Sequence record: OP729297.1
Direction: 5' to 3' (one strand)
Length of the DNA stretch: 64,000 nt
Shown: positions 1 to 64,000 of the stretch, piece by piece
How the letters are laid out: every line of letters starts with the position of its first letter
Position numbering within the stretch: position 1 is the first letter of the stretch
The notes under the pieces: model-generated
The model's database searches: none
What the model was told of the DNA's origin: nothing
What the model saw: the letters and a program-made list of their open reading frames with translations, nothing else
Position numbers and translations under genes: made by a program

Positions 1-53
1 ACATGTCCTCATGTAAGTAGCTAAACGAGTGTCTAGCGTTCATCTCTATTATA

Positions 54-467
54 TCACGAACGATATCTGCTTGTAAGACCTATTTCGTCCAGAATTGTGC
101 TTAGTTGCTGTACCTTCTGTCCGTAGAAAGTCTGTCTAAGCGCTTCGAGCATCTCAGCAAGCTCCGACGTGTGCGGGTTCTTTTCTTCTTCTGACTGACG
201 AGCAATCGCAAGCACTACCTTACCCCAGTGGTTGTACTTGTTCTTATTATCCTTGAAGTCATTGCGAGTTCGTTTGAGAAACTCACGCTCCAGATTCCTA
301 CAAGAGGCAGGAGATATGTCTCGCCACACCTCTGTACCACTGCGATAGAACGAAGTGCCGTAGCGATTCGTCACCCAAGCACCTTCACGTCCATGAACAG
401 AATACCACTTGCCTGTTGGAGATCTCACATAGCGCGATCCCCAGTGTGTCATGTACGTCTTCTCCAT
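54..467 (-). CDS. hypothetical protein
   Basis: 137 aa ORF packed 2 nt after the kptA stop, same strand as neighbours. Confidence 0.7.
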   Translation of the reverse strand: MEKTYMTHWGSRYVRSPTGKWYSVHGREGAWVTNRYGTSFYRSGTEVWRDISPASCRNLEREFLKRTRNDFKDNKNKYNHWGKVVLAIARQSEEEKNPHTSELAEMLEALRQTFYGQKVQQLSTILDEIGLTSRYRS

Positions 468-469
468 AA

Positions 470-1003
470 CTACACCAGTCGAATATAACGGGACGGTACG
501 TACTCGGTCAGGATGACTCCGTTCTCAGCACGGTAGAACTTATAGCCGTGAGTAATCATGGACAGCGTGTCGATCTGAAACACAACAGGTACGCCGTGAC
601 GTTGACCAACACGTCGAGCAGTTTCGATATCGTTGCTCAAATGGACGTGCTTGCGTTTGCGCTTGAGGATGCCGTCATGTTGAATAGACGAGATGTTCTT
701 TTCGGCCGTACCATGATATAACGGCGACCAGTCTGTCCACGCCTGCATGTTCAAAAGCACATGCTCAACCGAGTGACCCTGAACACAACGAATGCGCGAT
801 TTGTTTTTGTTGAACTCGAAGCGGCCTTTGTTGTCTGCCTCCACTTCGGCTGTCAGTGATTCAAGAGTGACTGGTTTTACATAACGCGCCTTCTCAAGAA
901 GTTCATGCACAGACACCCAACCCTGAGTGTCCATTGCGATGCCAATATCTTGTGGCTTATGACGCAAGATATACGTCAGGTAAACACCAAGTGATTTAGC
1001 CAT
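470..1003 (-). CDS. kptA: RNA 2'-phosphotransferase (Tpt1/KptA family)
   Basis: Family motifs YILRH, GWV, RIRCVQGHS, LYHGT, RKHVHLS, ARRVGQRHG, FYRAENGV. Confidence 0.93.
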   Translation of the reverse strand: MAKSLGVYLTYILRHKPQDIGIAMDTQGWVSVHELLEKARYVKPVTLESLTAEVEADNKGRFEFNKNKSRIRCVQGHSVEHVLLNMQAWTDWSPLYHGTAEKNISSIQHDGILKRKRKHVHLSNDIETARRVGQRHGVPVVFQIDTLSMITHGYKFYRAENGVILTEYVPSRYIRLV

Positions 1004-1205
1004 TCTTTTCTTTTCCTTTCTTAACGCAGTAATCCCATGTGGCCGCGTCTAAGCACTTCACGCAGATAACGAGGCCAACGCCGAATACGATTGTGAGCAA
1101 CGTGCTCAACAAGAAGCTGTAGTGATTGAGTGCGACGGTGGAAGCAACCACTCCCACCACGCAGAAGATCACCAAAGCTGCCCAGGCGATCATCTTTCTA
1201 TTCAT
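996..1205 (-). CDS. small membrane protein (2 predicted TM helices)
   Basis: 69 aa with two hydrophobic segments; overlaps neighbours in operon style. Confidence 0.7.
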   Translation of the reverse strand: MNRKMIAWAALVIFCVVGVVASTVALNHYSFLLSTLLTIVFGVGLVICVKCLDAATWDYCVKKGKEKNG

Positions 1206-2257
1206 TCATCTTCATCCAGTGCATCGTCGTTTGCCTGATAGTCAAACTGCGGGTCAAACTGACGAGTTTCAAAGTTAAAGCCAAGCGCTTCTGCAACAGC
1301 AACGAAACACACCCACGCGTTTACTTCTGACCAGCTCTTAACACCTTCAGGCATTTTAGCATCATCAGCAACAGCAACTGCCGCCGTTCGCCAGTCATGT
1401 TCAGTCAGGCGACCAATGCCGTCAACTGACGTAGGCTCTTTATGATCGAGCACACCTTTGAAGTGTGCCACCAGCTCTGCTTTCACATGAGGGCTGAGGC
1501 TACGCAGGAACATGAAGATGCGATGGGTGTCGCTTACACCAGATAACGGAATCGCTTTCTGTGCGGCCTTCACGTTCGGACTATGCCATTCTGCCACCAG
1601 CACCCAATGACTAAGTAACGTCATAGGCAGATCGTCATCGTCACGATTTCCAGTAGAGTCACTGAACCACATAGTGGATTCACTTCCTTCATAGGATTCT
1701 ACGAAGGTCATGCCGTCAGCACTGTTAGGGAACAGGCGACCGTAACGAACCTGTTCGTGTTCGTCGAGGCACAGATACATACCAGAGATATCTGGTGCGT
1801 AGTCAGTACCAGCGTGAGTCAAATCAATATTACGCAAACCGCAAATCCACTGATTGAGTGCTTTGATCACATCACCACGAGAGCTATCACCACCAAGCAT
1901 GTTTTTACGGCGCTCGTCGGCAAAGGTGCGTTTGATCATGATAGGGCTATTCAATTCAGGCAGACTGTATTGAATGATACCACACGCATTCATGGCCAGA
2001 CCCAACAGTTGCACGTTAGACAACGTGAGGTCGTATTTGGCGTTCGGAGCAGCGAGCGACAGAAGGGTAAACAGATCAGCATGAGACAGCGCAGCAATGT
2101 CTTCATCATGCAGCATGTTCGGGATAGACAGCTCGGTGCGATGTGCGTAAGCAATCGCGTTGATCGTGTCAGCGATTTTACGTTGGTCGTGCGAAGTAAA
2201 ACCGTCGAGCCATTCCAGAACATCTTCGTCAATTACGGAACCAGAAATTGTGTTCAT
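1202..2257 (-). CDS. hypothetical protein
   Basis: 351 aa; 4-nt stop/start overlaps on both sides. Confidence 0.8.
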   Translation of the reverse strand: MNTISGSVIDEDVLEWLDGFTSHDQRKIADTINAIAYAHRTELSIPNMLHDEDIAALSHADLFTLLSLAAPNAKYDLTLSNVQLLGLAMNACGIIQYSLPELNSPIMIKRTFADERRKNMLGGDSSRGDVIKALNQWICGLRNIDLTHAGTDYAPDISGMYLCLDEHEQVRYGRLFPNSADGMTFVESYEGSESTMWFSDSTGNRDDDDLPMTLLSHWVLVAEWHSPNVKAAQKAIPLSGVSDTHRIFMFLRSLSPHVKAELVAHFKGVLDHKEPTSVDGIGRLTEHDWRTAAVAVADDAKMPEGVKSWSEVNAWVCFVAVAEALGFNFETRQFDPQFDYQANDDALDEDE

Positions 2258-2556
2258 GCTATATCTCCAAGAAATAAGGTATCGTCAGTGGCGTCGTGAA
2301 TACGAGCCGCGAATAAAAGTAAATCGTCAATGGCTTTCTTTACGTCCTTGTTCTCGCACATTTGACGTGCTGCAAGGAGTGCCATCTCCGCTTGGACCAC
2401 GTCTACCACGATAGCGCGACACAACATCTCGCGCACAATCGCTTCGACCTCAGGGAGGGCACCCAACATCTCTACTTGCATACTACGCAGAAACACTTTC
2501 CTGTCTAAAGAGGGCAATGCAGAAAACTCTTTGAGTTGTTGTTGTTGGGTGACCAT
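2254..2556 (-). CDS. hypothetical protein
   Basis: 100 aa, SD AAGGGA upstream. Confidence 0.75.
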   Translation of the reverse strand: MVTQQQQLKEFSALPSLDRKVFLRSMQVEMLGALPEVEAIVREMLCRAIVVDVVQAEMALLAARQMCENKDVKKAIDDLLLFAARIHDATDDTLFLGDIA

Positions 2557-2565
2557 GATAGTCCC

Positions 2566-3009
2566 TTATTTATGCTCCACGTAAATGTGGAGGTAGTAGT
2601 TGTCGTGTTGATAGCCCAGCACCTGATACGTCGATTGGTTGATCGTAATCAGAGGCAGCTTGCGACCTTTCAGGCACAGTGCGGTGATGTTATTGATCAA
2701 CACATCACGAAACATTCTTGCGACGGGGAAGTCATCATCCATCGCAATGCGAATCACAGCCGTATTCTCTTTATACGGATAAATGTCCACGTGCGTGTGC
2801 TCGCCGTCGTTCGAACTGTAACTCGCCTGCAAACATTTAATGCGCAGACGCTCAGGCATGTTGCCTGCGAGAATCTCGTCGAGAGCGTCATAGTCAAACG
2901 CTTTGAATGTCAGACGACGATTCACGGCAGCACGAAACCACGGAAACACAGCGTAGCATGTAACGAGAGGCAGCAAGCCAATAGCAATTGAAGGCCACCA
3001 GATATTCAT
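2566..3009 (-). CDS. hypothetical protein with N-terminal TM segment
   Basis: Start moved to MNIWW (ATGA overlap with upstream stop); hydrophobic N-terminus. Confidence 0.7.
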   Translation of the reverse strand: MNIWWPSIAIGLLPLVTCYAVFPWFRAAVNRRLTFKAFDYDALDEILAGNMPERLRIKCLQASYSSNDGEHTHVDIYPYKENTAVIRIAMDDDFPVARMFRDVLINNITALCLKGRKLPLITINQSTYQVLGYQHDNYYLHIYVEHK

Positions 3010-3446
3010 AGTGAACGCTCCTGTCGGTACATTGCACACTGCGTTGGGATTGTCTCGTCGTGGAACCAATAGAGACTACCGAACGGTATTTCGGCGTCAA
3101 TGCCAAACGGCTTGAATCCACCACGTTGTAGAAACTTTCTGAACTTCGGCGTTATTACGTTTTCAATCTGGAGAATCCAGTCACGCTGCCGACACAGCTC
3201 TTTGGTACGTGCGAGTAACTTCGAGAACTCGCCTTGACCTGGATTAGTCACGTCGATAGTAGACAGCACTAACACAGGGCGATTCCAGAGACACTGGAAC
3301 TGGGTGCGAAAGCGCAAGTACACTCGGAAGTTCTTCATCTCAGGGTGAAGGTCGTGAACGTGATACGCAACGTTTCCCCAAGACGACGCCAGTGACTTGA
3401 GATACGCCCGTTCGAACTCACGGATCAGAATATCTATTTCGCTCAT
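3006..3446 (-). CDS. GNAT-like protein (putative acetyltransferase)
   Basis: LSTIDVTNPGQGEFSKLL resembles GNAT motif A; later ENVITPKFRKFLQRGGF; SD GAGG. Confidence 0.55.
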   Translation of the reverse strand: MSEIDILIREFERAYLKSLASSWGNVAYHVHDLHPEMKNFRVYLRFRTQFQCLWNRPVLVLSTIDVTNPGQGEFSKLLARTKELCRQRDWILQIENVITPKFRKFLQRGGFKPFGIDAEIPFGSLYWFHDETIPTQCAMYRQERSL

Positions 3447-3458
3447 TTCTATTTCCTC

Positions 3459-3998
3459 TTAGGCTACTTTTGGTTTAGGAGAGTAAATCTCTTTGATTGC
3501 TTTACGCAGTTGCTCGTAACGCTCTTTGCCTTCCATGAACATCACAGTCTCCAACATGCTTGGGACTTCCGCGCTGATATGAATGAAGTGCGCCTTCAAC
3601 CAAACGCGTTGCGCATTGATTGGGTCTAAATCAGGGCCGCCGCATTCTTCATTATAGGCGCGTACACGTTCTTCACACATGCTGTCAACGTGATTGCACA
3701 GCAGGTCGTTCACCGCTTCTTCATGCGAATCATGCGCGAAGTCTTCGCTGTCCTGACTCTCAATCGGACCGCCGTTCATCTGGCGTTCGATTTCATAGGC
3801 AGCTTTCGAACCGCTCATGCAAGCGCCTTCAATTTCATGCACAGAAAACAGCGGGTAGTGACCACGCACGTCAAAGATTTTACCGTTCATACGAAAGCGC
3901 ACTGCCTGATTGCCGATGAAGTTAACCTGCTCTACTTCACGAACGTCTTTCAGGCTAGTCATCATCACTTGGACGATGTGAGTGATTTGGTCAAGCAT
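3459..3998 (-). CDS. hypothetical protein; N-terminal domain paralogous to 3991-4443
   Basis: LKDxRxxE...F..NG..F.V.G.YP pattern shared with upstream gene. Confidence 0.8.
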   Translation of the reverse strand: MLDQITHIVQVMMTSLKDVREVEQVNFIGNQAVRFRMNGKIFDVRGHYPLFSVHEIEGACMSGSKAAYEIERQMNGGPIESQDSEDFAHDSHEEAVNDLLCNHVDSMCEERVRAYNEECGGPDLDPINAQRVWLKAHFIHISAEVPSMLETVMFMEGKERYEQLRKAIKEIYSPKPKVA

Positions 3999-4443
3999 TT
4001 GGATTCCCCTTATAAGTCGGATGACAAATTTGAATTGCTGTTATTGTGTTATCGAAATACGCGGCGATACGTTCCGCCAGTTCCATAGAAGGTATCTGCA
4101 TACCCCGTTCGATTCGACTCAGATTGCCTGGGTCCATACCAAGCTCTTTAGCTATCTGCGTCAGTGTGAGATTGCGAGCGGTACGTGCTATGCGCATCGG
4201 CGTATCTTCTTCTACACCCTTCTTGCGCCGATAAACATAGTTGAGTTGGTTCATCATCTCTTGGTCATACTGACCGCGAGATACAACTTTCAGATTAGGA
4301 TAGCTGCCTGTGACAAAGTAGCCTACGCCGTTAACTTTGAAGTATACCTTGTCGTCGAACGTGCGTATGTCTTCTATTCTCCGCGCGTCTTTCAGGTTAC
4401 GCATGATTGCTTTAATCACGTTTGAGCGATCAAACATTTCCAT
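3991..4443 (-). CDS. XRE/Cro-C1 HTH transcriptional regulator with extra N-terminal domain
   Basis: C-terminal RTARNLTLTQIAKELGMDPGNLSRIERGMQIPS is a canonical HTH_3. Confidence 0.88.
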   Translation of the reverse strand: MEMFDRSNVIKAIMRNLKDARRIEDIRTFDDKVYFKVNGVGYFVTGSYPNLKVVSRGQYDQEMMNQLNYVYRRKKGVEEDTPMRIARTARNLTLTQIAKELGMDPGNLSRIERGMQIPSMELAERIAAYFDNTITAIQICHPTYKGNPNA

Positions 4444-4462
4444 AGGATTAGTCCTTGAATGT

Positions 4463-4493
4463 AAAACGGGACACCCACCGAAGTGAGCATCCC
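4463..4493 (-). terminator. intrinsic terminator
   Basis: GGGATGCTCAC-TTCG-GTGGGTGTCCC followed by TTTT. Confidence 0.8.
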
Positions 4494-4499
4494 TGACAG

Positions 4500-4679
4500 T
4501 TACATCTTACTCACTCGCCACGAGTAGATTGCGGTAACAACCACAGTAAAGGCGAGCGTGAACAAACCAAGCGGCAGACTTCTGAATATGAATGTCAGAA
4601 CCAGAAGTAGCACGACAACTATGCAGCATGCCATGTACTGCCGCATTATCCGCCGCATCTTGCGATGCCATTTAGTCAT
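4500..4679 (-). CDS. 59-aa membrane protein (absent from ORF track)
   Basis: MTKWHRKMRRIMRQYMACCIVVVLLLVLTFIFRSLPLGLFTLAFTVVVTAIYSWRVSKM; ATGA overlap with upstream stop; two TM segments. Confidence 0.75.
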   Translation of the reverse strand: MTKWHRKMRRIMRQYMACCIVVVLLLVLTFIFRSLPLGLFTLAFTVVVTAIYSWRVSKM

Positions 4680-5080
4680 TCATCACGCTCCAGAAGTTCG
4701 CCGTGAACTTCTTCGTCATACCCATCGTACTGTTTACACTCAGTACCTTTCGGGTAGATGAACAACGTGTTGTCAGAGCGGAACTGAGACACGTCAGGCT
4801 CGATAACACAGAGCGCTTCAATAGCCGCATCATCAACGGCGCGGAAAAGTGGAATCCACTCTTCGGTCTCGCGCACGTATATCCATTCAGTATCTGCCCA
4901 ACCAGGCAGGTCAGACAGGTTAGCAATATGCGACTGCTGAATAACCTGAATGCCTGCTGGCATGCCTACGTAACGCACTTTCTGCGGGACGAAGCGCAGG
5001 AACGGGCTATCACGCAGTTCAAGGTCATGCTCGATTTCTTTCAACGTGTAGATGCGATTACGCAGTGGAAATTGTTTCAT
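4676..5080 (-). CDS. hypothetical protein
   Basis: 134 aa, SD GAGGAG. Confidence 0.8.
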   Translation of the reverse strand: MKQFPLRNRIYTLKEIEHDLELRDSPFLRFVPQKVRYVGMPAGIQVIQQSHIANLSDLPGWADTEWIYVRETEEWIPLFRAVDDAAIEALCVIEPDVSQFRSDNTLFIYPKGTECKQYDGYDEEVHGELLERDE

Positions 5081-5145
5081 GTTAAGCTCCTCAGCTCATG
5101 GTGTTATGTTGACAGCAGGCTCTCGTAAGAACCTGCGAGCAACAA

Positions 5146-5499
5146 TCACTTCTTAGGCATACACGCTTCAACTGCACCAGCGATACGCTGCAACGTCGAG
5201 AACGAATCTTTCTGGCGTTCGATCTGAATGACTGCATCGCCGTGAATGATTTCGAAGTCTTCTACGATATCCTCACGCAGAACTTCGGACGGCATCAGAA
5301 TACGAACGGTGCTGATACCGAAAACGTTGTGGCCACCAGCGCGATACGCAACGTCAATGTGACGGCCTTTGATATGATGACGAAACTCAAGGTCACCACG
5401 AGACACACAGAAAGAGATCGCGTTGCACACCTGCAGGAAGTTGCTATTGCTCAGGTCATCAAAAGCGCGGGCGTCGATAGGCAATTCAGTTGCTGGCAT
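5146..5499 (-). CDS. hypothetical protein
   Basis: 117 aa, SD GAGGAG. Confidence 0.8.
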   Translation of the reverse strand: MPATELPIDARAFDDLSNSNFLQVCNAISFCVSRGDLEFRHHIKGRHIDVAYRAGGHNVFGISTVRILMPSEVLREDIVEDFEIIHGDAVIQIERQKDSFSTLQRIAGAVEACMPKK

Positions 5500-5563
5500 T
5501 GTTGTTCTCCTCAGAACATGGTTTGATTTTCAAAGGACCCTCGTCGAAGGCCCTTCACAAATC

Positions 5564-5881
5564 TTAGCGGTGATGCGCTACCTTCAGGTAGAGACAGGTA
5601 GATGCGAAATACTCGGTGCCGTGCTCAACGGCATCACGACAGCGGATATGCTCATGCGTTTCGTGTCGAGCAATCAGCATATTAAGCAGAGACTGATCGA
5701 AGCGGCTCATAACGCCAACTACGTTCGAGTCTTGCATCAGACGCAGCGCCTTAACATCGCTGAACGTCTTGTCCATGTTCTCGGCAATTCCCAGATAGTG
5801 AGGGACAACGCCGTTGCCGATAGAAACTTCCAGAGAGGTCAGTTCTGGGAAGATGAAAGTCAGAGTAGTAGAAGATGACAT
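5564..5881 (-). CDS. hypothetical protein
   Basis: Start moved to MSSSTT after SD GAGGAG. Confidence 0.75.
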   Translation of the reverse strand: MSSSTTLTFIFPELTSLEVSIGNGVVPHYLGIAENMDKTFSDVKALRLMQDSNVVGVMSRFDQSLLNMLIARHETHEHIRCRDAVEHGTEYFASTCLYLKVAHHR

Positions 5882-5928
5882 GTTAAGCTCCTCAGCTTGT
5901 GTTGTTTTGAGCAATAGCGCTCGCTCTT

Positions 5929-5984
5929 AGTATATCATAAGCTGGTACTGAAAAGAATGGCTATTTTGACCAGTTATTTGCAGA
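5929..5984 (-). promoter_or_regulatory. class A promoter candidate (TCTGCA..AAAATAGC..TGnTATACT)
   Basis: Extended -10 TGATATACT; aligns without gaps to 9950-10005 and 10764-10819. Confidence 0.7.
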
Positions 5985-6303
5985 GTTCGTCAGATTGACG
6001 GTCGACTGCTTTGAGTCTGTAACGCTTCACCTCGTCTACAATCAGCGTAAATCTGAATGCTTCGAACGAGGACCAGATAAGCATGTTTGCGCCTGTAATG
6101 AATTGCATACTACCGCAGGTCTTTCCCTGAGAGGACACGATAGTCAGGCCATCAATTTTGACTGTGGTGCGCTGCAACGTCAGGTTGTCTACGATCACCG
6201 CAGTATAGTCAGCAGGAAGATGGGGTAGATTGATGTTGCCTGCACGTTTGTCTATATCGAATCGCCAGTAGCTTCCGTTTAGATTACCCATTGATTGTAC
6301 CAT
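5974..6303 (-). CDS. hypothetical protein
   Basis: 109 aa, in operon context. Confidence 0.65.
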   Translation of the reverse strand: MVQSMGNLNGSYWRFDIDKRAGNINLPHLPADYTAVIVDNLTLQRTTVKIDGLTIVSSQGKTCGSMQFITGANMLIWSSFEAFRFTLIVDEVKRYRLKAVDRQSDELCK

Positions 6304-6914
6304 AGTGGTCGTTCGTGAAAGAGCAGGGCCAATGCAATAACGAACGCATGTCCGAATTTAGCATTGTTGTTTTGGATAGCCGATATCCAGGGACTACGTG
6401 CATCTGGATAGGCCTTCTGAATATCGTAGGTGTCATAGTCACGCAAAACTATGTGGGCACCTTTCTTATATTCCTTGAGCAGGCGCTTGAACATCTTTTG
6501 CTGCACCACCAGCTTTGCATACTCAGGCACATAGATTTGTTTTCGTGCGGCAACGTAAGAAAGGCGCAAGTCGCCCCATTTGGAGAACAGAGCCTTTTGG
6601 CCTTTCCCCATAGGATAGCGATGCGCCTGTTTTGTCGTACTGCCTTTCAAATGCCACGCCCACCAATCGGCAGCAATCTCGCCGTGAAATAGATCGTTCG
6701 AATTGACGAGATGTTCTTCATAGACCTTGCTGTACTGCCACAAGTTTTCCATGTTGTGGAACATGACGCCATCTGGCGTTCTGCATGGACCTAAATGAAA
6801 GGGACTCAGCGAGCCCCATTCTTCGTCTTTCGATACAGGCGTGATATCGAGGTCACATGATTTGGGTTGTTTGTCCTTTAATGACAACACCGTTACAATC
6901 CCGAGGCGTTTCAT
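6279..6914 (-). CDS. NADAR-fold-like protein (DUF6939-like)
   Basis: LSPFHLGP..TPDGVMFHNMENLWQYSKVY parallels the NADAR SNF..DG..ExxxQxxK motif; also ARKQIYVPEY. Confidence 0.6.
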   Translation of the reverse strand: MKRLGIVTVLSLKDKQPKSCDLDITPVSKDEEWGSLSPFHLGPCRTPDGVMFHNMENLWQYSKVYEEHLVNSNDLFHGEIAADWWAWHLKGSTTKQAHRYPMGKGQKALFSKWGDLRLSYVAARKQIYVPEYAKLVVQQKMFKRLLKEYKKGAHIVLRDYDTYDIQKAYPDARSPWISAIQNNNAKFGHAFVIALALLFHERPLWYNQWVI

Positions 6915-7215
6915 AGTGTCTCCGTATCAGGTACGTTTCGAAGCGTTGGCCACGATAGTCTTCGAACTCATAGCGCCAGACGTTTGCATCAGTGCGCTCC
7001 ATCAATTTGATTTTGAAGTCAGCGCGTCCCGCTTTGAGTACGTTGTATGGCGTGTACGTGTCGTATGCAGCACCGACATTAATCAGCGGCATCATCTTGA
7101 GCACGTCAGACGAATCAACCGTGATCATGTTCGGCTGCTTCATGAAGTTGAAGGCCGTGATCTTTAAGCGGTGCTGAACGCCATACAGCTTGCAGTAGAT
7201 GTGCGTGTCACTCAT
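6853..7215 (-). CDS. hypothetical protein
   Basis: Start moved to MSDTHIY; 62-nt overlap with downstream gene. Confidence 0.6.
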   Translation of the reverse strand: MSDTHIYCKLYGVQHRLKITAFNFMKQPNMITVDSSDVLKMMPLINVGAAYDTYTPYNVLKAGRADFKIKLMERTDANVWRYEFEDYRGQRFETYLIRRHYETPRDCNGVVIKGQTTQIM

Positions 7216-7453
7216 TGTCAGTCTGCACCTTAACGCCGTGCTTAGCCAACAGTTCTTCGACTGCAATCTCTACGGCGCGCGAACGAGACACGTTGAGTTT
7301 GTTGGCGAGCATACCAAGTGCATCATACTGCGCTGAGGTAGCGGCGCAGCTTAGTGTTCTGTTTTTGGGGTCGCGCTTCTTACGCTTCTCAATGTTAGCC
7401 TGAGAGGTGACAGCGAAGCGAGCGCCAAGTGAGGCGCCTAATGATTGACTCAT
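7208..7453 (-). CDS. ribbon-helix-helix (CopG/Arc-like) DNA-binding protein
   Basis: RTLSCAATSAQYDALGMLANKLNVSRSRAVEIAVEELL: beta-strand plus two helices with SRS turn. Confidence 0.7.
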   Translation of the reverse strand: MSQSLGASLGARFAVTSQANIEKRKKRDPKNRTLSCAATSAQYDALGMLANKLNVSRSRAVEIAVEELLAKHGVKVQTDNE

Positions 7454-7818
7454 GGGATAATCTCCAGTTGAGTGTGAAAGCGTTTGGCCTGGTCCATGTC
7501 CATATCAAGGCTGCGGCCAAAGTAGCGAATGCTCAGGTCTTGTGAGTTATTGATCATCGCTGCGGTGAGTTCTGCGAAAGGCAGCACGTATGCTGTTACG
7601 TCACGCGGCGCATCAAAGTCTACCTGACGAATGCCTGGCTCGACGCTCGGTTGATAGGTCAGTTCTGAAACACACAGCACCTGTTTGGTTTCACGAACGA
7701 CGAGGAAGACACAGCGAGCGCGGCGCAGTGACGAAACGATATTGAACTTAGATTGAAAGAAGCGGCAGTCATCAAGCTCTGCCTGACTGACGTTGAAGAC
7801 GATAACGAAGCGGCGCAT
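7450..7818 (-). CDS. hypothetical protein
   Basis: Start moved to MRRFVIV, downstream of a terminator and a CTGTAAATA box. Confidence 0.7.
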   Translation of the reverse strand: MRRFVIVFNVSQAELDDCRFFQSKFNIVSSLRRARCVFLVVRETKQVLCVSELTYQPSVEPGIRQVDFDAPRDVTAYVLPFAELTAAMINNSQDLSIRYFGRSLDMDMDQAKRFHTQLEIIP

Positions 7819-7850
7819 TGTATATCTCGCATTGTTGTTTGTGTACGAGA

Positions 7851-7859
7851 TATTTACAG
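7851..7859 (-). promoter_or_regulatory. class B motif CTGTAAATA
   Basis: Intergenic, 32 nt before ATG. Confidence 0.65.
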
Positions 7860-7864
7860 AAATG

Positions 7865-7893
7865 AAAAAGGGCCACCAGCAATGGCAGCCCTT
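7865..7893 (-). terminator. intrinsic terminator
   Basis: AAGGGCTGCC..GGTGGCCCTT followed by T-run. Confidence 0.7.
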
Positions 7894-7897
7894 GTAT

Positions 7898-8122
7898 TTA
7901 GCTTTCGAGTGTTTCCTCGTTCTTGAGGCCGTGTGTGCGACAGAAGGCCTGCCACCGTTTTTCAACTTCACGGTCCTCAACGAATTTGATTCGGCAAGAG
8001 TACGCAGTCTTAATAGCGACCATCGCTTGCTTCTTCTTAGGGAATTGCTCACGCCAGGCCATAGCTACAGGCGTCAGTACCAGATGCAGATACTCATTCA
8101 ATTCAGTAGGTGTCATTAGCAA
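7898..8122 (-). CDS. hypothetical protein
   Basis: 74 aa ending just before a terminator. Confidence 0.65.
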   Translation of the reverse strand: MLMTPTELNEYLHLVLTPVAMAWREQFPKKKQAMVAIKTAYSCRIKFVEDREVEKRWQAFCRTHGLKNEETLES

Positions 8123-8388
8123 TAATCCTCTGAGCCATCTTGACCGTCACGACGATTGATACGTGGGTCGCGATCATCTTCGGCGCGTTGTTTGTCGGCA
8201 GCATCTTGCTGTGCCTGATCGTCTTCGTTCTGCGCATCGAGAATCATGCCCACCAGCACTTCACGATCAGGCACATCGTCGTCATCGTCCAGATCGTCCA
8301 GCAGACCTTTGGCACTCGCCAGATGATAAAGCACATCAAGCGGCATGTCTTCGAGTTCTTCGCGTTCGTATACCATAACATTCTCCAA
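8116..8388 (-). CDS. acidic hypothetical protein
   Basis: 90 aa, SD GGAG, Asp-rich. Confidence 0.75.
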   Translation of the reverse strand: MENVMVYEREELEDMPLDVLYHLASAKGLLDDLDDDDDVPDREVLVGMILDAQNEDDQAQQDAADKQRAEDDRDPRINRRDGQDGSEDYC

Positions 8389-8392
8389 ATAG

Positions 8393-8415
8393 AAAAGCCC
8401 CGCTCAATGCGAGGC
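8393..8415 (-). terminator. intrinsic terminator
   Basis: GCCTCGC-ATTGA-GCGGGGC followed by TTTT. Confidence 0.7.
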
Positions 8416-8424
8416 AATGTGTGT

Positions 8425-9039
8425 TTACATTAATACGGTCATGCGAGCCAGAACAGGATAGTCGTCGTTGTGGCGCTTAATGCCGTTGTCTTTGTTGAGT
8501 TCGAATGCTGTGCGGTAGCGCTGAGTGAAAACGCCAACGCCATGATCGTGCTGCTTCACGTTATGATGAATATCGACAACGTGAATGCCTTTATCGTGCA
8601 GCGTCAGGCACAGGTCGGTCAGCGTACACATGCCACCGAAGTATTGAGTGAAACGCTGGCGGCTTTCGAGGTCAAGCGACAGCAGATTAGGATTGTTGCC
8701 TGATGCGTCATTCGACACGTTGAAACGCGGCACGTCTTTCAGGTCTTCTGCGTACATGTCGTACACATCAATACTGCCTTTCAGATCTTTCGGCATGACA
8801 GTCACAGGCATAGCGTGTGCGTCGGTCAGCGGGTCGAACGTAATGCGAACGTTGTGTTCGTCGATAGGCGTGATAGAGATGTTCTTTAACGCGAACGCAT
8901 TACGGTGGCCAGTGTCTACGTGTACGATCATACACTCACATTCCACCAGCTCTTGTACGTGCTTGGCGTCGATTGCAAAGTTACCAGCAGCCAGAGAAGC
9001 GTAAGAGCGTTTGGCGAAGAAAGTTTTAATAAGGTTCAT
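8425..9039 (-). CDS. hypothetical protein
   Basis: ~204 aa from MNLIKT. Confidence 0.75.
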   Translation of the reverse strand: MNLIKTFFAKRSYASLAAGNFAIDAKHVQELVECECMIVHVDTGHRNAFALKNISITPIDEHNVRITFDPLTDAHAMPVTVMPKDLKGSIDVYDMYAEDLKDVPRFNVSNDASGNNPNLLSLDLESRQRFTQYFGGMCTLTDLCLTLHDKGIHVVDIHHNVKQHDHGVGVFTQRYRTAFELNKDNGIKRHNDDYPVLARMTVLM

Positions 9040-9101
9040 GGCATGTTCTCTCAATTAGATTGTGAAGTAAGTGGCGCCGTAACGCCACAGTCAGACAAGG
9101 A

Positions 9102-9605
9102 TTAGAAAGCGATAGTGACGCCTTTAATGCGCGTTTTCAGGTTAGCTACGATTTCTTCTACAGTGAACTCGTCGAGCGTACCTGTTTTCTCGTCACTAAC
9201 GGTCAGACGTGCGGGGCGTGACTTGTACACAAACTTAGTATGACAGTCACGAAACGCTTCTGGTATAGCCGTATCGACTTCGCAGTAAATGCGATTAGTG
9301 CGCATCGCCGTAATTCTATCGCGCAACTCAGTTGGCAAACGGCGCATGCCAGAATCAATGAGGTTATCGTCAACACAGGACCAGTTGAAACGCGCCCAGC
9401 TTTGTTGAGTATCTGACTCAAGCAGGTTGATATCGACACGCGACAGGTGGTACATCTTAGATTCATCGGTCAGCAGACCTTCACCTACAATAGCAATAAC
9501 GCCGATAACTTTCTCGATGCGTTTTGCGTTGAAGCCGCGCATTAAAAATTCACGGTCGTACATATCTTTGGCGTTGAGGCGAATAATCAGGTATGATGTT
9601 TTCAT
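9102..9605 (-). CDS. hypothetical protein
   Basis: 167 aa ORF. Confidence 0.75.
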   Translation of the reverse strand: MKTSYLIIRLNAKDMYDREFLMRGFNAKRIEKVIGVIAIVGEGLLTDESKMYHLSRVDINLLESDTQQSWARFNWSCVDDNLIDSGMRRLPTELRDRITAMRTNRIYCEVDTAIPEAFRDCHTKFVYKSRPARLTVSDEKTGTLDEFTVEEIVANLKTRIKGVTIAF

Positions 9606-9625
9606 CGTTTAATCTCAGGCAGAAT

Positions 9626-9653
9626 AAAAAGAAGCGAGGCCGAAGCCCCGCTC
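9626..9653 (-). terminator. intrinsic terminator
   Basis: GAGCGGGGC-TTCG-GCCTCGCTTC followed by T-run. Confidence 0.8.
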
Positions 9654-9661
9654 AAACAACT

Positions 9662-9901
9662 TTACTTCACTTCTTCGACCGAACCTTCAAGGTCTTGTTC
9701 AGACAAGAAGCGTTTCAGATTGTCTTCATCGCCGATGATGTTCACTTCGGGGTAGCCGTTCGGCCCTTCGTTCTGCGACACGGTCAGACGCAGATCGTAT
9801 GGCGCCAGCCACTCATTAGACGATTGACCATCTTCGAAGATAACTTCTGTAGGTGATGCTACGTCTGCGATCAGATCAAGAACTACTTGTTTCTCAGCCA
9901 T
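9662..9901 (-). CDS. small acidic hypothetical protein
   Basis: Start moved to MAEKQVV after SD GAGG. Confidence 0.75.
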   Translation of the reverse strand: MAEKQVVLDLIADVASPTEVIFEDGQSSNEWLAPYDLRLTVSQNEGPNGYPEVNIIGDEDNLKRFLSEQDLEGSVEEVK

Positions 9902-9949
9902 TGTTATTGCCTCTTTCTGTGTTGAGCGCGTCATTGCGCTAGAGATTAC

Positions 9950-10005
9950 ATAATACGATAATGAGCGCCACATTGCTATGGCGCTTTTGACCAGCTTTGT
10001 GCAGA
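9950..10005 (-). promoter_or_regulatory. class A promoter candidate
   Basis: TCTGCA-N11-AAAAGCGC-N25-TATTAT. Confidence 0.65.
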
Positions 10006-10710
10006 TTACATCAGGTCGAGTGACTCGATTTCTTCTGAAATTTCGTCGAGGTCAGCAGAGCTGTATGAGTGATCATTCACGCCAGGGTAGCCAGCGTAGT
10101 GCAGGCTGTATTTCTCGTCGGTGCCTTCTACATCAGTATACGGCAGCGATAAGAAGAAGCCGTATTCATCACTGACTTCATCTTCTTCGGCGTCATAGCC
10201 AACTACCATAAGAATCAGATCGTCTTCGGCGCCGTTCGTTACGATCACCCGCGCATCGGTACGATCCATACGAGCGTTCAAAGTGTCGGCGAGTTTTTGC
10301 AGCATCTGACGATCAGATTCATTAAACACGCGGCTGGCACGTTCGATTTCTTCGTTCAGGTCAGCGGCGATTTCTGTCACGTCATCTTCGCTTACCATCT
10401 TGCCCCACTTCGTGGCTTCAACGCCAGTAAATGAAGCGTATACGAAAGCATCAGACGAATCGGCTTCAATTTGTTTTTCAGTCGGCGTGTAGATATCGAA
10501 AATTTCTTCGCCGTTCTGTGTAACGCGGAAACCGTTCGGGTCATTCACAAAATCAGGGCGCTCGCCGTACGGGTCGGTGCCGAAGAGGATTTGAAGTTTC
10601 AGGTCATAGCGACCGAGAGCGTTAAGCGCCGCAACAATTTTGTCGGCGTATGCGTTTAAGGTTGCTTCGTCTTTCGCGTTGAATGCTTTGTCAAAATCTG
10701 CTGCTTTCAT
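10006..10710 (-). CDS. acidic hypothetical protein
   Basis: Start moved to MKAADFD after SD AAGGGG. Confidence 0.8.
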   Translation of the reverse strand: MKAADFDKAFNAKDEATLNAYADKIVAALNALGRYDLKLQILFGTDPYGERPDFVNDPNGFRVTQNGEEIFDIYTPTEKQIEADSSDAFVYASFTGVEATKWGKMVSEDDVTEIAADLNEEIERASRVFNESDRQMLQKLADTLNARMDRTDARVIVTNGAEDDLILMVVGYDAEEDEVSDEYGFFLSLPYTDVEGTDEKYSLHYAGYPGVNDHSYSSADLDEISEEIESLDLM

Positions 10711-10763
10711 TGTATGCCCCTTAGCATGAGTTGTATGCGCTACGACATGTAGCGTCTGCATAT

Positions 10764-10819
10764 ATTGTATCACAGGCGCGTGTGCGTATAAAGAGCTATT
10801 TCAGCCTATTATTTGCAGA
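10764..10819 (-). promoter_or_regulatory. class A promoter candidate
   Basis: TCTGCA-N11-GAAATAGC-N22-TGATACAAT (extended -10). Confidence 0.7.
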
Positions 10820-10846
10820 CTTCACAGATCTGAGGGCATATAGACG

Positions 10847-10875
10847 CAAAAAGGGCAGCCGAAGCCACCCCTTTT
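10847..10875. terminator. bidirectional intrinsic terminator
   Basis: GGGTGGC-TTCG-GCTGCCC flanked by A and T runs; identical core at 43456 and 57358. Confidence 0.85.
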
Positions 10876-10877
10876 GA

Positions 10878-12518
10878 TTATGCTTTAGGACGCAGAATGC
10901 TCTTGTCCATCATACCCAGCAGGTCAACGATATCGAACGTTGCACCGACTTTTTTCTGCTTACCAGTAGCGCCAGTCTGAATAGTCCACGCGTTATCTGA
11001 CAGGCGGATCGTGTACAGCTTGCTACCAAGTGCAACGGTAACACCATCGGACGTTGTGTTAACCACAGAGTTACGCAGGTTAGAGTGCAGAGTATTACGC
11101 AGCGCATTGAAATATTCTTCACGCGCCTGCAATGGCTTTGCAGCGATCTTACGTGCGGTAACTTCTGCCAGTTCATCCACCAGCGTCACATCCGATTTAC
11201 CTGACGGCGTATATCCTGCGCTCTTAGCGACTGTGAGTTTTGGCTCAGTCTTGAAGTTGATGGTTTGGGCTTTCTGCTTCTTGGCCCATGCCATAAACTG
11301 TTTGGCCTGATCTTCGCTTGCGAATTTGAAGCTCGCGCTACCTGGCTGTTGGTGCTCCCAAACAAGGGTACCACCAATGGCAGTGACGCCACGCTGCAGG
11401 AATGATTCTGCCGTCTGATAACCAGATGTACCGTCATGATCGCTCGCAATAGAATCGCCTTGACGTGACAGGTTCAGTGACCACTCATGACCGTTCGAAG
11501 GTTGTTTGAAACTTAGCTCTACGGAATCTTTGCCTGTGTTTTTGCTCTTAACAAATTCAAAGGTCATTTTATTGATTTCGTCTGCCGTTGCAGTCTTCTG
11601 CTTACCGATAGCGTTTCGAACAACTCGTGAAGCACCTGCTGGAACTTTGCCAGACTTAGGCAGTTTCGCTTTTGCGTCAAAGGTCATACCGACTTTTCGT
11701 GCTCGCAGCCACTTAAACACTTTCGCCACGTTTGCAGCAGAACCCAGATCGAACGCAGCATCGCCAGCATCAGCCAGATACCAAACAGGCTTGACGCCAG
11801 TTGCTTTGAACGCTTCAACCAACAGACCAGCACCTTGCTCATGGCCGTTACCGTGAGAGGAAAGTCCGAGTTGAGTCGCTTGCTCACCTACACCTTTTCT
11901 GAACATCAGAGAGCTGGTGACTTCATGGCCACGGAAGAAGCGTCGAATTACAATAGAGTTAACGCCAATAGACTTGTTGTATGACGTGCTTGAAATTACA
12001 CTCACTTCATCTGTGGCTGGCGTCGCAGATCCCTTCTTCGGATCAATAACTTTGTTATCTACGGTAGTAGCTTCAGGTGCGCCTGGGTTGTCGAGCTTAA
12101 TCGGCTTCTCAACTTTGTTCCCAGCAGTACGACGTGCGCGAACCTCTTTGGTTTCCTGTACGCGAGCAGCAGCCACATCAGAGTGACCTTCGATCCACTT
12201 AACAGGAACGCGAATCAGTTTCAGTGCCTTGATAGAAGCAGTCAAAGTTTTCGCAACAGCAAACGCTTTGGCATTCTGGATGGTTTTCTTGCCCAAAGCA
12301 GAAGCACCGAATTTGATGATATCATCATCTTCGCCTTCTTTCATCAGCTTGAGCAGACCATCAAGGTGTGCAGAACGCAGTTCTTTGGCACGACTGAATT
12401 TGTCGAGCACGGCAACGATTGCGTGGCCCTTAGAGCCAAACAGAAATTCAGCAGCATCTTTCTGCGCTCGCGTTGGAGCGGAGGTGGATGCAACACCTTC
12501 AATCTTAATCAAAGACAT
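10878..12518 (-). CDS. Lys/Ala-rich protein, putative internal head protein
   Basis: 546 aa; N-terminus MSLIKIEGVASTSAPT resembles 50272 and 51222; CTAATTTT upstream. Confidence 0.8.
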   Translation of the reverse strand: MSLIKIEGVASTSAPTRAQKDAAEFLFGSKGHAIVAVLDKFSRAKELRSAHLDGLLKLMKEGEDDDIIKFGASALGKKTIQNAKAFAVAKTLTASIKALKLIRVPVKWIEGHSDVAAARVQETKEVRARRTAGNKVEKPIKLDNPGAPEATTVDNKVIDPKKGSATPATDEVSVISSTSYNKSIGVNSIVIRRFFRGHEVTSSLMFRKGVGEQATQLGLSSHGNGHEQGAGLLVEAFKATGVKPVWYLADAGDAAFDLGSAANVAKVFKWLRARKVGMTFDAKAKLPKSGKVPAGASRVVRNAIGKQKTATADEINKMTFEFVKSKNTGKDSVELSFKQPSNGHEWSLNLSRQGDSIASDHDGTSGYQTAESFLQRGVTAIGGTLVWEHQQPGSASFKFASEDQAKQFMAWAKKQKAQTINFKTEPKLTVAKSAGYTPSGKSDVTLVDELAEVTARKIAAKPLQAREEYFNALRNTLHSNLRNSVVNTTSDGVTVALGSKLYTIRLSDNAWTIQTGATGKQKKVGATFDIVDLLGMMDKSILRPKA

Positions 12519-12557
12519 GTTATTACCCCGAGTTCGGTTTGTGTGTATTGACAGGTC

Positions 12558-12565
12558 AAAATTAG
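12558..12565 (-). promoter_or_regulatory. class C motif CTAATTTT
   Basis: Intergenic, 39 nt before ATG. Confidence 0.6.
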
Positions 12566-12577
12566 CGTCAGAATAAG

Positions 12578-12612
12578 AAAAGGGCCATCAGATATTCTCT
12601 GAAAGCCCTTTT
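12578..12612. terminator. intrinsic terminator
   Basis: AAAAGGGC..TCAGA..TCTGA..GCCCTTTT hairpin. Confidence 0.7.
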
Positions 12613-12616
12613 ATCG

Positions 12617-12877
12617 TTAAGCAAGTAGCAACCGGAATTGAAGTGTATTGTCGCCTTCTATCTCATGCCATACAGCCTGACCAACCAGCTCTTGGCCATC
12701 AAAGAAAGAAACAACACTGGACGACTCTTGCACACTGCGGCAGTTTTTCGTTGCTGCCAGAAAATCTTCGCATTGTACGTTGGTCGCCTTCCGCTCACTA
12801 CAAGCGTTTACTTTATTATTGCACCAGTTCGAGGACCGTGCGTTGTACTTCAACCTGATAAGGCTACGACCGCACAT
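12617..12877 (-). CDS. hypothetical protein
   Basis: 86 aa; SD GGAG; CTAATTTC upstream at 12924-12931; terminator downstream. Confidence 0.6.
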   Translation of the reverse strand: MCGRSLIRLKYNARSSNWCNNKVNACSERKATNVQCEDFLAATKNCRSVQESSSVVSFFDGQELVGQAVWHEIEGDNTLQFRLLLA

Positions 12878-12951
12878 GTTATTTCTCCAATAACTCTACG
12901 TCAGCACTACTTGCCAACATATAGAAATTAGAGAGCAGGCTAAGAATATTC

Positions 12952-13719
12952 TTAAAAGCCCTTGAAGTCCCTGAGGATGTATTCTTCAAAGAATAGGCGT
13001 CGGAAGTCTTCGTGGAAGATGATACGGTGGTTCGTTTTGAACTCGCAGTCATCACACGCGAGTGACCACAGCAGGTTATGCACTTTGGATAGCAGGTAGT
13101 CCGTACGCACACAGAAGAACTCCAGGCCGATCGTAATCGTTTCGGCACGAAGCTCGTGGTATTGTTGATTGCTTTCGCACTTCATCAGTGCATCAAGGCT
13201 TACAGATGAAACCAAACCGCTGCGATATTCAATGTTGCGTCCACCCATGTGCATAAATGAAGCAGCGCCGTAGTCAAGAATAGCCTGCCACAAGTCCGGG
13301 TTTGAATACACCAAAGACAGCTCACTGTTTTTGAGGTCAGTATCACCTTCTTTCTGTTTCAGGCTGTCTATGATTTCTAGGACGCGTGTGGCAACCTTGT
13401 TCATTGTGTCGCTGCAAACATACGTTAGATCGTGCATCAACACAACGTGGGCGCCAGCGTAAGTATAGTCACGATGACTGATAGGCGGTTCGTCCACACC
13501 AAAGCAAATGAGAGTGTGTGGCAGATTGTTTGTATTCAGTAACTGCTTAACGTAGGCTTCGACTACACGTTTAGAAGTGCCGATGATCACGACAGGCTTT
13601 GACGTGCCGTAATTCAAGCCATTGTTTTCCAGTGCTCGCGCCATATGGCACAGAGAACGGACGTAAGGGTCAAACGATCCCATAGCAGGGATATACATAT
13701 GTTGTACACGAGATTTCAT
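12952..13719 (-). CDS. hypothetical protein
   Basis: Start moved to MKSRVQ after SD GGAGG. Confidence 0.75.
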   Translation of the reverse strand: MKSRVQHMYIPAMGSFDPYVRSLCHMARALENNGLNYGTSKPVVIIGTSKRVVEAYVKQLLNTNNLPHTLICFGVDEPPISHRDYTYAGAHVVLMHDLTYVCSDTMNKVATRVLEIIDSLKQKEGDTDLKNSELSLVYSNPDLWQAILDYGAASFMHMGGRNIEYRSGLVSSVSLDALMKCESNQQYHELRAETITIGLEFFCVRTDYLLSKVHNLLWSLACDDCEFKTNHRIIFHEDFRRLFFEEYILRDFKGF

Positions 13720-13765
13720 AATAGCCTCCGGGCATAACGCCCATACATGGAGTTGAGATAAAAAG

Positions 13766-14788
13766 TTATTCTGCGATAGTGCCACGAACAACACATGGTG
13801 GTACCCAGCGTGACTTTAATTCACGCTCACCCTTTAAAGGTCCGTACCAATAACTATGATGATGGCCTCTGCGTATATGCGCACGACGACCATTCGATTC
13901 ATGAGATTTCACTTCGCTTTCATAGGTACGAATTTCATTAAGCAACTCTGTACCCACATTCCACTCACGAACATCACGAACAGGAATGATTTTGTAACTG
14001 TTACCGCTACGTCTAGGTTTGAGTGATTTGATTCCTCCTTTATAGATATTGTCTACCTGTGATGCAACGAACAGCAGCACGTTAACGACAGGCTTCATGA
14101 GAGCCATGACAGCTCCAGTGATCTCAGGGCCGTTGTCAGAATTACTGTCAACACCAGTCGCGCCGTTAGCGCCTACAAGGTGCATGAACCAATCGAAACC
14201 ATCAGACAGTTCCATGTCTTTGGTAATGTCGAATATGATATAGAGCGACATTACTTGATTGCCTGTGCCATCATTATACACACCGAAGCAGGACAAGCTC
14301 AGGTGAGTTGCCTCTTGGTAGTTAACGTATGTTGCCCAGAACCCTTCAATATCAATTTCGTATTTGTTACCGGTCGCGGCATGTTTGTAGTCGAGTGTGA
14401 ACACACAATTGATCCACTGCGACCAGTGAGGTAATTGACGCAGCGTAGAGGTCGGCAGCACTTTAGGTGCATCACCCTCAATCAGATGCGGCCACAGTTC
14501 TTTCTCAATCACAAACGATGCTTTCGTAAAAGACCAAACGTAATGCGTATAGGTCGCTGACGAAATAAACATTAGCTGACGTGCTATGTCAGGATTGATC
14601 TCCGTTGGAATCATATTAGCCCAACGAACAAACTCTTCCATAGGGATTCCTAGGGAAGGGAGTTTACCGTTCTTGTTTTTCAGGTACTTAGTGAAGTGAT
14701 CGGTTATCTTTGATCGTGCTGCACCACGAGAGGCAGACTCCTGCAGGTATGCCTCATGTACTTGGACGAATGTTGCTTTTTCAGACAT
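13766..14788 (-). CDS. hypothetical phage protein with C-terminal RxHxRRGH motif
   Basis: Start moved to MSEKAT after SD GGGAG; C-terminal RRAHIRRGHHHSYWYG..WVPP. Confidence 0.8.
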   Translation of the reverse strand: MSEKATFVQVHEAYLQESASRGAARSKITDHFTKYLKNKNGKLPSLGIPMEEFVRWANMIPTEINPDIARQLMFISSATYTHYVWSFTKASFVIEKELWPHLIEGDAPKVLPTSTLRQLPHWSQWINCVFTLDYKHAATGNKYEIDIEGFWATYVNYQEATHLSLSCFGVYNDGTGNQVMSLYIIFDITKDMELSDGFDWFMHLVGANGATGVDSNSDNGPEITGAVMALMKPVVNVLLFVASQVDNIYKGGIKSLKPRRSGNSYKIIPVRDVREWNVGTELLNEIRTYESEVKSHESNGRRAHIRRGHHHSYWYGPLKGERELKSRWVPPCVVRGTIAE

Positions 14789-14802
14789 AGAAACTCCCAG
14801 AC

Positions 14803-14836
14803 AAAAAAAAAATGGGGAGGCCATCCGGCTCTCCCC
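14803..14836 (-). terminator. intrinsic terminator
   Basis: GGGGAGAGCC-GGAT-GGCCTCCCC followed by A and T10. Confidence 0.8.
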
Positions 14837-14884
14837 TGCCCAAGTCGGGCTAGACTACACACAGCATTTGTGTTCGGTTGGTGA

Positions 14885-15586
14885 TCAATATTTACAGATT
14901 ACGTTCATGAAGTAGTAGCGCATTAAGTCTGGATGCAGGATGCAGTTCTTTTTATATCTACGCAACATCTGAATGACTTTATGCAGGTCTTCATGGTGCA
15001 TGAACATGAAGTCACGACCAAACGTATAGGTTGTCGCATGGATCTCCTGAACGCGCTTTTCGAAATCTGGGTCAATTGCCATAGACACAAAGTTGTCTAC
15101 TGTGATGTTGGACTTTAGATCGAAGTCACCACAGGCCAGCTCAGGATTGCAGACGTCCAAGAAGTTTTTAAACTGAGTGTCTCGAACAATCGCCAGAAGT
15201 TTCTCGATTGCCGGTTCGCCGTAGATAGTGATTTGAGTGTCGTTAGTATGTACGGTACGACCAAGCGCATCAAAGATGCCAGCCAGAGAACTGGCGAGTC
15301 TCTCCAAACTTATGTGGAATAGACTTTCAGACAGCACGATAGGAAGTTGTGGGGGCGCTGTATGACCACGGAAACTAACAACAGAATCGTATGCAGTACC
15401 GACAATGCTTGAAGGAATATCCCGGCGGAGAATAGAGTACAGTGCATCGTTAGCACTACGTTCAGTGACGTCAATATAGAACAGCGTCTTGGTTGCAGCA
15501 TCAGGCTGTTTGGCCTGACGTGCGTAGCCATGAATTAATCCATGCAGAGCTTCGGTAGGTAAAATGTTAGTCTGAATCTTTTTCAT
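14885..15586 (-). CDS. hypothetical protein (possible degenerate LAGLIDADG fold)
   Basis: 233 aa, SD AGGAG; contains LAGIFDALG. Confidence 0.75.
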   Translation of the reverse strand: MKKIQTNILPTEALHGLIHGYARQAKQPDAATKTLFYIDVTERSANDALYSILRRDIPSSIVGTAYDSVVSFRGHTAPPQLPIVLSESLFHISLERLASSLAGIFDALGRTVHTNDTQITIYGEPAIEKLLAIVRDTQFKNFLDVCNPELACGDFDLKSNITVDNFVSMAIDPDFEKRVQEIHATTYTFGRDFMFMHHEDLHKVIQMLRRYKKNCILHPDLMRYYFMNVICKY

Positions 15587-15596
15587 AAATCACTCC

Positions 15597-15647
15597 TGGC
15601 GCATTGCCTATCGAGTTAGGTTGTTTGCTTGTGGCGCATTGCCTATC
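15597..15647. repeat. 16-nt direct repeat x2 in a 5' leader
   Basis: TGGCGCATTGCCTATC at 15597-15612 and 15632-15647. Confidence 0.9.
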
Positions 15648-15686
15648 AAGCGAGAGAATGTGGGAGGCATCCCTCCCACTATTGGT

Positions 15687-16115
15687 TTACAGTTTTACGC
15701 GGGCCGCGCTGTATGAGAGAATTGTGACACCCTCTTCAACATCGCTAACGTTTGCCACTGCAAGGCATGGCGCAACAGACTTGTCATTGACGACAACCTG
15801 TAGGCCGAGAATGCTGCCGACGTTACCAGCAGTGATATCTTCGACGCGAGCGATAGGGTCGAAGAAGTTTTCCAGGCCGTTGGTAGAGAAGCCCGCCACC
15901 AGATCAAGAGTTACCAATACGATTCGGCGGGTATCAGGCGCAGACTCTTCTGGCAGTGCTGACTGCAACAGAGAATAGACTGTATCGACATTGAACTCAG
16001 GTTCGCCTTCAACGTTAGGCACGATAGTTGGTGTACGAACCTCACTACCGTCTTCTTCGTTGGTTGTCACTGTTTCCAGATTAAGGATATCAGCAGTATA
16101 GATTTGAGTACGCAT
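15687..16115 (-). CDS. hypothetical protein
   Basis: 142 aa, SD GAGGAG, acidic. Confidence 0.8.
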   Translation of the reverse strand: MRTQIYTADILNLETVTTNEEDGSEVRTPTIVPNVEGEPEFNVDTVYSLLQSALPEESAPDTRRIVLVTLDLVAGFSTNGLENFFDPIARVEDITAGNVGSILGLQVVVNDKSVAPCLAVANVSDVEEGVTILSYSAARVKL

Positions 16116-16130
16116 TTGTTCTCCTCAAAC

Positions 16131-16157
16131 AAAAGAAGGGAGAGCCGAAGCCCTCCC
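16131..16157 (-). terminator. intrinsic terminator after recA
   Basis: GGGAGGGC-TTCG-GCTCTCCC followed by TTCTTTT. Confidence 0.8.
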
Positions 16158-16164
16158 GCGTTTA

Positions 16165-18684
16165 TTACTCGTCGTCATCGTCATCAGAAGTCTTCGCAGA
16201 CTTACTGATAGCGTTCTTCAACATCTCGTTGCCTTTGGTAGACTGCACGAACTTGAAGCACCACAGACGCAGGCCAGCAGGTTTGACTTTCAGTTTCTTA
16301 CACACGCCAACAACTTGCTCTTTGCTGCCGTTGATAAGAGTACGGAAGTCATCCCAGTCCATCTTAACGTCAGATGCGAGCGGGCATGGCGCCTTGATCT
16401 TGAAGCTCTTACGAGTGCCGTTGATCAGGCCGAGAGTTTTCAGGTAATGCCACGTATCGAACACTGGGTCGAAGCCACGCGCTTCACCGTTGCCGTCAGC
16501 TTCCCACAGACGTAACCAAGTCTGCTGGTTAGGGATGCCGCCCATCTTGTTCTTGATGGTCTTGGCTGCAATGAAACGGTAGCGGTCGGTACCACCTTCA
16601 ACAGTTACAGACTTCTCACCAACGATACCCGGTGCGTCTTTCATTGTCGGCCAGCCCTGAGGCACAGCACGAGAAGCCAGACGAACACGCACGTCAGAGT
16701 TGTGGCTAACGAAACCGTTAGTGATCACAACAGACGTTTCTTCGACGTTCACATCCCAGAACTCCACAGGATTGACCAGAGCTTTCAGCGTGAACGGAAC
16801 AGGAACGATAGAGTTATCGAAGTTATACCAGTCGTCGATGTACGCCAGTTGCTGCATCAGCAGGTCGTACTGGTCATCGTAACCTTCAATCTGCTTATGC
16901 AGAATCAGGTCGAGAGCCTGTGCGAAGTCCTGCTCTGGCGCCAGATAGATTTTATCCTGGCCAGTCTGCAACTGATAGTCCAGCACATAGCGAGTCAGTT
17001 CAGGGAACACGTCAGCGATCACAGTCAGCATCTGAGTCTGACGTTGACGGCTGGTGGCCTCGAAGCTGATACCAGCAAACGCACCGAGTTCTCCCTGCGC
17101 TACCGCCGCTTCCAGCTCGTGGTAGTTCAGGCCAGGGATATGCAGGCCGCTTTCGTCGGCGTAAGCATAGATACCGATAGACAGCAGGTGACGTGCCCAC
17201 AGAGAGAACGTGTGAACATCGTCCTGATCGCCAATCATATCAGTGGTCAGTACGTTCGCAGCAAACGTAGTGTCGCCAGCAACGGCCAGAGGCAATTGTA
17301 CGCTCTTGAAGTCAGCGTTACCTAGCATCTGATAAATCAGACTGCTTGACAGGTCGAACTCGTCAGGCACGTTCGCTTTCAGTTCTTTCACAGGCGGTAC
17401 ACGCAGACCTGCGTACTGGCCTTTCTGCTCTGGATATTGAGCAAGCTGGTTGAGCGTGTTCCACTCAGGACGCAGCACAGCCATACCATCAGCAGTCGTG
17501 TCATACATGAAGGTGAACTGACGATGTTCAGCGCTGCCTACATACGCATGACCACCAGCGTTCAGTTCGACCGGGAACGGAGCGTCATCAACTTTCCACG
17601 CGCCATTGATCTTCTGGAAGCCGTCGAACGATTCGACCATAACTTCCGTACCAGCATCGATCAGCTCTTTGATCTGAGGTGCAGTCAGCACGCCGTGATC
17701 AGTACGAATCAGAGTATCGCGGTCGAAGCAATAGAACTTCAACGCGTCACCGCCAGGCTCATACTCAGGTGAGCCGAACATAACAGCAGGCTTCTGACGT
17801 AACTGGTTAACGCCAACGATGGTCATCATCTTACGACGCATACCACCACGGAAACGTTTGATGCCGTCGGAGAACATACGCGCTTGCAGCGCCATTGCTT
17901 TCGAGCCTTCGTCATCATCGACCTGATCCGGCATCATTGCTGGATAGGAGTCAACGATAACCATCGCCTGCATGTGTCCGTCTGGTGCAGGTACTTTGAA
18001 CTGGTTGTTACGGCTGAACCATTTCTTGTCATACTTACCAGCCAGCTTCTTCGCGTTCTCTTTGTTGTTCTCAAAGATGTAGTACGCGGTACCGTCTTTC
18101 TCAACGATCTTATCTGGCAGACGACGACGCAGCATCGACATATAATCGAAGAAGCGCTCACCGTTGTCTGGTGCATAGTAACGGATCTTAGGCTTAACGA
18201 TCCAGCTACCGTCTTCATCATCACGCACACCGAAGATAGTTTTCGGGTCAACGCGAACGCCGAACGTTTTCAACTGACCAGCAACGTACTCTGCGTCGGT
18301 TGAACCTTCGTAGTCAAACACTACGCTAATGCCAGAGTAATGCAGACGAATCAGGCTCGCCATAATACTCATGGTCATTGTTGACTTACAAGACTGCTCA
18401 CCGCCGCTAAACGTGTACCAGCCACCAGGGACAATACCACCGGACAGGAACATGTCGAGTGCGAGACAGCCTGTTGAGATACGAGGTGCGTGACGCGCTG
18501 CATCCTGCGAACTTACTTTCGTTTTCTTTTCGATGCCATCAAGAACATCGTCCATCAAACTAGCCAGGTCAAAGCCCATGACTTCTACGCCGCCAACATC
18601 ATCGGCCGCGAATGCTTTACCTTTCTTGGCTTTGGTTTTACCTTCGGCTTCTTTTTCAGCCTTGATTCGTTTCGCTTTAGCCAT
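16165..18684 (-). CDS. recA: RecA/UvsX-like recombinase containing an intein
   Basis: TGCLALD..GGI..G, Walker A GGEQSCKST, DYEG, VDS..AM, NQLRQK, PGGDALKFY. Confidence 0.93.
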   Translation of the reverse strand: MAKAKRIKAEKEAEGKTKAKKGKAFAADDVGGVEVMGFDLASLMDDVLDGIEKKTKVSSQDAARHAPRISTGCLALDMFLSGGIVPGGWYTFSGGEQSCKSTMTMSIMASLIRLHYSGISVVFDYEGSTDAEYVAGQLKTFGVRVDPKTIFGVRDDEDGSWIVKPKIRYYAPDNGERFFDYMSMLRRRLPDKIVEKDGTAYYIFENNKENAKKLAGKYDKKWFSRNNQFKVPAPDGHMQAMVIVDSYPAMMPDQVDDDEGSKAMALQARMFSDGIKRFRGGMRRKMMTIVGVNQLRQKPAVMFGSPEYEPGGDALKFYCFDRDTLIRTDHGVLTAPQIKELIDAGTEVMVESFDGFQKINGAWKVDDAPFPVELNAGGHAYVGSAEHRQFTFMYDTTADGMAVLRPEWNTLNQLAQYPEQKGQYAGLRVPPVKELKANVPDEFDLSSSLIYQMLGNADFKSVQLPLAVAGDTTFAANVLTTDMIGDQDDVHTFSLWARHLLSIGIYAYADESGLHIPGLNYHELEAAVAQGELGAFAGISFEATSRQRQTQMLTVIADVFPELTRYVLDYQLQTGQDKIYLAPEQDFAQALDLILHKQIEGYDDQYDLLMQQLAYIDDWYNFDNSIVPVPFTLKALVNPVEFWDVNVEETSVVITNGFVSHNSDVRVRLASRAVPQGWPTMKDAPGIVGEKSVTVEGGTDRYRFIAAKTIKNKMGGIPNQQTWLRLWEADGNGEARGFDPVFDTWHYLKTLGLINGTRKSFKIKAPCPLASDVKMDWDDFRTLINGSKEQVVGVCKKLKVKPAGLRLWCFKFVQSTKGNEMLKNAISKSAKTSDDDDDE
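16699..17730 (-). mobile_element. intein (344 aa) in RecA
   Basis: Begins CFDRDT (block A), block B AEHRQF, block F FWDVNVE, ends VSHN followed by Ser. Confidence 0.92.
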
Positions 18685-18706
18685 TTGTGCTATAGTCCAG
18701 ATTGAG

Positions 18707-18733
18707 AAAAGAAGGGGCAGCCTAAGCTACCCC
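18707..18733 (-). terminator. intrinsic terminator
   Basis: GGGGTAGC-TTAG-GCTGCCCC followed by TTCTTTT. Confidence 0.75.
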
Positions 18734-18741
18734 GTTACCGA

Positions 18742-19983
18742 TTACTTTTTCTTTTTCTTTTTCTTCTTCGGCGCGTCGTCATCATCGTCATCAGAAGATT
18801 TCTTTTTCTTCTTCTTATCGGATGATTTCACCTTGTCAGAAGATTTCTTTTTCTTCTTCTTAGGTGCATCGTCTTCGTCGTCGTCATCATCGTCCGACTT
18901 CTTAGACTTCTTAGACTTCACCTTCGAGGACTTTTTCTTTTTCGAAGGACGATCGTCATCATCGTCTTCGTCATCGTCATCTTCGTCATCGTCTAACAGC
19001 TTACGAGACTTAGACGCTTTTGACTTCTTGGACTTGGATGGACGGTCATCGTCGTCATCTTCATCCTCGTCGTCATCGTCATCGTTGCGACGTTTTTTCT
19101 TGTCTGCCTTGCCGCCTTTCTTCTTGCGGCCCAGCGCCATGTCATCGTCGTCATCGTCTTCGTCATCATCACCATCATCGTTGGTGTTGACACCGATAAC
19201 GTCCATCTTTTTGAAGTCTGCCATAGCGGCGGCTTCATCCAGACGACCCAGCATGTCGTAGATTTCGTTCCAGTTGTCGAAGTCCCAGGTCAGGTAACCC
19301 TTTTCTTCTTCGGTCAGCGGAGTGTGATCGCCACGTTCGATGGTGTAACGCTCGGCCGGAGATTTTTTGGCGTTGTATTTGATTTCAATATCGCAGCCAT
19401 ACTTCGGATGGTTAACCTGGAACGCCTGCTTAGACTTCTTACCAGACTTCTTATCTTTGACCGTGTGAATGTTACGTTCACCCAGCTCGCGGATTTTGCC
19501 TGCCAGAGAGTTAGACAGCGGAATACACATAACAGGAGTCCAAGACTCACTGCCCATTTCTTTCTTGCCTGTCTTCTGCTCTTGCTTAGTGAGCTTAGGC
19601 ATTTTACGCGGTGCAGCAGCCTGCTCGTCACGAATGATTGCCTGTGCGTACCACTTATAGTCGTACTGCGCTGGCGCACCAGATTCGTCGTTACCGTGAG
19701 CGATACCACAGTACGGACACTTCATACCGTTCAGAGGTTTGTTCTGATTGTCCGGGTCGAAGCTAACGCACATGCGCGGGATTTTGATCTCTTTGTCTTT
19801 ATCTTTGCCGCCCATGATCTTGATCCAGTGCTTCTTGATTGGAAGCAGGTCAAGGTCAAGCAGACGAATTGATACCCAGTTGCCGTTTGCTTTCTTCGAA
19901 AGAGGGAAGATTTCAAAGATCTCTGACTCACGCAAGCTATCGCGCTTGCTGTTGTCTTGAATGTCACCAAATCCACGTGCCAT
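18742..19983 (-). CDS. single-stranded DNA-binding protein (T4 gp32-like core) with Asp/Lys low-complexity tail
   Basis: WVSIRLL..KHW..C..CPYC..WYAQAIIR..HPKYGCDIEIK pattern; adjacent to recA. Confidence 0.75.
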   Translation of the reverse strand: MARGFGDIQDNSKRDSLRESEIFEIFPLSKKANGNWVSIRLLDLDLLPIKKHWIKIMGGKDKDKEIKIPRMCVSFDPDNQNKPLNGMKCPYCGIAHGNDESGAPAQYDYKWYAQAIIRDEQAAAPRKMPKLTKQEQKTGKKEMGSESWTPVMCIPLSNSLAGKIRELGERNIHTVKDKKSGKKSKQAFQVNHPKYGCDIEIKYNAKKSPAERYTIERGDHTPLTEEEKGYLTWDFDNWNEIYDMLGRLDEAAAMADFKKMDVIGVNTNDDGDDDEDDDDDDMALGRKKKGGKADKKKRRNDDDDDEDEDDDDDRPSKSKKSKASKSRKLLDDDEDDDDEDDDDDRPSKKKKSSKVKSKKSKKSDDDDDDEDDAPKKKKKKSSDKVKSSDKKKKKKSSDDDDDDAPKKKKKKKK

Positions 19984-20022
19984 TGTTGTTCCTCAATATT
20001 GAGTTTGCTCTTGTGTGAGCAT

Positions 20023-20031
20023 TGTTTACAG
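20023..20031 (-). promoter_or_regulatory. class B motif CTGTAAACA
   Basis: Upstream of SSB. Confidence 0.65.
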
Positions 20032-20033
20032 TT

Positions 20034-21071
20034 TTAGGCTAGCCCTTGAGCCTGCATATGTTTGCGCATCTGTTCAAGTTCGAACTTATCGAACTCCTCA
20101 CCAACGTCCATCGTTAGACGAGCAACGCCGAGTGGGTCTACGCGCTTAATAAGCAGCCTCAGTTTTTCGGTACGTCTTTCACTATCTACGTGATCTTCTA
20201 AGTGATGATGGTCACTCACTTTTTGATGTAGGGACGCGTCCGCACCTTCATCAGATTCATTCGCAGGAGTATCGAGACTTACCGAGAAATTCAGAGAAGT
20301 GGTATCTTCACCTGTCGCCAGTTTCTTACGTTGAGTCTGGGGAATAGTGTACGCGATGCCGTATTCATGCTCGCTACTACTACAGGTTTGTGCGTTCAAG
20401 ATCCACCACTTCGTATAACTCACAATCGCACCACGCGACGAGTCATACTTGTTGATAGCCACGATGACGTTACGCAGGAAGTTCTGGCGCACGTCTTTGC
20501 TGTCGTACAGCTTACCGCGGTTCGTATCAACGTAGAATTTTGTTTGCTTGCTGCATAGTCTATAGAAGTCAGCAACTACCGAGTGGAAGTATTCCATGAA
20601 CTGCGGTAGAAGGTCATTCAGACGGCACAACGCGATAAAGAGTTTGGAACGAGACTCTGCGCCAAACATCTTCACGTATGCGTTCAATCGTTTCGAATAC
20701 GCTTCGCGCTTGATAGGGTCTTGCGTCGAAATGAATCCGCGATAGAGATCAACATACGTCGCGTAGTATCGCTTAATTACATTTTCCAGGAAGACGTAGA
20801 TGAAGTTGCGCTCCATTTTCAGTTCCTGGATATAAATCATTTTCTGATCACGAGGCACAGAGAGCGCCTTAATCAGAAGGCTAATCGCACGGTCACGCGT
20901 TTCTGCGTTATACGGCTTTCGCTTCTTATTCGACGTAATCATGTTCAACAGATAGGTCAGTTGCACATCGAATACGTTCGTGTTCTCAACAATCTCACGG
21001 AGGCAGTCGTGAAGCATGGTGTCCATGACGCTTTCTATCTGACCGCCTGTGAGATTCGACTTATTGTTCAT
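20034..21071 (-). CDS. phage sigma-70-like factor (regions 2-3, no clear region 4)
   Basis: DVRQNFLRNVIVAINKYDSSRGAIVSYTKWWILNA (region 2.2-2.4); VSLDTP (region 3). Confidence 0.85.
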   Translation of the reverse strand: MNNKSNLTGGQIESVMDTMLHDCLREIVENTNVFDVQLTYLLNMITSNKKRKPYNAETRDRAISLLIKALSVPRDQKMIYIQELKMERNFIYVFLENVIKRYYATYVDLYRGFISTQDPIKREAYSKRLNAYVKMFGAESRSKLFIALCRLNDLLPQFMEYFHSVVADFYRLCSKQTKFYVDTNRGKLYDSKDVRQNFLRNVIVAINKYDSSRGAIVSYTKWWILNAQTCSSSEHEYGIAYTIPQTQRKKLATGEDTTSLNFSVSLDTPANESDEGADASLHQKVSDHHHLEDHVDSERRTEKLRLLIKRVDPLGVARLTMDVGEEFDKFELEQMRKHMQAQGLA

Positions 21072-21103
21072 GGTCAAATACACCTGTTAGTTGCTTTGAC
21101 TCT

Positions 21104-21112
21104 TATTTACAG
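21104..21112 (-). promoter_or_regulatory. class B motif CTGTAAATA
   Basis: Upstream of the sigma gene. Confidence 0.65.
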
Positions 21113-21116
21113 ATTT

Positions 21117-21428
21117 TTAGATCTTCGTGAGGTCGTCATGTTGATCTTGAATCTCGGAGCCAGTCAGTTCTGCCTCAGGCTTACGCTGACCTAAATCTGC
21201 TGGTGGTTTAGTGCGTTGTTCTTCACGCTGCTCCTGTTCGCGTTCAGTGCGCTCTTTTTCCTTTTTCTCAATCTCTTCCTTGGGTGTGTCGATACCATAT
21301 TCTTCTTTGATGCGCTGCTGGTCCTGTTGCTCCAGTGCGCGTTGCTGGCCATCGAGAGGCGGTTGTTTCTCCGACGTGTCCTGACGATCAACACGAATCT
21401 CGTGTGAAAGGCTTACAAAGATTTCCAT
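21117..21428 (-). CDS. charged protein with MEIFVSLS N-terminal tag
   Basis: Start after SD GGAG; 103 aa, E/Q/K-rich. Confidence 0.8.
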   Translation of the reverse strand: MEIFVSLSHEIRVDRQDTSEKQPPLDGQQRALEQQDQQRIKEEYGIDTPKEEIEKKEKERTEREQEQREEQRTKPPADLGQRKPEAELTGSEIQDQHDDLTKI

Positions 21429-21448
21429 GGGATTTACTCCAGAATGAC

Positions 21449-21473
21449 AAAAGCGGCAGCACAAGGCCACCGC
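21449..21473 (-). terminator. intrinsic terminator
   Basis: GCGGTGGC..GCTGCCGC followed by TTTT. Confidence 0.65.
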
Positions 21474-21479
21474 TAGATT

Positions 21480-21947
21480 TTAGCTACGCTTCTCCAACAC
21501 CTTGCGATCTTCTTCAATGAAGCGCAGAGTAATTGGAGGGCGTCCTGGGTGCTGAATGATCTGATTGAGATATTCAGCCTGACTGTCTTTCGCGTGTTTC
21601 AGCAACGTGACGTGCGGGCGATACGGCGTGTGCGAAAACTTCGCTGCACCACATGCGTGAATGCGCTCATGCTCCGCACACAGGTCAGGTGATTCGAGAA
21701 CGAGAACCAGAATCTTATCTTGACCTTCGCCGAACAGTTCAGCAGAAGCGACGGTAGCGAAGAACTCACCAGCATCGTTTTGCTCAGCCTGAACGTCAGG
21801 ATTGGTTTCATCATAAGCCAGAGTAACGTGCAATTCTTCTGGCACATCATCGCTATCACGGTCGATGCCGATAGCAGCACCGAGTTTCAGCAGCATCTCC
21901 TCTGAATCATAGTCAGGGAAGACGCGCCACAGGCCACCTTTAACCAT
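21480..21947 (-). CDS. 2H phosphoesterase, Acb1/T4 gp57B-like
   Basis: Two HxT motifs (LHVTLAY, RPHVTL) and LVLVLES..L...H; start moved to MVKGG after SD GAGG. Confidence 0.85.
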   Translation of the reverse strand: MVKGGLWRVFPDYDSEEMLLKLGAAIGIDRDSDDVPEELHVTLAYDETNPDVQAEQNDAGEFFATVASAELFGEGQDKILVLVLESPDLCAEHERIHACGAAKFSHTPYRPHVTLLKHAKDSQAEYLNQIIQHPGRPPITLRFIEEDRKVLEKRS

Positions 21948-22464
21948 TTTGAGTTTCCTCTTTGGGCAAGTGGAAGCAGCCAGCCTGCTGCAATTGACCG
22001 CACTTATCGCAGTGGAACATACCGATTGGTTTACCGTGCAGTAATTCAGGATGACCTTTGCACACGAAGTCCTGATTGCGATAAATACGCAACAGCGCAC
22101 CAGTGACTTTATTGTCCACAGAGATGTATTGGCCAGTAAGATGGCAGTCACTTTCCCGTGCGCGTGTCTGATACTTGGCGACTATCTCACGGACAGTTTC
22201 ATCCAGAGTATCGGCATCGTAATCTTTGGTCACAGGATTATCTGCGGTCTCTGCAATCAGAACATCCAGAACGACGATAGGCGACACAACACCAGTAAGG
22301 TTTGAGTAGCTCAGGCTGCGTTTGGTTTCTTCAAACAAAGTAACCGTAGGTATCTGAGAAGCCGTGCTCGCTGTGGTCAACACGTTAATCAAAGATTCTT
22401 CGTAGACAGCGCTACCGAAGTCTTCCCAGTCTTTTTGGTTGTCGAACTGAATAGCATCAGACAT
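21940..22464 (-). CDS. hypothetical protein with C-terminal Cys/His cluster
   Basis: CKGH..FHCDKC..GCFH. Confidence 0.75.
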   Translation of the reverse strand: MSDAIQFDNQKDWEDFGSAVYEESLINVLTTASTASQIPTVTLFEETKRSLSYSNLTGVVSPIVVLDVLIAETADNPVTKDYDADTLDETVREIVAKYQTRARESDCHLTGQYISVDNKVTGALLRIYRNQDFVCKGHPELLHGKPIGMFHCDKCGQLQQAGCFHLPKEETQNG

Positions 22465-23191
22465 TTGCTTTTTGTCCTTTAGCGTTCGGGATAGGCCATG
22501 CCGCGTAAATCACGTTACGGCATTCAGCCACCAGCGGGAATAATACAGACACACCATAGTCGCGCAACGACACATGAATATCCAGCGTGTCGCTGTACGT
22601 TTTCAACATCGCTTCCATCAAATGATTGACCAAAACGTTATGCGTAGTCGTAAACGCTAGTGGGCTTTCATTAAAGGTGTTCGTAGGATGATCAAACGCT
22701 GGTGCAGGCGCAGGTAGCCAGCAGTCCGTTTGCTCACGCGCGTACTGATCAAAACACACCATAGACAGGAAGGCCTGAACTTGGTCTGCCGTGTACTTGA
22801 GGAAGCGCGATGCAAACTCTTTCTCATGCTCGCCAGGAAGACGCTCAGGAACTGCGGGCGTCAGAGTTTCCTGCTTGGCTTTGTACGGGTTACCACGCGA
22901 CAGATCTTCACGATATTGCGCAACGTACTGACCAAAGAGAGAACGGAAGCGATAGAGAATACCCTGAATAGGAAATTCCAAATCAGTGCGGCTGATTGCA
23001 TTGTCGAATGCCAGCTCGATGCTCTCCGCCAATGAGTGCAGACGTCGCTCATTGATTGGTTGATTGTATGGCGCCTCAGGAGGCACAACACAAAGAGAAC
23101 TGCCGAATTGAATGTGAACCATATTCTCCGCATAGAAGCGACAATGGTCCAGAGCGGCCACAAGGCCAACGAGATTGTTCATCATGATCAC
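22457..23191 (-). CDS. hypothetical protein
   Basis: 244 aa, overlap-coupled. Confidence 0.75.
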   Translation of the reverse strand: MIMMNNLVGLVAALDHCRFYAENMVHIQFGSSLCVVPPEAPYNQPINERRLHSLAESIELAFDNAISRTDLEFPIQGILYRFRSLFGQYVAQYREDLSRGNPYKAKQETLTPAVPERLPGEHEKEFASRFLKYTADQVQAFLSMVCFDQYAREQTDCWLPAPAPAFDHPTNTFNESPLAFTTTHNVLVNHLMEAMLKTYSDTLDIHVSLRDYGVSVLFPLVAECRNVIYAAWPIPNAKGQKANV

Positions 23192-23403
23192 TCGTCTAAA
23201 GTGCAGTCACATGGCTTATTGATGTTTTCTGCAAATGGTGAAGGCTCAGATACTTTCCCGCACTTAACGCAGGTGCGTACCCAGCCCATTGGAGTTAAAC
23301 GCGCAGCGCTTAACGTATCGTCCTCTTCGACTTCGACTTGAGGAGCAGAAGCGCCGTGATAGCTAATGCGTGTGCTACGACGGCCGCAACCTGAACACGC
23401 CAT
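23188..23403 (-). CDS. small Cys-rich (Zn-binding) protein
   Basis: CSGC, CVKC and CDC motifs. Confidence 0.75.
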   Translation of the reverse strand: MACSGCGRRSTRISYHGASAPQVEVEEDDTLSAARLTPMGWVRTCVKCGKVSEPSPFAENINKPCDCTLDE

Positions 23404-23834
23404 TAGGAGGACACCGTTCTCAGCACAATACCAGGAACGTCTTCAAACGAAGGCTCGACAGCAGTGATAATGATCTTATCAATCTGTTCATCGGTCATGC
23501 CTTTAGCTCGAAGACCTGGTCGCATCCAGTCAGGCACAGAGCACGGTTCGAACTCCTTGACTGGTTCCTGTCTGGCAATCATCTCACGCCAGCGCTGGAC
23601 AGACCCGAGAATGCTGCTGGCTTTTACCTCAGAAAAATCGAATGATGTAGGAGCGGCAGCAGGGGTACCAGCCATCTTCTCAAACATCTCACCGCATGTC
23701 TTGTTGATCTCACGCAGCAACATGTTCTGCATCACTTTGCCAAACGCGCTTTCTTCTGCATGTCCGTGAACGATGTGCGGACCAAAGTGCAACGACACAC
23801 TATTGATTGCAGGATTAAATTTCTGCTTCTGCAT
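23403..23834 (-). CDS. hypothetical protein
   Basis: Start moved to MQKQKF after SD GGAGG. Confidence 0.7.
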   Translation of the reverse strand: MQKQKFNPAINSVSLHFGPHIVHGHAEESAFGKVMQNMLLREINKTCGEMFEKMAGTPAAAPTSFDFSEVKASSILGSVQRWREMIARQEPVKEFEPCSVPDWMRPGLRAKGMTDEQIDKIIITAVEPSFEDVPGIVLRTVSS

Positions 23835-24096
23835 CTTCGCCTCCGATTTGCAAACGAGCAGGACGACTGACGATAGGACCTTTGAACATGTCCATGTGAC
23901 GCTGCACGATTTCATCCACAGTGATAGACGCACCAGCAGGTACTTCAATCAGCATCTCACCGCAGTTCTCAACTACAGTACAACCAGCAGCGATCAGTTC
24001 ACCATTCAGTTCTGCAACACGACGGTGCATCTCTGTAATCGAGTGGATGATTGGCTGGCTGGGCACAACACCCATCGCAGGATTTTTAAAGAACAT
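23815..24096 (-). CDS. hypothetical protein
   Basis: Start moved to MFFKNP after SD GGAG. Confidence 0.65.
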   Translation of the reverse strand: MFFKNPAMGVVPSQPIIHSITEMHRRVAELNGELIAAGCTVVENCGEMLIEVPAGASITVDEIVQRHMDMFKGPIVSRPARLQIGGEDAEAEI

Positions 24097-24101
24097 CGAG
24101 A

Positions 24102-24758
24102 TTAATCTCCGTTGCGTTTGACTTGATCGGCTAAAGCCATCAGGTGCTTGCACAAACCAGGAGCATGTCCTGGGTTAGTGAAGTCAGGTGGCTCACCGTT
24201 GCCGTAAATAATTCGCGCACAGCCGTGTTCGGCGTCCGCATACTCCCACATGAAAACAAAGTTCTCACATGGACAACTGACCAGTACACGCTTTTGTTTT
24301 GAAATAGGCTTGAACGGGTCATCCAGACCGATAATCATCGGCTTGTGAATGCGCACTGTTTTATTAGGGCGCAGTGGATCTTTGTGTCGCACGTTAGCCA
24401 TGATCATCGGCAGACCTTTGTTAGTCTTACCGCGTTTCACACCGTTAACGTAACACTCCATCGCGTTCTCTTTCATCAGGCGAGGTGTCGAGCGCATCAG
24501 CGCAGTAAGCGACATACCTTTTTCCATCAGAGGAGTCTTCGGTGGCTGAGGTACAACTTGCGGCTTGAATGGCTGCAATTGAATTGCGCGTTTCTCACCT
24601 TTGGTCATGCGACGAGACTTGGCTGTAGCAGCACTGATCGTTTTAACAGCTTGCGCGAGCTTACCACGCTTCGCTTGTTTGTGTGCCTTATTCCGAGTCT
24701 CGGCCTCTTTGGCGGCTTTCGACTTCTTCGGTTTCTTGGCGAGTGATTTGTACGCCAT
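24102..24758 (-). CDS. SWIM zinc-finger protein with basic N-terminus
   Basis: VSCPCENF...GLCKHL (CxCxnCxH). Confidence 0.8.
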   Translation of the reverse strand: MAYKSLAKKPKKSKAAKEAETRNKAHKQAKRGKLAQAVKTISAATAKSRRMTKGEKRAIQLQPFKPQVVPQPPKTPLMEKGMSLTALMRSTPRLMKENAMECYVNGVKRGKTNKGLPMIMANVRHKDPLRPNKTVRIHKPMIIGLDDPFKPISKQKRVLVSCPCENFVFMWEYADAEHGCARIIYGNGEPPDFTNPGHAPGLCKHLMALADQVKRNGD

Positions 24759-25203
24759 AATTAACTCCATTAAGCAGATACATTCGCGGCTTACGAATTT
24801 GAGTAAGCTGGGTCAGGTTCCGAATGTCATACTGACGACGATACGCGAAGTCAGGATCATCCTGTGTGAAATAGCGAGTGATTAACGGCTGGAAGTCGCC
24901 ACTCCTATCTGCTATCACAGGCAACAAATCGAAGTGCAAGGCAGTGCGAGTGAATGCACGTAATAACCAACGCGAGTTCACTTCACAGTTTGGATCTTGC
25001 AGGGCAGTATAGACTTTCGTAGGCTTCATCTGGAGACAGGCTTTGTTCATCACCAGATAGTTGTTGCTCTGCTCGATTGTTGCAGCGACTACAGGATAGA
25101 CCATTCGCTTCATGCACATATAACGAATGGCGATCAGGACTTCGATCATTGCATCATGCGTTTTCGGCACATCGACGGGATCGTTATTCGAGGTCCTCGT
25201 CAT
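24688..25203 (-). CDS. hypothetical protein
   Basis: 3' part of track ORF 24688-25410, from MTRTSNN; the 5' part shadows another gene. Confidence 0.6.
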   Translation of the reverse strand: MTRTSNNDPVDVPKTHDAMIEVLIAIRYMCMKRMVYPVVAATIEQSNNYLVMNKACLQMKPTKVYTALQDPNCEVNSRWLLRAFTRTALHFDLLPVIADRSGDFQPLITRYFTQDDPDFAYRRQYDIRNLTQLTQIRKPRMYLLNGVNYGVQITRQETEEVESRQRGRDSE

Positions 25204-25660
25204 CAATGCTTTCAGCATCTGCATCCCCGTCATCACCTTCGGATTCATCCGCGTCAGGGTCTTCTGCGTCTTCTGCGTCAGCATCTCCAGAGGTGTCAGA
25301 TTTCTTTCCACCTTTCTTAGTCTTAGACTTTCCATCGGAGTCGTCTCCAGTATCATCGGAAGCGTCATCTGTTTCATCGTCACCACCATCTGTATCAGTG
25401 TCGGTATCAATGTCAGTATCGTCTTCTTCGGGTTTAGTTTCGCCGGATTTCTTGGCGCCTTTCTTACCCTTTACAGAATCACCGCCACCAGCCTTTTGAG
25501 CTAGTTTTTCTTTGTCCTTGGCTTCTTCTGTGAGACGGAGCTTCTTCTCCAATGAAGCGTAATCGGCCAGGTCAGTGCGTCCAGTTGTGGACTCTGGGCT
25601 TGATACGCGAGCGCGGTTCTTGTACGTGCTATCCTGACTAAGGCTTACATAAATTTCCAT
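25184..25660 (-). CDS. acidic disordered protein with MEIYVSLS tag
   Basis: 158 aa, SD GAGG, Asp-rich C-terminal half. Confidence 0.85.
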   Translation of the reverse strand: MEIYVSLSQDSTYKNRARVSSPESTTGRTDLADYASLEKKLRLTEEAKDKEKLAQKAGGGDSVKGKKGAKKSGETKPEEDDTDIDTDTDTDGGDDETDDASDDTGDDSDGKSKTKKGGKKSDTSGDADAEDAEDPDADESEGDDGDADAESIDDEDLE

Positions 25661-25667
25661 GATTACC

Positions 25668-26078
25668 TCAAGTGTATCGAGAGTTGGGTTCTTTGCCGTC
25701 GAGAATATCGGTTAGGATATTTGCTCTGTAGTCCAGTAGCAATCTCTGGCCTTCGATGTTCTTGTCTTGACTATTAACCAGTTCTTCAAGGCGTCTAATG
25801 CGACGCTGAATCTCTGGTGTTGGATGCTTGCGACTGAGTAGAGCCATCTTAACTACCAGTTGTTCTCTCATGGTCAAGGCCGATCGCAGGTTATCACAGG
25901 TCTGGCTGACCAACATCAGCATTACCAGATACTTACGCGACTGTACTTGATCAGGTGGCTTTACCTTAGAGAGAATAACGTCGATGCAGCGAGGCACCAC
26001 ATAACCTAGCTGTTCAGTGCGATAGACAGACTCCTTAAGTCGGCGCAATGATCGTTCATAATCTTTTTGTATGCTCAT
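25668..26078 (-). CDS. hypothetical coiled-coil protein
   Basis: 136 aa, ATGA-coupled. Confidence 0.75.
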   Translation of the reverse strand: MSIQKDYERSLRRLKESVYRTEQLGYVVPRCIDVILSKVKPPDQVQSRKYLVMLMLVSQTCDNLRSALTMREQLVVKMALLSRKHPTPEIQRRIRRLEELVNSQDKNIEGQRLLLDYRANILTDILDGKEPNSRYT

Positions 26079-27166
26079 AGCTCAAATGTTTTTACGATAT
26101 GCTTCGGACGTTGAGACTTCTGCTTCTTGTCCGGCAGCAGACCTTGTTGTTGAGTTTTCCGACCCGTACTTACGATTTCCATATATGTCAGGTCAGGGTT
26201 GGCCATGATTCGCTGCTCTAACTTCTTCATGAAGTCAATCATGTGTGATTGAATAAAGCAATAGTCAACAAAAGGGCATGTGTCATATCCGTGGAACTCG
26301 TCCCAATAATACTCAGCGCTCTTGCACGGCTTACGTTTAATAGCTGGCAGCAGATCACCCGTGCGCGCCGATTTTACCGCAGCATCCCATGCGCGTATTT
26401 GCTCCATCATAAAATCTTTTGCGCGTTTTGACTCTGCCTCGTCAAACACAAAGGTCTTCTCGACAAACTTTTTAGGGTTGTCACGCGGTACGTACACCAG
26501 AGTGTAGTCCACGATGTTGTAGCCATAACGCTTTTTGAGAAGATAGGCGTAGGTCGCGATCTGAAAGCGATGGTACTTAACAAAGAACGAACCATCTGCG
26601 GCCTTAGTGACCATAGTTGATTTCAAATCGATCAGACTGTATGTGCCGTCAAGATTATCAATCAGTCCATCGACGTAACCTTTGAGTGACTTGTACAGGA
26701 CTTTCAATTCTGCATAAGCCATAGGTTGATCGCAAGATGGGCAGCGGTTGTTCGTGCTTTTAGTTCGCGTGTACTTCCCTTTCTTGTACTTACCGTCAAC
26801 CATTTTGCCTTTGGTCTTCGGGTACTCTACGCACTTCTCGTTGGTACACTTCCAGTGACCAACCATCTGACCACTGTGGCCCAGAGCATTCTGCAACGAT
26901 TCGTGCATCCCTGTCCCTGCTTTCGCAAAGATGTTCAGCAACGTACCAGACTCACCAGTCATGCACTTGTTGTGCTTCTGGTAAATCAGCTTGGCCGTTT
27001 CTTGAATCGCACAGATAGGAAACATTGAAGGGCTGACACGTTTCTTCGGCCAGCGCTTCTCTTGGTTCTTTACGTCAAGCGCAGCATCGATCATCTTGCC
27101 GATGCGCGACAACACGCGAGTATCATTGACTCGCGCTGGTACGTTTGCGAACGTTCTCATAGTCAT
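26075..27166 (-). CDS. Cas4-like PD-(D/E)XK exonuclease
   Basis: SPSMFPIC, GTGMHE, GYVDGL..LIDLKS, QIATYAY, C-terminal Cys cluster; inserted CxxxxC..CPSC. Confidence 0.85.
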   Translation of the reverse strand: MTMRTFANVPARVNDTRVLSRIGKMIDAALDVKNQEKRWPKKRVSPSMFPICAIQETAKLIYQKHNKCMTGESGTLLNIFAKAGTGMHESLQNALGHSGQMVGHWKCTNEKCVEYPKTKGKMVDGKYKKGKYTRTKSTNNRCPSCDQPMAYAELKVLYKSLKGYVDGLIDNLDGTYSLIDLKSTMVTKAADGSFFVKYHRFQIATYAYLLKKRYGYNIVDYTLVYVPRDNPKKFVEKTFVFDEAESKRAKDFMMEQIRAWDAAVKSARTGDLLPAIKRKPCKSAEYYWDEFHGYDTCPFVDYCFIQSHMIDFMKKLEQRIMANPDLTYMEIVSTGRKTQQQGLLPDKKQKSQRPKHIVKTFEL

Positions 27167-27458
27167 CCTCGCTTACGGCAATTGTTTGTTCAAAGAAAAC
27201 GAACTTGTAGTAGCGAGTACCAAACAGGTAACAGCGTACTTCAACACCTTCTTCCTTGAAAGAATACATCAGGCGCAGACTACTGGTCATTGTCTCAATA
27301 TCAGTAGCGGCAGGCAAAGTAAGGCCTATCATATCACCCTGATTGTTGAACGCACCTAACGTTTGAGGTTCGACTTTGAGTAGATCGCAAAACTGTAGCC
27401 AGTGCCGATCATAAAAGCGACGTTCCGCTTTATGTACATAGCGATGTGGATTACCCAT
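27123..27458 (-). CDS. hypothetical protein
   Basis: 111 aa ORF. Confidence 0.7.
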   Translation of the reverse strand: MGNPHRYVHKAERRFYDRHWLQFCDLLKVEPQTLGAFNNQGDMIGLTLPAATDIETMTSSLRLMYSFKEEGVEVRCYLFGTRYYKFVFFEQTIAVSEDDYENVRKRTSASQ

Positions 27459-27474
27459 TCTTATTGTCCCTTTT

Positions 27475-27483
27475 CTGTAAATA
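27475..27483 (+). promoter_or_regulatory. class B motif CTGTAAATA
   Basis: Upstream of primase. Confidence 0.65.
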
Positions 27484-27522
27484 TAGCTATATGCGTAAAT
27501 TACGAAACGAATAGAGGATGGT

Positions 27523-28581
27523 ATGGCAGAAGATGTCCATCAGATAATTCTCGATGAAATTGGCAAACTGCCAGGCGAGAAGAAATACAACGGCGACACT
27601 GTTATGGTGTGCTGTCCGTTCCACAGCGATAAGACTCCTAGTTGTGGTATTTACACATCTGTAGGGATGGAGATACCGCTCGGATTCTTTCACTGCTTTG
27701 GTTGCGGTGAGAAAGGTGGTTGGAACAAACTCGCAGCACACGCGAGACTACAAGAGATCAAAGGCTGGGCGCTAAAAGATGCTGGCACGAACTCTCTTAG
27801 TGCTCTGCTTAAAACGTATGACCAGATAGGCTCGAAGATTGGTACTTACCCATCAGTTGGTCTGTTGATGAAAGCGCTTGGACGTAAGAGCTACATGGAG
27901 TGGCCGCTTGATGTTGAGTGGCGCGGTTATCCTGGAGCGCTTGTTCGTGCTGCTGGTGGTTTGCTTAACGCACAGCACACAGGGACGAACGTTTGTTTCT
28001 TCCCATGCAAACACGGAACGAAATACATAGGTGGTATCGCTGCATATCTGCGTAAGCAAATGAACGGCACCAGCTATGTGAACTCGCAAGGTGATTGGGC
28101 AAAAGACAAAGGCCTGTTCCCACTTCCATTAGTCAAAGAGTGTTTGAAGAAATACAAGCTGCGGTACGTTGTGCTGGTGGAAGGTCCTCGTGATGCTCTC
28201 GCGCTGTTATCGTATGGTATACCTGCTCTGGCCGTTCTTGGCGCAGAACAGTTTGGTGAAACGAAACGCAGAACGATTGAGATGCTTGGTGTGAGTGTCG
28301 TGTACACCATGACAGATAACGATGGTGGTGGGAAGTTGCTGCGCACCAAGATCAAGGAAGAGTTTGCGAAGAACTCACCAGTACCAGTCAAACACTTCAA
28401 GCTGCCGCGTGAGTTTGATGAAGAAGGTAAACTGATTAAGCTCGACCCAGACAACGCACCATTCAAGTTGATCAAAGAAGTTCGCATGACACTGAAAGAC
28501 ATTCACGGCAAGAAGTGCATCATGCCAGCGAAAGCGCTTGGATGGAATCGACCTAAAGCAATAGAGAAGAAAGGAAAGTAG
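27523..28581 (+). CDS. dnaG: DNA primase (CHC2 Zn finger plus TOPRIM)
   Basis: CCPFHSDKTPS..CFGCG; LVEGPRDAL; TDNDGGG. Confidence 0.92.
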   Translation: MAEDVHQIILDEIGKLPGEKKYNGDTVMVCCPFHSDKTPSCGIYTSVGMEIPLGFFHCFGCGEKGGWNKLAAHARLQEIKGWALKDAGTNSLSALLKTYDQIGSKIGTYPSVGLLMKALGRKSYMEWPLDVEWRGYPGALVRAAGGLLNAQHTGTNVCFFPCKHGTKYIGGIAAYLRKQMNGTSYVNSQGDWAKDKGLFPLPLVKECLKKYKLRYVVLVEGPRDALALLSYGIPALAVLGAEQFGETKRRTIEMLGVSVVYTMTDNDGGGKLLRTKIKEEFAKNSPVPVKHFKLPREFDEEGKLIKLDPDNAPFKLIKEVRMTLKDIHGKKCIMPAKALGWNRPKAIEKKGK

Positions 28582-28582
28582 A

Positions 28583-28762
28583 ATGGCTTTGAAATTCAGA
28601 AAGCAGTTTAAGCAACACTCGATTGAAGATTTACGCAGCCGCAGTATTCGTCGTATGCAGCGTCTGATCAACCGCATCAAAGTTGAACCGCGATTGATTA
28701 AGCCCGGTGAGTCATCAGCGTTTCTTGATCGTTTACGCGAGCAAACAGAACAGCAGCAGTAA
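28583..28762 (+). CDS. 59-aa basic protein (absent from ORF track)
   Basis: MALKFRKQFKQHSIEDLRSRSIRRMQRLINRIKVEPRLIKPGESSAFLDRLREQTEQQQ; starts 1 nt after primase stop, ends at terminator. Confidence 0.7.
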   Translation: MALKFRKQFKQHSIEDLRSRSIRRMQRLINRIKVEPRLIKPGESSAFLDRLREQTEQQQ

Positions 28763-28763
28763 T

Positions 28764-28803
28764 AAAAATGGGAGACTCCTTTCGGGGCCTCCCATTTTTT
28801 TTT
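28764..28803. terminator. bidirectional terminator between convergent genes
   Basis: AAAAATGGGAG..CTCCCATTTTTTTTT hairpin. Confidence 0.85.
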
Positions 28804-28819
28804 GTCTATGGCTTGTCGA

Positions 28820-29470
28820 TTACGCGTCGTCAAGAGCCTGAACGATCAGTTCAACGATTGCTGGACGAGTGATGTGCTCGCGCAGAATGTTGAGTTCAGA
28901 CACAGGCAGACCGAGACCACGAGACAGGAATTCACGTTCCAGGTTGTCGTCAGATTCTTCGCTGTCTTCTTGCGCTCGCATGATGAATGCGTTAACGAAC
29001 TGGTTGCTGGAGAACTGCTCGCCGCCTTCGAAGATGATTTCTTTCTTACGGGCACCACCGCCCAGATCGATAGCTTGCAGTTCGCCAGTTTCTTCACCCA
29101 GCTCAGCCGCGATAGCCGCGTTCATCTTGTTCAGGTTACGCATTTCTTTCTGCGCCAGCTTGCTGCTACGCATGTACTCTTCGGCGCTCTTGGTATCAAT
29201 GATAACCAAGTGGCCCATACGCAGGGCGCGGCGAAGGTGAGTAGACTGCATCAGGCTTTCTTTGGTAGCTTGCTGCGTCAGATCGATTGGGATGAAGGTA
29301 GCAGGAACCAGAACAGGAACTGGCTGGCCCATGTCGTCTTTCGCGCTGAACATTACGTTGCCGCGAGGCTCAGTACGGTTAGCGACGTACATAGGTGCAA
29401 CGGTGTCTTTGCCGTAGCGCTCGTTATAGGTAGTCAGGGTAATCGGTTGTACAAGGACTTTATTGCTCAT
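28820..29470 (-). CDS. hypothetical protein; N-terminal domain shared with 29524-31293
   Basis: PATxxxxDLTQQA motif. Confidence 0.8.
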   Translation of the reverse strand: MSNKVLVQPITLTTYNERYGKDTVAPMYVANRTEPRGNVMFSAKDDMGQPVPVLVPATFIPIDLTQQATKESLMQSTHLRRALRMGHLVIIDTKSAEEYMRSSKLAQKEMRNLNKMNAAIAAELGEETGELQAIDLGGGARKKEIIFEGGEQFSSNQFVNAFIMRAQEDSEESDDNLEREFLSRGLGLPVSELNILREHITRPAIVELIVQALDDA

Positions 29471-29523
29471 GGGTAAATCTCCGAATTTTCAGTTCTATTA
29501 GGGGCCGAAGCCCCTGTAAAGGA

Positions 29524-31293
29524 TTAAGCTGCCGCGACAGCTAAAGTGTCGGTGAAGTCAACATAGCCAGCATGTTGCACCACAAGCTGAGCCTGACCTT
29601 CAACCAGAGGGCCGGACAGCGTAATAATGAACTCACCAGTGGACGCATCAGCTACAGCATCACCCGTAACACTACCCTGCGTCAGAGTGACAGTAGAGCC
29701 AGGCGTTGCTTGTCCTGCAACGGTGTCTTCGCCAGCTTTCAGATCAGCATCAAGCTGACCGAGTGCTTCAACGACCAGAGTAACCTGGAAGGAAGCTGGC
29801 AGATATTGAGCGCGTGACAGTTCGACAGTAATCGGACCAGGCACAACGTTCGTGAAGCCGTTAACACTGAACGCACCCTGCGGATTTGAAGACGCAGTTT
29901 TGGTTTCGCCGTTCATGGTGATCTTAACGGTGGCGCTCGCAACAGTGTCACCGACTACAGCAGTCTGACCGTCCTGTGCTTGTTGCAGCGTAGGCGCAGC
30001 GAACTCTTCCAGAATAGTGAACGACGTTGAGCCATCTTCGTAGAACGCAGAGGTAACGTTGACCACACCAGTAGAACCCACACCAGCTTTCGCATCAACA
30101 CCAGTAATGTTGAACGTACCAGCAGCCAGATTGACAGTACCTTCGTACACGCCAGCCTGAACTGTTACGGTAACAGCGATATCGTTCGCTTCGGCATTCA
30201 GACCTGCAATGGTACCAGATACCACAGTGCGGGTTTCGCCGAACGCATCAGCGTCATCAACTGCGATTGCACCGAACTGGAGTTTAGTCGGCTGCATTGT
30301 CGCGGTTGCTTCATCGTAGCCGTCTTTTTCCAGCACACGAATAGACACAGCGCCTTTAACTGCACCGACAGTAGCAGTCCAGTCACCCTGCGCATTGGCA
30401 GTAGCGAACTGATTAGACTGGCCGTCGATCAGGATTTCGACTTCTGCTTCTGGCGTTGCTTTACCAGACAGAGAAGTAGTCAGGAACGATGCGCTGTCAA
30501 TCTGCGCCAGACCAGGCACTGAGTCAGTTACGACAGTTACCGTTTTATCCAGATAGCCGTCAGCAGTGAACGTCAGATGGATATCACCAAACGGCAGTGG
30601 ATCGACGTTGATAGAGAACGCACCAGCGTTATCAGCCTGGCCAGTGAACTGTTTGCTTTGTACCGATACCACGATATTAGCATTCGCAACAGTCGTTCCC
30701 GAAACCGTAGTTTCTTTGAAGACTGCATGAACAACAGGTTCAGGCATTGGTTGCAGCGGCTGTGGGCCTGCTTCGAAGTCGTAACGCGCTGGCGTATAAC
30801 CGTTTGCAGTTACAGTGATCGAGAACGGACCTTCTTCCAGACCAGACACGTCAACAGTGAACACGCCACTACCGTTCGAAGTACCAGTCCACACGTTACC
30901 GTTCTGTTCAACGATCACAACGGCGTTAGGGATTGTGGTACCGTCAACTGACACTGCACCAGCAACTGGAGTTTGTGACAGAGAAGGCTGTGGAATACCT
31001 TCACCAGGCTGAGGCATATCGTCAGGGTTCAGCAGAGCGACACGCTGCAACTGGATCAGAGATTTCAGTTGGCTACACGCCAGCAGGTTTTCCAGAGGCG
31101 CTTGCTGCGTCAGGTCAACAGCATTGCGCGTCGCAGGAATGATAACGTCCTTCATCTGGAAGTTGTCACCTGGGCACTGGAAAGAGATTTGACCCAGCGG
31201 CTGAGTCTGGTTGCTGACCAGCATCTGAGGCTCGCTCAGAATGTTGCGCTGAATAAAAGCGCGATACTGATCGAGAGAAATAAAGTTACTCAT
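29524..31293 (-). CDS. putative virion decoration protein with tandem Ig-like repeats
   Basis: ~5-6 repeats of the pattern SG.T.P.A.V.V....T..A...G.F.I. Confidence 0.8.
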   Translation of the reverse strand: MSNFISLDQYRAFIQRNILSEPQMLVSNQTQPLGQISFQCPGDNFQMKDVIIPATRNAVDLTQQAPLENLLACSQLKSLIQLQRVALLNPDDMPQPGEGIPQPSLSQTPVAGAVSVDGTTIPNAVVIVEQNGNVWTGTSNGSGVFTVDVSGLEEGPFSITVTANGYTPARYDFEAGPQPLQPMPEPVVHAVFKETTVSGTTVANANIVVSVQSKQFTGQADNAGAFSINVDPLPFGDIHLTFTADGYLDKTVTVVTDSVPGLAQIDSASFLTTSLSGKATPEAEVEILIDGQSNQFATANAQGDWTATVGAVKGAVSIRVLEKDGYDEATATMQPTKLQFGAIAVDDADAFGETRTVVSGTIAGLNAEANDIAVTVTVQAGVYEGTVNLAAGTFNITGVDAKAGVGSTGVVNVTSAFYEDGSTSFTILEEFAAPTLQQAQDGQTAVVGDTVASATVKITMNGETKTASSNPQGAFSVNGFTNVVPGPITVELSRAQYLPASFQVTLVVEALGQLDADLKAGEDTVAGQATPGSTVTLTQGSVTGDAVADASTGEFIITLSGPLVEGQAQLVVQHAGYVDFTDTLAVAAA

Positions 31294-31978
31294 TGGAGTC
31301 TCCAGATTGTTTAAGGTTCTGTAGCGACTGGCAGAACGTCTGATACTTACGAGGCGTTAACCGCAGCGCTGTGCCTAAATTAAATTCAGAATTGGTTATC
31401 TTGCCCACCATCTGAGTAAATCGTTCTTCATCGTCCAGGTAGGCAAGCATCCATGGGCGATAGTCGTTGAACGTTTGAACCAGATAGTTATGAACCTGAT
31501 CGACAATGCGGCTTCGGCCTTCTACGTAGTCAAAAGACCGATCGCAATCAGAATCATCAATCCCGGCAATAAACATAGTAAGACAGATAGCAGTACGGGT
31601 ACGATTTTGTGCGCGTCGAATCGTATTGTCCAACTGCTTTTGATCCATCTCTTTGAGTTCTGGGAAGAGGCCACGTTTGTAATAAGCGATCTCCTTGTTA
31701 GAGATTGAACGGTCGGCAGCTTCTTTGCGGTCTAACGCCATACAGCCTGTAGGCGTTTCGCGTGTGCAATACTGGCACGTTGTGATCGGACACTGACCAC
31801 GAAAACGAAACTGTTGTGGCTTGTCTTCCATTTCAGGACAGACAATGATTGGACGATTGTCCTGCACAACACGAATCGGAACTGCTTTTCCTTTATTTGT
31901 TTTGGTGGTCGCAGACTTCTTCACCTTGACAGGTTTCTTTGCCGCAACTGCCTTTTGTTCTTTCTTTAACTTCGCCAT
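31286..31978 (-). CDS. hypothetical protein with Lys-rich N-terminus and Cys cluster
   Basis: CPITTCQYC..C; class B motif upstream at 32015-32023. Confidence 0.75.
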   Translation of the reverse strand: MAKLKKEQKAVAAKKPVKVKKSATTKTNKGKAVPIRVVQDNRPIIVCPEMEDKPQQFRFRGQCPITTCQYCTRETPTGCMALDRKEAADRSISNKEIAYYKRGLFPELKEMDQKQLDNTIRRAQNRTRTAICLTMFIAGIDDSDCDRSFDYVEGRSRIVDQVHNYLVQTFNDYRPWMLAYLDDEERFTQMVGKITNSEFNLGTALRLTPRKYQTFCQSLQNLKQSGDSNE

Positions 31979-32024
31979 TTCTATATCCCACAAGCCGTGT
32001 TAACCAAGTAAGGATATTTACAGA

Positions 32025-32390
32025 TTAATTGGCCACAAACATGGGAAAACCTATGGAGACCGAATACAGTACGCCGTTAGGAATTTCGTTCACAGACGGG
32101 TCACGATAGGTAAACTTCGGAGCCTGAGTAACAGGAGCCAGAATCTGGACAGCGCCGTCGTAAGTACGCGTTGCGCCATCGGTACGCAGCAGTTCGAGAT
32201 AGTCCGCGATCTTGGCTTTCAGATCTTGCAGCAGCGTAGTGCCCTGTTCATCCGAACGAACACTGACCAGAGTTTCCATTGTGGAATACGTCTGGCTGTT
32301 CTCACCGACCTGACCACGATCGAGATAGACAGGTGTGCCAAACTCAGACACTACATCTTTAACGAGAGAAAGCAGTTGTTCATGTTCCAT
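32025..32390 (-). CDS. hypothetical protein
   Basis: Start moved to MEHEQLL after SD GAGG. Confidence 0.7.
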   Translation of the reverse strand: MEHEQLLSLVKDVVSEFGTPVYLDRGQVGENSQTYSTMETLVSVRSDEQGTTLLQDLKAKIADYLELLRTDGATRTYDGAVQILAPVTQAPKFTYRDPSVNEIPNGVLYSVSIGFPMFVAN

Positions 32391-32397
32391 GTTTGCC

Positions 32398-32946
32398 TCA
32401 CAGTACAGGTGCTGACAAGAACTTCGGAACGTAGACGTCAACGATGCGGTCGAAGCCTGCGAATGGTTTCCGGTTCGTATGTCGGTAGAAGGTATACATG
32501 CCAATAAGGCTTGCGTCAAATTCGTGAATCGCTTTGCGACTCTTTTTGGAAGTCAGATTATAATGCGCGTAATAACCTTTAAGGTCCATAGTACGGTTGA
32601 ACGCGTTCTTCCACTGACTTGCCGTGATCAAATCGATCGGGCAGTTCTTTTTCAATGCGAACATGGACAGCACACCAAGCATCAAACTGATAGCCTCAAT
32701 AGTGTTACCGCCAAGGCCACGCGACTGGAATCGCTCGAAGCACATTGCATCAAACGGTCCATAGCGCTTCCATATGTCATCAAGCTCTTTCATGAACTCT
32801 TTGACTGGTTGGCGCATGTCGTGGTGTAGGTTTTGAATTGGATGTTGAAACATCCTCGTCCCGAGAATCTCTATGCGCTTGTCCTTAAATTCAGTGACAG
32901 ACAACGCGAAGTTAACCTTTCCCGGGTCGCCTGAAAGAATACGCAT
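32398..32946 (-). CDS. RuvC-like Holliday junction resolvase
   Basis: MRILSGDPGKVNFALS, CFERFQ, HEFDASLIG (RNase H-fold D/E/D). Confidence 0.8.
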   Translation of the reverse strand: MRILSGDPGKVNFALSVTEFKDKRIEILGTRMFQHPIQNLHHDMRQPVKEFMKELDDIWKRYGPFDAMCFERFQSRGLGGNTIEAISLMLGVLSMFALKKNCPIDLITASQWKNAFNRTMDLKGYYAHYNLTSKKSRKAIHEFDASLIGMYTFYRHTNRKPFAGFDRIVDVYVPKFLSAPVL

Positions 32947-33015
32947 GTTAGGCTCCTCGTTTTAACATACACTAAATAAGTATTTGTCAGGGCAAAGGTC
33001 CAAAATTCTTAGTCA

Positions 33016-33023
33016 CTAATTTC
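33016..33023 (+). promoter_or_regulatory. class C motif CTAATTTC
   Basis: In the divergent intergenic region, 22 nt before ATG. Confidence 0.6.
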
Positions 33024-33045
33024 AAGCACACAGAGGAGAACTTTT

Positions 33046-34155
33046 ATGAGCTGGATTGAGCGCGGGAAACCCCGCAACACATACGACCGGCACAAGACCT
33101 ACGAAACGGAACGCGTACAACGCCGATTGGACAGTGTGCAAAAGGTTGTGCAGTCCAAAGTCGAACAGGCATTGCAGGTAGACGCCACCGATATCGTCAT
33201 CTTCAAGAAAGCGAAGATGGGCCTCACCTGTAGCTGCAACAAAACCGAAAACGATGTACTGGATAACATTGCTGGTGGCCTGAAAAGTTTAGGCCGTGAA
33301 TCCGATGCAATGTCTGCTGGCGTTAAGATCGATACTGTCTCCAAGGGTATGTTCGGCGGTGGGCGCCAAGCAGTAAGCCTTGATGATATCGACGACGGCA
33401 TGAACGCTGTTATGGACGCCGCAGACCTGATGGGCATTGACACAGGTGAGGAGTTCGACGTCAAGTGGGATGGTGGTAACGTTGCGAACTGCGGCATCTG
33501 CTATCGTCAAGGTGTTGTGCCTGGTTTTGTCAGTACAGGCTTCATCTACAACATCGCCACGCACTATCACGTCAAGGAACTGGAGGGTTATACACTCGAT
33601 CAGTCCACCAGCCCAGCGACATTCAGGCAGGTACGTAAAGACGGTTACGCGGATTTCGATCAGCTTATCCCAAAATACTTTACGCAGGCGACTTATTCGG
33701 TGCGTCTGAATGAAACCATGTTACCTGCTTTCCCACGCCCTATGCTGTTGGTTAACGGTGTTGAAGTCGAACTGACAGCAGCTAATCTGGAACGCTGGCG
33801 TGGTAAACATGTGACGATTCGTGTTCGAGGAGTTGAGGCATTCTCACACGTCACGATGATCTTCGATTTGGGTGTGCCGCCTGTTAAAGGCAACATCAGC
33901 GAAGAAGCAAACGTGCTGAACTACGATCAGGAACTGACTGTCGGTAACATCACGGTAGTTCTGCCTGCGCGTAGCGGTGCGATTGAACCAGAAGATATTC
34001 TCGTTCTGCCTTTCAAAAACTACGTGCTGAAAGTTATGGAAGCACCGAAGAAACGCACAGCGAAGAACGATCAGTGGGAATGGGTGTGTACCACTCGTCC
34101 CGTACAGCGCAAAGAGATTGCGTATAACATTTTCAAAGGCTTCAAAATCCGATAG
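33046..34155 (+). CDS. putative virion neck/head-closure-like protein
   Basis: CSC..CGICY..G..PGF Zn motif recalled from jumbo-phage neck proteins; CDS secure, function inferred. Confidence 0.6.
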   Translation: MSWIERGKPRNTYDRHKTYETERVQRRLDSVQKVVQSKVEQALQVDATDIVIFKKAKMGLTCSCNKTENDVLDNIAGGLKSLGRESDAMSAGVKIDTVSKGMFGGGRQAVSLDDIDDGMNAVMDAADLMGIDTGEEFDVKWDGGNVANCGICYRQGVVPGFVSTGFIYNIATHYHVKELEGYTLDQSTSPATFRQVRKDGYADFDQLIPKYFTQATYSVRLNETMLPAFPRPMLLVNGVEVELTAANLERWRGKHVTIRVRGVEAFSHVTMIFDLGVPPVKGNISEEANVLNYDQELTVGNITVVLPARSGAIEPEDILVLPFKNYVLKVMEAPKKRTAKNDQWEWVCTTRPVQRKEIAYNIFKGFKIR

Positions 34156-34164
34156 GAGATTAAC

Positions 34165-34824
34165 ATGACTCGTATTAAGATCAGCTTGAGCAGTGAAGCG
34201 AATGGGGATATGACCAATAAGCCACAGCCTGCTTCTGACATTCCAGATAGCTGGCCAGATCCCAACAAGCTGACAGGTAAAATTCCGTTTGACGCGAATC
34301 AGAGCGAAACAGCCGACGACATGTTCGACCCTGATAAAGCTGTCGAAGGTAACCCTGATTTGCGCAACGGCAACACCAAGCCGGGCGCAGAGGGTAAAGC
34401 GTCACGCCCTGACGAGAACTACCGTGCTGGTGGCCGTACCACGAATCAGGTTGAATCCGTGCATTGCAATAAAGTGAATGCGCTCGGACAGCCTGTTCGT
34501 TTCACGAAAAACGACATTATGAGCGGTGGTCTATCGTTCAAAGACCTGTTCGGTGACGTATTCGGCGATATCTTCGGTGATCGTCGTGTGCAGAAAGCGA
34601 TTAGCAGTGCGCTCACTGCTAACGAAGGCGTATCGGTATCGAAAGGCAAGTCTAAATCAGCTAAAATGCGCTCGCAGATGCTTAAAATGGTCATGCCTGA
34701 GCTATCGCGTGAACAGGGCGAGCGTTTAGCGTCTGCGATGGCCGAACACGACGGCGAAACAGTCAAGCGAATACTGACTCAAATCGGTGTTAAGCTCGGA
34801 AAACGCGTTTCACAGAAAAAATGA
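34165..34824 (+). CDS. hypothetical protein with MTRIKISLSS N-terminus
   Basis: 219 aa, SD AGGAG; variant of the SLS tag. Confidence 0.8.
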   Translation: MTRIKISLSSEANGDMTNKPQPASDIPDSWPDPNKLTGKIPFDANQSETADDMFDPDKAVEGNPDLRNGNTKPGAEGKASRPDENYRAGGRTTNQVESVHCNKVNALGQPVRFTKNDIMSGGLSFKDLFGDVFGDIFGDRRVQKAISSALTANEGVSVSKGKSKSAKMRSQMLKMVMPELSREQGERLASAMAEHDGETVKRILTQIGVKLGKRVSQKK

Positions 34825-35227
34825 TCTGATTTTTCGTTTCAAAATTGGGGAAAGTCCTTGATTTTTCTCGGATTTTCCTCATTTTTAGTCTGAAAAGGGG
34901 CATTTGGTCAAAAAATGTACTACTTTTTTGGAAAAATTTACACGGTTTAGACGACCTAGGGTTTTCCGCTAGATCGCTGCCCAGGGTGCGTAGAGGGTGC
35001 AATCTCGGCTGTTCGGAGCATGGTTTCTTTATTTTCTATGTCTCCGAAACGTGCCGCCTAAAGATGTACCTGTAGTTGTAATGTTCAAGCGTACCACGAG
35101 CGTTGTAGCTAGCCCGCTGTAGCCCATGCCTTCCATGCCTAGCTGTTGTAGCTTCCAGCTGTAGCATTCGGAGTTAAGAGTTGTCTGATTCTGTAAAGAA
35201 ACGATAGAAAAATCAGGTAATCATGAT
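34825..35227. other. candidate replication origin / regulatory intergenic region
   Basis: ~400 nt non-coding; clustered T-tracts; TGTAGC x4 (35104, 35118, 35147, 35160); CCATGCCT x2. Confidence 0.4.
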
Positions 35228-36844
35228 GTGAACATGAAAAAACGAATCGTTTCCGGTCAGGGGCCCGTGCTCGTCACGAATCCCTCGTACCAGGAGAAGG
35301 AAGTCGTTATTTGGGTGCGAGACAACGTTATAAACGCTTGCCCGTACGAGGGGCCTGATGCTGAACAACGTGAGTTCCGTGCTCAATTGAACTTATTCTT
35401 CTGGCACATTCTTCAATGCAGCCTTTATCCTGCACGTAAACACAAAAAGAAGAAGTTTGGACGGGTCTGGGTGCCGTTTCCAAGCTCATTGGGCAAAGAG
35501 AAGCTACCTATGGTGTTCGGTCATCAAAGGGGCGGTGATAATGTAGCTGTAGGGCGATATGCCAAGTCGAAGAAAGGCACGTTTAGTAGATCCCTTGACT
35601 GGTTGATGGCTAACGTGTTTGAAACGAAACCGTACGATAAGAAAAAGGGCCTTAGTCGAGAGTTTAGGATGCGTCCTGAAATCTTAGACGGGATGTACGG
35701 GCATTTTAAGCCGCAGTCTCATTACGATATTTTGTACCGCATTCGATTCTATAGTCCTCTTAAAATCTTGAGAGAGGATTACGGGGTAACGGTGTGGTCG
35801 CAGATTCAGAAAAATTCTAAGCTGCCGTTCAAACGCCCTACGCACGATCTTAGCTCGCTTGATCGAAATCGTGACAGGGGTAACGGTAAGGAACTTAAAG
35901 GCCGTGCTCTTTATCGTAAGGTACTTGACAAGCTGATGCCGAATGAGGTGAACATCGAACCTATCCTCGCTTATTTAGAAGACAGGTCCTTGATTGCTAA
36001 TCACAAGGCGAAGAAGCAGTACCTGCAGGTTAAGACGTTGCTCGATACTATTGTGTCGGGGCCTGTTCAGATCGTTAGCGAGAAACCTCTTGTCATTCGT
36101 TATTGGCCTAAATATAGGCTGTCGCAAATTGGCGGACGACTGTTCGAAGTTGGTGGTGGGTTCCAGAACTTACCGTCAGACCTGAAAGAGCAATGTTACA
36201 CGATTGGCACTAACTGGGATATGAAGTCCAGCCAGTTCAACGTGTTGCGTAAAGAGTTTGGCGCTTACGGAATTGAGTGTGCGATGTTTGATACGGTAAG
36301 CTCCGTTGATGATATCAGTCGCATAATGAAATTGGACAGACGTGCAGCAAAAGTTTGTTTATACGGTACGATCTTCTCGGCAGGCCAACTTGAGACAACG
36401 AAGTACAGCAACGTCTTTAAGGAACTTGCTCGCTTCATGCCTGTCTCGAAAGTGAAAGAGGAGATATTGGATTGGAATACGAGGATGACGCCTCTGTATT
36501 TCGCCATCACTGATCTGCTTGGTGTGTATCGTTCCAAGTTCCGAAAAAATAAAAATGCACGGAGGCCAGAGTACGGCGTTCTCCAGTGTGCAACGGGATC
36601 GAACTATGATCCTGATCCTGACGATACGGACAAGAAGATTAAGAAGCGCGTTCTCAACCACATGCTTTCTGGGTGGGAGAGTTATTTTCTTTTCGATGCG
36701 ATTCTTAACTGCCCTAACGTCAAGGGTGTGTATTCTCTTGAGCACGATGGCGCATTGCTCTGCGTTGAAGGAGACACCGTAACGAGCAACCACGCCGAGT
36801 TTGTACTCAAGAAGTTTTCTGATAAAAAGATATTCTCGGAGTAA
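35228..36844 (+). CDS. family A polymerase-like protein (TV-Pol-like), no exonuclease domain
   Basis: GGRL..FQNLP, WDMKSSQ (motif A), RRAAKVCLY (motif B), LNHMLSGWE, LEHDG (motif C). Confidence 0.65.
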   Translation: MNMKKRIVSGQGPVLVTNPSYQEKEVVIWVRDNVINACPYEGPDAEQREFRAQLNLFFWHILQCSLYPARKHKKKKFGRVWVPFPSSLGKEKLPMVFGHQRGGDNVAVGRYAKSKKGTFSRSLDWLMANVFETKPYDKKKGLSREFRMRPEILDGMYGHFKPQSHYDILYRIRFYSPLKILREDYGVTVWSQIQKNSKLPFKRPTHDLSSLDRNRDRGNGKELKGRALYRKVLDKLMPNEVNIEPILAYLEDRSLIANHKAKKQYLQVKTLLDTIVSGPVQIVSEKPLVIRYWPKYRLSQIGGRLFEVGGGFQNLPSDLKEQCYTIGTNWDMKSSQFNVLRKEFGAYGIECAMFDTVSSVDDISRIMKLDRRAAKVCLYGTIFSAGQLETTKYSNVFKELARFMPVSKVKEEILDWNTRMTPLYFAITDLLGVYRSKFRKNKNARRPEYGVLQCATGSNYDPDPDDTDKKIKKRVLNHMLSGWESYFLFDAILNCPNVKGVYSLEHDGALLCVEGDTVTSNHAEFVLKKFSDKKIFSE

Positions 36845-36847
36845 AGT

Positions 36848-37372
36848 ATGAGTAAGGTACTTACCGAATATGAGGTTGTACGCTACGCAGCAATCTTGGA
36901 AACGATTCTGCAAAACAAGTACGGCACTTGTGCCAAGCTGTTTCAGGCGTACAAAGAAAAGAAGGAAGAGAAGCCAATTCTCATGGTCATGTATGATGCC
37001 CTGGTCTATGAGGAAACTCAAGGTCTGGCTTCACTGGATGACTGGTACTATGCTCACCCTGAATCTCATGCCCAAATCGAGCAGTACCTGAATACCGTTC
37101 ATCGTTTGTTGGGTGATACGGTGCCGAACAAAGATTTTCCTTTGGTGTTCAGCTACAAGTTGTTGCAGAATCATCTGCCTGAAAAGAATCCGATCGTCAA
37201 GCAGGCACGGTTCATGTACGACCGACTCCAACGTCTGTCCAACAAGATTCGCTTTCCTAAGGGATCTAAATCCGACCGTGAGTTTGATCGTATGTTGGCT
37301 AAAGACGGTTTCGCCACGTGGGACGATTACTTCGCCTACGAGCTTGAGCGTCAACTAGGCAAGAGTGATTGA
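36848..37372 (+). CDS. hypothetical protein
   Basis: 174 aa, 3 nt after the upstream stop. Confidence 0.75.
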   Translation: MSKVLTEYEVVRYAAILETILQNKYGTCAKLFQAYKEKKEEKPILMVMYDALVYEETQGLASLDDWYYAHPESHAQIEQYLNTVHRLLGDTVPNKDFPLVFSYKLLQNHLPEKNPIVKQARFMYDRLQRLSNKIRFPKGSKSDREFDRMLAKDGFATWDDYFAYELERQLGKSD

Positions 37373-37411
37373 TACTGTAAACTAACAGCAATCAACATAG
37401 AGGATTAATAT

Positions 37412-37606
37412 ATGACAGCTATCGTCAAACATATCTCCGTACACCCGAAGTTTCGTTATGCCCGTCGCGTAGGTATTTTTGACGAGCTGGACAAACGTGA
37501 GGCCGAAGCCAAACGCAAACAGAATCAGGGACGTCAGTCCTACAAACAGGTAGCGTTTGGCTATCACTACTCGTCCTCTCACCTCTCACCAACTCCTGAG
37601 AAATGA
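37412..37606 (+). CDS. small basic hypothetical protein
   Basis: 64 aa, SD GAGG, CTGTAAACT upstream at 37375. Confidence 0.7.
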   Translation: MTAIVKHISVHPKFRYARRVGIFDELDKREAEAKRKQNQGRQSYKQVAFGYHYSSSHLSPTPEK

Positions 37607-37613
37607 GGTTACA

Positions 37614-38132
37614 ATGAATAATCTCGCACACAGCATTATCGAAAGTCTTGCTGGGAAGTCTTGTTCGGTAGAAGCCCGTGCAGAACCTAATCCATACATG
37701 GGCTTGCTCCAGATGCGCGCCGCACCTTCTATTCTGGTGGACGCGCCTCACTTTTTTGTTAGCCAAACCGACGTCAACGATTTTGAAATTGTTTATTTCG
37801 GACCAGAGGAGTATCACGGTAACGCGTCGGTTGATGCGCACCAGATCTGCTCTCTGTCTGAACTCGGTTGGGCACTCGACGAAATTGATTCACGGCCGAA
37901 GCCTCGCATCGTCATTGCGGAGCTGTTGCACCTGGGTCAAGATCGTCCTGCTGCTCTGCGTATGATTGCAGATGCCTTGACTGATGCCGACATGTGGGAA
38001 GAACAGTTGATCATCTCCGTCGAAGCCTCAGAACACTGGCGCCCAGCAACGTTCGAGCAAACCGAAGGACGTGCCTGTCGCGGTCACACAGCGCAGGTTC
38101 ACGTCAACCATACCGTTGACTCACTCTATTAA
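37614..38132 (+). CDS. hypothetical protein
   Basis: Start moved to MNNLAH after SD GAGG. Confidence 0.75.
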   Translation: MNNLAHSIIESLAGKSCSVEARAEPNPYMGLLQMRAAPSILVDAPHFFVSQTDVNDFEIVYFGPEEYHGNASVDAHQICSLSELGWALDEIDSRPKPRIVIAELLHLGQDRPAALRMIADALTDADMWEEQLIISVEASEHWRPATFEQTEGRACRGHTAQVHVNHTVDSLY

Positions 38133-38143
38133 TAAAGGCCGTT

Positions 38144-39118
38144 ATGAAACATAGTGAAAGAGATTACGTTGTCGTAAGACAGGGTAATAAAAATCATCTT
38201 GTTCTGGCAACCGGCAAAACTGTTGGCATTCTGGCTAATACGCTCGGTTCGCCTGATCCAGAAACAATCAAGTTCAGTCCTAAGGCTGGCGATGTACTTG
38301 CAGTGCTTGGGCCAGACCCTGAGCCTGGTATGTCAGTCTGTGGTGTGACTGTTCGACCATACGCTTCAATGCCTGTCTATGGTGGTCTGCCTCGTCTTGC
38401 TCTTTATGGGCGTGAGGCCGAAGTAGCCAAAGCCTGTCGCATGGCAGTGAAGAAACTTCCTAAGGTCATTGAGAAGTACGGCCTGAACGAAGCCGTTCGT
38501 CGCTGCAAGCAAATCAATTTCGTCCAGCAGTCTGGTTCGAAGACGCACTCGTTCCGTTCTAAGTTCAAGAAGGACGAGTGGCATGACGAGATTACGATCT
38601 TCGTTGACCGCGATTGCGTTAGCGTTGACGTCTACAACAAACTGATCATCGCACTCGGTGAATCGGTGTGGACGCACCTGCTGAGTTCTAAGCGCAAGGT
38701 CAAATGGATGATGCTGTTTAAGAAACTGCGTAACGTCCAGAAGATCACGCAAACTCACCTCGAAGGTCTGCTGGAAGATTTCCAGCGAGCTGGTGATGCG
38801 AAAGACGTGAAGAACGTTGTGTCCGAAGACCTGTTGCCTTTCGTTGACATGATCTTCCGCACGATTGCTCGTCAGAACTCTATCTCGGTCCGTGAGCTGG
38901 AACTGATTGCCTCCAACGACAGTCAGGCAGTTGCAGAACTCTGGCCGGGTGAGATTCAAATCGCTGAGGGTCGACCTGACCTTGATAAAGCGATCATGAA
39001 GAATCCAACAACGTTGTTTGCTAACGTGTTCGCTCGTCATCTCGACGGCATCGACACAGGCAAGACGTTGCGTAAAGCGATTAAGAACTCGCTTAAAGAG
39101 ATTCGTGGCGCTGAGTGA
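38144..39118 (+). CDS. hypothetical protein
   Basis: 324 aa ORF. Confidence 0.8.
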   Translation: MKHSERDYVVVRQGNKNHLVLATGKTVGILANTLGSPDPETIKFSPKAGDVLAVLGPDPEPGMSVCGVTVRPYASMPVYGGLPRLALYGREAEVAKACRMAVKKLPKVIEKYGLNEAVRRCKQINFVQQSGSKTHSFRSKFKKDEWHDEITIFVDRDCVSVDVYNKLIIALGESVWTHLLSSKRKVKWMMLFKKLRNVQKITQTHLEGLLEDFQRAGDAKDVKNVVSEDLLPFVDMIFRTIARQNSISVRELELIASNDSQAVAELWPGEIQIAEGRPDLDKAIMKNPTTLFANVFARHLDGIDTGKTLRKAIKNSLKEIRGAE

Positions 39119-39690
39119 TGCAACGCCTTACGCGTATTAAGGCAGAGCACCTGTTAAGACGTCAAGGGTTACGTCAGGCCCTTGACTACTTTGACCAGAC
39201 AGCTAACTCTCACCCGCTCTACACTCGTGACTTCTCGTTGAACGTGGTACTGACCTCACACGCCATGTTGAACATCGAGCAAGGCCCGCAGTTAGAAATA
39301 AACCTGCTGCTCGCTTCACTCTTTCTCCGTATGCCGACTTCTTCGGACTACGACTTTATGCACACCGTGAGTGCTGCTCGTAAGTTTTTTAAACTGCACC
39401 GCAACATAGGTAATGAGGACCGTGTGATCTCTTACATTCTCGATCAGGAAACAGAAATGAAACCTGTTACCGAGATGGGTAGCGTCCTGCACGACGCGGA
39501 GATCTTAACGTTCCTTATCCAACCACCATCAGCCATAATTGAGTTCGTTCGGCAGAAGACAGGTCAGGACGTTATCAGTTCTCGCCTCTTCCTCGAACGC
39601 ATCGTTGTATCGCAAGTAATGTACACACCTCTCGGGCGTGAGATGCTCCGAGATTTGTCTGCGTCTATCTTGGTTGATTTAAGGGCATAG
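39118..39690 (+). CDS. hypothetical protein (possible degenerate HD-like domain)
   Basis: 190 aa; scattered His residues and LHDAE. Confidence 0.7.
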   Translation: MQRLTRIKAEHLLRRQGLRQALDYFDQTANSHPLYTRDFSLNVVLTSHAMLNIEQGPQLEINLLLASLFLRMPTSSDYDFMHTVSAARKFFKLHRNIGNEDRVISYILDQETEMKPVTEMGSVLHDAEILTFLIQPPSAIIEFVRQKTGQDVISSRLFLERIVVSQVMYTPLGREMLRDLSASILVDLRA

Positions 39691-39692
39691 TT

Positions 39693-40037
39693 ATGGGCGA
39701 CGAGGATTTCGACTTTGAATTTGGTGCGGACGATGATAGTGGTTACTACATCGACCAACCACTCCACATGATCGTGGATGGTGACGAGCGCATCATTGGT
39801 CACCTCGTAGATTCAGGTGACACTGTGTTAATGTATGGAGGCTACTACGTTGTTGATGACGAAGAAAGCGAATTGGAAGCACAGCTTTTCGAAGTCCCAA
39901 TCTTCAAGGTAGATCCTCTCGCCGATATTGCTATCGTTATGAATGCCGATGAAATGCGATTGCGCCACAATGGTGAGTTGCTGACAATGGCATTCATTAA
40001 CGATATTCCTCTGGTAGTTAAAAGCACGAGGCATTAA
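39693..40037 (+). CDS. acidic hypothetical protein
   Basis: 114 aa, coupled. Confidence 0.75.
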   Translation: MGDEDFDFEFGADDDSGYYIDQPLHMIVDGDERIIGHLVDSGDTVLMYGGYYVVDDEESELEAQLFEVPIFKVDPLADIAIVMNADEMRLRHNGELLTMAFINDIPLVVKSTRH

Positions 40038-40624
40038 TGATCAAATATATTTTCTTCGACATGGACGACACGGCATTTGATACGCATAACTTCATGTTGT
40101 GCTATCTGATGAACTTTGGGATCTATCCAGGCAGTGACACGTACATCACGCCAGAGAATGGACATGAGCCTTTCGTCGAAATGTTGGAAGATGGCCGCTT
40201 CATGCTTGAAGCCAACATGCGTGACTACTTCATCCAGACTGTTGCGATGTTGGTGCGTGAAGGTTTCAGCGTAGGCATTTGTACGCATCGTGGTTATCAC
40301 GCTAAAGGTGAGCGCAACACACGCAAGGCACTTGAGAAGCACCTGTCGCTGTTTGATCATATCGAAGTGCTGGACAGTCGTCAACATCCAGATAAGATTG
40401 CCTACCTGAATGAGAAGTTCGGTGAAGGTACTTGGATTCTGGTTGACGACAATCCTGTTACTGCGGTGCGCGACAAGTTCACACGCGTCGGCGATCAACT
40501 GGTACTGCCTAACAATGTGATGCTGTTCACCAAAGGATGGAACACGCACATTGATCATCCTCACCGAATTAGTTCATTCGACAAGAAACATTTCTTGCAA
40601 AATCTTCTCCCGATGTTGGGTTAA
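40037..40624 (+). CDS. HAD-family phosphatase, 5'(3')-nucleotidase-like
   Basis: FFDMDDT (motif I), ICTHR (II), DK (III), LVDDNP (IV). Confidence 0.85.
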   Translation: MIKYIFFDMDDTAFDTHNFMLCYLMNFGIYPGSDTYITPENGHEPFVEMLEDGRFMLEANMRDYFIQTVAMLVREGFSVGICTHRGYHAKGERNTRKALEKHLSLFDHIEVLDSRQHPDKIAYLNEKFGEGTWILVDDNPVTAVRDKFTRVGDQLVLPNNVMLFTKGWNTHIDHPHRISSFDKKHFLQNLLPMLG

Positions 40625-40651
40625 GAATTGTCTGAATATTTCACAATGTTT

Positions 40652-40659
40652 CTAATTTG
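40652..40659 (+). promoter_or_regulatory. class C motif CTAATTTG
   Basis: No ORF follows; structured sequence follows instead. Confidence 0.55.
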
Positions 40660-40664
40660 TAACA

Positions 40665-40753
40665 GTACAAAACAGCGCATACGGAGTGTGTGCTGACTGT
40701 TTAGTTCGGCCTGTTTCTTTTGCCGAATTTGGGGATAGGCCGAACTCTTTTTT
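40665..40753 (+). ncRNA. candidate small RNA (two hairpins plus U-tail)
   Basis: CAGCGCATAC/GTGTGTGCTG stem; 14-bp stem 40704-40717/40732-40745 followed by TCTTTTTT. Confidence 0.5.
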
Positions 40754-40756
40754 GTA

Positions 40757-41003
40757 CAGACTCGGCCCAGAGTCACCCTAGGCCAAATAGCGTAACACCG
40801 CGTTATCGCTAATGGCCGAAAGCGGCTGCTCTAGGCTGCGAACGCTGCTACCTGCCGATAAGTTCGCAAGCCGCAAAGGGCGTAAGACCGCAAGCGCTAC
40901 CGTGTCGGTGCATTCGAAAGACACGGGGAGAAAGCCCTGGCTAGACCGTCATCTGGCGAGGGTGGACTCCAATAGGTTTTTCACGGAGAGCCTATTGGAG
41001 TTT
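40757..41003 (+). ncRNA. candidate structured ncRNA of unknown family
   Basis: At least six nested helices, GNRA-type loops, 16-bp terminal hairpin whose G-U pairs form only on the + strand. Confidence 0.65.
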
Positions 41004-41046
41004 AAGACTTTTCTGACTTTATTCTTGTGTGACTACTCGCAGTAAA

Positions 41047-41055
41047 CTGTAAACA
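41047..41055 (+). promoter_or_regulatory. class B motif CTGTAAACA
   Basis: Upstream of the 65-aa gene. Confidence 0.6.
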
Positions 41056-41095
41056 TAATTCAGAAGAACGAGAAATTTTTAGCACAGGAGAATAG

Positions 41096-41293
41096 ATGCT
41101 TCGTAGACCAAGCTACCGTGTTGTCGCCGACTTGATTCAGGCTGACGGTACATTCACCACTCACACTGTTGAGAGTGGCATAAAAGATTATGACGTTGTG
41201 GAAAAGAAACTTGAGTCCATCAAGCAGAACCCGCCGTCCCACTTTAAGCAATTCTTCCGCGTGGTGCCACGCTGGGAAATGAGCTTTGCCTAA
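41096..41293 (+). CDS. small hypothetical protein
   Basis: 65 aa, SD AGGAG. Confidence 0.75.
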   Translation: MLRRPSYRVVADLIQADGTFTTHTVESGIKDYDVVEKKLESIKQNPPSHFKQFFRVVPRWEMSFA

Positions 41294-41344
41294 TCGTCAG
41301 CGCCCACTGCCGATGTGTTATCATCCCAAACTTTGTAACACCAT

Positions 41345-41380
41345 AAGGACCCTCCATTTTGGATGTGGTCCTTTCTTTTT
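41345..41380 (+). terminator. intrinsic terminator
   Basis: AAGGACC..GGTCCTT followed by TCTTTTT. Confidence 0.7.
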
Positions 41381-41389
41381 GTCTAAAAT

Positions 41390-41398
41390 CTGTAAATA
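41390..41398 (+). promoter_or_regulatory. class B motif CTGTAAATA
   Basis: Upstream of the clamp loader. Confidence 0.65.
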
Positions 41399-41435
41399 TC
41401 AGGTGTAACGCATCAAAACTATAGGGCGAAGTAAA

Positions 41436-42722
41436 ATGGCGAAAGAAGAAAAGAAAAAGAAGAAGTCGCGTTCGTTCGGTGACGATAAGCCATCGAAAAA
41501 GAAAGGCGGTTCTTCCGAGTCTGTAGAGTTGACCACGATTAACTTTGCAGACCAATTCCGACCGAAGAAGATTGAAGACTATGTTGGTCAAGACCACATC
41601 GTTAAGATCATGAAAGGTTGGCAGAAGTCGAAAACGATTCCATCAACGATGATCATTACTGGCCATCTTGGTTCTGGTAAAACAACGTTTGCTCGTCTGG
41701 TGGCGAAGTACATCAACTGTGAATCGTTCTCGGCCTGTGGCAAATGTCGTTCGTGTGAAATGCACGACCGCGGCGCACACCCTGACGAGCAAGAGTTCGA
41801 TATGGGCGGTGAAGCTGGTAAAGTTGACGGCAGCCAGAAGATTGTGGACAGCGCACCATTGAGTCCGATGTTCAAACGTCGTGTGTTCATCTTCGACGAA
41901 TCGCATCTCATGTCCAGCGCAGCCGAATCGAAGTTCCTTAAGATCACCGAGCAGCCACCAGCGCACGTTGTATTCATCTTCGTAACAACGAACCCAGAGA
42001 AGATGAAGAACACGATGATCAGCCGCATGACGCAACTGCCTATCAGGCCGATTCCTACTGACGTGATTCATAAGCGTCTGTTGGAGATCAGTGACCAGCT
42101 TGATATCATGCCGAAGAAAGATAAGGCGCGTGATAAAGCAGACGCAGCATTGCATCAGGTTGCTGAATATGCTGGTGGCCAGATGCGTGGTGCAATCACC
42201 ATGTTGCAGAACATCTACGCTTCGGTGAAAGGTGGTGAGGACTTCGATAAGAACCTCGTTGCCGAACTCGCAGCAGCAGATCCAGAGATCGATATGGAAG
42301 CGAAAGCTGTCCAGATGATCGGTGCGTATCTTGCGATGGACCTGATTGGTGTTATTCAGTTCCTGCGTGAAGCGAACAACCCTCGTGCAATCGTAGCGAA
42401 AGCTCGTTGGATTATTCACGGTGTGTTGGGGCATTATGCCGAAACGAATAAGTGGCAGTCGGCTGGCCTCAAGATGTTCATGAACATGGTCAAGAAAGAC
42501 AACATCAAAGTCAATCTGGTCAGTTTGGTGTATCTGCAATCCGCATTAGCAGAAGCCGAAGTAGCATTCAACTCTACATCGGTGCCAGCAGATATCATGC
42601 TGGAAACTGTGACCACCAGAACCATGTCTGATATCTATAGCGGCAAGCTGGTGGTTGATTTGGGTAACGACGACGAAGACGACGAACCCAAAGAGAAGAA
42701 GAAAAAGAAAAAGAAGAAGTAA
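41436..42722 (+). CDS. dnaX: DNA polymerase III gamma/tau-like clamp-loader subunit
   Basis: FRP..EDYVGQ, GHLGSGKTT, INC..CGKCRSC, DESH, LKITEQPP, AGGQMRGA. Confidence 0.92.
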   Translation: MAKEEKKKKKSRSFGDDKPSKKKGGSSESVELTTINFADQFRPKKIEDYVGQDHIVKIMKGWQKSKTIPSTMIITGHLGSGKTTFARLVAKYINCESFSACGKCRSCEMHDRGAHPDEQEFDMGGEAGKVDGSQKIVDSAPLSPMFKRRVFIFDESHLMSSAAESKFLKITEQPPAHVVFIFVTTNPEKMKNTMISRMTQLPIRPIPTDVIHKRLLEISDQLDIMPKKDKARDKADAALHQVAEYAGGQMRGAITMLQNIYASVKGGEDFDKNLVAELAAADPEIDMEAKAVQMIGAYLAMDLIGVIQFLREANNPRAIVAKARWIIHGVLGHYAETNKWQSAGLKMFMNMVKKDNIKVNLVSLVYLQSALAEAEVAFNSTSVPADIMLETVTTRTMSDIYSGKLVVDLGNDDEDDEPKEKKKKKKKK

Positions 42723-42729
42723 ATAAGTG

Positions 42730-42761
42730 AAAAATGGGTGGCCAAAGTGCTGCCCATTTTT
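42730..42761. terminator. intrinsic terminator
   Basis: AAAAATGGGTGGC..GCTGCCCATTTTT. Confidence 0.8.
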
Positions 42762-42785
42762 ATTTCAGAAATGTCTGACTCAACG

Positions 42786-42793
42786 CTAATTTT
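42786..42793 (+). promoter_or_regulatory. class C motif CTAATTTT
   Basis: Upstream of an MEIFVSLS gene. Confidence 0.6.
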
Positions 42794-42827
42794 AATCCAC
42801 AATTCACAATAGCGCTGGAAGACAATA

Positions 42828-43364
42828 ATGGAAATCTTTGTATCACTCTCGAAGATTACACTTGGGTCTGAGGGCATGGCACAAATTGATAGCCCATGCA
42901 CGACCCCTGACCTGAAGAAGCTCGCATCGCTTATCTTTGGTCTGGCCCGCTTCGATCAAGACACCTTTGGTTCAATCACTACTCGCAAGGGCACACTGTC
43001 TGCCGTGCGTGAAGGCGAAGAAGGTGCTCTCTGGTTGTTAGGCGATAAGCGTCTTAAAGATGCTACTGACTTTGCCCAAATCATGAAGCCGATGCCTATG
43101 TTAGGTCCTAACGGCGTCGGTGATCTGTACATGACGCTCAACGTACCGCAGCGTCCTGCTCAATTCTTGATCTGCCCTAAAGGTGGTCACTCCATTATGT
43201 GGTTCGGTACTGAGAAAGCTCTTATCGACCACTACGCAGAGCGCGATGCCAAGCCATCTGTTAAGATGATGCTGACAGGCAACCGCGGTAATGCGTCCGT
43301 GATTCGTTCGTGGTCTGCCGCTGATATCGAAGACGAGGAAATTCTCGACCTTCAATCAGCATGA
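42828..43364 (+). CDS. protein with MEIFVSLS tag
   Basis: 178 aa. Confidence 0.85.
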   Translation: MEIFVSLSKITLGSEGMAQIDSPCTTPDLKKLASLIFGLARFDQDTFGSITTRKGTLSAVREGEEGALWLLGDKRLKDATDFAQIMKPMPMLGPNGVGDLYMTLNVPQRPAQFLICPKGGHSIMWFGTEKALIDHYAERDAKPSVKMMLTGNRGNASVIRSWSAADIEDEEILDLQSA

Positions 43365-43451
43365 GGAGGTGATCCCAATCTCCTCGCTGACTACTGCGAG
43401 GTAAAATAATCGTAGTAGACTTAACAGTCGGGTGCATAGCGCGCCATCTAC

Positions 43452-43478
43452 AAAAGGGTGGCTTCGGCTGCCCTTTTT
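43452..43478. terminator. intrinsic terminator
   Basis: GGGTGGCTTCGGCTGCCC followed by TTTTT. Confidence 0.85.
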
Positions 43479-43494
43479 CATTTCTGGAGCCGTT

Positions 43495-43944
43495 ATGGAA
43501 ATCATGGTCAGTTTGAGTGTGCGCTCTAGCCCACTCGAAGATACCAAAGTGAGTTTAGAAAACTCGCGTGACGATCTCAAAGGTGCGCAACGCAGAAGTA
43601 ATGCGGCGCGTAAAGAACTGAACGACAAACAATCCGAGGGAGATACACGAGGTGTTGAGGTCGCACGTAAGAAAGTGCAGGACACTCAACGTTCGGTAAA
43701 GACCCAGCAGGATATCGTTCGCACCAACCAACAACGTGTGAGCCGTGCTGCTGTCGTTGATCGTTTGGTGAAAGAATGGAACCGTCTTGAGAAACTGAAA
43801 GGCACCGACCAAGATACTGACGCGACGAAGAAACAACGCGCAGCATTGTCTGGTCAGATCGCCGAAGCGCGTAAAGCGTTACAGCGTATCAAGCGTCCTA
43901 AATCCACAAGGCCTAAGAAGCCTAAGAAGCCACGGAGGTACTGA
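43495..43944 (+). CDS. basic coiled-coil protein with MEIMVSLS tag
   Basis: Start after SD GGAG; Arg/Lys-rich. Confidence 0.85.
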   Translation: MEIMVSLSVRSSPLEDTKVSLENSRDDLKGAQRRSNAARKELNDKQSEGDTRGVEVARKKVQDTQRSVKTQQDIVRTNQQRVSRAAVVDRLVKEWNRLEKLKGTDQDTDATKKQRAALSGQIAEARKALQRIKRPKSTRPKKPKKPRRY

Positions 43945-44228
43945 TGGAACTCACCGTAGATCTTTCTAAGCCTGTGTGCAACGTACCAACTCCAGAACAG
44001 GACTACGCCGAACTTTGTAAGATTGACGCGAAGATTCGTGGCCTGATGATGGACCAACGTGAAGCAATGCCTGCTGTTATTCATCTGATAGATGATGAAC
44101 TGGTATGGCCTAAGCGCTTGCACAGACAGCTACGTCGGCGTATTGGTCTTGAAAATGTTGATGGTCCGTTCTATGGAGACCACTACCTGGATAATGGTGT
44201 GCGCAAAGTGTTCGCAGGGGCTGCCTAA
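43944..44228 (+). CDS. hypothetical protein
   Basis: 94 aa, TGATG-coupled. Confidence 0.75.
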   Translation: MELTVDLSKPVCNVPTPEQDYAELCKIDAKIRGLMMDQREAMPAVIHLIDDELVWPKRLHRQLRRRIGLENVDGPFYGDHYLDNGVRKVFAGAA

Positions 44229-44262
44229 CGGTGGCCCTTCTTTTTGTCTATACCGATCAAAA

Positions 44263-44271
44263 CTGTAAATA
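44263..44271 (+). promoter_or_regulatory. class B motif CTGTAAATA
   Basis: After a terminator-like hairpin (44216-44245), heads the sbcC operon. Confidence 0.65.
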
Positions 44272-44307
44272 ACGAGTATCATTAACACCAATACTTGGGC
44301 TTTAACC

Positions 44308-44520
44308 ATGAACCAGACTATCAATATCCGTGGCTCGAATAGCCGCTGGAACGTAATGCGTCACGATACCGATATCAATCCAGTAACAGGCAAAGAGGAG
44401 AAGACACCGCAGTGCATCTTCTCGTCTGCTACTCCTGTACCAGAAGAAAAACTGAATGAGCTGCGCCAGGTGTATCGTGCTGCTGACCTTTGGGTTGAGC
44501 GTCAGGGAGTATTCCACTAA
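44308..44520 (+). CDS. small hypothetical protein
   Basis: 70 aa, TAATG-coupled to next gene. Confidence 0.7.
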   Translation: MNQTINIRGSNSRWNVMRHDTDINPVTGKEEKTPQCIFSSATPVPEEKLNELRQVYRAADLWVERQGVFH

Positions 44521-44720
44521 TGACTGCTATCCAGCGCAAACCGATCGCTATGCCACTGTGGCGTGTTTTAAAACCAATCGCAAGCGATACCCGCGACGAA
44601 TCATATGCGTATGATGTGATCGCAGAATCTGCCGAGCCGTACACCGCTGATGAAATCGAAGTATTCGAACAGATTCACGGTACAGGTCTTATCCAGGAAG
44701 AAACAATCGAGTACGTCTAA
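44520..44720 (+). CDS. small hypothetical protein
   Basis: 66 aa, TAATG-coupled on both sides. Confidence 0.7.
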   Translation: MTAIQRKPIAMPLWRVLKPIASDTRDESYAYDVIAESAEPYTADEIEVFEQIHGTGLIQEETIEYV

Positions 44721-47056
44721 TGGGCAAAGCGAAGCAGAAGCAAAAACAGAACCACGGCATCGGCCTGAAAGAAATTCATCTGCGCGATGTTGGCGTGTAC
44801 AAAGAGCTTGATATCGACACACTGGACAGTGAAGGCTTCGCAACCATTTGTGGTAAGAACCTCGACAGTCCGAACGTTAAAGACAACACGAACGGTGTAG
44901 GCAAAAGCCTGTTGTTCGGTGCAATCCCTACGCTGCTGTATGAAGCTGATCCTCTTGCGATGAAGAAGAAAGACAAGGGGAACATGCTCGGCAAAGACAG
45001 TTCGATTGAGCTGGCGTGGGAATCACCTCTCGGTGGTGAAGTCCGTATCGTTCAAACCAAATCGAAGTATCAGGTGTTCTACAATGGTGAGAACCAGAAA
45101 GTAGATCGTCAGGATGTTGCTCGCTCTTGGGTGACGAAGCACTGGCCATTAACGCGTGACGAGTTCTATAGCTACGCATATATCCAGTCACAGATTCAGC
45201 ATCCATTCCAACGCGCTACTCCTGCTGAACGCCTGTCTTACCTGACCTCGTTGTTTAACCTGGATGTGTTCGATAACATTCGCATGGCGTTGAAGAAGAA
45301 ACTGGACTTGGCGAAAGACGCTGAGACAGAATCTAAAGGTCTGGCTGATATGCTGGACGTTACTCAACGTAAGCAGAACGCGTTGTCGATTCACGCCGAA
45401 GAAAAGAATACGCTCGCCTCAATCATCAAGCACTCTGATAAAATGAAGGCCAGACGTAACGATCTGTCGGAGCAGTTGATTGAACTTGGTACTCAGCGCT
45501 CGAACGCGCGGAAATACGAAAAGCTCAAGCATCAACTCGACACGTTAGGCATCGAATGCTCTGACCTGAAAGGCGAATTGAATGCGCTGCGTGGTGAACT
45601 GATCGAGCACGACCGCTACGACGATTACGTTGAAGCACTGGAGGAGTACCAACAGGAACTCGCTGACGTTAAAAAGAAAATGAAGGCGCTCGGTGATGTT
45701 GCTGACCTCGACAACAAAAAGCTGCGCAAAGAACATGGACGCTTAGTCAAAGAGGAAGAGAGCCTCGAAGCGTTGCTGGAGAAAGTCGATGAACAACAAG
45801 AAGAATACGACGAGTGGCGAGAAGCCGTGGACAAGCTCAGTAAAAAGCTGTCTAAGCTCAAGGCTCCTAAGCGAACTCAGGAAGAGGCACAAGATTCCCG
45901 AGCAGAAGCCAAAGCGATAGTTCAGGCGTATCGTGCTTTCGAAGAACACGACCACGACGGTAACTCTTGTCCTACCTGCGGTCAGGATGTTGACCTGAAA
46001 GCTATGGCGCGCGCTGCAACAAAAGCTCAGGCAATCATTGACGAGTGCATCGAGGCTTTGGATTATCACAAGCTCAACGATCAACTCACCGAATTGAAAG
46101 CTGAGAAGGTGAAGAAGCCTAAGCACAAGCGCAAGGACCTTGAGAAGAAACTCAAGGCAATCAGCACAGCACTGGACGCTATCGAAGAACAATTCGAAGC
46201 GGCTAAGAAGTACGAGAAGCTGGTGGCCAAGCGTGATGCGCTCAAGAAACCTAAAGCAGTGAAGCAGCCTAAGAAAGCTCGTAAGACGATCAAGAACCGA
46301 ATCAAGGACCTTGAGATTCTGAAAGACCTTCGTGCTGCACTCAAAGCTGTTGGTGAACCAGAAGACCCGTTCTATATACTTGATGGTCGATATAAAAAGA
46401 TTAGCGCCGAAGTTGAAAAGCTGATCACCGATATCGAGAAGAAGGAGCGTAAAGCGCAGAACATCCAGATGCGTATTCAGGAGCATGAGCACTACGAAGA
46501 AACGTTGCGTGAACTCCGTAGTAAACTCGCAGACCTGCAACCGCTGATTGATAAGCGCAAAGTATTCGAAGTCCTGTACAAGGCTTACAGCAACAATGCT
46601 CTCAAGCTGAAAGCGGTTGAAGGCCGTATCAAACAGATTGAGAAGAAGCTGAACGAATACAGCGGTCTGGTGTTCCCTGAGCCGATGCACTTCGATTTGT
46701 TCACTACCAAGCAGGGTGTTGGTGCAACCGTTACGCGTGTGTCTTCTAAAAAGACAACCGATATTGCAATCATGAGTGGTGCAGAGACAAACTGCTTCCG
46801 CCTGTTGTTTGCTGTAGCGATCATGCCATTCATCCCTGCTAACCGTCGCACGAACTTTATCATTCTCGACGAGCCTGATAATAGTTGCAGCCCTGCGGTC
46901 AGTGAGCACATCATCAACAACTTCCTGCCGATACTCAAACAGATTATCCCGAACATTTACTGGATAACTCCGAATGATGTTGAGCACTTCTCTCATAATC
47001 AGTGGACGGTAACCAAGAAGCAAGGTACGTCTGCACTTACACGTAAGGTAATGTGA
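44720..47056 (+). CDS. sbcC: SbcC/Rad50 (T4 gp46-like) SMC ATPase
   Basis: Walker A G..NGVGKS, Q-loop YIQSQ, Zn hook CPTCGQ, signature MSGAE, Walker B IILDEPD. Confidence 0.92.
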   Translation: MGKAKQKQKQNHGIGLKEIHLRDVGVYKELDIDTLDSEGFATICGKNLDSPNVKDNTNGVGKSLLFGAIPTLLYEADPLAMKKKDKGNMLGKDSSIELAWESPLGGEVRIVQTKSKYQVFYNGENQKVDRQDVARSWVTKHWPLTRDEFYSYAYIQSQIQHPFQRATPAERLSYLTSLFNLDVFDNIRMALKKKLDLAKDAETESKGLADMLDVTQRKQNALSIHAEEKNTLASIIKHSDKMKARRNDLSEQLIELGTQRSNARKYEKLKHQLDTLGIECSDLKGELNALRGELIEHDRYDDYVEALEEYQQELADVKKKMKALGDVADLDNKKLRKEHGRLVKEEESLEALLEKVDEQQEEYDEWREAVDKLSKKLSKLKAPKRTQEEAQDSRAEAKAIVQAYRAFEEHDHDGNSCPTCGQDVDLKAMARAATKAQAIIDECIEALDYHKLNDQLTELKAEKVKKPKHKRKDLEKKLKAISTALDAIEEQFEAAKKYEKLVAKRDALKKPKAVKQPKKARKTIKNRIKDLEILKDLRAALKAVGEPEDPFYILDGRYKKISAEVEKLITDIEKKERKAQNIQMRIQEHEHYEETLRELRSKLADLQPLIDKRKVFEVLYKAYSNNALKLKAVEGRIKQIEKKLNEYSGLVFPEPMHFDLFTTKQGVGATVTRVSSKKTTDIAIMSGAETNCFRLLFAVAIMPFIPANRRTNFIILDEPDNSCSPAVSEHIINNFLPILKQIIPNIYWITPNDVEHFSHNQWTVTKKQGTSALTRKVM

Positions 47057-47376
47057 TGATCTTCGGTCAACTCAATCGCGATCATGAAAAAGGTAGTGTG
47101 CCTATCGACCCTGCGTACATTAATCGCAATCCTCATATCTTTGCTAGGTATGAGGTTGTGTCCAGCATTAACTGCGTAGACGAGCAAGAGGAGTTTTACT
47201 ACAAGACTCCTCTGCATAAAATGTTCGGCCTCTATCCTCAGGTTCGTAAGGTGATGCGTCCTTCGCTGCGTGTGTATATGAAAGACCACCAGCTTATCTG
47301 TCATCCTACTTTGGCCAAGAACATCGAACGTACTTTGCGTGAGTACACGGCACAAGCATTAGACACAGTGGAGTAA
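47056..47376 (+). CDS. hypothetical protein
   Basis: 106 aa, coupled. Confidence 0.75.
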   Translation: MIFGQLNRDHEKGSVPIDPAYINRNPHIFARYEVVSSINCVDEQEEFYYKTPLHKMFGLYPQVRKVMRPSLRVYMKDHQLICHPTLAKNIERTLREYTAQALDTVE

Positions 47377-47378
47377 CG

Positions 47379-48092
47379 ATGCCTGTAATTGCGGTAACAC
47401 GCCAGAGCCCAGAGCAAGTGCTGGGCTGGCTGCGAAAGAAAGGTCAGGCAGAACGTGTGACCTTTGTTCCACTTGGTGGCGTCTTAGACCCTGCCAAGAA
47501 ATATCGTAAGTACCTGTTCGTTATCGGCGAGAAAGAGTATAGCCGTAACGCGGTTGCTATTCGTGATATGCCTGACCACATTGTGTTTGTGTTCGGTCAT
47601 CCAGAAACGTTACGTCGATACGGCCTTGACGTCGATCTCAAACTCGACGAGATGCAGCCGCAGAAAGGCAAACTCAGTCCTGTCGGTAAGTACCTTGACG
47701 ATTTGAAGAAACGCGCAATCGACGGCAGCCTGTTCTATCGACTGATGACCTACATCTATACGTTGCCTTCGAAGACTCACCAGAAGCCTTTGACTGCAAC
47801 CATCTGTCGTTGGATTTATCACGGTGGTCGTAAGAACATCGAGCGTGAGATCGACGCGCTGCCAATCAAACTGACTGCTATGCAGAAACACACGCTGATG
47901 AAGATTCTGGCTAAGCCTGTTGCTGAACGTCTGTGTCAGGCTTTCCTCGATCTGAATAGCGGTGCATGTGAGACAGTTGGTGAAGCAGTTGTCAAACATA
48001 ACGTGCAGGTGTTTGAGATTGGTTACATTCGCGGTAACGTGGAGAAGACCTCAAACATCACCGATACCTACCTCGCTAATCAGGGTGTGTGA
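47379..48092 (+). CDS. hypothetical protein
   Basis: 237 aa ORF. Confidence 0.8.
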   Translation: MPVIAVTRQSPEQVLGWLRKKGQAERVTFVPLGGVLDPAKKYRKYLFVIGEKEYSRNAVAIRDMPDHIVFVFGHPETLRRYGLDVDLKLDEMQPQKGKLSPVGKYLDDLKKRAIDGSLFYRLMTYIYTLPSKTHQKPLTATICRWIYHGGRKNIEREIDALPIKLTAMQKHTLMKILAKPVAERLCQAFLDLNSGACETVGEAVVKHNVQVFEIGYIRGNVEKTSNITDTYLANQGV

Positions 48093-48093
48093 T

Positions 48094-48411
48094 ATGGCAA
48101 TCCCTCATGATGTAAGTAAAAGCGGTACGCTGTTGGTGCAAGTTCGAGATGACGTACCCAGCATCGCTAACGTAAATATCCCAGGCCTGTCTGCTGCGGT
48201 GTTTGGCTCTGCTGGTGATTATGAACTAACACCAAGCCACATCCGAGAACTCTCAGTTGTTAAAGACAGCATGAGTGCTTACTCGGATGAAGATCTGGAG
48301 TCTATGGCTCGCATAGGGCGCAAGGCACAACTCGCACTTGATATGCGTCGCAAGAAACCAATAAGCACGGAAGAGGTGGAAGAAGCATGTCAGCCGACTA
48401 TCAGGCGTTAA
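48094..48411 (+). CDS. hypothetical protein
   Basis: Start moved to MAIPHDV, 1 nt after the upstream stop. Confidence 0.7.
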   Translation: MAIPHDVSKSGTLLVQVRDDVPSIANVNIPGLSAAVFGSAGDYELTPSHIRELSVVKDSMSAYSDEDLESMARIGRKAQLALDMRRKKPISTEEVEEACQPTIRR

Positions 48412-48728
48412 TGTTGGTGTCAATACTCGCGGCGTTCGTTATGCGTCCTGTTGTGTTAGGCATTAACATGGCTGAGATGAAACGCACTGTGTACATCATG
48501 GCCGTTGCACTATTCCTGATAGTGTTCTGCAACGAAGCTATGGAGATGACTAAGTGGCATGTGTTCACCTACGTCATGTCCTTCATGATAATCGCGGCCA
48601 TGTATGATGGTGCGTATGCTGGTGGCCTGAAACACTATGTCAAAGGTTATGTATTGCAGTTCGGTTATCTGGCACACATCGGCATTATCTCAGGCTTAAT
48701 CGCTTGGGCAACACGTTGGACATTCTAA
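48387..48728 (+). CDS. membrane protein (3-4 TM helices)
   Basis: 113 aa, mostly hydrophobic. Confidence 0.75.
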   Translation: MSADYQALMLVSILAAFVMRPVVLGINMAEMKRTVYIMAVALFLIVFCNEAMEMTKWHVFTYVMSFMIIAAMYDGAYAGGLKHYVKGYVLQFGYLAHIGIISGLIAWATRWTF

Positions 48729-48746
48729 GGGGCTTCGGCCCCTTTT
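48727..48746 (+). terminator. intrinsic terminator
   Basis: AAGGGGC-TTCG-GCCCCTT followed by TT. Confidence 0.8.
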
Positions 48747-48759
48747 GTCATTTCCGCAG

Positions 48760-48767
48760 CTAATTTT
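48760..48767 (+). promoter_or_regulatory. class C motif CTAATTTT
   Basis: Upstream of paralog A. Confidence 0.6.
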
Positions 48768-48814
48768 AGACTAAGGCGTAGCACATTATCCTTAATCTAC
48801 CTGAGGTGGAAACC

Positions 48815-49660
48815 ATGCAGTACATATCATCTTTTTTCGGGTTGGGTGGTCCATCACCCACGAACCCGAACGTATTCCTATACGACAGCCGAGAAGACTC
48901 TGACTTCTCCACGCTGACGGATATGACCAAGGCAAACGTCCTTGCTCGAAAAGCCCGTGCTGTTTTAGGCTTCAATGGATATCTCAATCCAATCAGAGGG
49001 CGTAAGTCCAATAAATATCACTTCACCTGCTTGAAGTACCAGCAGCCAAGTTCAATCGCGCTTGATAACTCCTACGACATTGTTCAACAGGACCCTTCAA
49101 AAGGTCTTAGTGGTAACTGTAGTATTGCGGCCTCGCAGTCCTATTCGTTTCTGAACACATCAGGCAACACGACAGTATTTCTGACCACAGGGATGATTGC
49201 TGGTCAGCCTATACAGATGCCTCCGATGAATCTGCATGATGGTAACTGTCCGTACGGTCAATTTGCCACAGGATTCATTGTCAGTCGATATGTCAGAGAC
49301 ACAGGCGTAACTGCAACTGGTACATGTAGCGCTGGTGGTGCAACGGGTGTTTGTACGTATACAACTGTCACGGCGAACGAAACTCCTGCATACGCGTGTA
49401 CGATGATGGGACTGCCTACATCTTTCTATGCTACTGGTGCTAACGGTACACCAGGTGTTTCTGCGGGTGCGTCATATACAGGCGTCTTCGCTCAGAATCA
49501 GACAGGTGAAGATGAAGCGCCTATCCTGAATAAAGCATTCTTCTATAGCTCTGTCCTACGTGCATTCTGCAAGCTCGATACGAATGACTTTGATGCTGTC
49601 ACGTCAGATCCCGGCACTCGTCCTAAGATGCGGTTCAAACAATCGAACTTAGCCATCTAA
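48815..49660 (+). CDS. putative virion protein, paralog family member A
   Basis: MQYISSF..LNPIRG..KYHFT..PGTRPK. Confidence 0.8.
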   Translation: MQYISSFFGLGGPSPTNPNVFLYDSREDSDFSTLTDMTKANVLARKARAVLGFNGYLNPIRGRKSNKYHFTCLKYQQPSSIALDNSYDIVQQDPSKGLSGNCSIAASQSYSFLNTSGNTTVFLTTGMIAGQPIQMPPMNLHDGNCPYGQFATGFIVSRYVRDTGVTATGTCSAGGATGVCTYTTVTANETPAYACTMMGLPTSFYATGANGTPGVSAGASYTGVFAQNQTGEDEAPILNKAFFYSSVLRAFCKLDTNDFDAVTSDPGTRPKMRFKQSNLAI

Positions 49661-49696
49661 CGATAATTTTAACCTGTCTAAAAGAGGGCTATATCT

Positions 49697-50269
49697 ATGG
49701 ACGCTATGACGTTTCGAAAGAAAGCAATCGCGGAAGTTATTGATCGTGAAGGTGGCGAGAAATACACTAACCGCTCTGCTGACCGTGGCGGTCCTACACG
49801 TTGGGGTGTCACGGAAAAGAATGCTCGCGCTTATGGTTACAAAGGCGCTATGCAAGACCTGCCATATGAGATTGCGTATGCGATCTACAGTGCTAACTTC
49901 TGGGACTTCTGCAAATGCGATCAGCTTGCGAAGTACAGTCAGGAACTGGCGCTGTGGGTATTTGACTACGCAGTTAACTCAGGACCACCAGCCGCAATTG
50001 CGGAGTTACAGGACCAGTTGAATATTCTGAACAGCAGAGGCAAGCTCTATCCAGACTTTGCACCTGCTGCGAATATTGGTCCTAAGACTATCGCTGCGCT
50101 GGACGCGTATTGCAAAGTGCGCGATATCAAAGTATTGGCTTATGCCTACAACGGCTGCCGTATTGCGAAGTTGAAAAACATCGCTAAGGCAGATGAAACC
50201 CAGGAAGATAACATTTATGGTTGGTACCAGCGTGTTATCACAATCACTAAACAAGTTGGAGTAAACTAA
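49697..50269 (+). CDS. endolysin, glycoside hydrolase family 108 plus PG-binding domain
   Basis: REGGEKYTNRSADRGGPTRWGVT; FDYAVNSG; DGxIGPxT-like ANIGPKT; YGWYQR. Confidence 0.9.
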   Translation: MDAMTFRKKAIAEVIDREGGEKYTNRSADRGGPTRWGVTEKNARAYGYKGAMQDLPYEIAYAIYSANFWDFCKCDQLAKYSQELALWVFDYAVNSGPPAAIAELQDQLNILNSRGKLYPDFAPAANIGPKTIAALDAYCKVRDIKVLAYAYNGCRIAKLKNIAKADETQEDNIYGWYQRVITITKQVGVN

Positions 50270-50271
50270 CC

Positions 50272-50607
50272 ATGTCCCTGATTAAACTGAATCTGAAAGA
50301 AGCTGTTAAGTCCGAATCTGCTGCCGCTGCTCTGTCTGCGTTCTTCAAAGGCCTGGACAAGAAAGCGCTGTTCGAGATTATCGACGACGGTATGCCGTCT
50401 GACCTGTCTGGTCCTAACGATATCCTCGACCTGCGTTTCATCAGCGCTACTGGTGACACTGCTCGTTTCGGCATCATCACCAAAGACGAAGATGAAGGCT
50501 TCAACGTATCTGGTATCGACATTCGCTTCGAAGGCGAGTTCGACGATGAAGGTGACATTCAGCCAACTCTGGCCGCTGCTAAAAAGGCGCTGGCCCGCCT
50601 GCGTTAA
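50272..50607 (+). CDS. acidic protein with MSLIK..SESA N-terminus
   Basis: 111 aa, SD GGAG. Confidence 0.8.
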   Translation: MSLIKLNLKEAVKSESAAAALSAFFKGLDKKALFEIIDDGMPSDLSGPNDILDLRFISATGDTARFGIITKDEDEGFNVSGIDIRFEGEFDDEGDIQPTLAAAKKALARLR

Positions 50608-51206
50608 TGGAAATCTACGTCTCCCTGTCACAGGCGACGCAAATCACAGCCCAGGCACTGCAAAGTGTCGTGGGCTTTCGCGTATTAGATCACAAACTTT
50701 TACGCGAAGAAGATGGTTTCGCCTTCTACGCGTTTGTCACTTTCATGCGCGATGATTCTGGTGATTATGAACTCAAGATCGCCAAGCTAATTCGCAAAGG
50801 CTTGACAACGCATAGCTTCAAGTTGACTAACATCACGACAGTCAGTGAGGGTTATCAGACGATCTATGAAGCAGCCAACGCTATGGAGCGTTTGAACAAG
50901 AACGGCAAATTCATGTCGCTCTCGTCGCCACCTCCTATTCAGAGCGTTGTGTTCCAGCTCGCTGACTTCCGCATTCCAATCACGCCAGATCTTCAAATCA
51001 AGATCGACGCATGGTGCAATGCGCAGGTTATCTGCCCACTGCGTTACGCTGTATTGAATCCAAGAACAGAAGCGATTGAGGTTGCATTCAAAGATGCCTC
51101 AGCACACAACTCGGATATCATTCAGCGTATGCTGCGTGACTCTTTGTACCAGGCGCTGGGTGATTACTCGGCAGGTAAGAACTTCGATGTGCCTGGGCGA
51201 CCCTAG
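50607..51206 (+). CDS. protein with MEIYVSLS tag and an internal SLS
   Basis: 199 aa, TAATG-coupled. Confidence 0.85.
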   Translation: MEIYVSLSQATQITAQALQSVVGFRVLDHKLLREEDGFAFYAFVTFMRDDSGDYELKIAKLIRKGLTTHSFKLTNITTVSEGYQTIYEAANAMERLNKNGKFMSLSSPPPIQSVVFQLADFRIPITPDLQIKIDAWCNAQVICPLRYAVLNPRTEAIEVAFKDASAHNSDIIQRMLRDSLYQALGDYSAGKNFDVPGRP

Positions 51207-51221
51207 GCATAAGGAAACAAA

Positions 51222-52154
51222 ATGGCACTTATCAAAATCAATATTGCGGATTCTCTGCTGTCTGAGTCGGCAGCTAAGAAGCCAGGCTACAAAATGGCTA
51301 AAGTCGGTGGCGCGTCTGCTCTTGTTATTAGCAGCGAACATAAACCTGCTGTATCGAAGTGCATCTCCAATGCGCGTAAAGCTCAGAAGCTGGCACTGTC
51401 CGCGTTAAAGAACCGTATTGAAGCAAACACTATTGCGGCTGTGCGTGTTCCGCGTGAAGAAAACCCTGCGCGTAAAGCTAAACTGCGCCAGCGTGTCAAG
51501 GCCATGAAAACTAAAGCCTCTGCTGACGTGAAGACAGCCAAACAGCTACTGCGTGAAGGTACCGCCGCTATGAAAGCTGCTGGCCTGAGTGCATTGTCTT
51601 CTCCTCTGAAAGCAAGCGACATTTCATTGACTAGCGAGCCTGGCCGCTCTGCACGTACCGTTAAGGCGGCACAAACCGACTCTCTGATAGTCAAAGGGAA
51701 GAAGGGCTACAGCAAACCTAAATTCCTGGCGGCCTCGAAGTTTGAAGCTCTCGGAAGCAAGGCCCCTACGAAAGCTGCGACCAAAGCTCCGATCAAGAAA
51801 ATGAAAGGCGCTATCACTGGTGCGCATACTCCAGCTAAAGCTCGCGCTGTGAAAAAGCAACGCGCCGAGGCGCTTACTGGAAAAAAGCCTGAAGGGATTA
51901 GTGGTGCGGTGCCCGGAAAGCGTATTGACGACTACACTGATCCCAAAGTGAAATCAGCTATCACTCGCTTTGTTAAGAAGGCGGATTCCGACTTATCCCG
52001 TCTCACCAACGAAGAACTGAAATTTGCACAAAGTTCTTTACTTAACAAACGTCAATCTCGCGCCAATATGGGTCATGGGAAGAAAGCCGGTACGTTATAC
52101 AACGGTGATACTTACCAGCGCGTGATGGATGAAATAAAGCGTCGTAAAGGCTAA
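51222..52154 (+). CDS. Lys/Ala-rich protein with MALIK..SESA N-terminus, putative DNA-binding internal head protein
   Basis: 310 aa, very basic, SD AAGGA. Confidence 0.8.
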   Translation: MALIKINIADSLLSESAAKKPGYKMAKVGGASALVISSEHKPAVSKCISNARKAQKLALSALKNRIEANTIAAVRVPREENPARKAKLRQRVKAMKTKASADVKTAKQLLREGTAAMKAAGLSALSSPLKASDISLTSEPGRSARTVKAAQTDSLIVKGKKGYSKPKFLAASKFEALGSKAPTKAATKAPIKKMKGAITGAHTPAKARAVKKQRAEALTGKKPEGISGAVPGKRIDDYTDPKVKSAITRFVKKADSDLSRLTNEELKFAQSSLLNKRQSRANMGHGKKAGTLYNGDTYQRVMDEIKRRKG

Positions 52155-52663
52155 TGCAGATCTTTGTTAGTCTGAGTGCGCCCACCATCTACTATCGCGG
52201 TCTTGCAGAAGACTGGTCTGATGATCATGCGAAGAAGCAGCACATGACTTGGGTAACTCCAGATCGTGCGTATGCTGAATTGTATGCGGAGGGTGGGCGC
52301 CTCTACAAATTTCATGCGGACCCTGGTCGCTATGCTACCTTGAAGTTCCGTTCTCTGTGGACGGAAGTAAAGTTCGCTGAGATTCATAGACGAGTGAAGC
52401 AGCTTATCATGGAAGCCTTCCAGTTGCATCTGGTTGGCAAAGATGAAGCGATGACTCTCGTTAAAAGGTTAGACGCGCTGAATAACCTCATACCTGCCTC
52501 GCAGTACAAGCGAGTCTATATGTGGTGGGACGAGTATACCGAGATCAGCAAGATACTCAAACTAGCTGGGTACGACTCAATCAAAGGCAATGAAGGTGAG
52601 CACCATGATGTTCCTACCTTCGGCATCTTTGATCACACGCGTGTCAAAATGATTAAGGAGTAA
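52154..52663 (+). CDS. ADP-ribosyltransferase-fold-like protein with MQIFVSLS tag
   Basis: YRG..WVT.D..YA..YA..G.LY..GYDSI..FGIFD pattern; CDS secure, fold inferred. Confidence 0.6.
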   Translation: MQIFVSLSAPTIYYRGLAEDWSDDHAKKQHMTWVTPDRAYAELYAEGGRLYKFHADPGRYATLKFRSLWTEVKFAEIHRRVKQLIMEAFQLHLVGKDEAMTLVKRLDALNNLIPASQYKRVYMWWDEYTEISKILKLAGYDSIKGNEGEHHDVPTFGIFDHTRVKMIKE

Positions 52664-52665
52664 TC

Positions 52666-52803
52666 ATGTTCCAGTCAAAACGTCTGCAACTCGTTTCACG
52701 ACGCACGGTGCAGATGATCAACTTCGGCATGGGCAAGATTATTGAAGAAGTTTGGTTCGACCCAAAGAAGAACCGTAATGTGATCAAGACAGTTATAGTC
52801 TGA
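52666..52803 (+). CDS. 45-aa protein (absent from ORF track)
   Basis: MFQSKRLQLVSRRTVQMINFGMGKIIEEVWFDPKKNRNVIKTVIV; SD AAGGAG; terminator follows. Confidence 0.7.
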   Translation: MFQSKRLQLVSRRTVQMINFGMGKIIEEVWFDPKKNRNVIKTVIV

Positions 52804-52808
52804 CACCC

Positions 52809-52841
52809 AAAGGGCTTGCATCGAAAGGTGTAGGCCCTTTT
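52809..52841 (+). terminator. intrinsic terminator
   Basis: AAAGGGCTTGCA..TGTAGGCCCTTTT. Confidence 0.75.
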
Positions 52842-52883
52842 GTGCTATGCCGTGGTTCCACAATAAAAACCAAGGCTTATACA

Positions 52884-53744
52884 ATGCAATATTTATCCAG
52901 TTTCGCTTCAATCACCAATACATCTCAACCAACCACTGTGTTTTTATCTGATGATGACAACCTGCCTCAGATCAATGAAGACACAATGGAAGAGATATTC
53001 CGTAAAGCACGAACAACACTAGGAGGTGGCTTTCAATTAAATCCAGTTCGTGGTCAAACCGCCGAGAAGTATTACTTCACTCAGATGCGCAATGCCTACA
53101 CATCGCGTAGTGCTGTGCCCGCGGCAGACAATACAGTCATTGGTGCTGCGCTTAGGACAGACGAGAACTATGCCTCTCTCGCTTCTGATGGTCAGTCAAC
53201 CGAATGGTCTGTGTTTGAGTATGCTGTGTCAGATGCAATCTATGTCTATCCATTGAAACGAAACTTCGTTATCAACCCAGGCCTAGGACACACGCAAATG
53301 ATCATGCCCACATTCTCCGTCAATCGAAGTATGTCCTCTCAGTGGGCGGGTTACTACCTGGATGCGTACTTGTGTGAGTCTGGTGCTGCACCAACAAAAA
53401 CAAATGCCTACCTGGATGTTACGTACAGCGGCAACTACAACGTAACTCCGACATATCCTGTGACAGACTCAATATCAATGCTTGACTGCATGTATGGCAC
53501 TCGATACCAGAGCACTTCATCTGGCACAAGTCTGGGCTGGGGCAATAACCGAGTCACAGATTCTTTCCACTCTACTGAGACACTGTTTGAGCCTGAGACA
53601 GTGAATATTCACTTCGGACTCTTTCCACTTTCCTCTACCTTATTCTGGAAATTTGAAAGAGACATAGACTTCACGGTAGAAGATAACCTTGTGCCTGGCT
53701 CTCGTCCCTTTATTCAATTCACTGTAACCCACACAGAGCTATAA
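52884..53744 (+). CDS. putative virion protein, paralog family member B
   Basis: MQYLSSF..LNPVRG..KYYFT..LVPGSRPF. Confidence 0.8.
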   Translation: MQYLSSFASITNTSQPTTVFLSDDDNLPQINEDTMEEIFRKARTTLGGGFQLNPVRGQTAEKYYFTQMRNAYTSRSAVPAADNTVIGAALRTDENYASLASDGQSTEWSVFEYAVSDAIYVYPLKRNFVINPGLGHTQMIMPTFSVNRSMSSQWAGYYLDAYLCESGAAPTKTNAYLDVTYSGNYNVTPTYPVTDSISMLDCMYGTRYQSTSSGTSLGWGNNRVTDSFHSTETLFEPETVNIHFGLFPLSSTLFWKFERDIDFTVEDNLVPGSRPFIQFTVTHTEL

Positions 53745-53753
53745 GGAGCATTT

Positions 53754-54119
53754 ATGTGGAAATATGAACAGACAACTGGCCGTCTGTATAACGCTGCTGG
53801 TAAACTTGTCGCTACTGGCTATGCTGGTAAAGGCGAGCACAAAAACAAACATGAGTCTCAGAACGTAGTGGGTATGGGTCCTCTGCCTGTTGGTCACTAC
53901 ACGCTGAATGCGCCGCGCACCAGTGCGAAGACAGGACCTTACGCAATGGACCTGACTCCTGCAAAAGAGAACGTGATGTTCGGCCGCTCTGCTTTCCAGA
54001 TGCACGGCGATAGCATCAAAGCACCAGGTACTGCATCCAGTGGTTGTATCATCATGCCACGCAACATTCGTGAACTCGTATGGAACTCAGGCGACCACCA
54101 GCTTGAAGTAACAGTCTAA
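53754..54119 (+). CDS. Tlde1/DUF2778-like L,D-transpeptidase-fold protein
   Basis: GPLPVGHY, GRSAFQMHGDS, ASSGCII (His/Cys catalytic motif). Confidence 0.8.
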   Translation: MWKYEQTTGRLYNAAGKLVATGYAGKGEHKNKHESQNVVGMGPLPVGHYTLNAPRTSAKTGPYAMDLTPAKENVMFGRSAFQMHGDSIKAPGTASSGCIIMPRNIRELVWNSGDHQLEVTV

Positions 54120-54143
54120 CTGTTGTGGCACAAGGACGTGCTT

Positions 54144-54152
54144 CTGTAAATA
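54144..54152 (+). promoter_or_regulatory. class B motif CTGTAAATA
   Basis: Only 6 nt before the ATG of the SLOG gene. Confidence 0.55.
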
Positions 54153-54158
54153 TTTAAC

Positions 54159-54665
54159 ATGGAAAAGATATCCTTTACTGGCCATCGCCCGCAATCGCTG
54201 GGTGGATTCAGCCCTAAGGCAAAATACCGCCTGTATAAATTCGCGCACCGTAAAATGCTCACAATCGACGATGATGCAATTATCTATGTTGGTTGTGCTC
54301 TAGGTTTTGACATGGCCATTGCTACCGCTGCAATCGAGCAGGGCCATAAAGTTGTCTCCTGTCTGCCTTATCCTGGATTCAATTCACGCTGGCCTGTTAG
54401 CAGTGTGTTTGAGCTTGACGGCCTTCTTAATAAAAGTCACGAAGTAAGAATAGTCACATCAAAAGAAGATTGGCTGCACATGGATGGTCAGGCGGGTTTT
54501 GCGTTGAACAAACGCAATCACTACATGGTCGATGAAACTGATCGACTCATATCATTATGCTGCGGTGCTCCATCAGGTACGCAGAACTGTATCGACTATG
54601 CGCTCAGGCAGAACAAGCCCGTGACATACTGGTGGAAGGACTGGCTGCGATTCAATAGGAAGTAG
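54159..54665 (+). CDS. SLOG-family protein (YspA/DUF1273-like)
   Basis: FTGHRP, GCALGFD, RNHYMVD, SGTQNCIDYA. Confidence 0.85.
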   Translation: MEKISFTGHRPQSLGGFSPKAKYRLYKFAHRKMLTIDDDAIIYVGCALGFDMAIATAAIEQGHKVVSCLPYPGFNSRWPVSSVFELDGLLNKSHEVRIVTSKEDWLHMDGQAGFALNKRNHYMVDETDRLISLCCGAPSGTQNCIDYALRQNKPVTYWWKDWLRFNRK

Positions 54666-54668
54666 CCT

Positions 54669-55424
54669 ATGCAATACCATGTTTCCAACTACGGTGTATT
54701 CAGTCCATTGTGTGCTCAGGTCTACGCATTCGATCAGAGCACATCGTTGCAGACGAGCGCCGCAGTAGACGCCGTGTATAAATCTTTGTTCACGCTCGGC
54801 CTTGAGGGTCAAGCCAATACAGTCTCTGGTGTGCTATCTGGTAAGCGCTATGCCTCAAATCTCAAGTGGGCATACAGCGCCGTGCCGACAACTGACGATC
54901 AGTTCCACATAGGAACGACCGTGAGCGAAGGCTGCTCTAGAGGAAACTCTAATAGCGATTTAAACTGGTCGGCTAACAACACTCTATTCATCTGTGATAG
55001 TTCTGGCAACAGGGCTTGGTCCTACGGTAGATGCTCGGTGTCTACAGGTTCGCAGTCTCCTTCTCTGTCTGCAACCATTGTGCTGCGAAATGAAAACAAC
55101 ACAGGGTACAGTCTGACTTATGTGGGTAAGGTCAGCTTTAACACCTACCTAAGTGTGGCCTCTGCACAATTCAAATATGCGCGTGGTTCTAGCCTGAGTA
55201 TTAACGCCAGCTCGTACTCGTACACCATAAACAACGGCTCGTCTGACATGCGCATGATAGCTGATACGACTGAGGCTGATGGTGTGAGAACGCTGGACAA
55301 GTACGAGTGCATACAGAACGGCAAGCTGTTCAGCTTTAAGCCTGAAGAACTGAACTTCGGTCAACTTGTCCCAGGCACACGGCCTAAGGTTCAAGCCTTC
55401 TTGACCGCCAAGTTTGACCTTTGA
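54669..55424 (+). CDS. putative virion protein, paralog family member C
   Basis: MQY..S start and LVPGTRPK near the C-terminus. Confidence 0.75.
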   Translation: MQYHVSNYGVFSPLCAQVYAFDQSTSLQTSAAVDAVYKSLFTLGLEGQANTVSGVLSGKRYASNLKWAYSAVPTTDDQFHIGTTVSEGCSRGNSNSDLNWSANNTLFICDSSGNRAWSYGRCSVSTGSQSPSLSATIVLRNENNTGYSLTYVGKVSFNTYLSVASAQFKYARGSSLSINASSYSYTINNGSSDMRMIADTTEADGVRTLDKYECIQNGKLFSFKPEELNFGQLVPGTRPKVQAFLTAKFDL

Positions 55425-55426
55425 TT

Positions 55427-55435
55427 CTGTAAATA
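55427..55435 (+). promoter_or_regulatory. class B motif CTGTAAATA
   Basis: Upstream of sbcD. Confidence 0.65.
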
Positions 55436-55451
55436 GCAGTCAAAGAAACCT

Positions 55452-56540
55452 ATGGACTCTGTAGTGATGAAAAAGAAAAAAGTATCTGAGATGTTAGAGG
55501 CTCTTGTCACATCTGACTGGCACTTCGAAGGGCTTGCTAATCATTTCCCTACTGACCACGTTGACCGTCAACTCGAAACGATCGACCGTATCTATCAGTA
55601 TGCAATCGAGCACGGCATTCGTCACATCTTCGTTCCTGGGGATATCACTGATAAGTTTAAGATGGACGACGAGACTAAGCGCAAGCTGCTCCAGTTCTTC
55701 TTGAAGTACGAAGGGATTATTGATACGTGGTATAGCGGTGGCAACCATGACTGGGCAGATATGTCGAACACCAGCATGGACTTGATTAAGACGTTCTGTG
55801 AGTGGGACTTCTTAAAGTCACTGCACATCTACCTGCGTCCTGAACAGGTAGAGATTGATGGTGTGATCGTTAACTTCCTGCCGCACCCTGCGAAAGAAAG
55901 TATCAGACACAAGAAGCCGTGCCTGAACTTCTGTCACGTTGAAGCAGTTGGTGCTCTCGGTGATAACGGTCGTCCGCTTAAAGCGAAGCACGATATCAAG
56001 GTTGACCCTCGTGACTATACGATAAGCGGACACATCCATCTTGCTCAGGTGCTTGAGAAGAAGCGCTTCGAGTATTGTGGTTCACCGTATCAGAAAACAT
56101 TTGGGGAAGCGTTGCCGAAGGGATTCATCCACATTCGCGCCAAATATAAAAAAGGTGAGCTGGTGGTTCAACGGAAGTTCGTTGACAGTAAGCCTGGGTT
56201 TAGATTGGAAACAGTTGCAATTGAAAATCAGAAAGACTGGTCACGTCTGGAAGTAAACCCTGCGATTCGCTACCGACTCATTGTTAAAGATACGGTGTCA
56301 ATCCCAGCAGATATTCGTACACGCGTCCCAAATATTTCCCAAATAAATTCCACGAATAAACGTGTCGATCTCGATAATATAGATACAGTTGATGTTAGCG
56401 AGCTGGCGCTTGCGGATATTGACCCACGTGATGGCCTAAAGGATTACCTGAAGGCTTCGGGAATTAAAAAGTCTTTGCGGGTTCGTGCTCGCAAGGAACT
56501 TGACGCGGTGTTATCTGAAATAGGGTATGCTGCTATGTAA
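55452..56540 (+). CDS. sbcD: SbcD/Mre11 (T4 gp47-like) nuclease
   Basis: TSDWH, PGDI, GGNHD, GHIH, YCGSP. Confidence 0.92.
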   Translation: MDSVVMKKKKVSEMLEALVTSDWHFEGLANHFPTDHVDRQLETIDRIYQYAIEHGIRHIFVPGDITDKFKMDDETKRKLLQFFLKYEGIIDTWYSGGNHDWADMSNTSMDLIKTFCEWDFLKSLHIYLRPEQVEIDGVIVNFLPHPAKESIRHKKPCLNFCHVEAVGALGDNGRPLKAKHDIKVDPRDYTISGHIHLAQVLEKKRFEYCGSPYQKTFGEALPKGFIHIRAKYKKGELVVQRKFVDSKPGFRLETVAIENQKDWSRLEVNPAIRYRLIVKDTVSIPADIRTRVPNISQINSTNKRVDLDNIDTVDVSELALADIDPRDGLKDYLKASGIKKSLRVRARKELDAVLSEIGYAAM

Positions 56541-56583
56541 AAAAGATTTAGGAAATTTCCTGAGAAAACTTTCAGGGATTATA

Positions 56584-56591
56584 CTAATTTT
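56584..56591 (+). promoter_or_regulatory. class C motif CTAATTTT
   Basis: Upstream of the histone-like gene. Confidence 0.6.
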
Positions 56592-56658
56592 TACATGCTG
56601 ATTTCAAAAACTTAATGTCCTAAGGACGAAAGTTCAATTGTAACTTGAGGAAATAACC

Positions 56659-57321
56659 ATGGCCGTAAAACGCAAACTGAAAAGCACCAAAGATCCTAAG
56701 ATGACCAAAAAAGCTGGCGCTGCCAAGGCTACTAAGCCTAAGGCGAAAAAAGCTAAAGCTGCACCTGCGGCTAAAGCTCCAAAGGCTACCAAAGCTGCTA
56801 AGCCAAAAGCTGCCAAAGCGAAAAAGCCGGCGCGTACCGCTTCTGAGAAAAAGTTCGACAACGAACGTGCTACTCACCTGCGTAAGCAGGCTAAGAAAGC
56901 AAAAGGTAAAAGCATCGAGCAACGCCTGAAAGAGCGTCTGGCTAAATACCAGGCTGGCCTGAAAGCGACTGCCGTTTCTCAGGGCAAAGTTCGTAAGCTG
57001 CTGCTGAAACGTCAGACCATCGCTCTGGGTAACCTGAAAGCGAAACAGAAAGCTGGTTATCGTAACCTGATCGCCAAGCAGAAAGCTCGTCTGGCCGCGC
57101 GCAAAGCTCGCAAGCCGATGATCAAAGACGGCAAGCTGGTCACTCCGAAAGTAGCTCCGAAAGCGGTTACCCTGGTTAAGCCTAAGCTGAAACCACTGCC
57201 GCGCCTGAAAAAAGGTAAAGAGACTACCCAGAAAGCTGTGAAGCACACTGGTACCGCAGCGCAGAAAGCTGGCGCTAAGAAAGCGGCAAAGACCAAAGCA
57301 AAAGGTAAAGTAACTGTTTAA
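56659..57321 (+). CDS. histone H1-like Lys/Ala/Pro-rich DNA-binding protein
   Basis: KAAKPKAAKAKKP-type repeats; SD GAGG. Confidence 0.8.
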   Translation: MAVKRKLKSTKDPKMTKKAGAAKATKPKAKKAKAAPAAKAPKATKAAKPKAAKAKKPARTASEKKFDNERATHLRKQAKKAKGKSIEQRLKERLAKYQAGLKATAVSQGKVRKLLLKRQTIALGNLKAKQKAGYRNLIAKQKARLAARKARKPMIKDGKLVTPKVAPKAVTLVKPKLKPLPRLKKGKETTQKAVKHTGTAAQKAGAKKAAKTKAKGKVTV

Positions 57322-57351
57322 TCGGCCTGGTCGATAGACATTACTACAAAC

Positions 57352-57381
57352 AAAAAGGGGTGGCTTCGGCTGCCCCTTTTT
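57352..57381. terminator. intrinsic terminator
   Basis: GGGGTGGCTTCGGCTGCCCC followed by TTTTT. Confidence 0.85.
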
Positions 57382-57393
57382 GTATTTCTGTCA

Positions 57394-57401
57394 CTAATTT
57401 T
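57394..57401 (+). promoter_or_regulatory. class C motif CTAATTTT
   Basis: Upstream of the MEIQVSLS gene. Confidence 0.6.
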
Positions 57402-57430
57402 TCTTCAATATCCGAACACTGGGGAAAATC

Positions 57431-59338
57431 ATGGAAATACAGGTTAGCTTGTCTGCCCTGGCTCCTTCACAATATCGACCGTACTTGAAGAACTGGACGC
57501 CAAACAAAGCGCTCTTAAAAATCTTCGAGCGCATAAGCGGTAAGACCGGCCGCAAGGCAATGCGCATTTATTTCGATATCGGCCATAACGTCATTAAGAA
57601 CGCCGATGTGTTGTCCACTGCACCGCAGCCTATCAACGATTTTCTTGCCGAAAAGAAAATCACTGTACTGGATTATTTTGCAGGTATCGGTCGTGATTCT
57701 CACGGGCGTACTGTGCGTTTAGGTAAAGCTCTTGCCAAAGAAGCCGAACTCAAGAAGATGTTCGACTCTGACCCTAATCGTAAAGTTGTAGCGCAAGAAG
57801 GTAAGAGTGGTCGCATGGTGTGTCTGTCAATGCACCCATACGATATTGCAGGCATGTCTACTGACCGTGGTTGGGTGAGCTGTATGAACCTGGTCAACGG
57901 CACGAACAAACACTACATCAAATCAGAAGTGAAGACAGGCACTTTAATAGCATATCTTATTGACGCTAACGACAAGAATATCAACAAGCCTGTTGCTCGC
58001 TGCCTGTTGAAACCTTTCTTTGACGTCGATGCTGTTAGGCCGAGTGTTGGCAAGAAAGGCGTTACTGTCGTATATCTTGCAGACCGTGCGTACCCAGATA
58101 AGAACGCCACGTTTGTAATGCAGGTTCAGGACTGGGTTGACCAGAATATCAATAAAGACCTTGCTGCCGGTAAAACTACGTTAAGTCTCGCGCTGCCTGA
58201 CAAGTTGTATGACGATATGCAGCGTGGCATGTTTAAGTATGATGCATCTAAGACTGCCGCTGAAAACAACGAGGCGTCCTACGCAGAACTGCGTATGCGT
58301 CAAGAAGTGCGTAATGATCCTGATGGCTATTTGTCGAAGATTACTGCTACGGAATATACGGACCGACTCGGCAACAATATCGCTAACATGTCGAAAGAGT
58401 TCTTCTCGTTTGTGCGTAAAGTCCTCGCTTCTGGTTGGGGCGGCGATGACCTGCTGTCTAAGGTCACCAAAGCAGTTGCACATATGGAGGCTTTTGAAAG
58501 CCCTAGTGTGTACTCTCAGATCAAGAAAGCCTATCTCGACTACGCCTCTAACAATCTGTCAGATAGTCAGTTGCTGGAGCAGGCCGAGCTGGTGGGCTTC
58601 AACCCAGGCCTAGCTATACCTCTTCTTGGTTTTGTCGAGAGTGAGGATGAGAGCATGACTGACCGCGTTACTCAATCCCTTGATACGATTGCCCTGTATT
58701 CTAAAAAGGATGGAAGTGAGGGTGGATATCCTGACGCACTGCGTGAGATTTGGGATAAGGCAAAATATTTTTCAGATTCTGATGGTGTGTTCTGGCGACA
58801 GGCTTCGTATGTAGGTTTCAATGGCGGTACCGTAGAGTCGGTACTTGAGGACATGAATAGCCGCTACAGCAAAGAAAATCTTGTGGCCGCGCTTGTGTCT
58901 CTGTACTTCGCTGTTCGAGACAAAGATAAAATTGAAGCATTGACAGCCAAATCGTTAAAGGCCTGTGATGATGTTGTTCGCCCTGATTACACTGAATATG
59001 CACTGCCTATATTTGACGGCCTGACTCCTATTAAGATTCATCTAGGCATGCGCCTGACAAACAGAATAGTGGCTGATACTCATGGCTTCGACAAGAAGAC
59101 ATTCAGAAAAGTGAATGCTAACAGATTCCAAATGGAGAAAGGCATCACTGCCTCGGATGTAATTAACTCCAACGTTATTGCTGATGTAGGCTTGACGTTT
59201 GTGGACAAGATCGCTGACTCGTCTGGTTTCGTTGCGTTTTACGTCAAAGACCAGCTTGACGCAGAGGCATATTCCGCGGCAATTAATGCTATTGAGAAAG
59301 CTATTGTTCTCAACTATCTCGATCACGCAACCAATTAA
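57431..59338 (+). CDS. large protein with MEIQVSLS tag
   Basis: 635 aa; HPYDIAGMSTDRGWVSCM motif. Confidence 0.85.
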   Translation: MEIQVSLSALAPSQYRPYLKNWTPNKALLKIFERISGKTGRKAMRIYFDIGHNVIKNADVLSTAPQPINDFLAEKKITVLDYFAGIGRDSHGRTVRLGKALAKEAELKKMFDSDPNRKVVAQEGKSGRMVCLSMHPYDIAGMSTDRGWVSCMNLVNGTNKHYIKSEVKTGTLIAYLIDANDKNINKPVARCLLKPFFDVDAVRPSVGKKGVTVVYLADRAYPDKNATFVMQVQDWVDQNINKDLAAGKTTLSLALPDKLYDDMQRGMFKYDASKTAAENNEASYAELRMRQEVRNDPDGYLSKITATEYTDRLGNNIANMSKEFFSFVRKVLASGWGGDDLLSKVTKAVAHMEAFESPSVYSQIKKAYLDYASNNLSDSQLLEQAELVGFNPGLAIPLLGFVESEDESMTDRVTQSLDTIALYSKKDGSEGGYPDALREIWDKAKYFSDSDGVFWRQASYVGFNGGTVESVLEDMNSRYSKENLVAALVSLYFAVRDKDKIEALTAKSLKACDDVVRPDYTEYALPIFDGLTPIKIHLGMRLTNRIVADTHGFDKKTFRKVNANRFQMEKGITASDVINSNVIADVGLTFVDKIADSSGFVAFYVKDQLDAEAYSAAINAIEKAIVLNYLDHATN

Positions 59339-59377
59339 ATGTAAAGCAATCATGTAGGGTAAAACAGGCCTTAGTCG

Positions 59378-59385
59378 CTAATTTT
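59378..59385 (+). promoter_or_regulatory. class C motif CTAATTTT
   Basis: Heads the 59.4-63 kb operon. Confidence 0.6.
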
Positions 59386-59422
59386 TACTCGATATGATTA
59401 CTAGACCCAGTAGAGGATGATC

Positions 59423-60706
59423 ATGGCTAAGACTGCCAAAAACAATGAAGTTAGCAGTATCAGCGCATCTGTTGACTATAGCTCTGGGAATATGACTGCA
59501 TTACGTGGTGCGCGTACAGCGAAAGAGTTCCGTAACGTACTCGATAAAGTTATCGCTAACGCCACCTCAGTAGTCATCCCACAGAAACTCCTGTCCGTCA
59601 GCGCTAAAGCCATCGAACTGTCTGATATCGAAGGCTCAATCAAAGGCAAACAGGCCAAGGCTATCGACCTTAACCAAGTTATCGATCTGACCAAGATTGA
59701 TATCTCTGATGTTAAGAGCAAAGCTCAATACAACCAACAGGTAAGCCAACTGTCTCAGGCGATTGGTGAACTGTCGGTCGCGTACCAGATTCTGAACAGT
59801 AAGACTTTCAGCGCATTCAAAGATCAGAACGCAGCCGCTAAGTCTCTGCTGAACGTTATCACTCAGGCGAAAGACCAGCAGCAAAAACTGGTTAAGCTCA
59901 TGAGCATCGACGTTAAAAACGGCGCGCCTAAAGAGCATACCAAGCTGGCTGCAACCATCGCCAACTACCTGTCGAAGATTCTGAATAAAGAAGACTATTC
60001 GAAGATTCGTACTCGTACTTTCATCGCGTCTGGTACTGACCCAATCTGTTTCCAGACCTACGTGTTCATTGATAACTTCGTGAACTCCGATGGCATGCAC
60101 TACCCGAACTATGCTCTGGTACTGTCTACCACAATCGCAGTAGCAAGCGGTATCAGCGAAAACTTCCTGACGTCACTCGTTGACGAGAAAGTTCCTGGCT
60201 CGTTCCCTATGGGACGTCAGATCGCTACCGCTCCTGAGATGAAGCGTACTATCAACCATCTGATGGCTCTCGACGGATTCTTGAACTACAGCGAGCGTAA
60301 GCCTATCAACCGTTCTACGCAGAACCTGCGTGACACCACCATGCTGGGTAATCAGCAACACACCATTCGTGGTCGTAAGAAAGAAATCTTCGACAACGTT
60401 CGTGTGCAGAACGATAGCCTGTATGTGCGTCTGGTTCCTGGTCTTAGCCCGACCGAGAAGAAAGAAGCTGTCACAGAGATTCTGGGCATGGCGTCTACTG
60501 CGCTTCGTGCTGGCCGCGGTGGTAAGAACAGCATCGTTCACCAGATGGTCAATGGCCGTAACGGCCGTGAGTTCGTTAAGATCTCTCTGACTGGTTCTGG
60601 CGGTACTGCGAAAGGCGTTCTGACCCTGCGTAAGATTGATGAAATCGCCGACGTTATGGGTCTGAACCCACAACAGAAACGTCTGCTGAAACAATCGGTC
60701 AAGTAA
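59423..60706 (+). CDS. putative virion/head protein
   Basis: 427 aa; SISA and SVSA sites near the N-terminus; highly-expressed-style codons. Confidence 0.75.
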   Translation: MAKTAKNNEVSSISASVDYSSGNMTALRGARTAKEFRNVLDKVIANATSVVIPQKLLSVSAKAIELSDIEGSIKGKQAKAIDLNQVIDLTKIDISDVKSKAQYNQQVSQLSQAIGELSVAYQILNSKTFSAFKDQNAAAKSLLNVITQAKDQQQKLVKLMSIDVKNGAPKEHTKLAATIANYLSKILNKEDYSKIRTRTFIASGTDPICFQTYVFIDNFVNSDGMHYPNYALVLSTTIAVASGISENFLTSLVDEKVPGSFPMGRQIATAPEMKRTINHLMALDGFLNYSERKPINRSTQNLRDTTMLGNQQHTIRGRKKEIFDNVRVQNDSLYVRLVPGLSPTEKKEAVTEILGMASTALRAGRGGKNSIVHQMVNGRNGREFVKISLTGSGGTAKGVLTLRKIDEIADVMGLNPQQKRLLKQSVK

Positions 60707-61812
60707 TGGCGTTAACGCATTTCAAGGTAGATCGCACGTTCAAGGAGAATACGTATAGCGGGCAGTATCGTCCGCAACAAATGCGTAGCGCAACTCCTTA
60801 CGTGCTTGATACTATCATTCGTCAAGTCCTCGCCTATTTGATTGAAGCTCAGATGCCTTTCACCAAGTCGCTGAACTTCACTCTGGTGAACGTGTACTCG
60901 ACGGATAACGATATGTCGATGGGTTACTCGAATCGTCCTGATGATTCAGTGATCATGATTGACAGCGGTATCTGCTTCACGTTCTGCCTGAAACCTCGCG
61001 CTAACCGTATTCTCCCGCAGCCGATGACTCAACTTGGCCGCGGGCGTTACTGGCGCTTGTGGGGCGTTGACAATAACAACGAATACATCACTATTGGTCT
61101 TCCACGTTCGGTCATCTTTGGTCTGAACGGCAATGGTGTTGAGATGCTGAATGTGGTGTACAACACTATCGGTGCTGTCACGCGCAACTACGTCCAGCTG
61201 GTATCGAGTTCGAACCTTGCTCCTTCGCAGAGCGCTCGCGATCTTGCATCGCAGGCGAACCAAGTGAAAGACCTGACTGTATCGAACCTGATGCGCACAG
61301 TGCCTTACGATGAATGGCACTTCAATATCAACATCTGGAAAGACTACTCGGAGATGCTTATCCCCGACGTGATGCGTAAAGACTTTCCGCTTTACTTCTG
61401 TATTTTCATCCTGCCTGGCTTGTATCTGCCTAACGTAGGTAAAGCTGGTACGGAGTTCATCGAGAAGACTGTGGTTGACTTTGTTGCGAAAGGCCTGATG
61501 AAGATTGCTGCTTCTCTGGCTTCGCCGATTGTTGATCAGAGTCCTGAGTTGCTTGCTGCACTCTATCTCCTTCTGACTCCTACGCAGGACACGAGCGATA
61601 TGGAAGCGAGTAACGTGGAACGAACGAACTTCGTGCGTAGCTACTTCTACAACCTGAGCCAGAACATGCAAAACGTTCCTGAGTATCAGGCTAAGGTAGT
61701 GCGTACTGCGAACTCCAACCACGTTGCAATGGCGAGAGCGCTAATCGAAGGTGGGTATAATGACCAGCTACGCAATTTGATTGAGTACCTGGGACTCACT
61801 AAGGCAGACTGA
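60706..61812 (+). CDS. putative virion protein
   Basis: 368 aa, TAATG-coupled. Confidence 0.75.
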   Translation: MALTHFKVDRTFKENTYSGQYRPQQMRSATPYVLDTIIRQVLAYLIEAQMPFTKSLNFTLVNVYSTDNDMSMGYSNRPDDSVIMIDSGICFTFCLKPRANRILPQPMTQLGRGRYWRLWGVDNNNEYITIGLPRSVIFGLNGNGVEMLNVVYNTIGAVTRNYVQLVSSSNLAPSQSARDLASQANQVKDLTVSNLMRTVPYDEWHFNINIWKDYSEMLIPDVMRKDFPLYFCIFILPGLYLPNVGKAGTEFIEKTVVDFVAKGLMKIAASLASPIVDQSPELLAALYLLLTPTQDTSDMEASNVERTNFVRSYFYNLSQNMQNVPEYQAKVVRTANSNHVAMARALIEGGYNDQLRNLIEYLGLTKAD

Positions 61813-61813
61813 T

Positions 61814-62977
61814 ATGCGCACAACAGAAGGTAACGTACTGGTCCTCGAGGAAAGTTTCTTCGACGATCTAGACCAGCCTGTTTATCCACAGTCAGATGAT
61901 ATGGGGCCTGTAGTAAGCCTCATTGACCCTGACGATAAATCGGTGCTGGCTCAAGTGGTCGCAACGCCGGGAGAAGTGCCTGGCTACTGGACTGCTGATG
62001 TTGCGATTCCTAACATGGGGCTGGTGGACGATAAACGTCTGACAGTCAAATGGCGCTATGATTCCGAAGAAGGGATCATGCAGTCGAGTCAGGAACTCAT
62101 TGTTGAGCCACTGACTGAGAACCGTGTTACGGATATCGTTACGCTTTTTGGTGATAACGAAACGTTTGAGATGACGTTGCCGTTTCACTTCGATACGCGT
62201 GGCGATAAGCTGAAATTCCAGCTCGCGTTAAACAACCAAATCGTTGCATCTGATATCGACTCCGGCGATGCAGGTGTGAAGATGATTGTGAACCGCGCCA
62301 AGACCTGCGTGTTTCAGGTGCCTGTGTGGGTTGCTACTCGTCGCTTAGAGCCGATTAGTTTAATCGCGCAGTACACTTCTGCCTCACGCAAGACAACCAA
62401 GATGCTGACGTATAAGCTGTGGGCAGTAACGCCGCAGATTCTTATTGCAGCGTCGATGGTAGAAGACCACATCAACAAAGCGCGTCAGTACAACGTTATT
62501 CCTGAACTGGAATATACGCAAGCTGACCTGATTGGTTATCTGTATCGTGGTCTGGCGTTGTTCAACATGATTGGCCCGCGTGTTACTGGTTTCAACGGTA
62601 CGAACATGCAAGGCACAATCCTTGACGGCTGGATTACCTGTAGTTGTTACTATGCGCTCGCTGCTCAGTTACAGGCAGAAGGGCAAATGGCTTTCGACTT
62701 CACAGGGCAGGTCGTTAACTTAAACATGGACCGCACACCTTCGATTGAGGCTGCTCTCGGTAGACTCGAAACGCAGATTCAAGGTCCTGTTACGAACTTG
62801 AAGAACAAACTGTCTAAGGCCGGAATCAACGACGGTGATGGTTCTCAGGGTTCTGGTGCGATTGACGGTGCTCGCGCACTTGGCAAGCTCGGCATCACAA
62901 ACAGCCCAACCACCAAATGGGCTACTGTTGGTAACCGCAGTATCTGGGTCAATGCGCGATATCGCGTAACAGGCTAA
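61814..62977 (+). CDS. putative virion protein (possible head-tail adaptor)
   Basis: Start moved to MRTTEG; helical C-terminal region; function is a guess from context. Confidence 0.65.
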   Translation: MRTTEGNVLVLEESFFDDLDQPVYPQSDDMGPVVSLIDPDDKSVLAQVVATPGEVPGYWTADVAIPNMGLVDDKRLTVKWRYDSEEGIMQSSQELIVEPLTENRVTDIVTLFGDNETFEMTLPFHFDTRGDKLKFQLALNNQIVASDIDSGDAGVKMIVNRAKTCVFQVPVWVATRRLEPISLIAQYTSASRKTTKMLTYKLWAVTPQILIAASMVEDHINKARQYNVIPELEYTQADLIGYLYRGLALFNMIGPRVTGFNGTNMQGTILDGWITCSCYYALAAQLQAEGQMAFDFTGQVVNLNMDRTPSIEAALGRLETQIQGPVTNLKNKLSKAGINDGDGSQGSGAIDGARALGKLGITNSPTTKWATVGNRSIWVNARYRVTG

Positions 62978-62988
62978 CCCTAAGTTTA

Positions 62989-62996
62989 CTAATTTC
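62989..62996 (+). promoter_or_regulatory. class C motif CTAATTTC
   Basis: Upstream of the 63024 gene. Confidence 0.6.
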
Positions 62997-63023
62997 AATT
63001 GTCGAAACATTCAGGAGATGACA

Positions 63024-63824
63024 ATGAAGGCTTTCATCAAACAGATTGACCAGCTCAACGACAACCAGAGCGTGGCCATCGTGCAAGTGACTCACAACGT
63101 CGGCGAAAACATTGCTGACAACTTCGGTGCTGTAGTCAGTGCTTCCTGCAATCGTGAATATATGCCGGTCGCTGGTGCAACTACTGTGATTGAGCCAGGC
63201 AAAACCACCAGCTTCGTCCGCACCATTCTGAACCGTATGCAGGATGTTATTCCTGTGTCTCAGATGGGCGACGAGTTCCAGGCACTGTCTAAAAACATGT
63301 ACATGGACAAGTCCGAGCGCATGTGGGCAGTACGCCGTAGCGAAAGCGGTGAAGACGTGCTGGTACGCGAGAGCGATGCCAATGACAACTCTGAACTGAT
63401 CGATATGATTCGTTCTGTGTCTGGTGCTGCTAACATTAACCTGGCTTCGTCTATGCCTACTCTGGCGCAGGCGATTGCTCGTCACAACCTGGTGCTGGCT
63501 GGCGCTGTCGGTGGTGACATGGTTAGCTTCGTGTCTAACTCTGGCGATCTGAAAGTTGGTTTCGTTGCTGCTAACGTTACCGATGACAACACCTTCCTCG
63601 TTGTTGACACTCAGGGCAACGAAGAACAGATCAGCTCCATGAGCATGGTCGCTGTGCTGTCTGGCGACGAGCTGGACGAGAAACACTTCCCACAGGTTGA
63701 TAGCGTGTCTGCTGCCGCTGGCGTTGACGTGCCGAAACTGTTGAGCTACTATGCTCAGGTGTTCCGTTACAGCCCTGACTACTACGCTAAGATCGAAGGT
63801 ATCATCAAAGGTCACAGCTTCTAA
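63024..63824 (+). CDS. putative virion/head protein
   Basis: SD AGGAG; internal DSVSAAAG. Confidence 0.75.
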   Translation: MKAFIKQIDQLNDNQSVAIVQVTHNVGENIADNFGAVVSASCNREYMPVAGATTVIEPGKTTSFVRTILNRMQDVIPVSQMGDEFQALSKNMYMDKSERMWAVRRSESGEDVLVRESDANDNSELIDMIRSVSGAANINLASSMPTLAQAIARHNLVLAGAVGGDMVSFVSNSGDLKVGFVAANVTDDNTFLVVDTQGNEEQISSMSMVAVLSGDELDEKHFPQVDSVSAAAGVDVPKLLSYYAQVFRYSPDYYAKIEGIIKGHSF

Positions 63825-63833
63825 ACAAACCCT

Positions 63834-63861
63834 AAAGGGAGCCTCACGGGGTTCCCTTTTT
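63834..63861 (+). terminator. intrinsic terminator
   Basis: AAAGGGAGCC-TCAC-GGGGTTCCCTTTTT. Confidence 0.75.
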
Positions 63862-63883
63862 CGTTTCCACTGAGGATTTCAAC

Positions 63884-64000
63884 ATGGCGGCCATAAGCTT
63901 GGATGACATTGGCTCTTTCGCACAATCTGCAAAGACAGGCAAAAAGAGCAAAGCGAAAGTTAAAGCTAAGACCACCGTCAAGAAAGCTAAGACAGTTAGC
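63884..64000 (+). CDS. Lys-rich protein, truncated by the window edge
   Basis: MAAISLDDIGSFAQSAKTGKKSKAKVKAK...; SD GAGG. Confidence 0.65.
   Translation, partial: MAAISLDDIGSFAQSAKTGKKSKAKVKAKTTVKKAKTVS

Follow-up and report, generated by a model that had tools for sequence, protein, structure and literature searches.

An eight-residue N-terminal tag on unrelated proteins of Erwinia jumbo phage vB_Ea_2910A as a candidate capsid-targeting propeptide

What is the role of a nearly identical eight-residue start on proteins of Erwinia jumbo phage vB_Ea_2910A (OP729297.1) that otherwise look unrelated? The original prediction, made from a window of 64,000 nucleotides (record positions 186001-250000), took M[EQ]IxVSLS to be a signal for head packaging and protease cleavage that marks injected proteins. 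All seven tagged starts that it listed were found in place, each at the start of a CDS annotated in OP729297.1 and with the Ser codon pairs originally read from it (Table 1). A degenerate DNA pattern of the tag matched six times in the window, as compared with 0.00 in 100 shuffles. For the core [ILV]x[ILV]S[ILVM]S, the frequency per six-frame position is 1.8e-4, which gives an expectation of 0.059 at a single fixed N-terminal position over 334 CDS, whereas eight exact-register tags were observed genome-wide (Poisson P = 3.6e-15). A chance match is excluded. The list of seven was genuine but incomplete, as relaxed and variant leaders and one gene outside the window (MMINVSLS on a NUDIX hydrolase, record position 52296) had been missed. 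With relaxed forms included, approximately 13 leader-bearing proteins are encoded by 2910A, 12 of them inside the window. Besides the NUDIX hydrolase, the tag carriers of 2910A are low-complexity proteins of acidic or basic character; no replication enzyme and no major structural protein is among them.

Table 1 Leader-bearing genes and CTAATTT promoter-like motifs in the window (window positions; in leader sequences, a slash marks the putative leader boundary).
Feature	Position (strand)	Length (aa)	Ser codons	Remarks
MEIFVSLS	21117..21428 (-)	103	AGC/TCA	Tag codons 21405-21428; highly charged, E/K/Q-rich by composition
MEIYVSLS	25184..25660 (-)	158	AGC/AGT	Tag codons 25637-25660; very acidic, low-complexity, 33% D+E
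MEIFVSLS	42828..43364 (+)	178	TCA/TCG	Promoter-like motif directly upstream
MEIMVSLS	43495..43944 (+)	149	AGT/AGT	Basic (net +19), coiled-coil-like; second motif SSPLEDT
MEIYVSLS	50607..51206 (+)	199	TCC/TCA	Start overlaps stop of previous gene (TAATG)
MQIFVSLS	52154..52663 (+)	169	AGT/AGT	
MEIQVSLS	57431..59338 (+)	635	AGC/TCT	Member of a wide phage family
Relaxed tag MTRIKISLS	34165..34824 (+)	219		Core shifted by one residue
Variant tag MELTVDLS	43944..44228 (+)	94		First Ser replaced by Asp
Type-B leader MSLIKLNLKEAVKSES/AAAA	50272..50607 (+)	111		
Type-B leader MALIKINIADSLLSES/AAKK	51222..52154 (+)	310		K/A-rich, strongly basic (net +44)
Type-B leader MSLIKIEGVASTS/APTR	10878..12518 (-)	546		Basic; promoter-like motif directly upstream
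CTAATTT	12559..12565 (-)			47 nt upstream of 12518(-)
CTAATTT	33016..33022 (+)			Heads operon containing 34165
CTAATTT	42786..42792 (+)			42 nt upstream of tagged gene 42828
CTAATTT	48760..48766 (+)			Heads operon 48815..52663
CTAATTT	57394..57400 (+)			37 nt upstream of tagged gene 57431

The statement that the carriers have nothing in common after residue 8 was nearly right, except that three tagged proteins contain a second motif, SP[ELC][SET][DT]T, about 12-20 residues further in (SSPESTT in the 25660(-) protein). The type-B leader of genes 50272, 51222 and 12518(-) combines a beta-strand-like start with an S-x-S about nine residues later, and the leader of the JA29 ortholog of 50272 reads MIVEIDLSVEQQSTS/ASAK. 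The Asp variant of 43944 also occurs in JA29 gp182, gp183 and gp221.

Conservation of the tag was followed through orthologs. It was found in AD1, JA29 (Salmondvirus) and Y3 (Sasquatchvirus), and its reach comprises three further genera and distant metagenomic jumbo phages. Orthologs of 25660(-) begin with MEIYVSLS in AD1, MHVLISLS in JA29 and MIVFISLS in Y3; those of 42828 keep M[EK]IFVSLS in seven loci, with MQIVFSLS as the JA29 variant; those of 43495 start with MEIQVSLS, MKILISLS or MQVLISLS, and those of 50607 with MEIYVSLS or MQIFVSLS (MEILVSIS in JA29). In AD1 and L016, the 52154 orthologs have a TTG start immediately after a stop codon. A conserved N-terminal domain (ALxPSQYR...HPYDIAGMSTDRGW) unites the family of the 635-aa protein, in which about 60 of 116 members carry the tag. 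Homologs at 37-39% identity retain it, whereas tag-less relatives have an unrelated short leader ahead of the same domain. The inference that selection acts on the peptide and not on a copied DNA element was strongly supported, because the 66 DNA versions of the tag use all six Ser, all six Leu and all four Val codons and start with ATG, TTG or GTG. Residues 3, 5, 6, 7 and 8 are held, in contrast to the freely varying positions 2 and 4. In the AF2 model of the 635-aa protein, residues 1-6 have pLDDT values below 50 and are disordered, and the first helix starts from residue 12; the tag is thus modeled as a disordered extension and not as part of the fold. The fold of the 635-aa and 169-aa proteins starts 1-4 residues past the tag; a protease would thus find little linker there, which weighs against cleavage at this site.

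The genetic context analysis indicated that most tagged genes stand behind a promoter-like motif, GCTAATTT, which is common to structural operons. CTAATTT sits 30-75 nt upstream of co-oriented starts in 15-16 of its 20 occurrences, and the operons behind it include those of the tail sheath, portal, baseplate and connector. Its position directly before 42828 and 57431, as originally described, was confirmed, and 10 of the 13 leader genes have it directly upstream or a few genes further upstream. Four leader-bearing genes share the operon 48815..52663 with the endolysin gene 49697. A comparable middle/late promoter is annotated in Lu11, and the timing of expression that this context suggests counts in favor of packaging. 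Tagged genes 21428(-) and 25660(-) lie in a leftward block beside sigma-factor, SSB and RecA genes, and CTAATTT was not found in the 60-120 nt read upstream of them, which argues against the head-loading reading.

The S-x-S end of the tag, a putative cleavage site, is common to the tag and three predicted head-maturation proteins. In 11 sequences of the major capsid protein (MCP), residues 63-68 read [LIV]V[HQ]SxS, a conserved motif in which x varies; a cut there would remove 18.6%, in agreement with the reported loss of roughly 20% from the PaBG MCP, although this position of the MCP shows no clear small-x-small motif in PaBG. An acidic scaffold-like protein contains six [FIV][DEQ]S[EQ]S repeats and VSLS twice, and these are conserved in JA29. 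A candidate for the prohead protease, the search for which had been proposed, is annotated as head maturation protease (phrog_18299) and matches T4 gp21 as its best PDB fold, weakly (E 0.1, probability 0.66); S-x-S stands at its own N-terminus, and [SA]x[SA]F occurs near the N-terminus in about 30 of 44 diverse homologs. In Pseudomonas relatives, the tag and the apparent site both change to A-x-[AS] and thus covary: the Lu11 MCP site is VATAS/S and its scaffold-like protein has VATASS twice, the PaBG scaffold-like protein has EEATAS twice, and tag-like N-termini of the clade read MKVYLAIAAS, MQLLIAMAS and, on a SprT-like protein, MELAIASD. Because S-x-S alone is common, the case for a cleavage motif rests on position and conservation and not on frequency. 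These recurrences and the covariation lend indirect support to S-x-S as a protease site, with the PaBG MCP as an exception. Against it, the characterised phage relatives of this protease type (T4, phiKZ and SPN3US) all cut after Glu (PMC5694885). Other conserved peptidase-like genes comprise a KMPT-N/HExxH protein beside the protease and a peptidase at window positions 38144-39118.

In distant metagenomic contigs, the tag was found on tandem stand-alone SprT-like, ATLF-like, two ART-PolyVal, Acb1 and NUDIX proteins. Acb1 is an anti-CBASS protein. The domain classes borne by these carriers have been predicted to be packaged and injected with phage DNA (PMC5512222). At the sequence level, the tag marks enzyme types predicted elsewhere as injected, and the stand-alone NUDIX, SprT-like, ART-PolyVal and Acb1 carriers lend some support to the proposal that it marks injected effectors; the PaBG NUDIX protein lacks the tag. 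PaBG gp83, which resembles the 51222 product in leader, size and K/A-rich composition, was detected in purified virions in a gel study covering 14 abundant proteins. This single direct virion datum favors packaging, but the gp83 leader is only loosely similar, and to the type-B variant rather than the strict tag.

We favor, as somewhat probable, the reading of M-x-[IVL]-x-[VI]-S-[LIM]-S as a capsid-targeting propeptide that resembles the T4 capsid-targeting sequence (CTS) and is removed by a prohead protease cutting after small-x-small. The tag would be a short, flexible, beta-strand-prone extension with hydrophobic residues at positions 3, 5 and 7, which may dock otherwise unrelated cargo onto the core or the inner shell of the prohead during assembly and would end in the recognition site of a gp21-like protease cutting after S-x-S instead of Glu. 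After shell assembly, this protease would remove the tag, presumably behind the second Ser, as well as the N-terminal 68 residues of the capsid protein, and would fragment the acidic scaffold-like protein. Once processed, the cargo would remain inside the head and probably enter the host with the DNA.

The T4 CTS of IPI-III and Alt is a 10-20-residue N-terminal peptide removed by gp21 (PMC5694885, PMC5512222). The 2910A tag resembles it as an N-terminal peptide on otherwise unrelated proteins, with a putative prohead protease site at its end that recurs in the major capsid protein and the scaffold. The carriers are small charged proteins and an enzyme in either case, internal and injected in T4 and predicted to be so in 2910A. 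However, the sequence of the 2910A tag is unrelated with only eight residues held, the predicted cut follows Ser in S-x-S and not Glu in [LI]-x-E, the targeting strand and the site stand apart in the longer variant, and the 2910A lineage has an HK97-type 366-aa MCP and belongs to the PaBG/Lu11 'Lupandier' group; the 2910A tag is known from sequence. Herpesvirus assemblin, which belongs to the same fold family as T4 gp21, cuts its maturation and release sites between Ala and Ser, following a small residue with small or hydrophobic residues at P3/P4. This specificity fits the small-x-small motif of 2910A, whose protease has a weak fold assignment and a specificity deduced from motif recurrence only. 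Encapsulin cargo-loading peptides are short, with alternating small and hydrophobic residues as in the tag, bind the interior of an HK97-fold shell and suffice for loading; unlike the tag as proposed here, they usually sit at the C-terminus, escape proteolytic removal, have another consensus and serve cellular nanocompartments rather than virions. Among jumbo phages, phiKZ, 201phi2-1 and SPN3US package and eject many proteins processed by a gp21-like protease, as proposed for 2910A, and their head and ejection protein propeptides are cut at [SAG]-x-E; the SPN3US paralogs gp53/gp54 have an identical 15-residue N-terminus thought to be CTS-like (PMC5694885). These propeptides are mostly longer than 100 residues, common only to paralogs and cut after Glu, whereas 2910A has one eight-residue tag on non-homologous proteins across genera. 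Polyvalent and MuF- or portal-fused effectors (Iyer et al. 2017, PMC5512222) have the same effector domains (ART-PolyVal, zincin/SprT-like, lethal-factor-like peptidases, the 2H phosphoesterase Acb1, and NUDIX neighbours) and the same proposed delivery with DNA. There, the domains are fused in one giant protein or to a MuF/portal domain for packaging, whereas in the tagged set each domain forms a small protein by itself and has an eight-residue tag of its own.

Other roles of the tag were weighed as well. It is unlikely to be a docking strand for another assembly, attached by beta-strand augmentation to the tail or capsid surface ('hairs') or to a hub protein. AD1, the JA phages, Y3 and Lu11 are 'hairy' myoviruses, the alternating hydrophobic pattern suits strand addition, and a late-type promoter context fits any virion part. 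Nevertheless, NUDIX, Acb1, ART-PolyVal and SprT-like carriers act on cytoplasmic substrates and would be of no use outside the virion, and the S-x-S of the MCP propeptide, scaffold-like protein and protease would be left unexplained along with the Pseudomonas-clade covariation. Slightly more doubtful is a removable pro-peptide without targeting role, which would keep enzymes or DNA-binding proteins inactive until cut by the prohead protease, the KMPT-N/HExxH protein or the 38144-39118 peptidase. The link of S-x-S to protease substrates, the presence of these two further peptidase-like genes and the abutting of tag and catalytic domain in several carriers would suit it, but six conserved residues before S-x-S exceed the needs of a cleavage site, low-complexity acidic or basic carriers have no activity to mask, and eight residues rarely inhibit a fold when projecting as a disordered tail.

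AAA+ proteases or chaperones can recognise short hydrophobic N-terminal peptides, and two carriers are among early/middle-looking genes; a degron or chaperone-binding signal timing turnover or folding in the cytoplasm is nonetheless improbable, as anti-defence enzymes must persist, the tag covaries with head-protein motifs, and tagged genes are clustered downstream of the promoter motif of structural genes. We regard an export or membrane-insertion signal as very improbable: despite the N-terminal position and small residues at -3/-1 as in a signal-peptidase site, the tag has only eight residues with an acidic or neutral position 2, lacks a positive n-region or a hydrophobic core of at least seven residues, and sits on highly charged soluble proteins. 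Least credible is a nucleic-acid element, such as a translation-initiation cassette or recombination scar, with the peptide as a by-product. A-rich second codons (GAA, AAA) favor initiation, and two tagged genes have a similar upstream context of terminator and TTCTGGAG. Yet this reading was effectively refuted by the codon diversity at positions 5-8, which includes AGY/TCN switches needing two substitutions, and it also conflicts with the varying start codons, the pattern of free and held positions and the otherwise unrelated upstream DNA.

Overall, comparative evidence partly bears out the original prediction, in that selection on the peptide, an S-x-S cleavage site (indirectly) and a marker of injected effectors are each supported. 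If the capsid-targeting propeptide is real, the tag could list the proteins that this phage injects into its host.

Erwinia phage vB_Ea_2910A (OP729297.1; 262,854 bp; genus Alexandravirus), whose positions 186001-250000 are 100% identical to the window, is a 'hairy' jumbo myovirus of the PaBG/Lu11 'Lupandier' group, of which Dickeya AD1 and JA29 and Erwinia Y3, Yoloswag and Alexandra are further members (PMC7412058; PMC6143709). Nearly every gene in the record is labelled 'hypothetical protein'. The original prediction had assigned a shared start, M[EQ]IxVSLS (the strict tag), to seven window genes, and this start was found at the annotated CDS start of all seven, encoded by the codons described. 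A degenerate DNA pattern of the tag gave 6 matches in the window against 0.00 in shuffles. Furthermore, the core [ILV]x[ILV]S[ILVM]S, which occurs genome-wide at a rate of 1.8e-4 per six-frame position, was observed 8 times at one fixed N-terminal register among 334 CDS, where 0.059 were expected (P = 3.6e-15). The eighth exact-register tag was located on a NUDIX hydrolase outside the window. Reading every N-terminus of the window yielded five further leaders: one relaxed form, one variant, and three of a longer type B, in which a similar beta-strand-like start is followed by S-x-S about nine residues later. This brings the leader proteins to about 13, of which the window encodes 12. Outside the leader, no similarity among the 13 could be detected, so that a short N-terminal peptide is common to non-homologous proteins of one phage. 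A second motif, SP[ELC][SET][DT]T, was present 12-20 residues past the tag in three unrelated tagged proteins and was kept in JA29 and Y3.

Coordinates of tagged and leader genes and of associated features (window positions unless a record is named; a slash marks the predicted cut)
Feature	Record	Position	Strand	Detail
Strict tag		21428	-	gene start
Strict tag		25660	-	gene start
Strict tag		42828	+	gene start
Strict tag		43495	+	gene start
Strict tag		50607	+	gene start
Strict tag		52154	+	gene start; 169-aa protein
Exact-register tag MMINVSLS	OP729297.1	52296		NUDIX hydrolase
Relaxed leader MTRIKISLS		34165	+	
Variant leader MELTVDLS		43944	+	
Type-B leader MSLIKLNLKEAVKSES/AAAA		50272	+	
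Type-B leader MALIKINIADSLLSES/AAKK		51222	+	
Type-B leader MSLIKIEGVASTS/APTR		12518	-	
Second motif SSPESTT		25184-25660	-	also in orthologs
Second motif DSPCTTPD		42828-43364	+	also in orthologs
Second motif SSPLEDT		43495-43944	+	also in orthologs
635-aa family		57431-59338	+	strict tag
635-aa family	JA29			gp178/gp179
635-aa family	L077	10001-14327		
635-aa family	L091	2797-7184		
[GA]CTAATTT		12559-12565	-	
[GA]CTAATTT		33016-33022		
[GA]CTAATTT		40652-40658		
[GA]CTAATTT		42786-42792		
[GA]CTAATTT		48760-48766		
[GA]CTAATTT		56584-56590		
[GA]CTAATTT		57394-57400		
[GA]CTAATTT		59378-59384		
[GA]CTAATTT		62989-62995		
[GA]CTAATTT	OP729297.1			11 more elsewhere in the genome
Phage sigma factor		20034-21071	-	
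Inverse-autotransporter-like protein		29524-31293	-	589 aa
'Peptidase' phrog_17197		38144-39118	+	
KMPT-N/HELAH protein	OP729297.1	32162-33292		start MLGSLS
Scaffold-like protein	OP729297.1	33369-35372		667 aa
SNF2/helicase-like protein	OP729297.1	252382-258228		about 1950 aa
SNF2/helicase-like protein	KF147891.1 (PaBG)	148541-154450		gp202
AD1 gp191	NC_048054.1	163772-164371	-	RefSeq start 164233

Among 66 distinct DNA versions of the tag from the loci collected, every synonymous codon was in use: six for Ser at positions 6 and 8, six for Leu at position 7 and four for Val at position 5. The start codon was ATG in 61, TTG in 4 and GTG in 1. The ortholog of gene 52154 has a TTG start immediately behind a stop codon in AD1 and in one IMG/VR relative, yet encodes (M)Q[IV]FVSLS. 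This variety of codons bears out the earlier proposal that selection acts on the peptide and not on a copied DNA element. Positions 2 (E, K, Q, M or H) and 4 (any residue) were free, and positions 3, 5 and 7 were held hydrophobic and 6 and 8 as Ser. Conservation in orthologs, which had been named as a point to check, was found in seven Alexandravirus-level genomes, JA29 (Salmondvirus; six annotated carrier genes) and Y3 (Sasquatchvirus; five within the 48-kb region examined), the phylogenetic span of the tag being drawn from protein-anchored searches only. Homologs of the 635-aa protein (gene 57431) with only 37-39% identity retained MEIQVSLS, MELMVSLS or MKLMVSMS. It is near certain that the tag is a functional peptide signal. 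The tag may also be used for correcting gene starts: the conserved MEIYVSLS with its overlapping TAATG places the true start of AD1 gp191 at 164371, 46 codons upstream of the RefSeq start.

The expression context was examined through the motif CTAATTT (usually with G/A before its C), which occurs in 20 copies genome-wide, all co-oriented with the local genes. For 15-16 of them, an annotated start follows 30-75 nt downstream, and the one at 40652 lies in a 470-nt gap without an annotated gene. Operons headed by CTAATTT include those of the tail sheath, portal, baseplate/PAAR and head-tail connector (AD1 annotation), and an analogous sequence in Lu11, CTGTAAATA, is annotated as 'middle/late promoter'. 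CTAATTT is probably a late promoter, recognised with the help of the window-encoded phage sigma factor. Genes 42828 and 57431 indeed sit directly behind it, as originally stated, and 12518(-) does likewise. Seven more leader genes belong to CTAATTT-headed operons: 34165; 50272, 50607, 51222 and 52154, which share theirs with an endolysin gene; the NUDIX gene; and 43495 and 43944, downstream of a terminator-like hairpin. No copy was found in the 60-120 nt read upstream of 21428(-) and 25660(-). Upstream of several tagged genes, the late rightward block contains a conserved 'peptidase' gene (38144); its 2910A product contains no HExxH or HxxEH motif, and the syntenic position in PaBG, upstream of the clamp-loader gene, is occupied by gp182, labelled Zn-metalloprotease. 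The window also encodes a protein that AD1, JA29 and Y3 annotate with an inverse-autotransporter beta-barrel domain, odd for a lytic phage.

Among the 2910A carriers, two are low-complexity proteins of very acidic composition and three are basic, two of them strongly so (net +19 and +44) and the third 546 aa long; the rest are the NUDIX hydrolase, the enzyme-like 635-aa protein and several ORFans. According to the AD1 annotation and the window N-termini, no replication, nucleotide-metabolism or major structural protein bears the tag. Pfam and PHROG scans returned no function for eight of the nine proteins first scanned, the exception being the NUDIX hydrolase, and a Pfam scan of four type-B or variant window proteins returned no match. 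A divergent ART-PolyVal identity for the 169-aa protein was rejected (BLASTP marginal; hhalign probability 1%).

The most telling evidence comes from carriers in distant phages, whose contigs were found by way of tagged 635-aa family members. On a 265-kb ENA contig (L077), seven tagged genes follow one another, among them those for a SprT-like peptidase (PF10263, 5e-8), two ART-PolyVal ADP-ribosyltransferases (1.3e-30 and 2.9e-10) and an ATLF-like protein (8.9e-6, just below the Pfam cut-off). Of four tagged genes on a 172-kb contig (L079), one encodes the anti-CBASS protein Acb1 (1.6e-14). Acb1 is, we assume, a member of the 2H-phosphoesterases; the tagged protein gave only a weak sub-threshold Pfam match to 2_5_RNA_ligase2. 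Tagged NUDIX (L089, 1.6e-16) and SprT-like (L090) proteins were found on two other contigs, and five tagged genes in a row on a further one (L091). ART domains, zincin-like peptidases and 2H-phosphoesterases have been predicted by Iyer et al. to be packaged in the head and injected, as 'polyvalent proteins' or MuF/portal fusions, with NUDIX only a neighbour or fusion partner of such domains (PMC5512222). The tagged proteins match this repertoire above Pfam cut-offs (ART-PolyVal, SprT-like, Acb1, and NUDIX at 1.9e-13 and 1.6e-16). However, their packaging solution differs: every effector domain forms a small protein by itself and carries its own tag, in contrast to the fusions of polyvalent proteins. 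The tagged proteins are single-domain and of 129-434 aa, with no MuF or portal match and no multi-domain fusion.

The 635-aa family had 116 members in a search of 5.8 billion proteins, and in about 60 of them the tag is followed by a conserved ALxPSQYRxYxKGW. More distant members carry the same domain behind an unrelated short leader, e.g. MRYSEFSEALKPSEYR, indicating that certain lineages use the tag as an add-on. The 635-aa protein was modelled with AlphaFold2 (mean pLDDT 89); residues 1-6 had pLDDT < 50 and the first helix began at residue 12, so in the model the tag is a free N-terminal extension. Neither a PDB sequence search nor a comparison of the model with PDB folds gave a match, the remaining matches being uncharacterised viral proteins only, and no Pfam, PDB or named BFVD match was obtained for the family. 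Its invariant residues (S133, H135, Y137, D138, G141, S143, R146, W148 and C151) look enzyme-like. The family often occurs as two tandem paralogs, both tagged, and its homologs include a protein of Agrobacterium phage Atu_ph07.

A candidate for the prohead protease that the original prediction proposed to look for was found in the head module (record 28-38 kb, outside the window), which encodes a head maturation protease at 31383-32162 (phrog_18299, 6e-127), a KMPT-N/HExxH protein, the acidic 667-aa scaffold-like protein, a virion protein and the 366-aa major capsid protein (MCP). Pfam and PDB sequence searches with the protease gave no match; the top PDB fold match of its AlphaFold2 model (pLDDT 86) was T4 gp21 (5jbl), a weak one (E 0.1, probability 0.66, TM 0.52). 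In 11 MCPs, residues 63-68 read [LIV]V[HQ]SxS (x = H, T, V, E, N or Q) within an otherwise variable linker. The predicted cut after S68 would remove 18.6% of the protein; according to the PaBG paper, maturation shortens the MCP by about 20%, and several virion proteins undergo processing. S-x-S was not seen at a second MCP position in PaBG or RSL1. Six [FIV][DEQ]S[EQ]S repeats were found in the scaffold-like protein, along with LVSLS/R and KVSLS/K; JA29 keeps them or shows conservative changes. Of 44 diverse protease homologs, about 30 have [SA]x[SA]F in the variable first 10-30 residues, which is what autoprocessing would predict. The MCP motif, the scaffold-like repeats and the protease N-terminus point to S-x-S as a putative protease site common to these proteins and the tag, and we give cleavage there by the prohead protease roughly even chances. 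The scaffold-like protein also has a tract of about 120 Asp/Glu residues and no match to an ATPase motif. Its PHROG and RefSeq label, 'ATPase', is therefore probably wrong, and the protein rather resembles a scaffold or internal core component. The gene that immediately follows the prohead protease gene encodes the protein with the KMPT-N domain (4e-27), which, judged by its HELAH zinc-peptidase motif, is a predicted second, metallo-type peptidase of the head module.

In the Pseudomonas clade, the Lu11 MCP reads QVATAS/S at the homologous position. The Lu11 scaffold-like protein contains VVATASS, QVATASS and ERATASA, that of PaBG contains EEATAS twice, and all four in-frame ATAS occurrences in PaBG are in head or virion-module proteins. 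Tag-like N-termini occur in Lu11_0068, adjoining the scaffold gene (MKVYLAIAAS), in PaBG gp221 (MQLLIAMAS) and in the PaBG SprT-like protein gp89 (MELAIASD); the SprT-like proteins of L077 and L090 start ME(R)LLVSLS and MEILVSLS. Motif and tag thus appear to change together, in the direction that a shared protease site predicts. The argument concerns few proteins, since the only PaBG homolog of a tagged protein is a NUDIX that lacks the tag, and the Lu11 region syntenic with the window has vague tag-like starts only. The sole related virion datum for leader proteins is thin and concerns a type-B-like leader: PaBG gp83, identified in purified virions (PMC7412058, Table 1), has the N-terminus MLIKINLLEAVAAK, which resembles the type-B leaders MSLIKLNLKEAV and MALIKINI. 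Both gp83 (320 aa) and the product of 51222 (310 aa) are K/A-rich and basic. The Y3 GenBank record holds no proteomics-based labels, and the Dickeya phage paper (PMC6143709) no mass spectrometry. Downstream of the tagged cluster is a gene for a SNF2/helicase-like protein; its PaBG counterpart gp202 forms the largest band of purified PaBG virions, so the giant helicase-like protein seems to be packaged in this phage group.

Known systems and rival explanations were weighed against a virion-targeting role, which we regard as somewhat favoured. A DNA-level element, contradicted by the codon diversity, is effectively excluded. An export signal is likewise effectively excluded, because of tag length and charge: a Sec-type signal peptide needs a positive n-region and, ahead of small-x-small, a hydrophobic core 7 or more residues long, whereas the tag has eight residues in all, Glu, Gln or Lys at position 2 and only three hydrophobic positions. 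The proposed system would work like the capsid targeting sequence (CTS) of T4, likewise a short N-terminal peptide common to non-homologous proteins (PMC5694885), but the latter is cut after Glu in [LI]-x-E, and residues 6-8 of the 2910A tag are S-[LIM]-S without a terminal Glu. Membership in the T4 CTS sequence family was rejected, the peptide being unrelated and its predicted cut following Ser. The propeptides of phiKZ and SPN3US are long, restricted to paralogs and cut at A/S-x-E, unlike what is found or predicted for the tag. An encapsulin cargo-loading peptide binds the inner face of an HK97-fold shell, the fold also reported for the PaBG MCP in the PaBG paper, but is retained and usually C-terminal, whereas the tag is N-terminal and predicted to be removed. 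Three less probable rivals concern what the peptide does: it may dock to another structure such as the 'hairs', serve as a pro-peptide with no targeting role, or act as a degron. Searching the available literature for the tag, for a CTS in jumbo phages and for polyvalent-protein and jumbo-phage papers turned up no description of the peptide.

Under the targeting role, the leader would be a flexible, strand-forming peptide that binds a core or inner-shell component during prohead assembly, with the acidic scaffold-like protein and the N-terminal arm of the MCP as candidate partners. The protease would cut after the second small residue, either at once (VSLS/) or a few residues downstream (type B), freeing mature cargo inside the head to enter the host with the DNA. 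The basic K/A-rich and the acidic cargo could act on packaged DNA or as DNA mimics, and NUDIX, Acb1, ART and SprT-like cargo could act at once on host signalling and defence. We consider this sequence of loading, leader removal and entry reasonably probable as a whole. More tentatively, and with slightly less than even likelihood, an 8-residue portable tag would define the whole 'injectome' of several jumbo-phage lineages, delivering anti-defence enzymes (the Acb1 anti-CBASS phosphodiesterase, NUDIX hydrolases, ADP-ribosyltransferases and SprT-like peptidases) along with histone-like basic and DNA-mimic-like acidic proteins. A gp21-like protease would then have changed its specificity from Glu to small-x-small, and tag and site would have co-evolved, as S-x-S in enterobacterial and A-x-[AS] in Pseudomonas phages.

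The annotation gains corrected gene starts and a probable correction of the 'ATPase' label. If true, the proposed mechanism would represent a second, much shorter and sequence-independent case in which the T4 CTS principle operates, here in another capsid lineage, served by a prohead protease with a new specificity, and would give laboratory work a small tag with which reporter proteins could be packaged into large phage heads. Should the tag indeed load heads, the proteins that this jumbo-phage group carries into the cell, most of them now annotated only as hypothetical, could be listed with nothing more than a regular expression. Since the list already holds known anti-defence enzyme families, counter-defence would be delivered pre-made rather than expressed after entry, which would change the view of phage-defence timing.

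Follow-up and report, generated by a model that had tools for sequence, protein, structure and literature searches.

An open reading frame of Erwinia phage vB_Ea_2910A, a 263-kb Alexandravirus (jumbo phage), is predicted to encode a stripped-down second polymerase that has the Pol I fold and a complete set of catalytic residues. The gene occupies positions 35228–36844 (+) of the window, i.e., the whole 64,000-nucleotide stretch of record OP729297.1 that was analyzed. Its start codon is GTG at 35228, with an ATG at 35234 as an alternative, and its 538-aa product belongs to PHROG 30690 and is deposited as WAK44581.1, 'hypothetical protein'. We tentatively hypothesize that it is a priming DNA polymerase resembling the CCPol–MP pair, that is, a second, exonuclease-less family A enzyme with a partner encoded downstream; this reading is plausible rather than probable.

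Fold, active site and family of the predicted polymerase

The initial annotation had picked out an open reading frame with divergent PolA-superfamily motifs, and all of them are real and stand in the proposed order in the 538-aa translation: YDKKKGLSREF (aa 136–146), GGRL (302–305), FQNLP (312–316), WDMKSSQ (330–336), RRAAKVCLY (371–379), LNHMLSGWE (476–484) and LEHDG (504–508). Sequence searches did not show the relationship, with zero Pfam matches to the protein even at E <= 10 and nothing useful for the protein and family profiles in Pfam, NCBIfam, PADLOC or the PDB sequences. The superfamily assignment is borne out by structure: a Foldseek search of the PDB with the AF2 model (pLDDT 80.7) matched Klenow (1kfd) at E 8e-7 over about 370 aligned columns, and every one of the 16 matches at E <= 0.001 is a family A DNA polymerase. 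Profile comparison agrees: set against 10 diverse PolAs in hhalign, the family profile scored 90.7% probability and E 1.3e-6 with every motif in register. Eight phage PolA genes were used for the PolA comparison profile, because a search started from the polymerase domain of E. coli Pol I gave enterobacterial Pol I sequences only, at >=92% identity and of no use for a profile.

The predicted catalytic core (aa 296–515; 36113–36772, +) comprises the Arg hairpin with R304, motif A with D331, the steric-gate position Gln336, the O-helix (R371/K375/Y379/F383), helix Q (N477/S481/G482/E484) and motif C (H506–D507–G508). In the hhalign register these correspond to Klenow as R304=R668, D331=D705, K375=K758, Y379=F762 and H506–D507=H881–D882, with Klenow N845 also aligned. 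Gln336 falls at the position of the Glu710 steric gate; having the same bulk, it would be expected to favour dNTPs. Motif C reads HDG, with Gly508 where Klenow has Glu883; the position of Klenow Tyr766 is Phe or Met in the family (Phe383 in the vB_Ea_2910A protein), and at that of Q849 the family consensus has Gln but the present protein Ser481. Two PolA carboxylates are thus exchanged (Glu710 to Gln, Glu883 to Gly), and the enzyme may for that reason be weak or changed in its activity. Upstream of the core, the model predicts the palm entry and a short bi-helical thumb (aa 185–295; 35780–36112, +; helices 243–254 and 259–277), as judged from the Foldseek alignments. Neither a 3'-5' nor a 5'-3' exonuclease domain was detected in the 538-aa protein, in keeping with its earlier description as exonuclease-less; by the same Pfam analysis, the canonical PolA of this phage carries DNA_pol_A_exo1.

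The structural matches also include T7 RNAP and POLRMT/mitochondrial RNAPs (E 3e-3 to 1e-2), and motif C lacks the Glu typical of DNA polymerases, both of which would suit a T7-type single-subunit RNA polymerase or an enzyme that makes RNA primers. This alternative is nevertheless highly improbable, as DNA polymerases score about 1000-fold better in Foldseek. T7 RNAP has Gly at the steric-gate position and a Tyr, Y639, that senses the 2'-OH, whereas the phage protein has the bulky Gln336 at the gate and Phe383 where the sensing Tyr would be expected.

The N-terminal alpha/beta domain (aa 1–175; 35228–35752, +) has the order H-beta-H-H-loop-H-beta-wing-beta, and an N-terminal region of at least 231 residues is always present in the family. 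YDKKKGLSREF had been likened to the wing of a winged helix. The order of secondary-structure elements over aa 82–148 is compatible with this, but the domain modelled alone (pLDDT 62) gave no significant Foldseek match (best E 0.33) and no PDB-sequence match, and the winged-helix label was therefore rejected.

At 50% identity the family falls into at least 337 clusters, almost all of them on phage or metagenome contigs, and 54 of its 55 phage records are deposited as 'hypothetical protein'. Its motifs sit on invariant columns across 17 homologues with identity down to 43%. Among 59 diverse members, R304, D331, K375 and E484 are invariant (59/59), as are D507 and G508 (58/58); position 336 is Q in 52/59 and H in 6/59. 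Only 24/59 carry R or K at position 371, so the Arg of the RxxxK motif is not family-wide. By these alignments, the apparent family hallmarks are Gln at the steric gate, an HDG motif C and the invariant Glu484 in helix Q. None of the 59 members has a Pfam match at E <= 0.01, and a Pfam helicase domain is absent even from members of 650–916 aa. Within this phage group the gene is syntenic and universal. Its dN/dS within an allele is 0.06–0.07, equal to that of the clamp loader, and it is under purifying selection.

Leader elements and cassette exchange

The preceding gene is followed by a terminator-like hairpin (34845–34871, +), beyond which the leader holds three sequence elements. The first is a GCCTAAAG box (35056–35063, +), about 170 nt upstream of the start, which is conserved in allele A and recognizable in other alleles; as a genome-wide motif it was rejected, with 3 copies against 1.3 expected in the window and no enrichment. 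The second is a direct-repeat array (35102–35165, +) of four G[T/C]TGTAGC copies, which form two ~21-nt units 43 nt apart. The third is a promoter-like box, TCTGTAAAGA (35190–35199, +), 38 nt upstream of the start. A structured leader RNA was also considered and rejected (fold z-score -0.5; the one Rfam match, to mir-553 at E 0.1, is noise).

The promoter-like box links the gene to other replication and recombination functions. A TCTGTAAATA box likewise lies upstream of the DnaG, clamp loader and SbcD genes, and the consensus common to these three and the polymerase-like gene is TCTGTAAA[T/G]A. In the window, TCTGTAAA occurs 10 times against 2.0 expected, on the coding strand every time and upstream of gene starts in nine cases; upstream of the polymerase-like gene, CTGTAAA is kept in all jumbo-phage relatives, JA11 included. 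The shared box, as a sequence pattern, suggests that the polymerase-like gene would be transcribed with replication and recombination genes from one promoter class. Alleles of the gene swap while the genome-wide TCTGTAAATA boxes stay unchanged, and phages of this group encode a sigma-70-like factor acting with host RNAP (PMC7412058), two further points against a T7-type RNA polymerase.

The initial annotation had inferred that the protein acts at the adjacent origin-like region (34825–35227). The promoter-like box and the four TGTAGC copies are present and are inherited together with the gene, but nothing observed there marks it as an origin. An origin-specific initiator, in which the TGTAGC repeats would be the binding site of the N-terminal domain, the polymerase would lay the first primer, and protein and site would co-vary as a replicon module, is a doubtful reading of the locus. 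It would account for an array that is unique within the 64-kb window (0/200 shuffles) and persists in allele A relatives, for the joint exchange of leader and gene, and for the winged-helix-compatible order at aa 82–148. Yet the N-terminal fold search returned nothing significant, the promoter-like box explains part of the leader conservation, and the cumulative GC-skew minimum of the window lies near 24–28 kb, not 35 kb. The repeats, moreover, are significant mainly in allele A and weak, marginal or absent in alleles B and C, JA11 and distant relatives; as a family-wide feature they were rejected.

Leader, polymerase-like gene and a small downstream ORF form an exchangeable cassette (~34889–37397, +), delimited by a collapse of identity. 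Its flanks are 80–86% identical at the nucleotide level to those of five close relatives (L024, L025, L026, L028 and L029), and identity collapses across the cassette. On the left, collinearity with the other-allele loci L024, L025, L026 and L028 ends at 34886–34891, ~20 nt past the terminator-like hairpin; with L029 it ends at 34824. At least four allele types, 40–55% identical, occur within flanks that are 80–93% identical. Sequence comparison thus indicates that the three elements are replaced together between close phages, with sharp boundaries. That the alleles arose by gradual hyper-divergence was rejected because of these boundaries and the low within-allele dN/dS. Co-inheritance of the leader could merely reflect sites open to recombination.

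Divergent alleles within such more similar flanks are typical of specificity or conflict loci. A conflict gene, whose nucleic-acid product would counter host defence or exclude rival phages, would account for ancient alleles swapped among close relatives. We consider it improbable: there was no match in PADLOC or other families, within-allele constraint equals that of the clamp loader, and the gene, which occurs throughout the phage group in conserved synteny, shares its promoter-like box with replication genes.

The downstream ORF (36848–37372, +) begins 4 nt after the polymerase-like gene, encodes 174 aa and is inherited together with its allele, which makes its product a candidate partner protein. 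An ORF of 156–174 aa always follows in Alexandravirus alleles, those of the other alleles (156–172 aa) being non-similar ORFs in the same place, and ORFs of 112–119 aa are found in two distant loci. Across alleles these ORFs are not detectably homologous (A–C, E 0.006; A–B, none), and the ORF has no Pfam or PDB match.

Replisome setting and candidate roles

The phage appears to own a full set of replication enzymes besides the 538-aa protein. Its canonical exo+PolA replicase matches DNA_pol_A at 1.4e-52 in Pfam; the DnaG-type primase that the initial annotation had noted is present at 27523–28581 (+), with a CHC2 zinc ribbon (Zn_ribbon_DnaG) and Toprim; and the clamp loader (DNA_pol3_delta2/AAA) lies at 41436–42722 (+), both of the latter genes being preceded by TCTGTAAATA. 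Given these three, the 538-aa protein would be an accessory polymerase. The surroundings are rich in recombination and repair genes, namely a UvsX-like protein (16165–18684), a PD-(D/E)XK nuclease (26075–27166), SbcC (44720–47056) and SbcD (55452–56540). Directly downstream are small unknowns, then PHROG 17197 (labelled 'peptidase' in PHROGs, no Pfam match) and a polynucleotide-kinase-like protein.

From the fold, the active-site register and the gene pairing we infer catalytic activity, DNA rather than RNA as the product, a partnership with the 36848–37372 product and, by analogy with CCPol, a priming role. The polymerase and the small protein would then form a self-contained module for specialised DNA synthesis beyond that of the replicase and DnaG, in which DNA chains would be started or restarted by a primase-polymerase, as by the TV-Pol enzyme CCPol with MP, probably from dNTPs. 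Against this reading stand the DnaG primase already encoded by the phage, the lack of a linked helicase, unlike in TV-Pol/D5 or CCPol/Cch2, and the lack of detectable homology between the downstream ORFs of different alleles, which leaves an OB-fold, MP-like partner hypothetical.

Fold and active site would serve equally well an accessory DNA polymerase that extends primers but does not make them, working with UvsX, SbcCD and the nucleases in gap filling, translesion synthesis or recombination-dependent synthesis. The polymerase domains of Pol nu and Pol theta are exonuclease-less and fill such roles in cells, and Pol theta is among the Foldseek structural matches of the AF2 model. The recombination and repair genes all around, the UvrD helicase, RNase H and 5'-3' exonuclease genes that adjoin distant family members, and a priming function already covered by DnaG all fit this proposal. 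It leaves unexplained the ever-present N-terminal region and the close association of each allele with its own small ORF and leader, and we regard it as possible, if on the unlikely side.

A bolder form of the priming hypothesis would be a new type of portable module for replication initiation, in which a PolA-fold enzyme, guided by a DNA-binding domain at its N terminus and by an allele-specific partner, primes de novo at the adjacent repeat array, and jumbo phages keep and swap mutually incompatible initiator/site alleles as cassettes. We offer this as a speculation that is unlikely to hold.

Whatever the role, a large constrained family that Pfam, NCBIfam and PADLOC do not see, and that so far has no name, would mean that large phages already owning a full replisome carry a second branch of the Pol I/T7 RNAP superfamily, one that is highly derived. 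If the protein does prime DNA, it would follow CCPol–MP as the second experimentally tractable family A-based primase and would be the first such enzyme in the replisome of a lytic phage. Through its altered active-site shell (Gln gate, HDG, helix Q Glu) the protein is an experiment of nature on PolA chemistry and could yield an enzyme tool, and the sharp edges of the exchanged cassette make the locus well suited to the study of how phages replace replication genes module by module.

Comparison with known polymerase systems

With family A DNA polymerases (Klenow, Taq, Bst, T7 gp5; PF00476) the 538-aa protein has the predicted thumb–palm–fingers fold in common, and T7 DNAP likewise has Tyr at the F762 (B3) position, here Y379. 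Canonical PolA enzymes are found by PF00476, whereas the 538-aa protein is not, nor is it by any PDB sequence search; they carry Glu710 and the HDE triad in place of Gln336 and HDG, and they lack the invariant Glu484 of helix Q and the unrelated N-terminal domain. T7-like single-subunit RNA polymerases share the superfamily fold, a large N-terminal domain and a Glu-less motif C. They differ in their weaker structural match, and the phage protein is much smaller and has, by the Klenow register, the Gln336 gate and Phe383.

TV-Pols were defined by a minimal core with a bi-helical thumb, an Arg beta-hairpin, an RRM palm with two Asp and RxxxK fingers; they are never fused or linked to nuclease domains, occur with a D5-like helicase or as TV-PolN with a resolvase, integrase or transposase, and are carried by Sputnik (V13) and bacterial mobile elements (Iyer, Abhiman and Aravind 2008). 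The 538-aa protein resembles them in its two thumb helices (243–254, 259–277), the R304 hairpin, D331/D507 and K375, and in being nuclease-free and virus-borne; the best viral structural neighbours of the AF2 model include the replication protein of Zamilon and other virophage or giant-virus replication proteins (E 9e-8 to 2e-5). The earlier TV-Pol-like label therefore holds for the minimal, nuclease-free architecture (AF2 model, Pfam) but not for gene context, since the D5-like helicase or TV-PolN setting was absent in 6/6 contexts inspected, among them the window, JA11 and three distant contigs. Unlike TV-Pol genes, the gene is a core syntenic one in large phages with a full replisome. Ma-LMM01 gp134, a 'putative DNA primase' beside transposases, was rejected as a TV-Pol, as it matches neither the family nor PolA, and no ORF at 95–140 kb of Ma-LMM01 matches either profile.

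CCPol primes with dNTPs only together with MP, the product of a small gene that directly follows its own (Bebel et al. 2020; Rice 2023). It remains recognizably near Pol I/CHEAP polymerases and keeps exo-domain helices, unlike the 538-aa protein, and its operon continues from the OB-fold partner MP to a helicase gene, whereas here no helicase follows and the partner alleles are mutually dissimilar. In both systems, the CCPol–MP pair of SCCmec and the phage locus, an A-family domain without a working exonuclease is directly followed by a small ORF, and the two go together as one unit.

A conserved family A polymerase core

The polymerase-like gene occupies 35228..36844 on the plus strand (GTG start, 1,617 nt, 538 aa), with window position 35228 corresponding to position 221228 of record OP729297.1, the 262,854-bp genome of the Alexandravirus Erwinia phage vB_Ea_2910A, in which the ORF is 100% identical; all genes in the surrounding 25 kb are deposited as 'hypothetical protein'. 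The start codon is ambiguous, being either the GTG at 35228, 8 nt after AGGTAA, or the ATG at 35234, at which some homologues begin (MKKRIVSG). This ORF and the motifs quoted for it in the initial annotation were all recovered in the order described: YDKKKGLSREF (aa 136-146), GGRL (aa 302-305), FQNLP (aa 312-316), WDMKSSQ (aa 330-336), RRAAKVCLY (aa 371-379), LNHMLSGWE (aa 476-484) and LEHDG (aa 504-508). They form invariant columns in an alignment of 17 homologues with identity down to 43%. The protein had no match in Pfam, even at E <= 10, or among PDB sequences; NCBIfam and PADLOC likewise yielded none, whether queried with this protein, with three other alleles or with distant members. PHROG 30690 matched at 2e-223 and is labelled 'unknown function'.

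An AlphaFold2 model built from a 17-sequence alignment had a mean pLDDT of 80.7, with most of the C-terminal half at 85-92. In a Foldseek search of the PDB, the Klenow fragment (1kfd; E 8e-7, ~370 aligned columns) was followed by Taq, Bst, M. smegmatis Pol1, apicoplast Pol, Pol theta, Pol gamma and T7 DNAP; every one of the 16 matches at E <= 0.001 was a family A DNA polymerase, and T7 RNAP and mitochondrial RNAPs stood lower (E ~3e-3 to 1e-2). Among predicted viral structures, jumbo-phage relatives ranked first, and next came virophage and giant-virus replication proteins, such as those of Pyramimonas orientalis virus (9e-8) and Zamilon (1.9e-5), mixed with ordinary phage PolAs. The AlphaFold/Foldseek check that had been suggested thus recovered a family A polymerase fold, and this fold, together with the hhalign register, supports the proposal of an exonuclease-less family A polymerase-like protein.

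The register was obtained by comparing a 59-member alignment of the family with a PolA profile of E. coli Pol I, T7 gp5 and eight diverse phage PolAs (hhalign probability 90.7%, E 1.3e-6, 192 columns). It equates G303-R304 with Klenow G667-R668 (Arg hairpin), Q313, N314 and P316 with Q677, N678 and P680, K320 with R690, D331 with D705 (motif A), Q336 with E710 (steric gate), R371, K375, Y379 and F383 with R754, K758, F762 and Y766 (O-helix), N477, S481 and G482 with N845, Q849 and G850 (helix Q), and H506-D507-G508 with H881-D882-E883 (motif C). R304, D331, K375 and E484 are kept in 59/59 members, D507 and G508 in 58/58, and Q313 in 58/59; 52/59 have Gln where Klenow has Q849. Register and family-wide conservation together indicate that the catalytic residue set is complete. 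Three hallmarks distinguish the family: a steric gate Gln, not Glu, in 52/59 members, HDG instead of HDE in motif C, and Glu484, a new and invariant residue of helix Q. The bulky Gln would still discriminate against ribonucleotides, which makes DNA the probable product, and Glu484 may functionally replace the two lost carboxylates.

At least 231 residues precede the Arg hairpin in all family members. The model places an N-terminal alpha/beta domain at aa 12-170, with helix 44-66, beta 82-84, helix 86-97, a loop, helix 122-129, beta 131-134, the YDKKKG turn and beta 144-148, an order compatible with a winged helix. Modelled in isolation, this domain reached a pLDDT of 62 and had no significant Foldseek match, the best E being 0.33 and the PadR-type and A49 winged helices standing among the insignificant matches only; its profile had no match among PDB sequences. 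The winged-helix wing proposed at YDKKKG agrees with the element order but finds no significant fold or profile match, and the reading remains no more than a hint.

Exchange of the gene and its downstream ORF

Three related jumbo-phage loci (L024, L025 and L029) have flanking genes 75-93% protein-identical to those of the window and a polymerase-like gene only 40-45% identical; the 174-aa downstream ORF (36848-37372, plus strand) has no match in them. Across five related phages, collinear nucleotide identity of 80-86% ends at 34824-34891 and returns at 37397-37401 in four of the five, and at 37588 for a long block in L024. Identity stops and resumes at these boundaries, so the replaced unit comprises the polymerase-like gene together with most of its leader and the ORF behind it.

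Alleles of at least four types (A to D; the window carries A) can be distinguished, 40-55% identical to one another, and behind each comes an ORF of 156-174 aa. By BLAST, the downstream ORFs fall into three groups without similarity to each other; those of A and C share a DFPL motif and a C-terminal R.L.K.D ending (hhalign E 0.006, 6% probability). The flanks of a further relative, L023, are only 75-80% protein-identical, yet it carries the same allele as the window, an incongruence that shows recombination. The alleles diverge all along the protein, least in the catalytic core (59-65% identity) and most at the fingers tip (17-25%), with no special variability in the N-terminal domain. Among allele A phages, the polymerase-like gene has a dN/dS of 0.06-0.07, as against 0.06-0.11 for the clamp loader; the downstream ORF has 0.05-0.08, with 0.2 in the most distant comparison. 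The sharp cassette pattern and the low within-allele dN/dS show that the gene is functional and constrained and that the alleles are old lineages swapped as a block.

Replication genes, promoter-like boxes and the leader

According to the literature (PMC7412058), this phage group has a UDG-exo-PolA replicase along with a beta clamp, a clamp loader and a sigma-70-like factor. The canonical PolA replicase lies just past the window's right end, at record 259918-262854 (L031:9918-12854), is 76% identical to the 1,051-aa Pol I of Dickeya phage JA11 and matches DNA_pol_A (1.4e-52) and DNA_pol_A_exo1 (1.3e-16). Its gene crosses the start point of the circular record, and the deposited annotation gives it no CDS; WAK44626.1, a minus-strand 'hypothetical protein' annotated inside it (record 260731-261486), is probably spurious. 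Two genes upstream, the phage's giant helicase, of 1,948 aa with SNF2-related and Helicase_C domains (L031:2382-8228, record 252382-258228), likewise has no name in the record. The window itself encodes a PD-(D/E)XK nuclease (26075-27166), a DnaG-type primase (27523-28581), a clamp loader (41436-42722), SbcC (44720-47056), SbcD (55452-56540) and, on the minus strand, a UvsX/RecA-like recombinase (16165-18684). The recombinase has 839 aa against 501 aa in JA11, and since its residues 22-830 match a 506-position PHROG profile, it carries a ~340-aa insertion, possibly an intein or homing-endonuclease insert. Amid this block, a 589-aa protein (29524-31293, minus strand) has CarboxypepD_reg and Big_6 (bacterial Ig) domains; its JA11 equivalent is labelled an inverse-autotransporter-like protein. 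As the phage has both an exo+PolA replicase and DnaG, the polymerase-like ORF is an accessory polymerase, neither the replicase nor the sole possible primase.

The window holds 10 copies of the octamer TCTGTAAA, where 2.0 would be expected, and 0/100 shuffles reached this count. All copies are on the coding strand and nine stand shortly upstream of gene starts, including those of DnaG, the polymerase-like gene, the clamp loader, SbcD and an ORF at 54159. The boxes lie at 7853, 14891, 21106, 25470, 27474, 32017, 35190, 41389, 54143 and 55426; eight of the ten have the form TCTGTAAATA, and the copy at the polymerase-like gene reads TCTGTAAAGA. All jumbo-phage relatives retain CTGTAAA upstream of their homologue, even JA11 with its 36% protein identity. 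The TCTGTAAATA boxes are candidates for a phage promoter class of replication and recombination genes, and the shared box would place the polymerase-like gene in that regulon. Our preferred reading, which we hold tentatively, is an active accessory DNA polymerase working with its downstream partner, the two most likely starting or restarting DNA chains. Its main rival, a plain primer-extending polymerase of repair or recombination, seems somewhat less likely.

The non-coding leader (34825-35227) contains a terminator-like hairpin belonging to the upstream gene, a conserved GCCTAAAG box not enriched in the window, the promoter-like box and four G[T/C]TGTAGC copies within 57 nt. No second such array exists in the window (0/200 shuffles), and allele A relatives keep it; repeats in other alleles are short and marginal, and none were found in distant relatives. 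A structured RNA was rejected (fold z-score -0.5, no credible Rfam match). Cumulative GC skew reaches its minimum at ~24-28 kb, away from the leader. The leader is unproven as an origin, and the role of origin primase/initiator first suggested for the protein is possible and likewise unproven.

Family spread and comparison with TV-Pol and CCPol

When 1.84 billion cluster representatives were searched with the family profile, 337 matched at E <= 0.001 and 105 at E <= 1e-10; the majority align with profile positions ~250-500 only. Ten sampled members were all metagenomic, nine without a name and one a 'hypothetical protein', and no Pfam domain was found in the 59 family members, including proteins of 650-916 aa. 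By tblastn, 55 phage records have the gene; every one is an Erwinia, Dickeya or Yersinia jumbo phage, and the gene's position in them is syntenic. A scan of 185,579 species genomes recovered a single locus, which lies on a MAG contig; as the scan is pattern-limited, it does not prove absence from bacteria. The JA11 homologue JA11_200 (L002:20001-21635) is annotated from an internal start (405 aa), the tblastn match beginning 417 nt upstream, and that of pEa_SNUABM_5 (MW366843.1 181163-182110) is labelled 'putative helicase', for which we found no support. In three distant metagenomic loci (L005-L007), the gene heads a run of same-strand genes after non-coding gaps of 264, 561 and 736 nt, which have no sequence motif in common with the window's leader. 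The passages on the topic in a 2023 PolA reclassification (PMC10201439) and a 2021 jumbo-phage survey (PMC7824862) do not mention the family, and 'TV-Pol' appears nowhere in the survey's text.

TV-Pols, proposed as primase-polymerases, have as defining features a bi-helical thumb, an Arg hairpin, a two-Asp palm and fingers with RxxxK; they lack a nuclease and occur with D5-like helicases or with TV-PolN plus recombinases (PMC2579912). The protein shows these structural features, and both contexts are absent around its gene in the loci inspected; support for 'TV-Pol-like' extends to architecture, not to membership. CCPol, the only characterised TV-Pol, carries out primer extension with dNTPs; for priming it requires MP, a small OB-fold protein whose gene lies immediately downstream and is followed by that of a helicase (PMC7581432, PMC10061031). 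Unlike in the CCPol-MP operon, no helicase follows the polymerase-like gene and small ORF; as with CCPol-MP, a small ORF lies directly downstream, a likeness of gene position.

Follow-up and report, generated by a model that had tools for sequence, protein, structure and literature searches.

What does a jumbo phage encode in a long unannotated gap inside an array of co-directional genes? The window analysed here, 64,000 nt (64 kb) of the 262-kb genome of Erwinia jumbo phage vB_Ea_2910A (Alexandravirus), contains such a gap just upstream of replication genes. In all homologues the locus lies between a HAD-like (phosphatase-like) gene and a clamp-loader (dnaX-like) gene, and the gap is without annotation in all 46-48 GenBank records. 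An earlier note, made from the letters of the window, had proposed that positions 40757-41003 specify a + strand phage non-coding RNA (ncRNA) of no recognised family. The results below bear this out: the stretch is a real conserved structured phage RNA gene, its covariation is strong, and the RNA founds a family that is not in the catalogues. Our analysis adds a pseudoknot, several corrected helices and an earlier 5' boundary. All features described below are on the + strand.

Folding energy was compared with that of shuffled sequences. The noted stretch gives a minimum free energy (MFE) z-score of -4.89 on the + strand versus -3.07 on the - strand; the value is -6.15 for the extended stretch 40663-41021 and -6.34 for the JA11 homologue. 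A structure curated by hand, including an H-type pseudoknot, was then evaluated in 17 relatives. In total 94.3% of the cells are paired, compared to 32-46% when the partners are slid, and 26 base pairs are changed on both sides, compared to 4-9 in the slid controls; none of 500 shuffles reaches the observed paired fraction or the count of both-side changes. The pairing includes 137 G-U pairs against 15 A-C pairs, and this excess assigns the RNA to the + strand. A conserved open reading frame was sought among the relatives and none was found, since the longest stop-free stretch shifts in frame and length; a 77-aa ORF at 40812-41045 was rejected as a coding gene for the same reason, neither frame nor length being conserved.

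The homologues sort into three sequence groups, A, B, and C, which are linked by profile HMMs, and compensatory changes preserve the RNA architecture across six genera of jumbo phages of Erwinia and Dickeya (Alexandravirus, Sasquatchvirus, Snuvirus, Rivsvirus, Yoloswagvirus, and Salmondvirus). The core common to the six genera consists of helix P3a, an invariant UAAGA internal loop, the pseudoknot, a GGAG junction, hairpin P7 with the loop CCGWCA, and a terminal hairpin (P8) with the base ACUCCAA/UUGGAGU. The elements occur in the order P3a, UAAGA internal loop, P3b/P4, pseudoknot, GGAG junction, P7, P8. Most of the helices listed in the earlier note are present in the sequence where it had placed them, many with covariation support, and the exceptions are pointed out as they arise. 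The cross-group figures given below come from alignments that were fitted by hand to the structure.

The 5' part of the noted stretch is specific to group A. Hairpin P1 (GACUC/GAGUC, 40759-40774), which had been read from the window alone, does exist there and 96% of its cells are paired; it is nearly invariant, so that its variation is uninformative as to covariation, and it is absent in groups B and C. The next hairpin, P2 (40781-40817), pairs 40781-85 and 40788-92 with 40807-11 and 40813-17, and covaries from CG to UA and from UA to CG. Of the hairpin proposed here, the GGCCA-TAGCG/CGCTA-TGGCC part stands, while the TAAC/GTTA extension is lost in Y3 and SNU25. The 14-nt loop of P2 (L2, 40793-806) carries GUAACACCGCGU, which is invariant across all group A members and missing in groups B and C. 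The P2 segment is also an 18-nt paralogue of 40874-91 (repeat D1), the sole internal repeat, with the two copies 90 nt apart.

The P3-P4 domain (40822-40891) shows covariation within and across groups. Its closing helix P3a (GCGG/CCGC, 40822-25 with 40888-91) is 100% paired in groups A, B, and C with both-side changes at 5 of 7 pairs, the variants being GCGG/CCGC, GCGAGG/CCUCGC, GAGcAGAG/CUCUCUC, GGCGAG/CUCGCC, and GAACGAG/CUCGUUC. P3b (GCUCU/AGGGC, 40828-32 with 40877-81) has three of its five pairs changed on both sides. P3a and P3b (GCTCT/AGGGC in DNA letters) are kept in all relatives and supersede the GCGGCT/AGCCGC helix proposed earlier. P4 (40834-43 with 40862-72) includes the previously noted TGCGAAC/GTTCGCA helix (40837-43/40862-68), which is strongly supported by both-side changes at 6 of 10 pairs; its loop L4 (40844-61) carries GCUACCUG. 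The internal-loop strand (G/A)UAAGA (40882-87) is universally conserved, and TAAGAC is invariant in 23 sequences. Pseudoknot partners for the loops L2 and L4 picked out by eye (CACCG:CGGUG, CUACC:GGUGG, and L2 with GCGG) were rejected, as Y3 or SNU25 has lost the pairing.

The H-type pseudoknot (40894-40926, with loop L3 at 40912-19) also covaries within and across groups. Stem 1 (GCGCU/GGUGC, 40894-98 with 40907-11) is 97.6% paired with two both-side changes; across groups 89% is paired and five pairs are changed on both sides. Stem 2 (CCGUGUC/GACACGG, 40900-06 with 40920-26) has 4 of 6 pairs changed on both sides, and across groups it is 100% paired with 5 of 7 both-side changes (CCCUC/GAGGG, CCCGC/GCGGG, and CCCAC/GUGGG). 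In a further, fourth sequence of group C the two stems read GUGCC/GGCAC and CACGC/GCGUG. The CCGTGTC/GACACGG pairing of the earlier note is thus a real helix, now placed as the second stem of a pseudoknot. It is followed by the junction J (GGAGAAA, 40927-40933), and a GGGGA run over stem 2 and J is found in every homologue.

P7 (40934-40963) pairs 40934-45 with 40952-63, is 95.7% paired, and has four both-side changes. Its loop L7 (CCGUCA, 40946-51) is invariant together with the closing pairs (GACCGUCAUC), and GACCGTCATC is invariant in group A. In group B the loop is borne by a different hairpin (GCACCGUCAUGC), and the group C version is CCGACAG. The long-range ACCCT/AGGGT pairing that was thought to enclose the core falls away here: ACCCT is absent at that position in phB78 and SNU30 and unconserved in SNU22 and Y3, and AGGGT belongs to P7, a covarying hairpin, as its 3' strand. 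The GNRA-type loops GAAA, GCAA, and GTAA are likewise situated in junctions or larger loops and are not tetraloops. The terminal hairpin P8 (40964-41003), with many G-U pairs as had been seen, is 18 bp long (40964-81/40986-41003) rather than 16, with loop CACG at 40982-85; it is 94% paired and four pairs of the upper stem are changed on both sides. Its base ACUCCAA/UUGGAGU is invariant in all groups, and covariation of this base across groups (CG/GC/UA) was also recorded.

Such a sequence-invariant inverted repeat at the P8 base (ACTCCAATA...TATTGGAGT), together with the adjoining replication genes and the repeated motifs that flank the locus, might be expected of a DNA-level element, i.e., a replication origin, protein-binding palindromes or a cruciform. 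We consider this highly improbable. The excess of G-U over A-C pairs indicates that pairing is kept on one strand only, the pseudoknot and the long-range helix P3a covary, which is needless for double-stranded DNA sites, the cumulative GC-skew minimum lies elsewhere at about 26-28 kb, and there are no tandem repeats.

The structured and conserved RNA reaches upstream of the noted start to about 40663 via two leader hairpins, H0 and T1, so the RNA probably starts about 95 nt further 5' than had been noted. The leader domain (40665-40757) occurs in groups A and B only and is supported by RNAalifold, in which 13 sequences give 23 pairs with 9 changed on both sides. Its closing helix (GUACAAAA at 40665-72 with UUUUGUAC at 40750-57) is part of the MFE fold and corresponds to inverted repeat I4; both of its arms are invariant. 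H0 pairs 40673-79 with 40689-95 around the loop UACGGAGUG. T1 (40703-11 with 40738-46) is a terminator-like hairpin with a G+C-rich 9-bp stem followed by U6 at 40748-53, as in an intrinsic terminator, and the T-run varies from 6 to 12 among the homologues. Situated between the core and the presumed promoter, T1 has the appearance of an efficient intrinsic terminator, and if it acts as one the core would need read-through, processing or another promoter.

The presumed promoter lies in a promoter-like region (40621-40662) composed of the motif TTAAGAATTGTCTGA (40621-35), which includes a -35-like TTGTCT (40628-33), and a conserved TTTCTAATTTGTAA (40649-62), which includes a -10-like TCTAAT (40651-56). 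Transcription from a motif at 40652 had been suggested previously. The motif itself (TTYCTAATTWRTAA, 40649-62) has a single occurrence in the window, and its conservation ahead of the RNA extends to all three sequence groups; its use as a promoter is our prediction. Enrichment of TTTTTGTAC as a promoter class was looked for and none was seen. TTAAGANTTGTCTGA is present in five copies on the + strand (0.62 expected), four of the five being intergenic, and copies flank the RNA gene on both sides. The region 3' of the RNA (41002-41062), probably outside of it, has a second copy of TTAAGANTTNTCTGA at 41002-16 (repeat D2) and a -10-like CTGTAAACATAAT at 41047-59 that precedes a 65-aa ORF (41096-41293); the Y3 counterpart of this region reads TTGAAC-N16-TATAAT. 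At the 3' end of the RNA itself, the terminator scan of the window scores P8 as an intrinsic terminator (40963-41004, tail AGACTTTTCT). In group A P8 is followed by UUUAAGACUUUU, and so it looks like the intrinsic terminator of the RNA. The U-run is no family-wide trait; it is missing in groups B and C, which have CUCACCG, CCUGUAC or UACCCAUAAC instead and a separate strong terminator about 50 nt downstream of P8.

With its upstream promoter-like motif and its own terminator the locus resembles a separate transcription unit, and for this reason we read it as a trans-acting ncRNA: on balance we favour, by somewhat better than even chances, a stand-alone gene at 40663-41004 (core 40757-41004, + strand) for a structured trans-acting ncRNA of an uncatalogued family. 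Its promoter and 5' end, and its termination at P8, are predictions from the DNA. Transcription would begin at the promoter-like motif just after the HAD gene and would end at P8, acting as an intrinsic terminator in this phage, just before the next promoter-like motif. The RNA would then act in trans, with its unvarying single-stranded elements (UAAGA, GCUACCUG, CCGUCA, GUAACACCGCGU, and GGAG) and the invariant P8 base as putative protein or RNA recognition surfaces, and might serve as an RNP scaffold, a decoy or a riboregulator.

The same reading allows for two forms of the 3' domain. J is able to pair with 40967-70 (CUCC), in the base of P8, to give an alternative, P7-extended form, so that GGAG of J and GGAGU of the P8 3' strand compete for a single ACUCC. 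The alternative helix is 100% paired in eight distinct rows and has 4 bp in groups A and B and 10-11 bp in group C. In group C one column of it is A-U, G-C, or U-G; this comes from three lineages, and 80 of 500 shuffles match the observed values. The shared-strand position in these three lineages covaries both with J (A-U/G-C/U-G) and with the P8 3' strand (U-A/C-G/G-C). The 3' domain may toggle between GGAG:CUCC extending P7 and the full P8. A second structured gap in the window, at 34822-35227, has a similar GGAG/CUCC/GGAG arrangement, a likeness that may point to a regulatory grammar common to these phages.

A toggle of this kind would suit a cis-acting leader, riboswitch- or attenuator-like, or a processive antitermination element, placed upstream of the 65-aa ORF and the replication genes from dnaX onward. 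The P7-extended form would be the antiterminator and the full P8 the terminator, and the folded core would determine if the polymerase halts at T1 or P8 or continues into these genes. We regard this as a possible but doubtful account. In its favour are the hairpins with U-runs at T1 and P8 in group A, the GGAG(U) shared by J and the P8 3' strand as partners of one ACUCC, the group C position that covaries with both, the place of the locus in the co-directional array just upstream of replication genes, and a conservation of junction nucleotides that resembles that of aptamers. It is at odds with the lack of a U-run after P8 in groups B and C, with an alternative helix of just 4 bp in groups A and B, and with the lack of an Rfam match to a riboswitch or to EAR. 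The downstream gene is also not conserved between groups: the RNA is followed by the 65-aa ORF in group A, by two other small ORFs in group B and directly by dnaX in group C. Before the next gene there is a promoter-like motif in group A, and in group C both such a motif and a separate strong terminator. The link to one regulated downstream gene that a riboswitch or attenuator would have is thus not seen, as the gene differs by group and promoter-like motifs or terminators intervene. The comparison with known systems is similarly divided. The RNA is like riboswitch platforms, HK022 put and Bacillus EAR in lying just 3' of a promoter-like motif in an operon-like co-directional array, and like terminator/antiterminator leaders in having hairpins with U-runs and one strand (ACUCC) with two alternative partners; EAR likewise contains a pseudoknot. 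It differs from antitermination leaders in the missing Rfam match to EAR or a riboswitch, in the absence of a U-run after P8 in two of three groups, and in having different downstream genes, with promoter-like motifs of their own.

If the stand-alone RNA acts in trans, a candidate partner can be named in group A. The L2 loop has an exact 11-nt complement on the sense strand at 56503-13, for which about 0.015 occurrences are expected per strand in 64 kb. The match is a post hoc find: the complements of three loops were sought, in 64 kb out of the 262 kb of the genome. The site is in the mRNA of a Mre11/SbcD-like nuclease (55452-56540), and L2 (UAACACCGCGU) would kiss ACGCGGUGUUA near the nuclease stop codon; the effect would be on the stability or processing of this mRNA or on how the gene after it is expressed. 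When the 14 group A genes are aligned over 1128 columns, only four runs of 10 nt or more are invariant, and the site falls on one of them; this run includes third codon positions of Ala, Val, and Leu. The lone change at the site, A to G in SNU7, preserves a G-U pair, and a flanking G/A polymorphism keeps the pairing with loop U12. The complement is found only where L2 exists, groups B and C being without both, and phB78 has the same two copies. That the group A RNA is chiefly an antisense riboregulator is nevertheless unlikely in our judgement. The site encodes a conserved peptide, AVLSEIGY, so that protein constraint accounts for part of its conservation, and the lineages within group A are close relatives; further complementarity to the nuclease mRNA (stretches of 10, 9, and 8 nt) is unconserved on either side and fits chance. 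Since groups B and C are without L2, the L2 contact cannot be the core function, and the universal core would be left unexplained. The RNA is like CopA, RNA I and phage sRNAs in having an invariant 11-nt loop complementary to a conserved phage mRNA site and a terminator hairpin at its end, but the candidate target, at a distance of 15 kb, is in the 3' coding region and not at a ribosome-binding site, and typical sRNAs are much smaller and less structured. Seen as a possible Hfq-type trans-acting sRNA, the group A RNA offers L2 as a candidate seed, with its complement in an invariant run of the nuclease gene, and P8 with a U-run as putative terminator. Within the trans-acting reading, pairing of L2 with the 3' coding end of the nuclease mRNA in group A may be an added function. 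A bolder and similarly unlikely version would combine the two ideas into a two-conformation pseudoknotted riboregulator that, by its conformation and loop seeds, couples early transcription to control of the recombination/replication module, in Alexandravirus via kissing of L2 with the 3' end of the Mre11-like mRNA.

Small ribozymes are frequent in phage genomes, and a core that is compact and pseudoknotted, with nucleotides in its junctions that do not vary (UAAGA, GGAG), could be self-cleaving or self-processing, which might free the core from the leader or process a polycistronic transcript. We give this little credence. Even with E up to 10, Rfam yields no match to a self-cleaving family. 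No conserved candidate for a cleavage site was identified, and the size and modular hairpins with conserved loops suggest partner recognition over a catalytic pocket.

Rfam 15 was searched at gathering and relaxed (E up to 10) thresholds with the window and the JA11 and SNU5 loci, two divergent homologues. There are no matches on the whole window at gathering thresholds, and at E up to 10 there are only chance matches of 15-23 bits against thresholds of 38-114. None of the Rfam families, including 6S, RNase P, SRP, CsrB/RsmB, EAR, ROOL/GOLLD, riboswitches, self-cleaving ribozymes, and group I/II introns, was matched, and ARAGORN finds no tRNA or tmRNA gene in the 64-kb window, in agreement with what had been judged by eye. 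A conserved and intricate fold that matches no catalogued family points to a real new phage RNA gene. Orphan large structured ncRNAs of bacteria and phages have been found by comparative genomics, such as ROOL, GOLLD, raiA, and the motifs of Weinberg et al. (2017; PMC5737381), and structured ncRNAs have been predicted in bulk (PMC10690425). The present RNA is like these in being intergenic and phage-associated, with a covariation-supported fold of several helices and a pseudoknot, loops and junctions that do not vary, and no adjacent partner gene. It is unlike them in having no sequence or structure match in Rfam 15, in being far smaller than GOLLD or ROOL, and in its restriction to one clade.

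Two other precedents lie behind the proposed roles. Phi29 pRNA, one of the virus-encoded scaffold RNAs, is similarly phage-encoded, possibly early-transcribed and a few hundred nt long, with several hairpins bearing conserved loops, and this analogy is the basis of the RNP scaffold idea. The two are not known to be similar in sequence or structure and the phage lineages are unrelated; no complementary loop pair for ring formation in the manner of pRNA was identified in our RNA. The decoy idea comes from type III antitoxins and pseudo-ToxI, pseudoknotted RNAs that serve phages of Pectobacteriaceae and Erwiniaceae hosts or act against them, in which tandem repeats of about 34-36 nt lie beside a toxin gene or are expanded in a phage (PMC3475682). 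A ToxI mimic was rejected, as Tandem Repeats Finder returned no rows and there is no toxin gene nearby. A possible resemblance to ToxI over 8 nt would be a lead at most. A Csr/Rsm sponge was also rejected (6 GGA in the 359-nt transcript compared to about 5.6 expected, and an ANGGA hairpin only in the H0 loop), as was a partner RNA of an RNA-guided nuclease, reverse transcriptase (RT) or retron, since Pfam detects no such domain in the eight flanking genes. No RNA-related Pfam domain occurs in the neighbour genes, and no TnpB/IscB/Cas or RT genes are present in the annotated 49-kb neighbourhood of phB78; a neighbour gene labelled 'CRISPR-associated' is a PD-(D/E)XK nuclease.

The distribution of the RNA is narrow: it occurs in a single clade of Enterobacterales jumbo phages, and in metagenomes it is rare. 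No relative outside of this clade came out of scans of 185,000 microbial genomes. Hairpin and core patterns run against IMG/VR returned clade members plus chance hairpins only, the core pattern gave the same outcome in GTDB genomes and JGI metagenomes, and a 15-mer scan of IMG/VR yielded chance matches for the most part. In the more distant phages SNU54 and Eowyn, which have HAD homologues, the gap is missing.

Within the clade, the HAD-like gene of JA11 has drifted to about 35% identity with that of the window and the RNA is nonetheless retained; the persistence of the RNA across six genera while the neighbour protein drifted argues for strong selection on RNA function. Many intergenic regions of jumbo phages are without explanation, and complex tertiary-type folds are known for very few phage ncRNAs. 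At about 250-340 nt and well delimited, this RNA is of a size that suits SHAPE, pull-downs, and cryo-EM. If the riboregulator reading is true, it would be the founding member of a new class of phage riboregulators, and the two-state model or the antisense contact, if true, would be a new type of phage gene control. The host phages are biocontrol candidates for fire blight and soft rot, and there is thus practical value in understanding their conserved noncoding genes.

The region 40600-41100 is 100% identical to Erwinia phage vB_Ea_2910A (OP729297.1, Alexandravirus, 262,854 bp) in a BLAST search of GenBank phages, and 45 further Erwinia and Dickeya jumbo phage records match it at 70-99.8%; with the 267-nt core as query, 48 related records were retrieved. 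In all records fetched the RNA stretch lies within an unannotated gap of ~470 nt, with a 195-aa gene on the 5' side and, on the 3' side, first a gene of 65-70 aa and then one for a DnaX-like clamp loader of DNA polymerase III, all on the same strand. A Pfam scan gave no match for the 195-aa protein, copies of which are annotated in relatives as phosphoglycolate phosphatase or HAD-like, and matched the clamp-loader protein to DNA_pol3_delta2 (1e-24). No RNA-binding, RT or RNA-guided nuclease domain was found in the neighbouring genes. The DnaX-like clamp loader (41436-42722, + strand) carries lysine runs at both termini (MAKEEKKKKKS... and ...KEKKKKKKKK). ORFs of 100 aa or more are also missing from other stretches of 300 nt or longer, at 8117-8427, 12574-12954 and 43942-44719.

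The earlier note had predicted a fold better than shuffled controls and compensatory changes in homologues, and both were borne out. The 254-nt stretch folds at -107.3 kcal/mol on the + strand (z = -4.89; 0 of 200 shuffles as low) and with z = -3.07 on the - strand; with the 5' end moved to 40663 the fold reaches -152.6 kcal/mol (z = -6.15), and the homologue in Dickeya phage JA11 has z = -6.34. RNAalifold predicted 65 pairs across 17 relatives, 20 of them changed on both sides. A structure drawn by hand was scored on a MAFFT alignment (A1) made without fitting to that structure: standard pairs fill 94.3% of 1237 cells, a share that drops to 32-46% once the 3' partners are shifted by 1-3 columns; both members change in 26 pairs vs. 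4-9 in these slid controls, and the covariation score is 0.258 vs. 0.03-0.07. None of 500 column shuffles of A1 matched the observed values on four of five measures, while the fifth, the number of further pair types, was equalled by 152 of the 500. The 137 G-U cells against 15 A-C cells indicate that pairing is kept on the + strand only. A DNA-level element at this locus is very improbable; the turning point of GC skew (cumulative minimum) falls at 26-28 kb, not at the RNA locus. That minimum (~26000-28000) adjoins a DnaG-like primase gene (27523-28581, +), and an opposite-strand PD-(D/E)XK nuclease gene (26075-27166, -) is also found there. The longest stop-free stretch varies in frame and length among the phages, so the 77-aa ORF at 40812-41045 was ruled out as a coding gene.

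The complementary segments listed in the earlier note occur where it placed them and most of its description stands; two helices were mis-assigned, a pseudoknot was overlooked and the 5' boundary was set too far downstream. On the + strand, the RNA probably opens with a leader made of a closing helix (40665-72/40750-57), hairpin H0 (40673-79/40689-95, loop UACGGAGUG) and a terminator-like hairpin T1 (40703-11/40738-46) with U6 directly 3'; both sides are changed in 9 of the 23 pairs of H0 and T1. The T-run 3' of T1 (40748-40753) differs in length between close relatives (6-12 T; loci L002, L006, L010 and L012), a case of homopolymer slippage at a site resembling a terminator. The core begins with P1 (40759-63/40770-74), which has no sequence variation and hence no covariation signal, and P2 (40781-92/40807-17), whose loop L2 (GUAACACCGCGU) is invariant. 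In pEp_SNUABM_52 (locus L015, 1180-1200) GTAACACCGC is tandemly duplicated (10 nt) within L2, compared with the near-identical Y3. P3a (GCGG 40822-25/CCGC 40888-91) and P3b (40828-32/40877-81) supersede the previously proposed GCGGCT/AGCCGC helix; they are accompanied by the internal-loop strand GUAAGA (40882-87) and enclose P4 (40834-43/40862-72, loop containing GCUACCUG). An H-type pseudoknot follows (S1, 40894-98/40907-11; S2, 40900-06/40920-26), then the junction GGAGAAA (40927-33), P7 (40934-45/40952-63, loop CCGUCA) and P8 (40964-81/40986-41003). The AGGGT of the supposed long-range ACCCT/AGGGT helix is part of the covarying P7, and ACCCT is missing at that place in phB78 and SNU30 and unconserved in SNU22 and Y3. 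The GAAA, GCAA and GTAA taken for GNRA loops are sequences of junctions or large loops. Positions 40784-40801 and 40874-40891 form an 18-nt internal direct repeat of 83% identity (CAAAUAGCGUAACACCGC, CAAAGGGCGUAAGACCGC); the 3' strand of P3b/UAAGA/P3a thus has a paralogue in the 5' half and loop of P2, which suggests either duplication within the RNA or a pair of sites recognised by a single binder.

A profile HMM built on group A alone (Alexandravirus, Sasquatchvirus, Snuvirus) matched syntenic gaps in pEa_SNUABM_5 (Rivsvirus), Yoloswag and one IMG/VR contig, which constitute group B (E-values 1e-13 to 8e-10). A shorter version of the RNA was reached via synteny in JA11 (Salmondvirus); a groups A+B profile containing no row of group C, the JA11 relatives, matched JA11 (5.8e-5) and a related contig (3.5e-4) with correct strand and location, and two additional group C sequences were recovered later. 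All three groups share one core with identical element order: the upstream motif TTYCTAATTWRTAA, P3a, (G/A)UAAGA-C, a variable P4 hairpin, the pseudoknot, GGGGA(G), a CCGWCA-bearing hairpin and the hairpin ACUCCAA...UUGGAGU. In a cross-group alignment made by hand and fitted to the structure, a caveat that its scores carry, P3a and S2 are each 100% paired with both-side changes in 5 of 7 pairs, one S2 position being U-A, G-C, A-U or C-G depending on lineage, and S1 reaches 89% pairing, 5 of its pairs showing both-side changes. More distant jumbo phages having HAD homologues lack such a gap. In JA11 (locus L186, 3712-3915) an AUG 8 nt 3' of the junction GGAG starts a frame of ~67 codons across P7 and P8, with a TGA stop overlapping the dnaX ATG (ATGA); the frame is probably fortuitous since the AUG reads AUA in the related contig (L189).

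The 3' domain may adopt two states. A single ACUCC is complementary to GGAGU in the 3' strand of P8 as well as to GGAG in the junction, and in group C the junction and P8 5' base can make 10-11 bp. Three group C lineages differ at one base of the shared strand (U, C or G), whose partner is A, G or U in the junction and A, G or C in P8; this pattern suggests that selection acts on both conformers or on a folding intermediate, from a sample too limited to reach significance (80 of 500 shuffles equal the observed pairing). A second ORF-poor gap at 34822-35227 (+) has an unusually stable fold (z = -5.65), five YTGTAGC copies, two UUCGGAG strands opposite one CUCCGAA, and a terminal GGAG followed by TTAAGAGTTGTCTGA, resembling the P8 3' strand and tail; it has no Rfam match.

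As the earlier note had expected, no known family accounts for the RNA. Rfam 15 gave no matches in the whole window at gathering thresholds, and at E up to 10 only chance matches far below threshold in the gaps of the window, JA11 and SNU5. ARAGORN found nothing, the RNA shows no enrichment of GGA motifs, and no tandem repeats were detected. Pattern scans of IMG/VR, 185,579 prokaryotic species (one genome each) and JGI metagenomes returned only this phage clade and chance hairpins, which nhmmer rejected; full-text literature searches turned up no account of an ncRNA from these phages. The RNA is genuine, conserved, structured, on the + strand and outside every catalogued family. That it is a ribozyme seems quite improbable.

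An exact 11-nt complement of L2 (ACGCGGTGTTA) lies at 56503-13 on the + (sense) strand of ORF 55452-56540, a gene for a 362-aa Mre11/SbcD-like metallophosphoesterase (annotated in phB78 as a recombination-related endonuclease), and is 30 nt short of its stop codon; the match was found post hoc, and of the genome's 262 kb the search covered 64 kb. Across 14 group A copies of the gene, just 58% of columns do not vary and the site is one of only four unvarying runs of 10 nt or more, but the segment is under protein-level conservation too. Groups B and C have neither L2 nor its complement. It is doubtful that the RNA acts in group A chiefly by antisense pairing through L2, a proposal that overlaps with a trans-acting function.

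Motif TTAAGANTTGTCTGA has five copies on the + strand of the window vs. 0.62 expected. Four are intergenic and upstream of genes (35174-88, 40621-35, 41002-16 and 42764-78, +) and the fifth (60576-90) is within a CDS. The copy at 40621-35 sits 5' of the RNA, with TCTAAT 15 nt further on, and that at 41002-16 begins directly 3' of P8, ahead of the 65-aa ORF, so the conserved "tail" of the earlier note more likely belongs to the following promoter region than to the RNA itself. TTAAGANTTGTCTGA flanks the RNA gene on both sides and probably represents a class of promoter or regulatory sites in the phage. ATGTTTCTAATTT (40646-58) and AAACTGTAAACAT (41044-56) form a 77% inverted repeat around the RNA gene. 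Groups B and C have no U-run after P8 and carry a separate strong terminator within ~50 nt, and the gene 3' of the RNA differs across groups A, B and C. Together with the motif copies, these features point to a stand-alone gene, and we infer that the RNA has its own transcription unit. T1, which looks like a good terminator and separates the core from the presumed start, is a difficulty for this arrangement and would suit a cis-acting attenuator or antitermination leader, which we consider unlikely; the difficulty is offset by the ability of the T1 U-run to pair with a 5' A-run in the mature fold and by the absence of the leader in group C. The role somewhat favoured for this RNA is that of an independently transcribed trans-acting ncRNA, which may serve these phages as an RNP scaffold, decoy or riboregulator.
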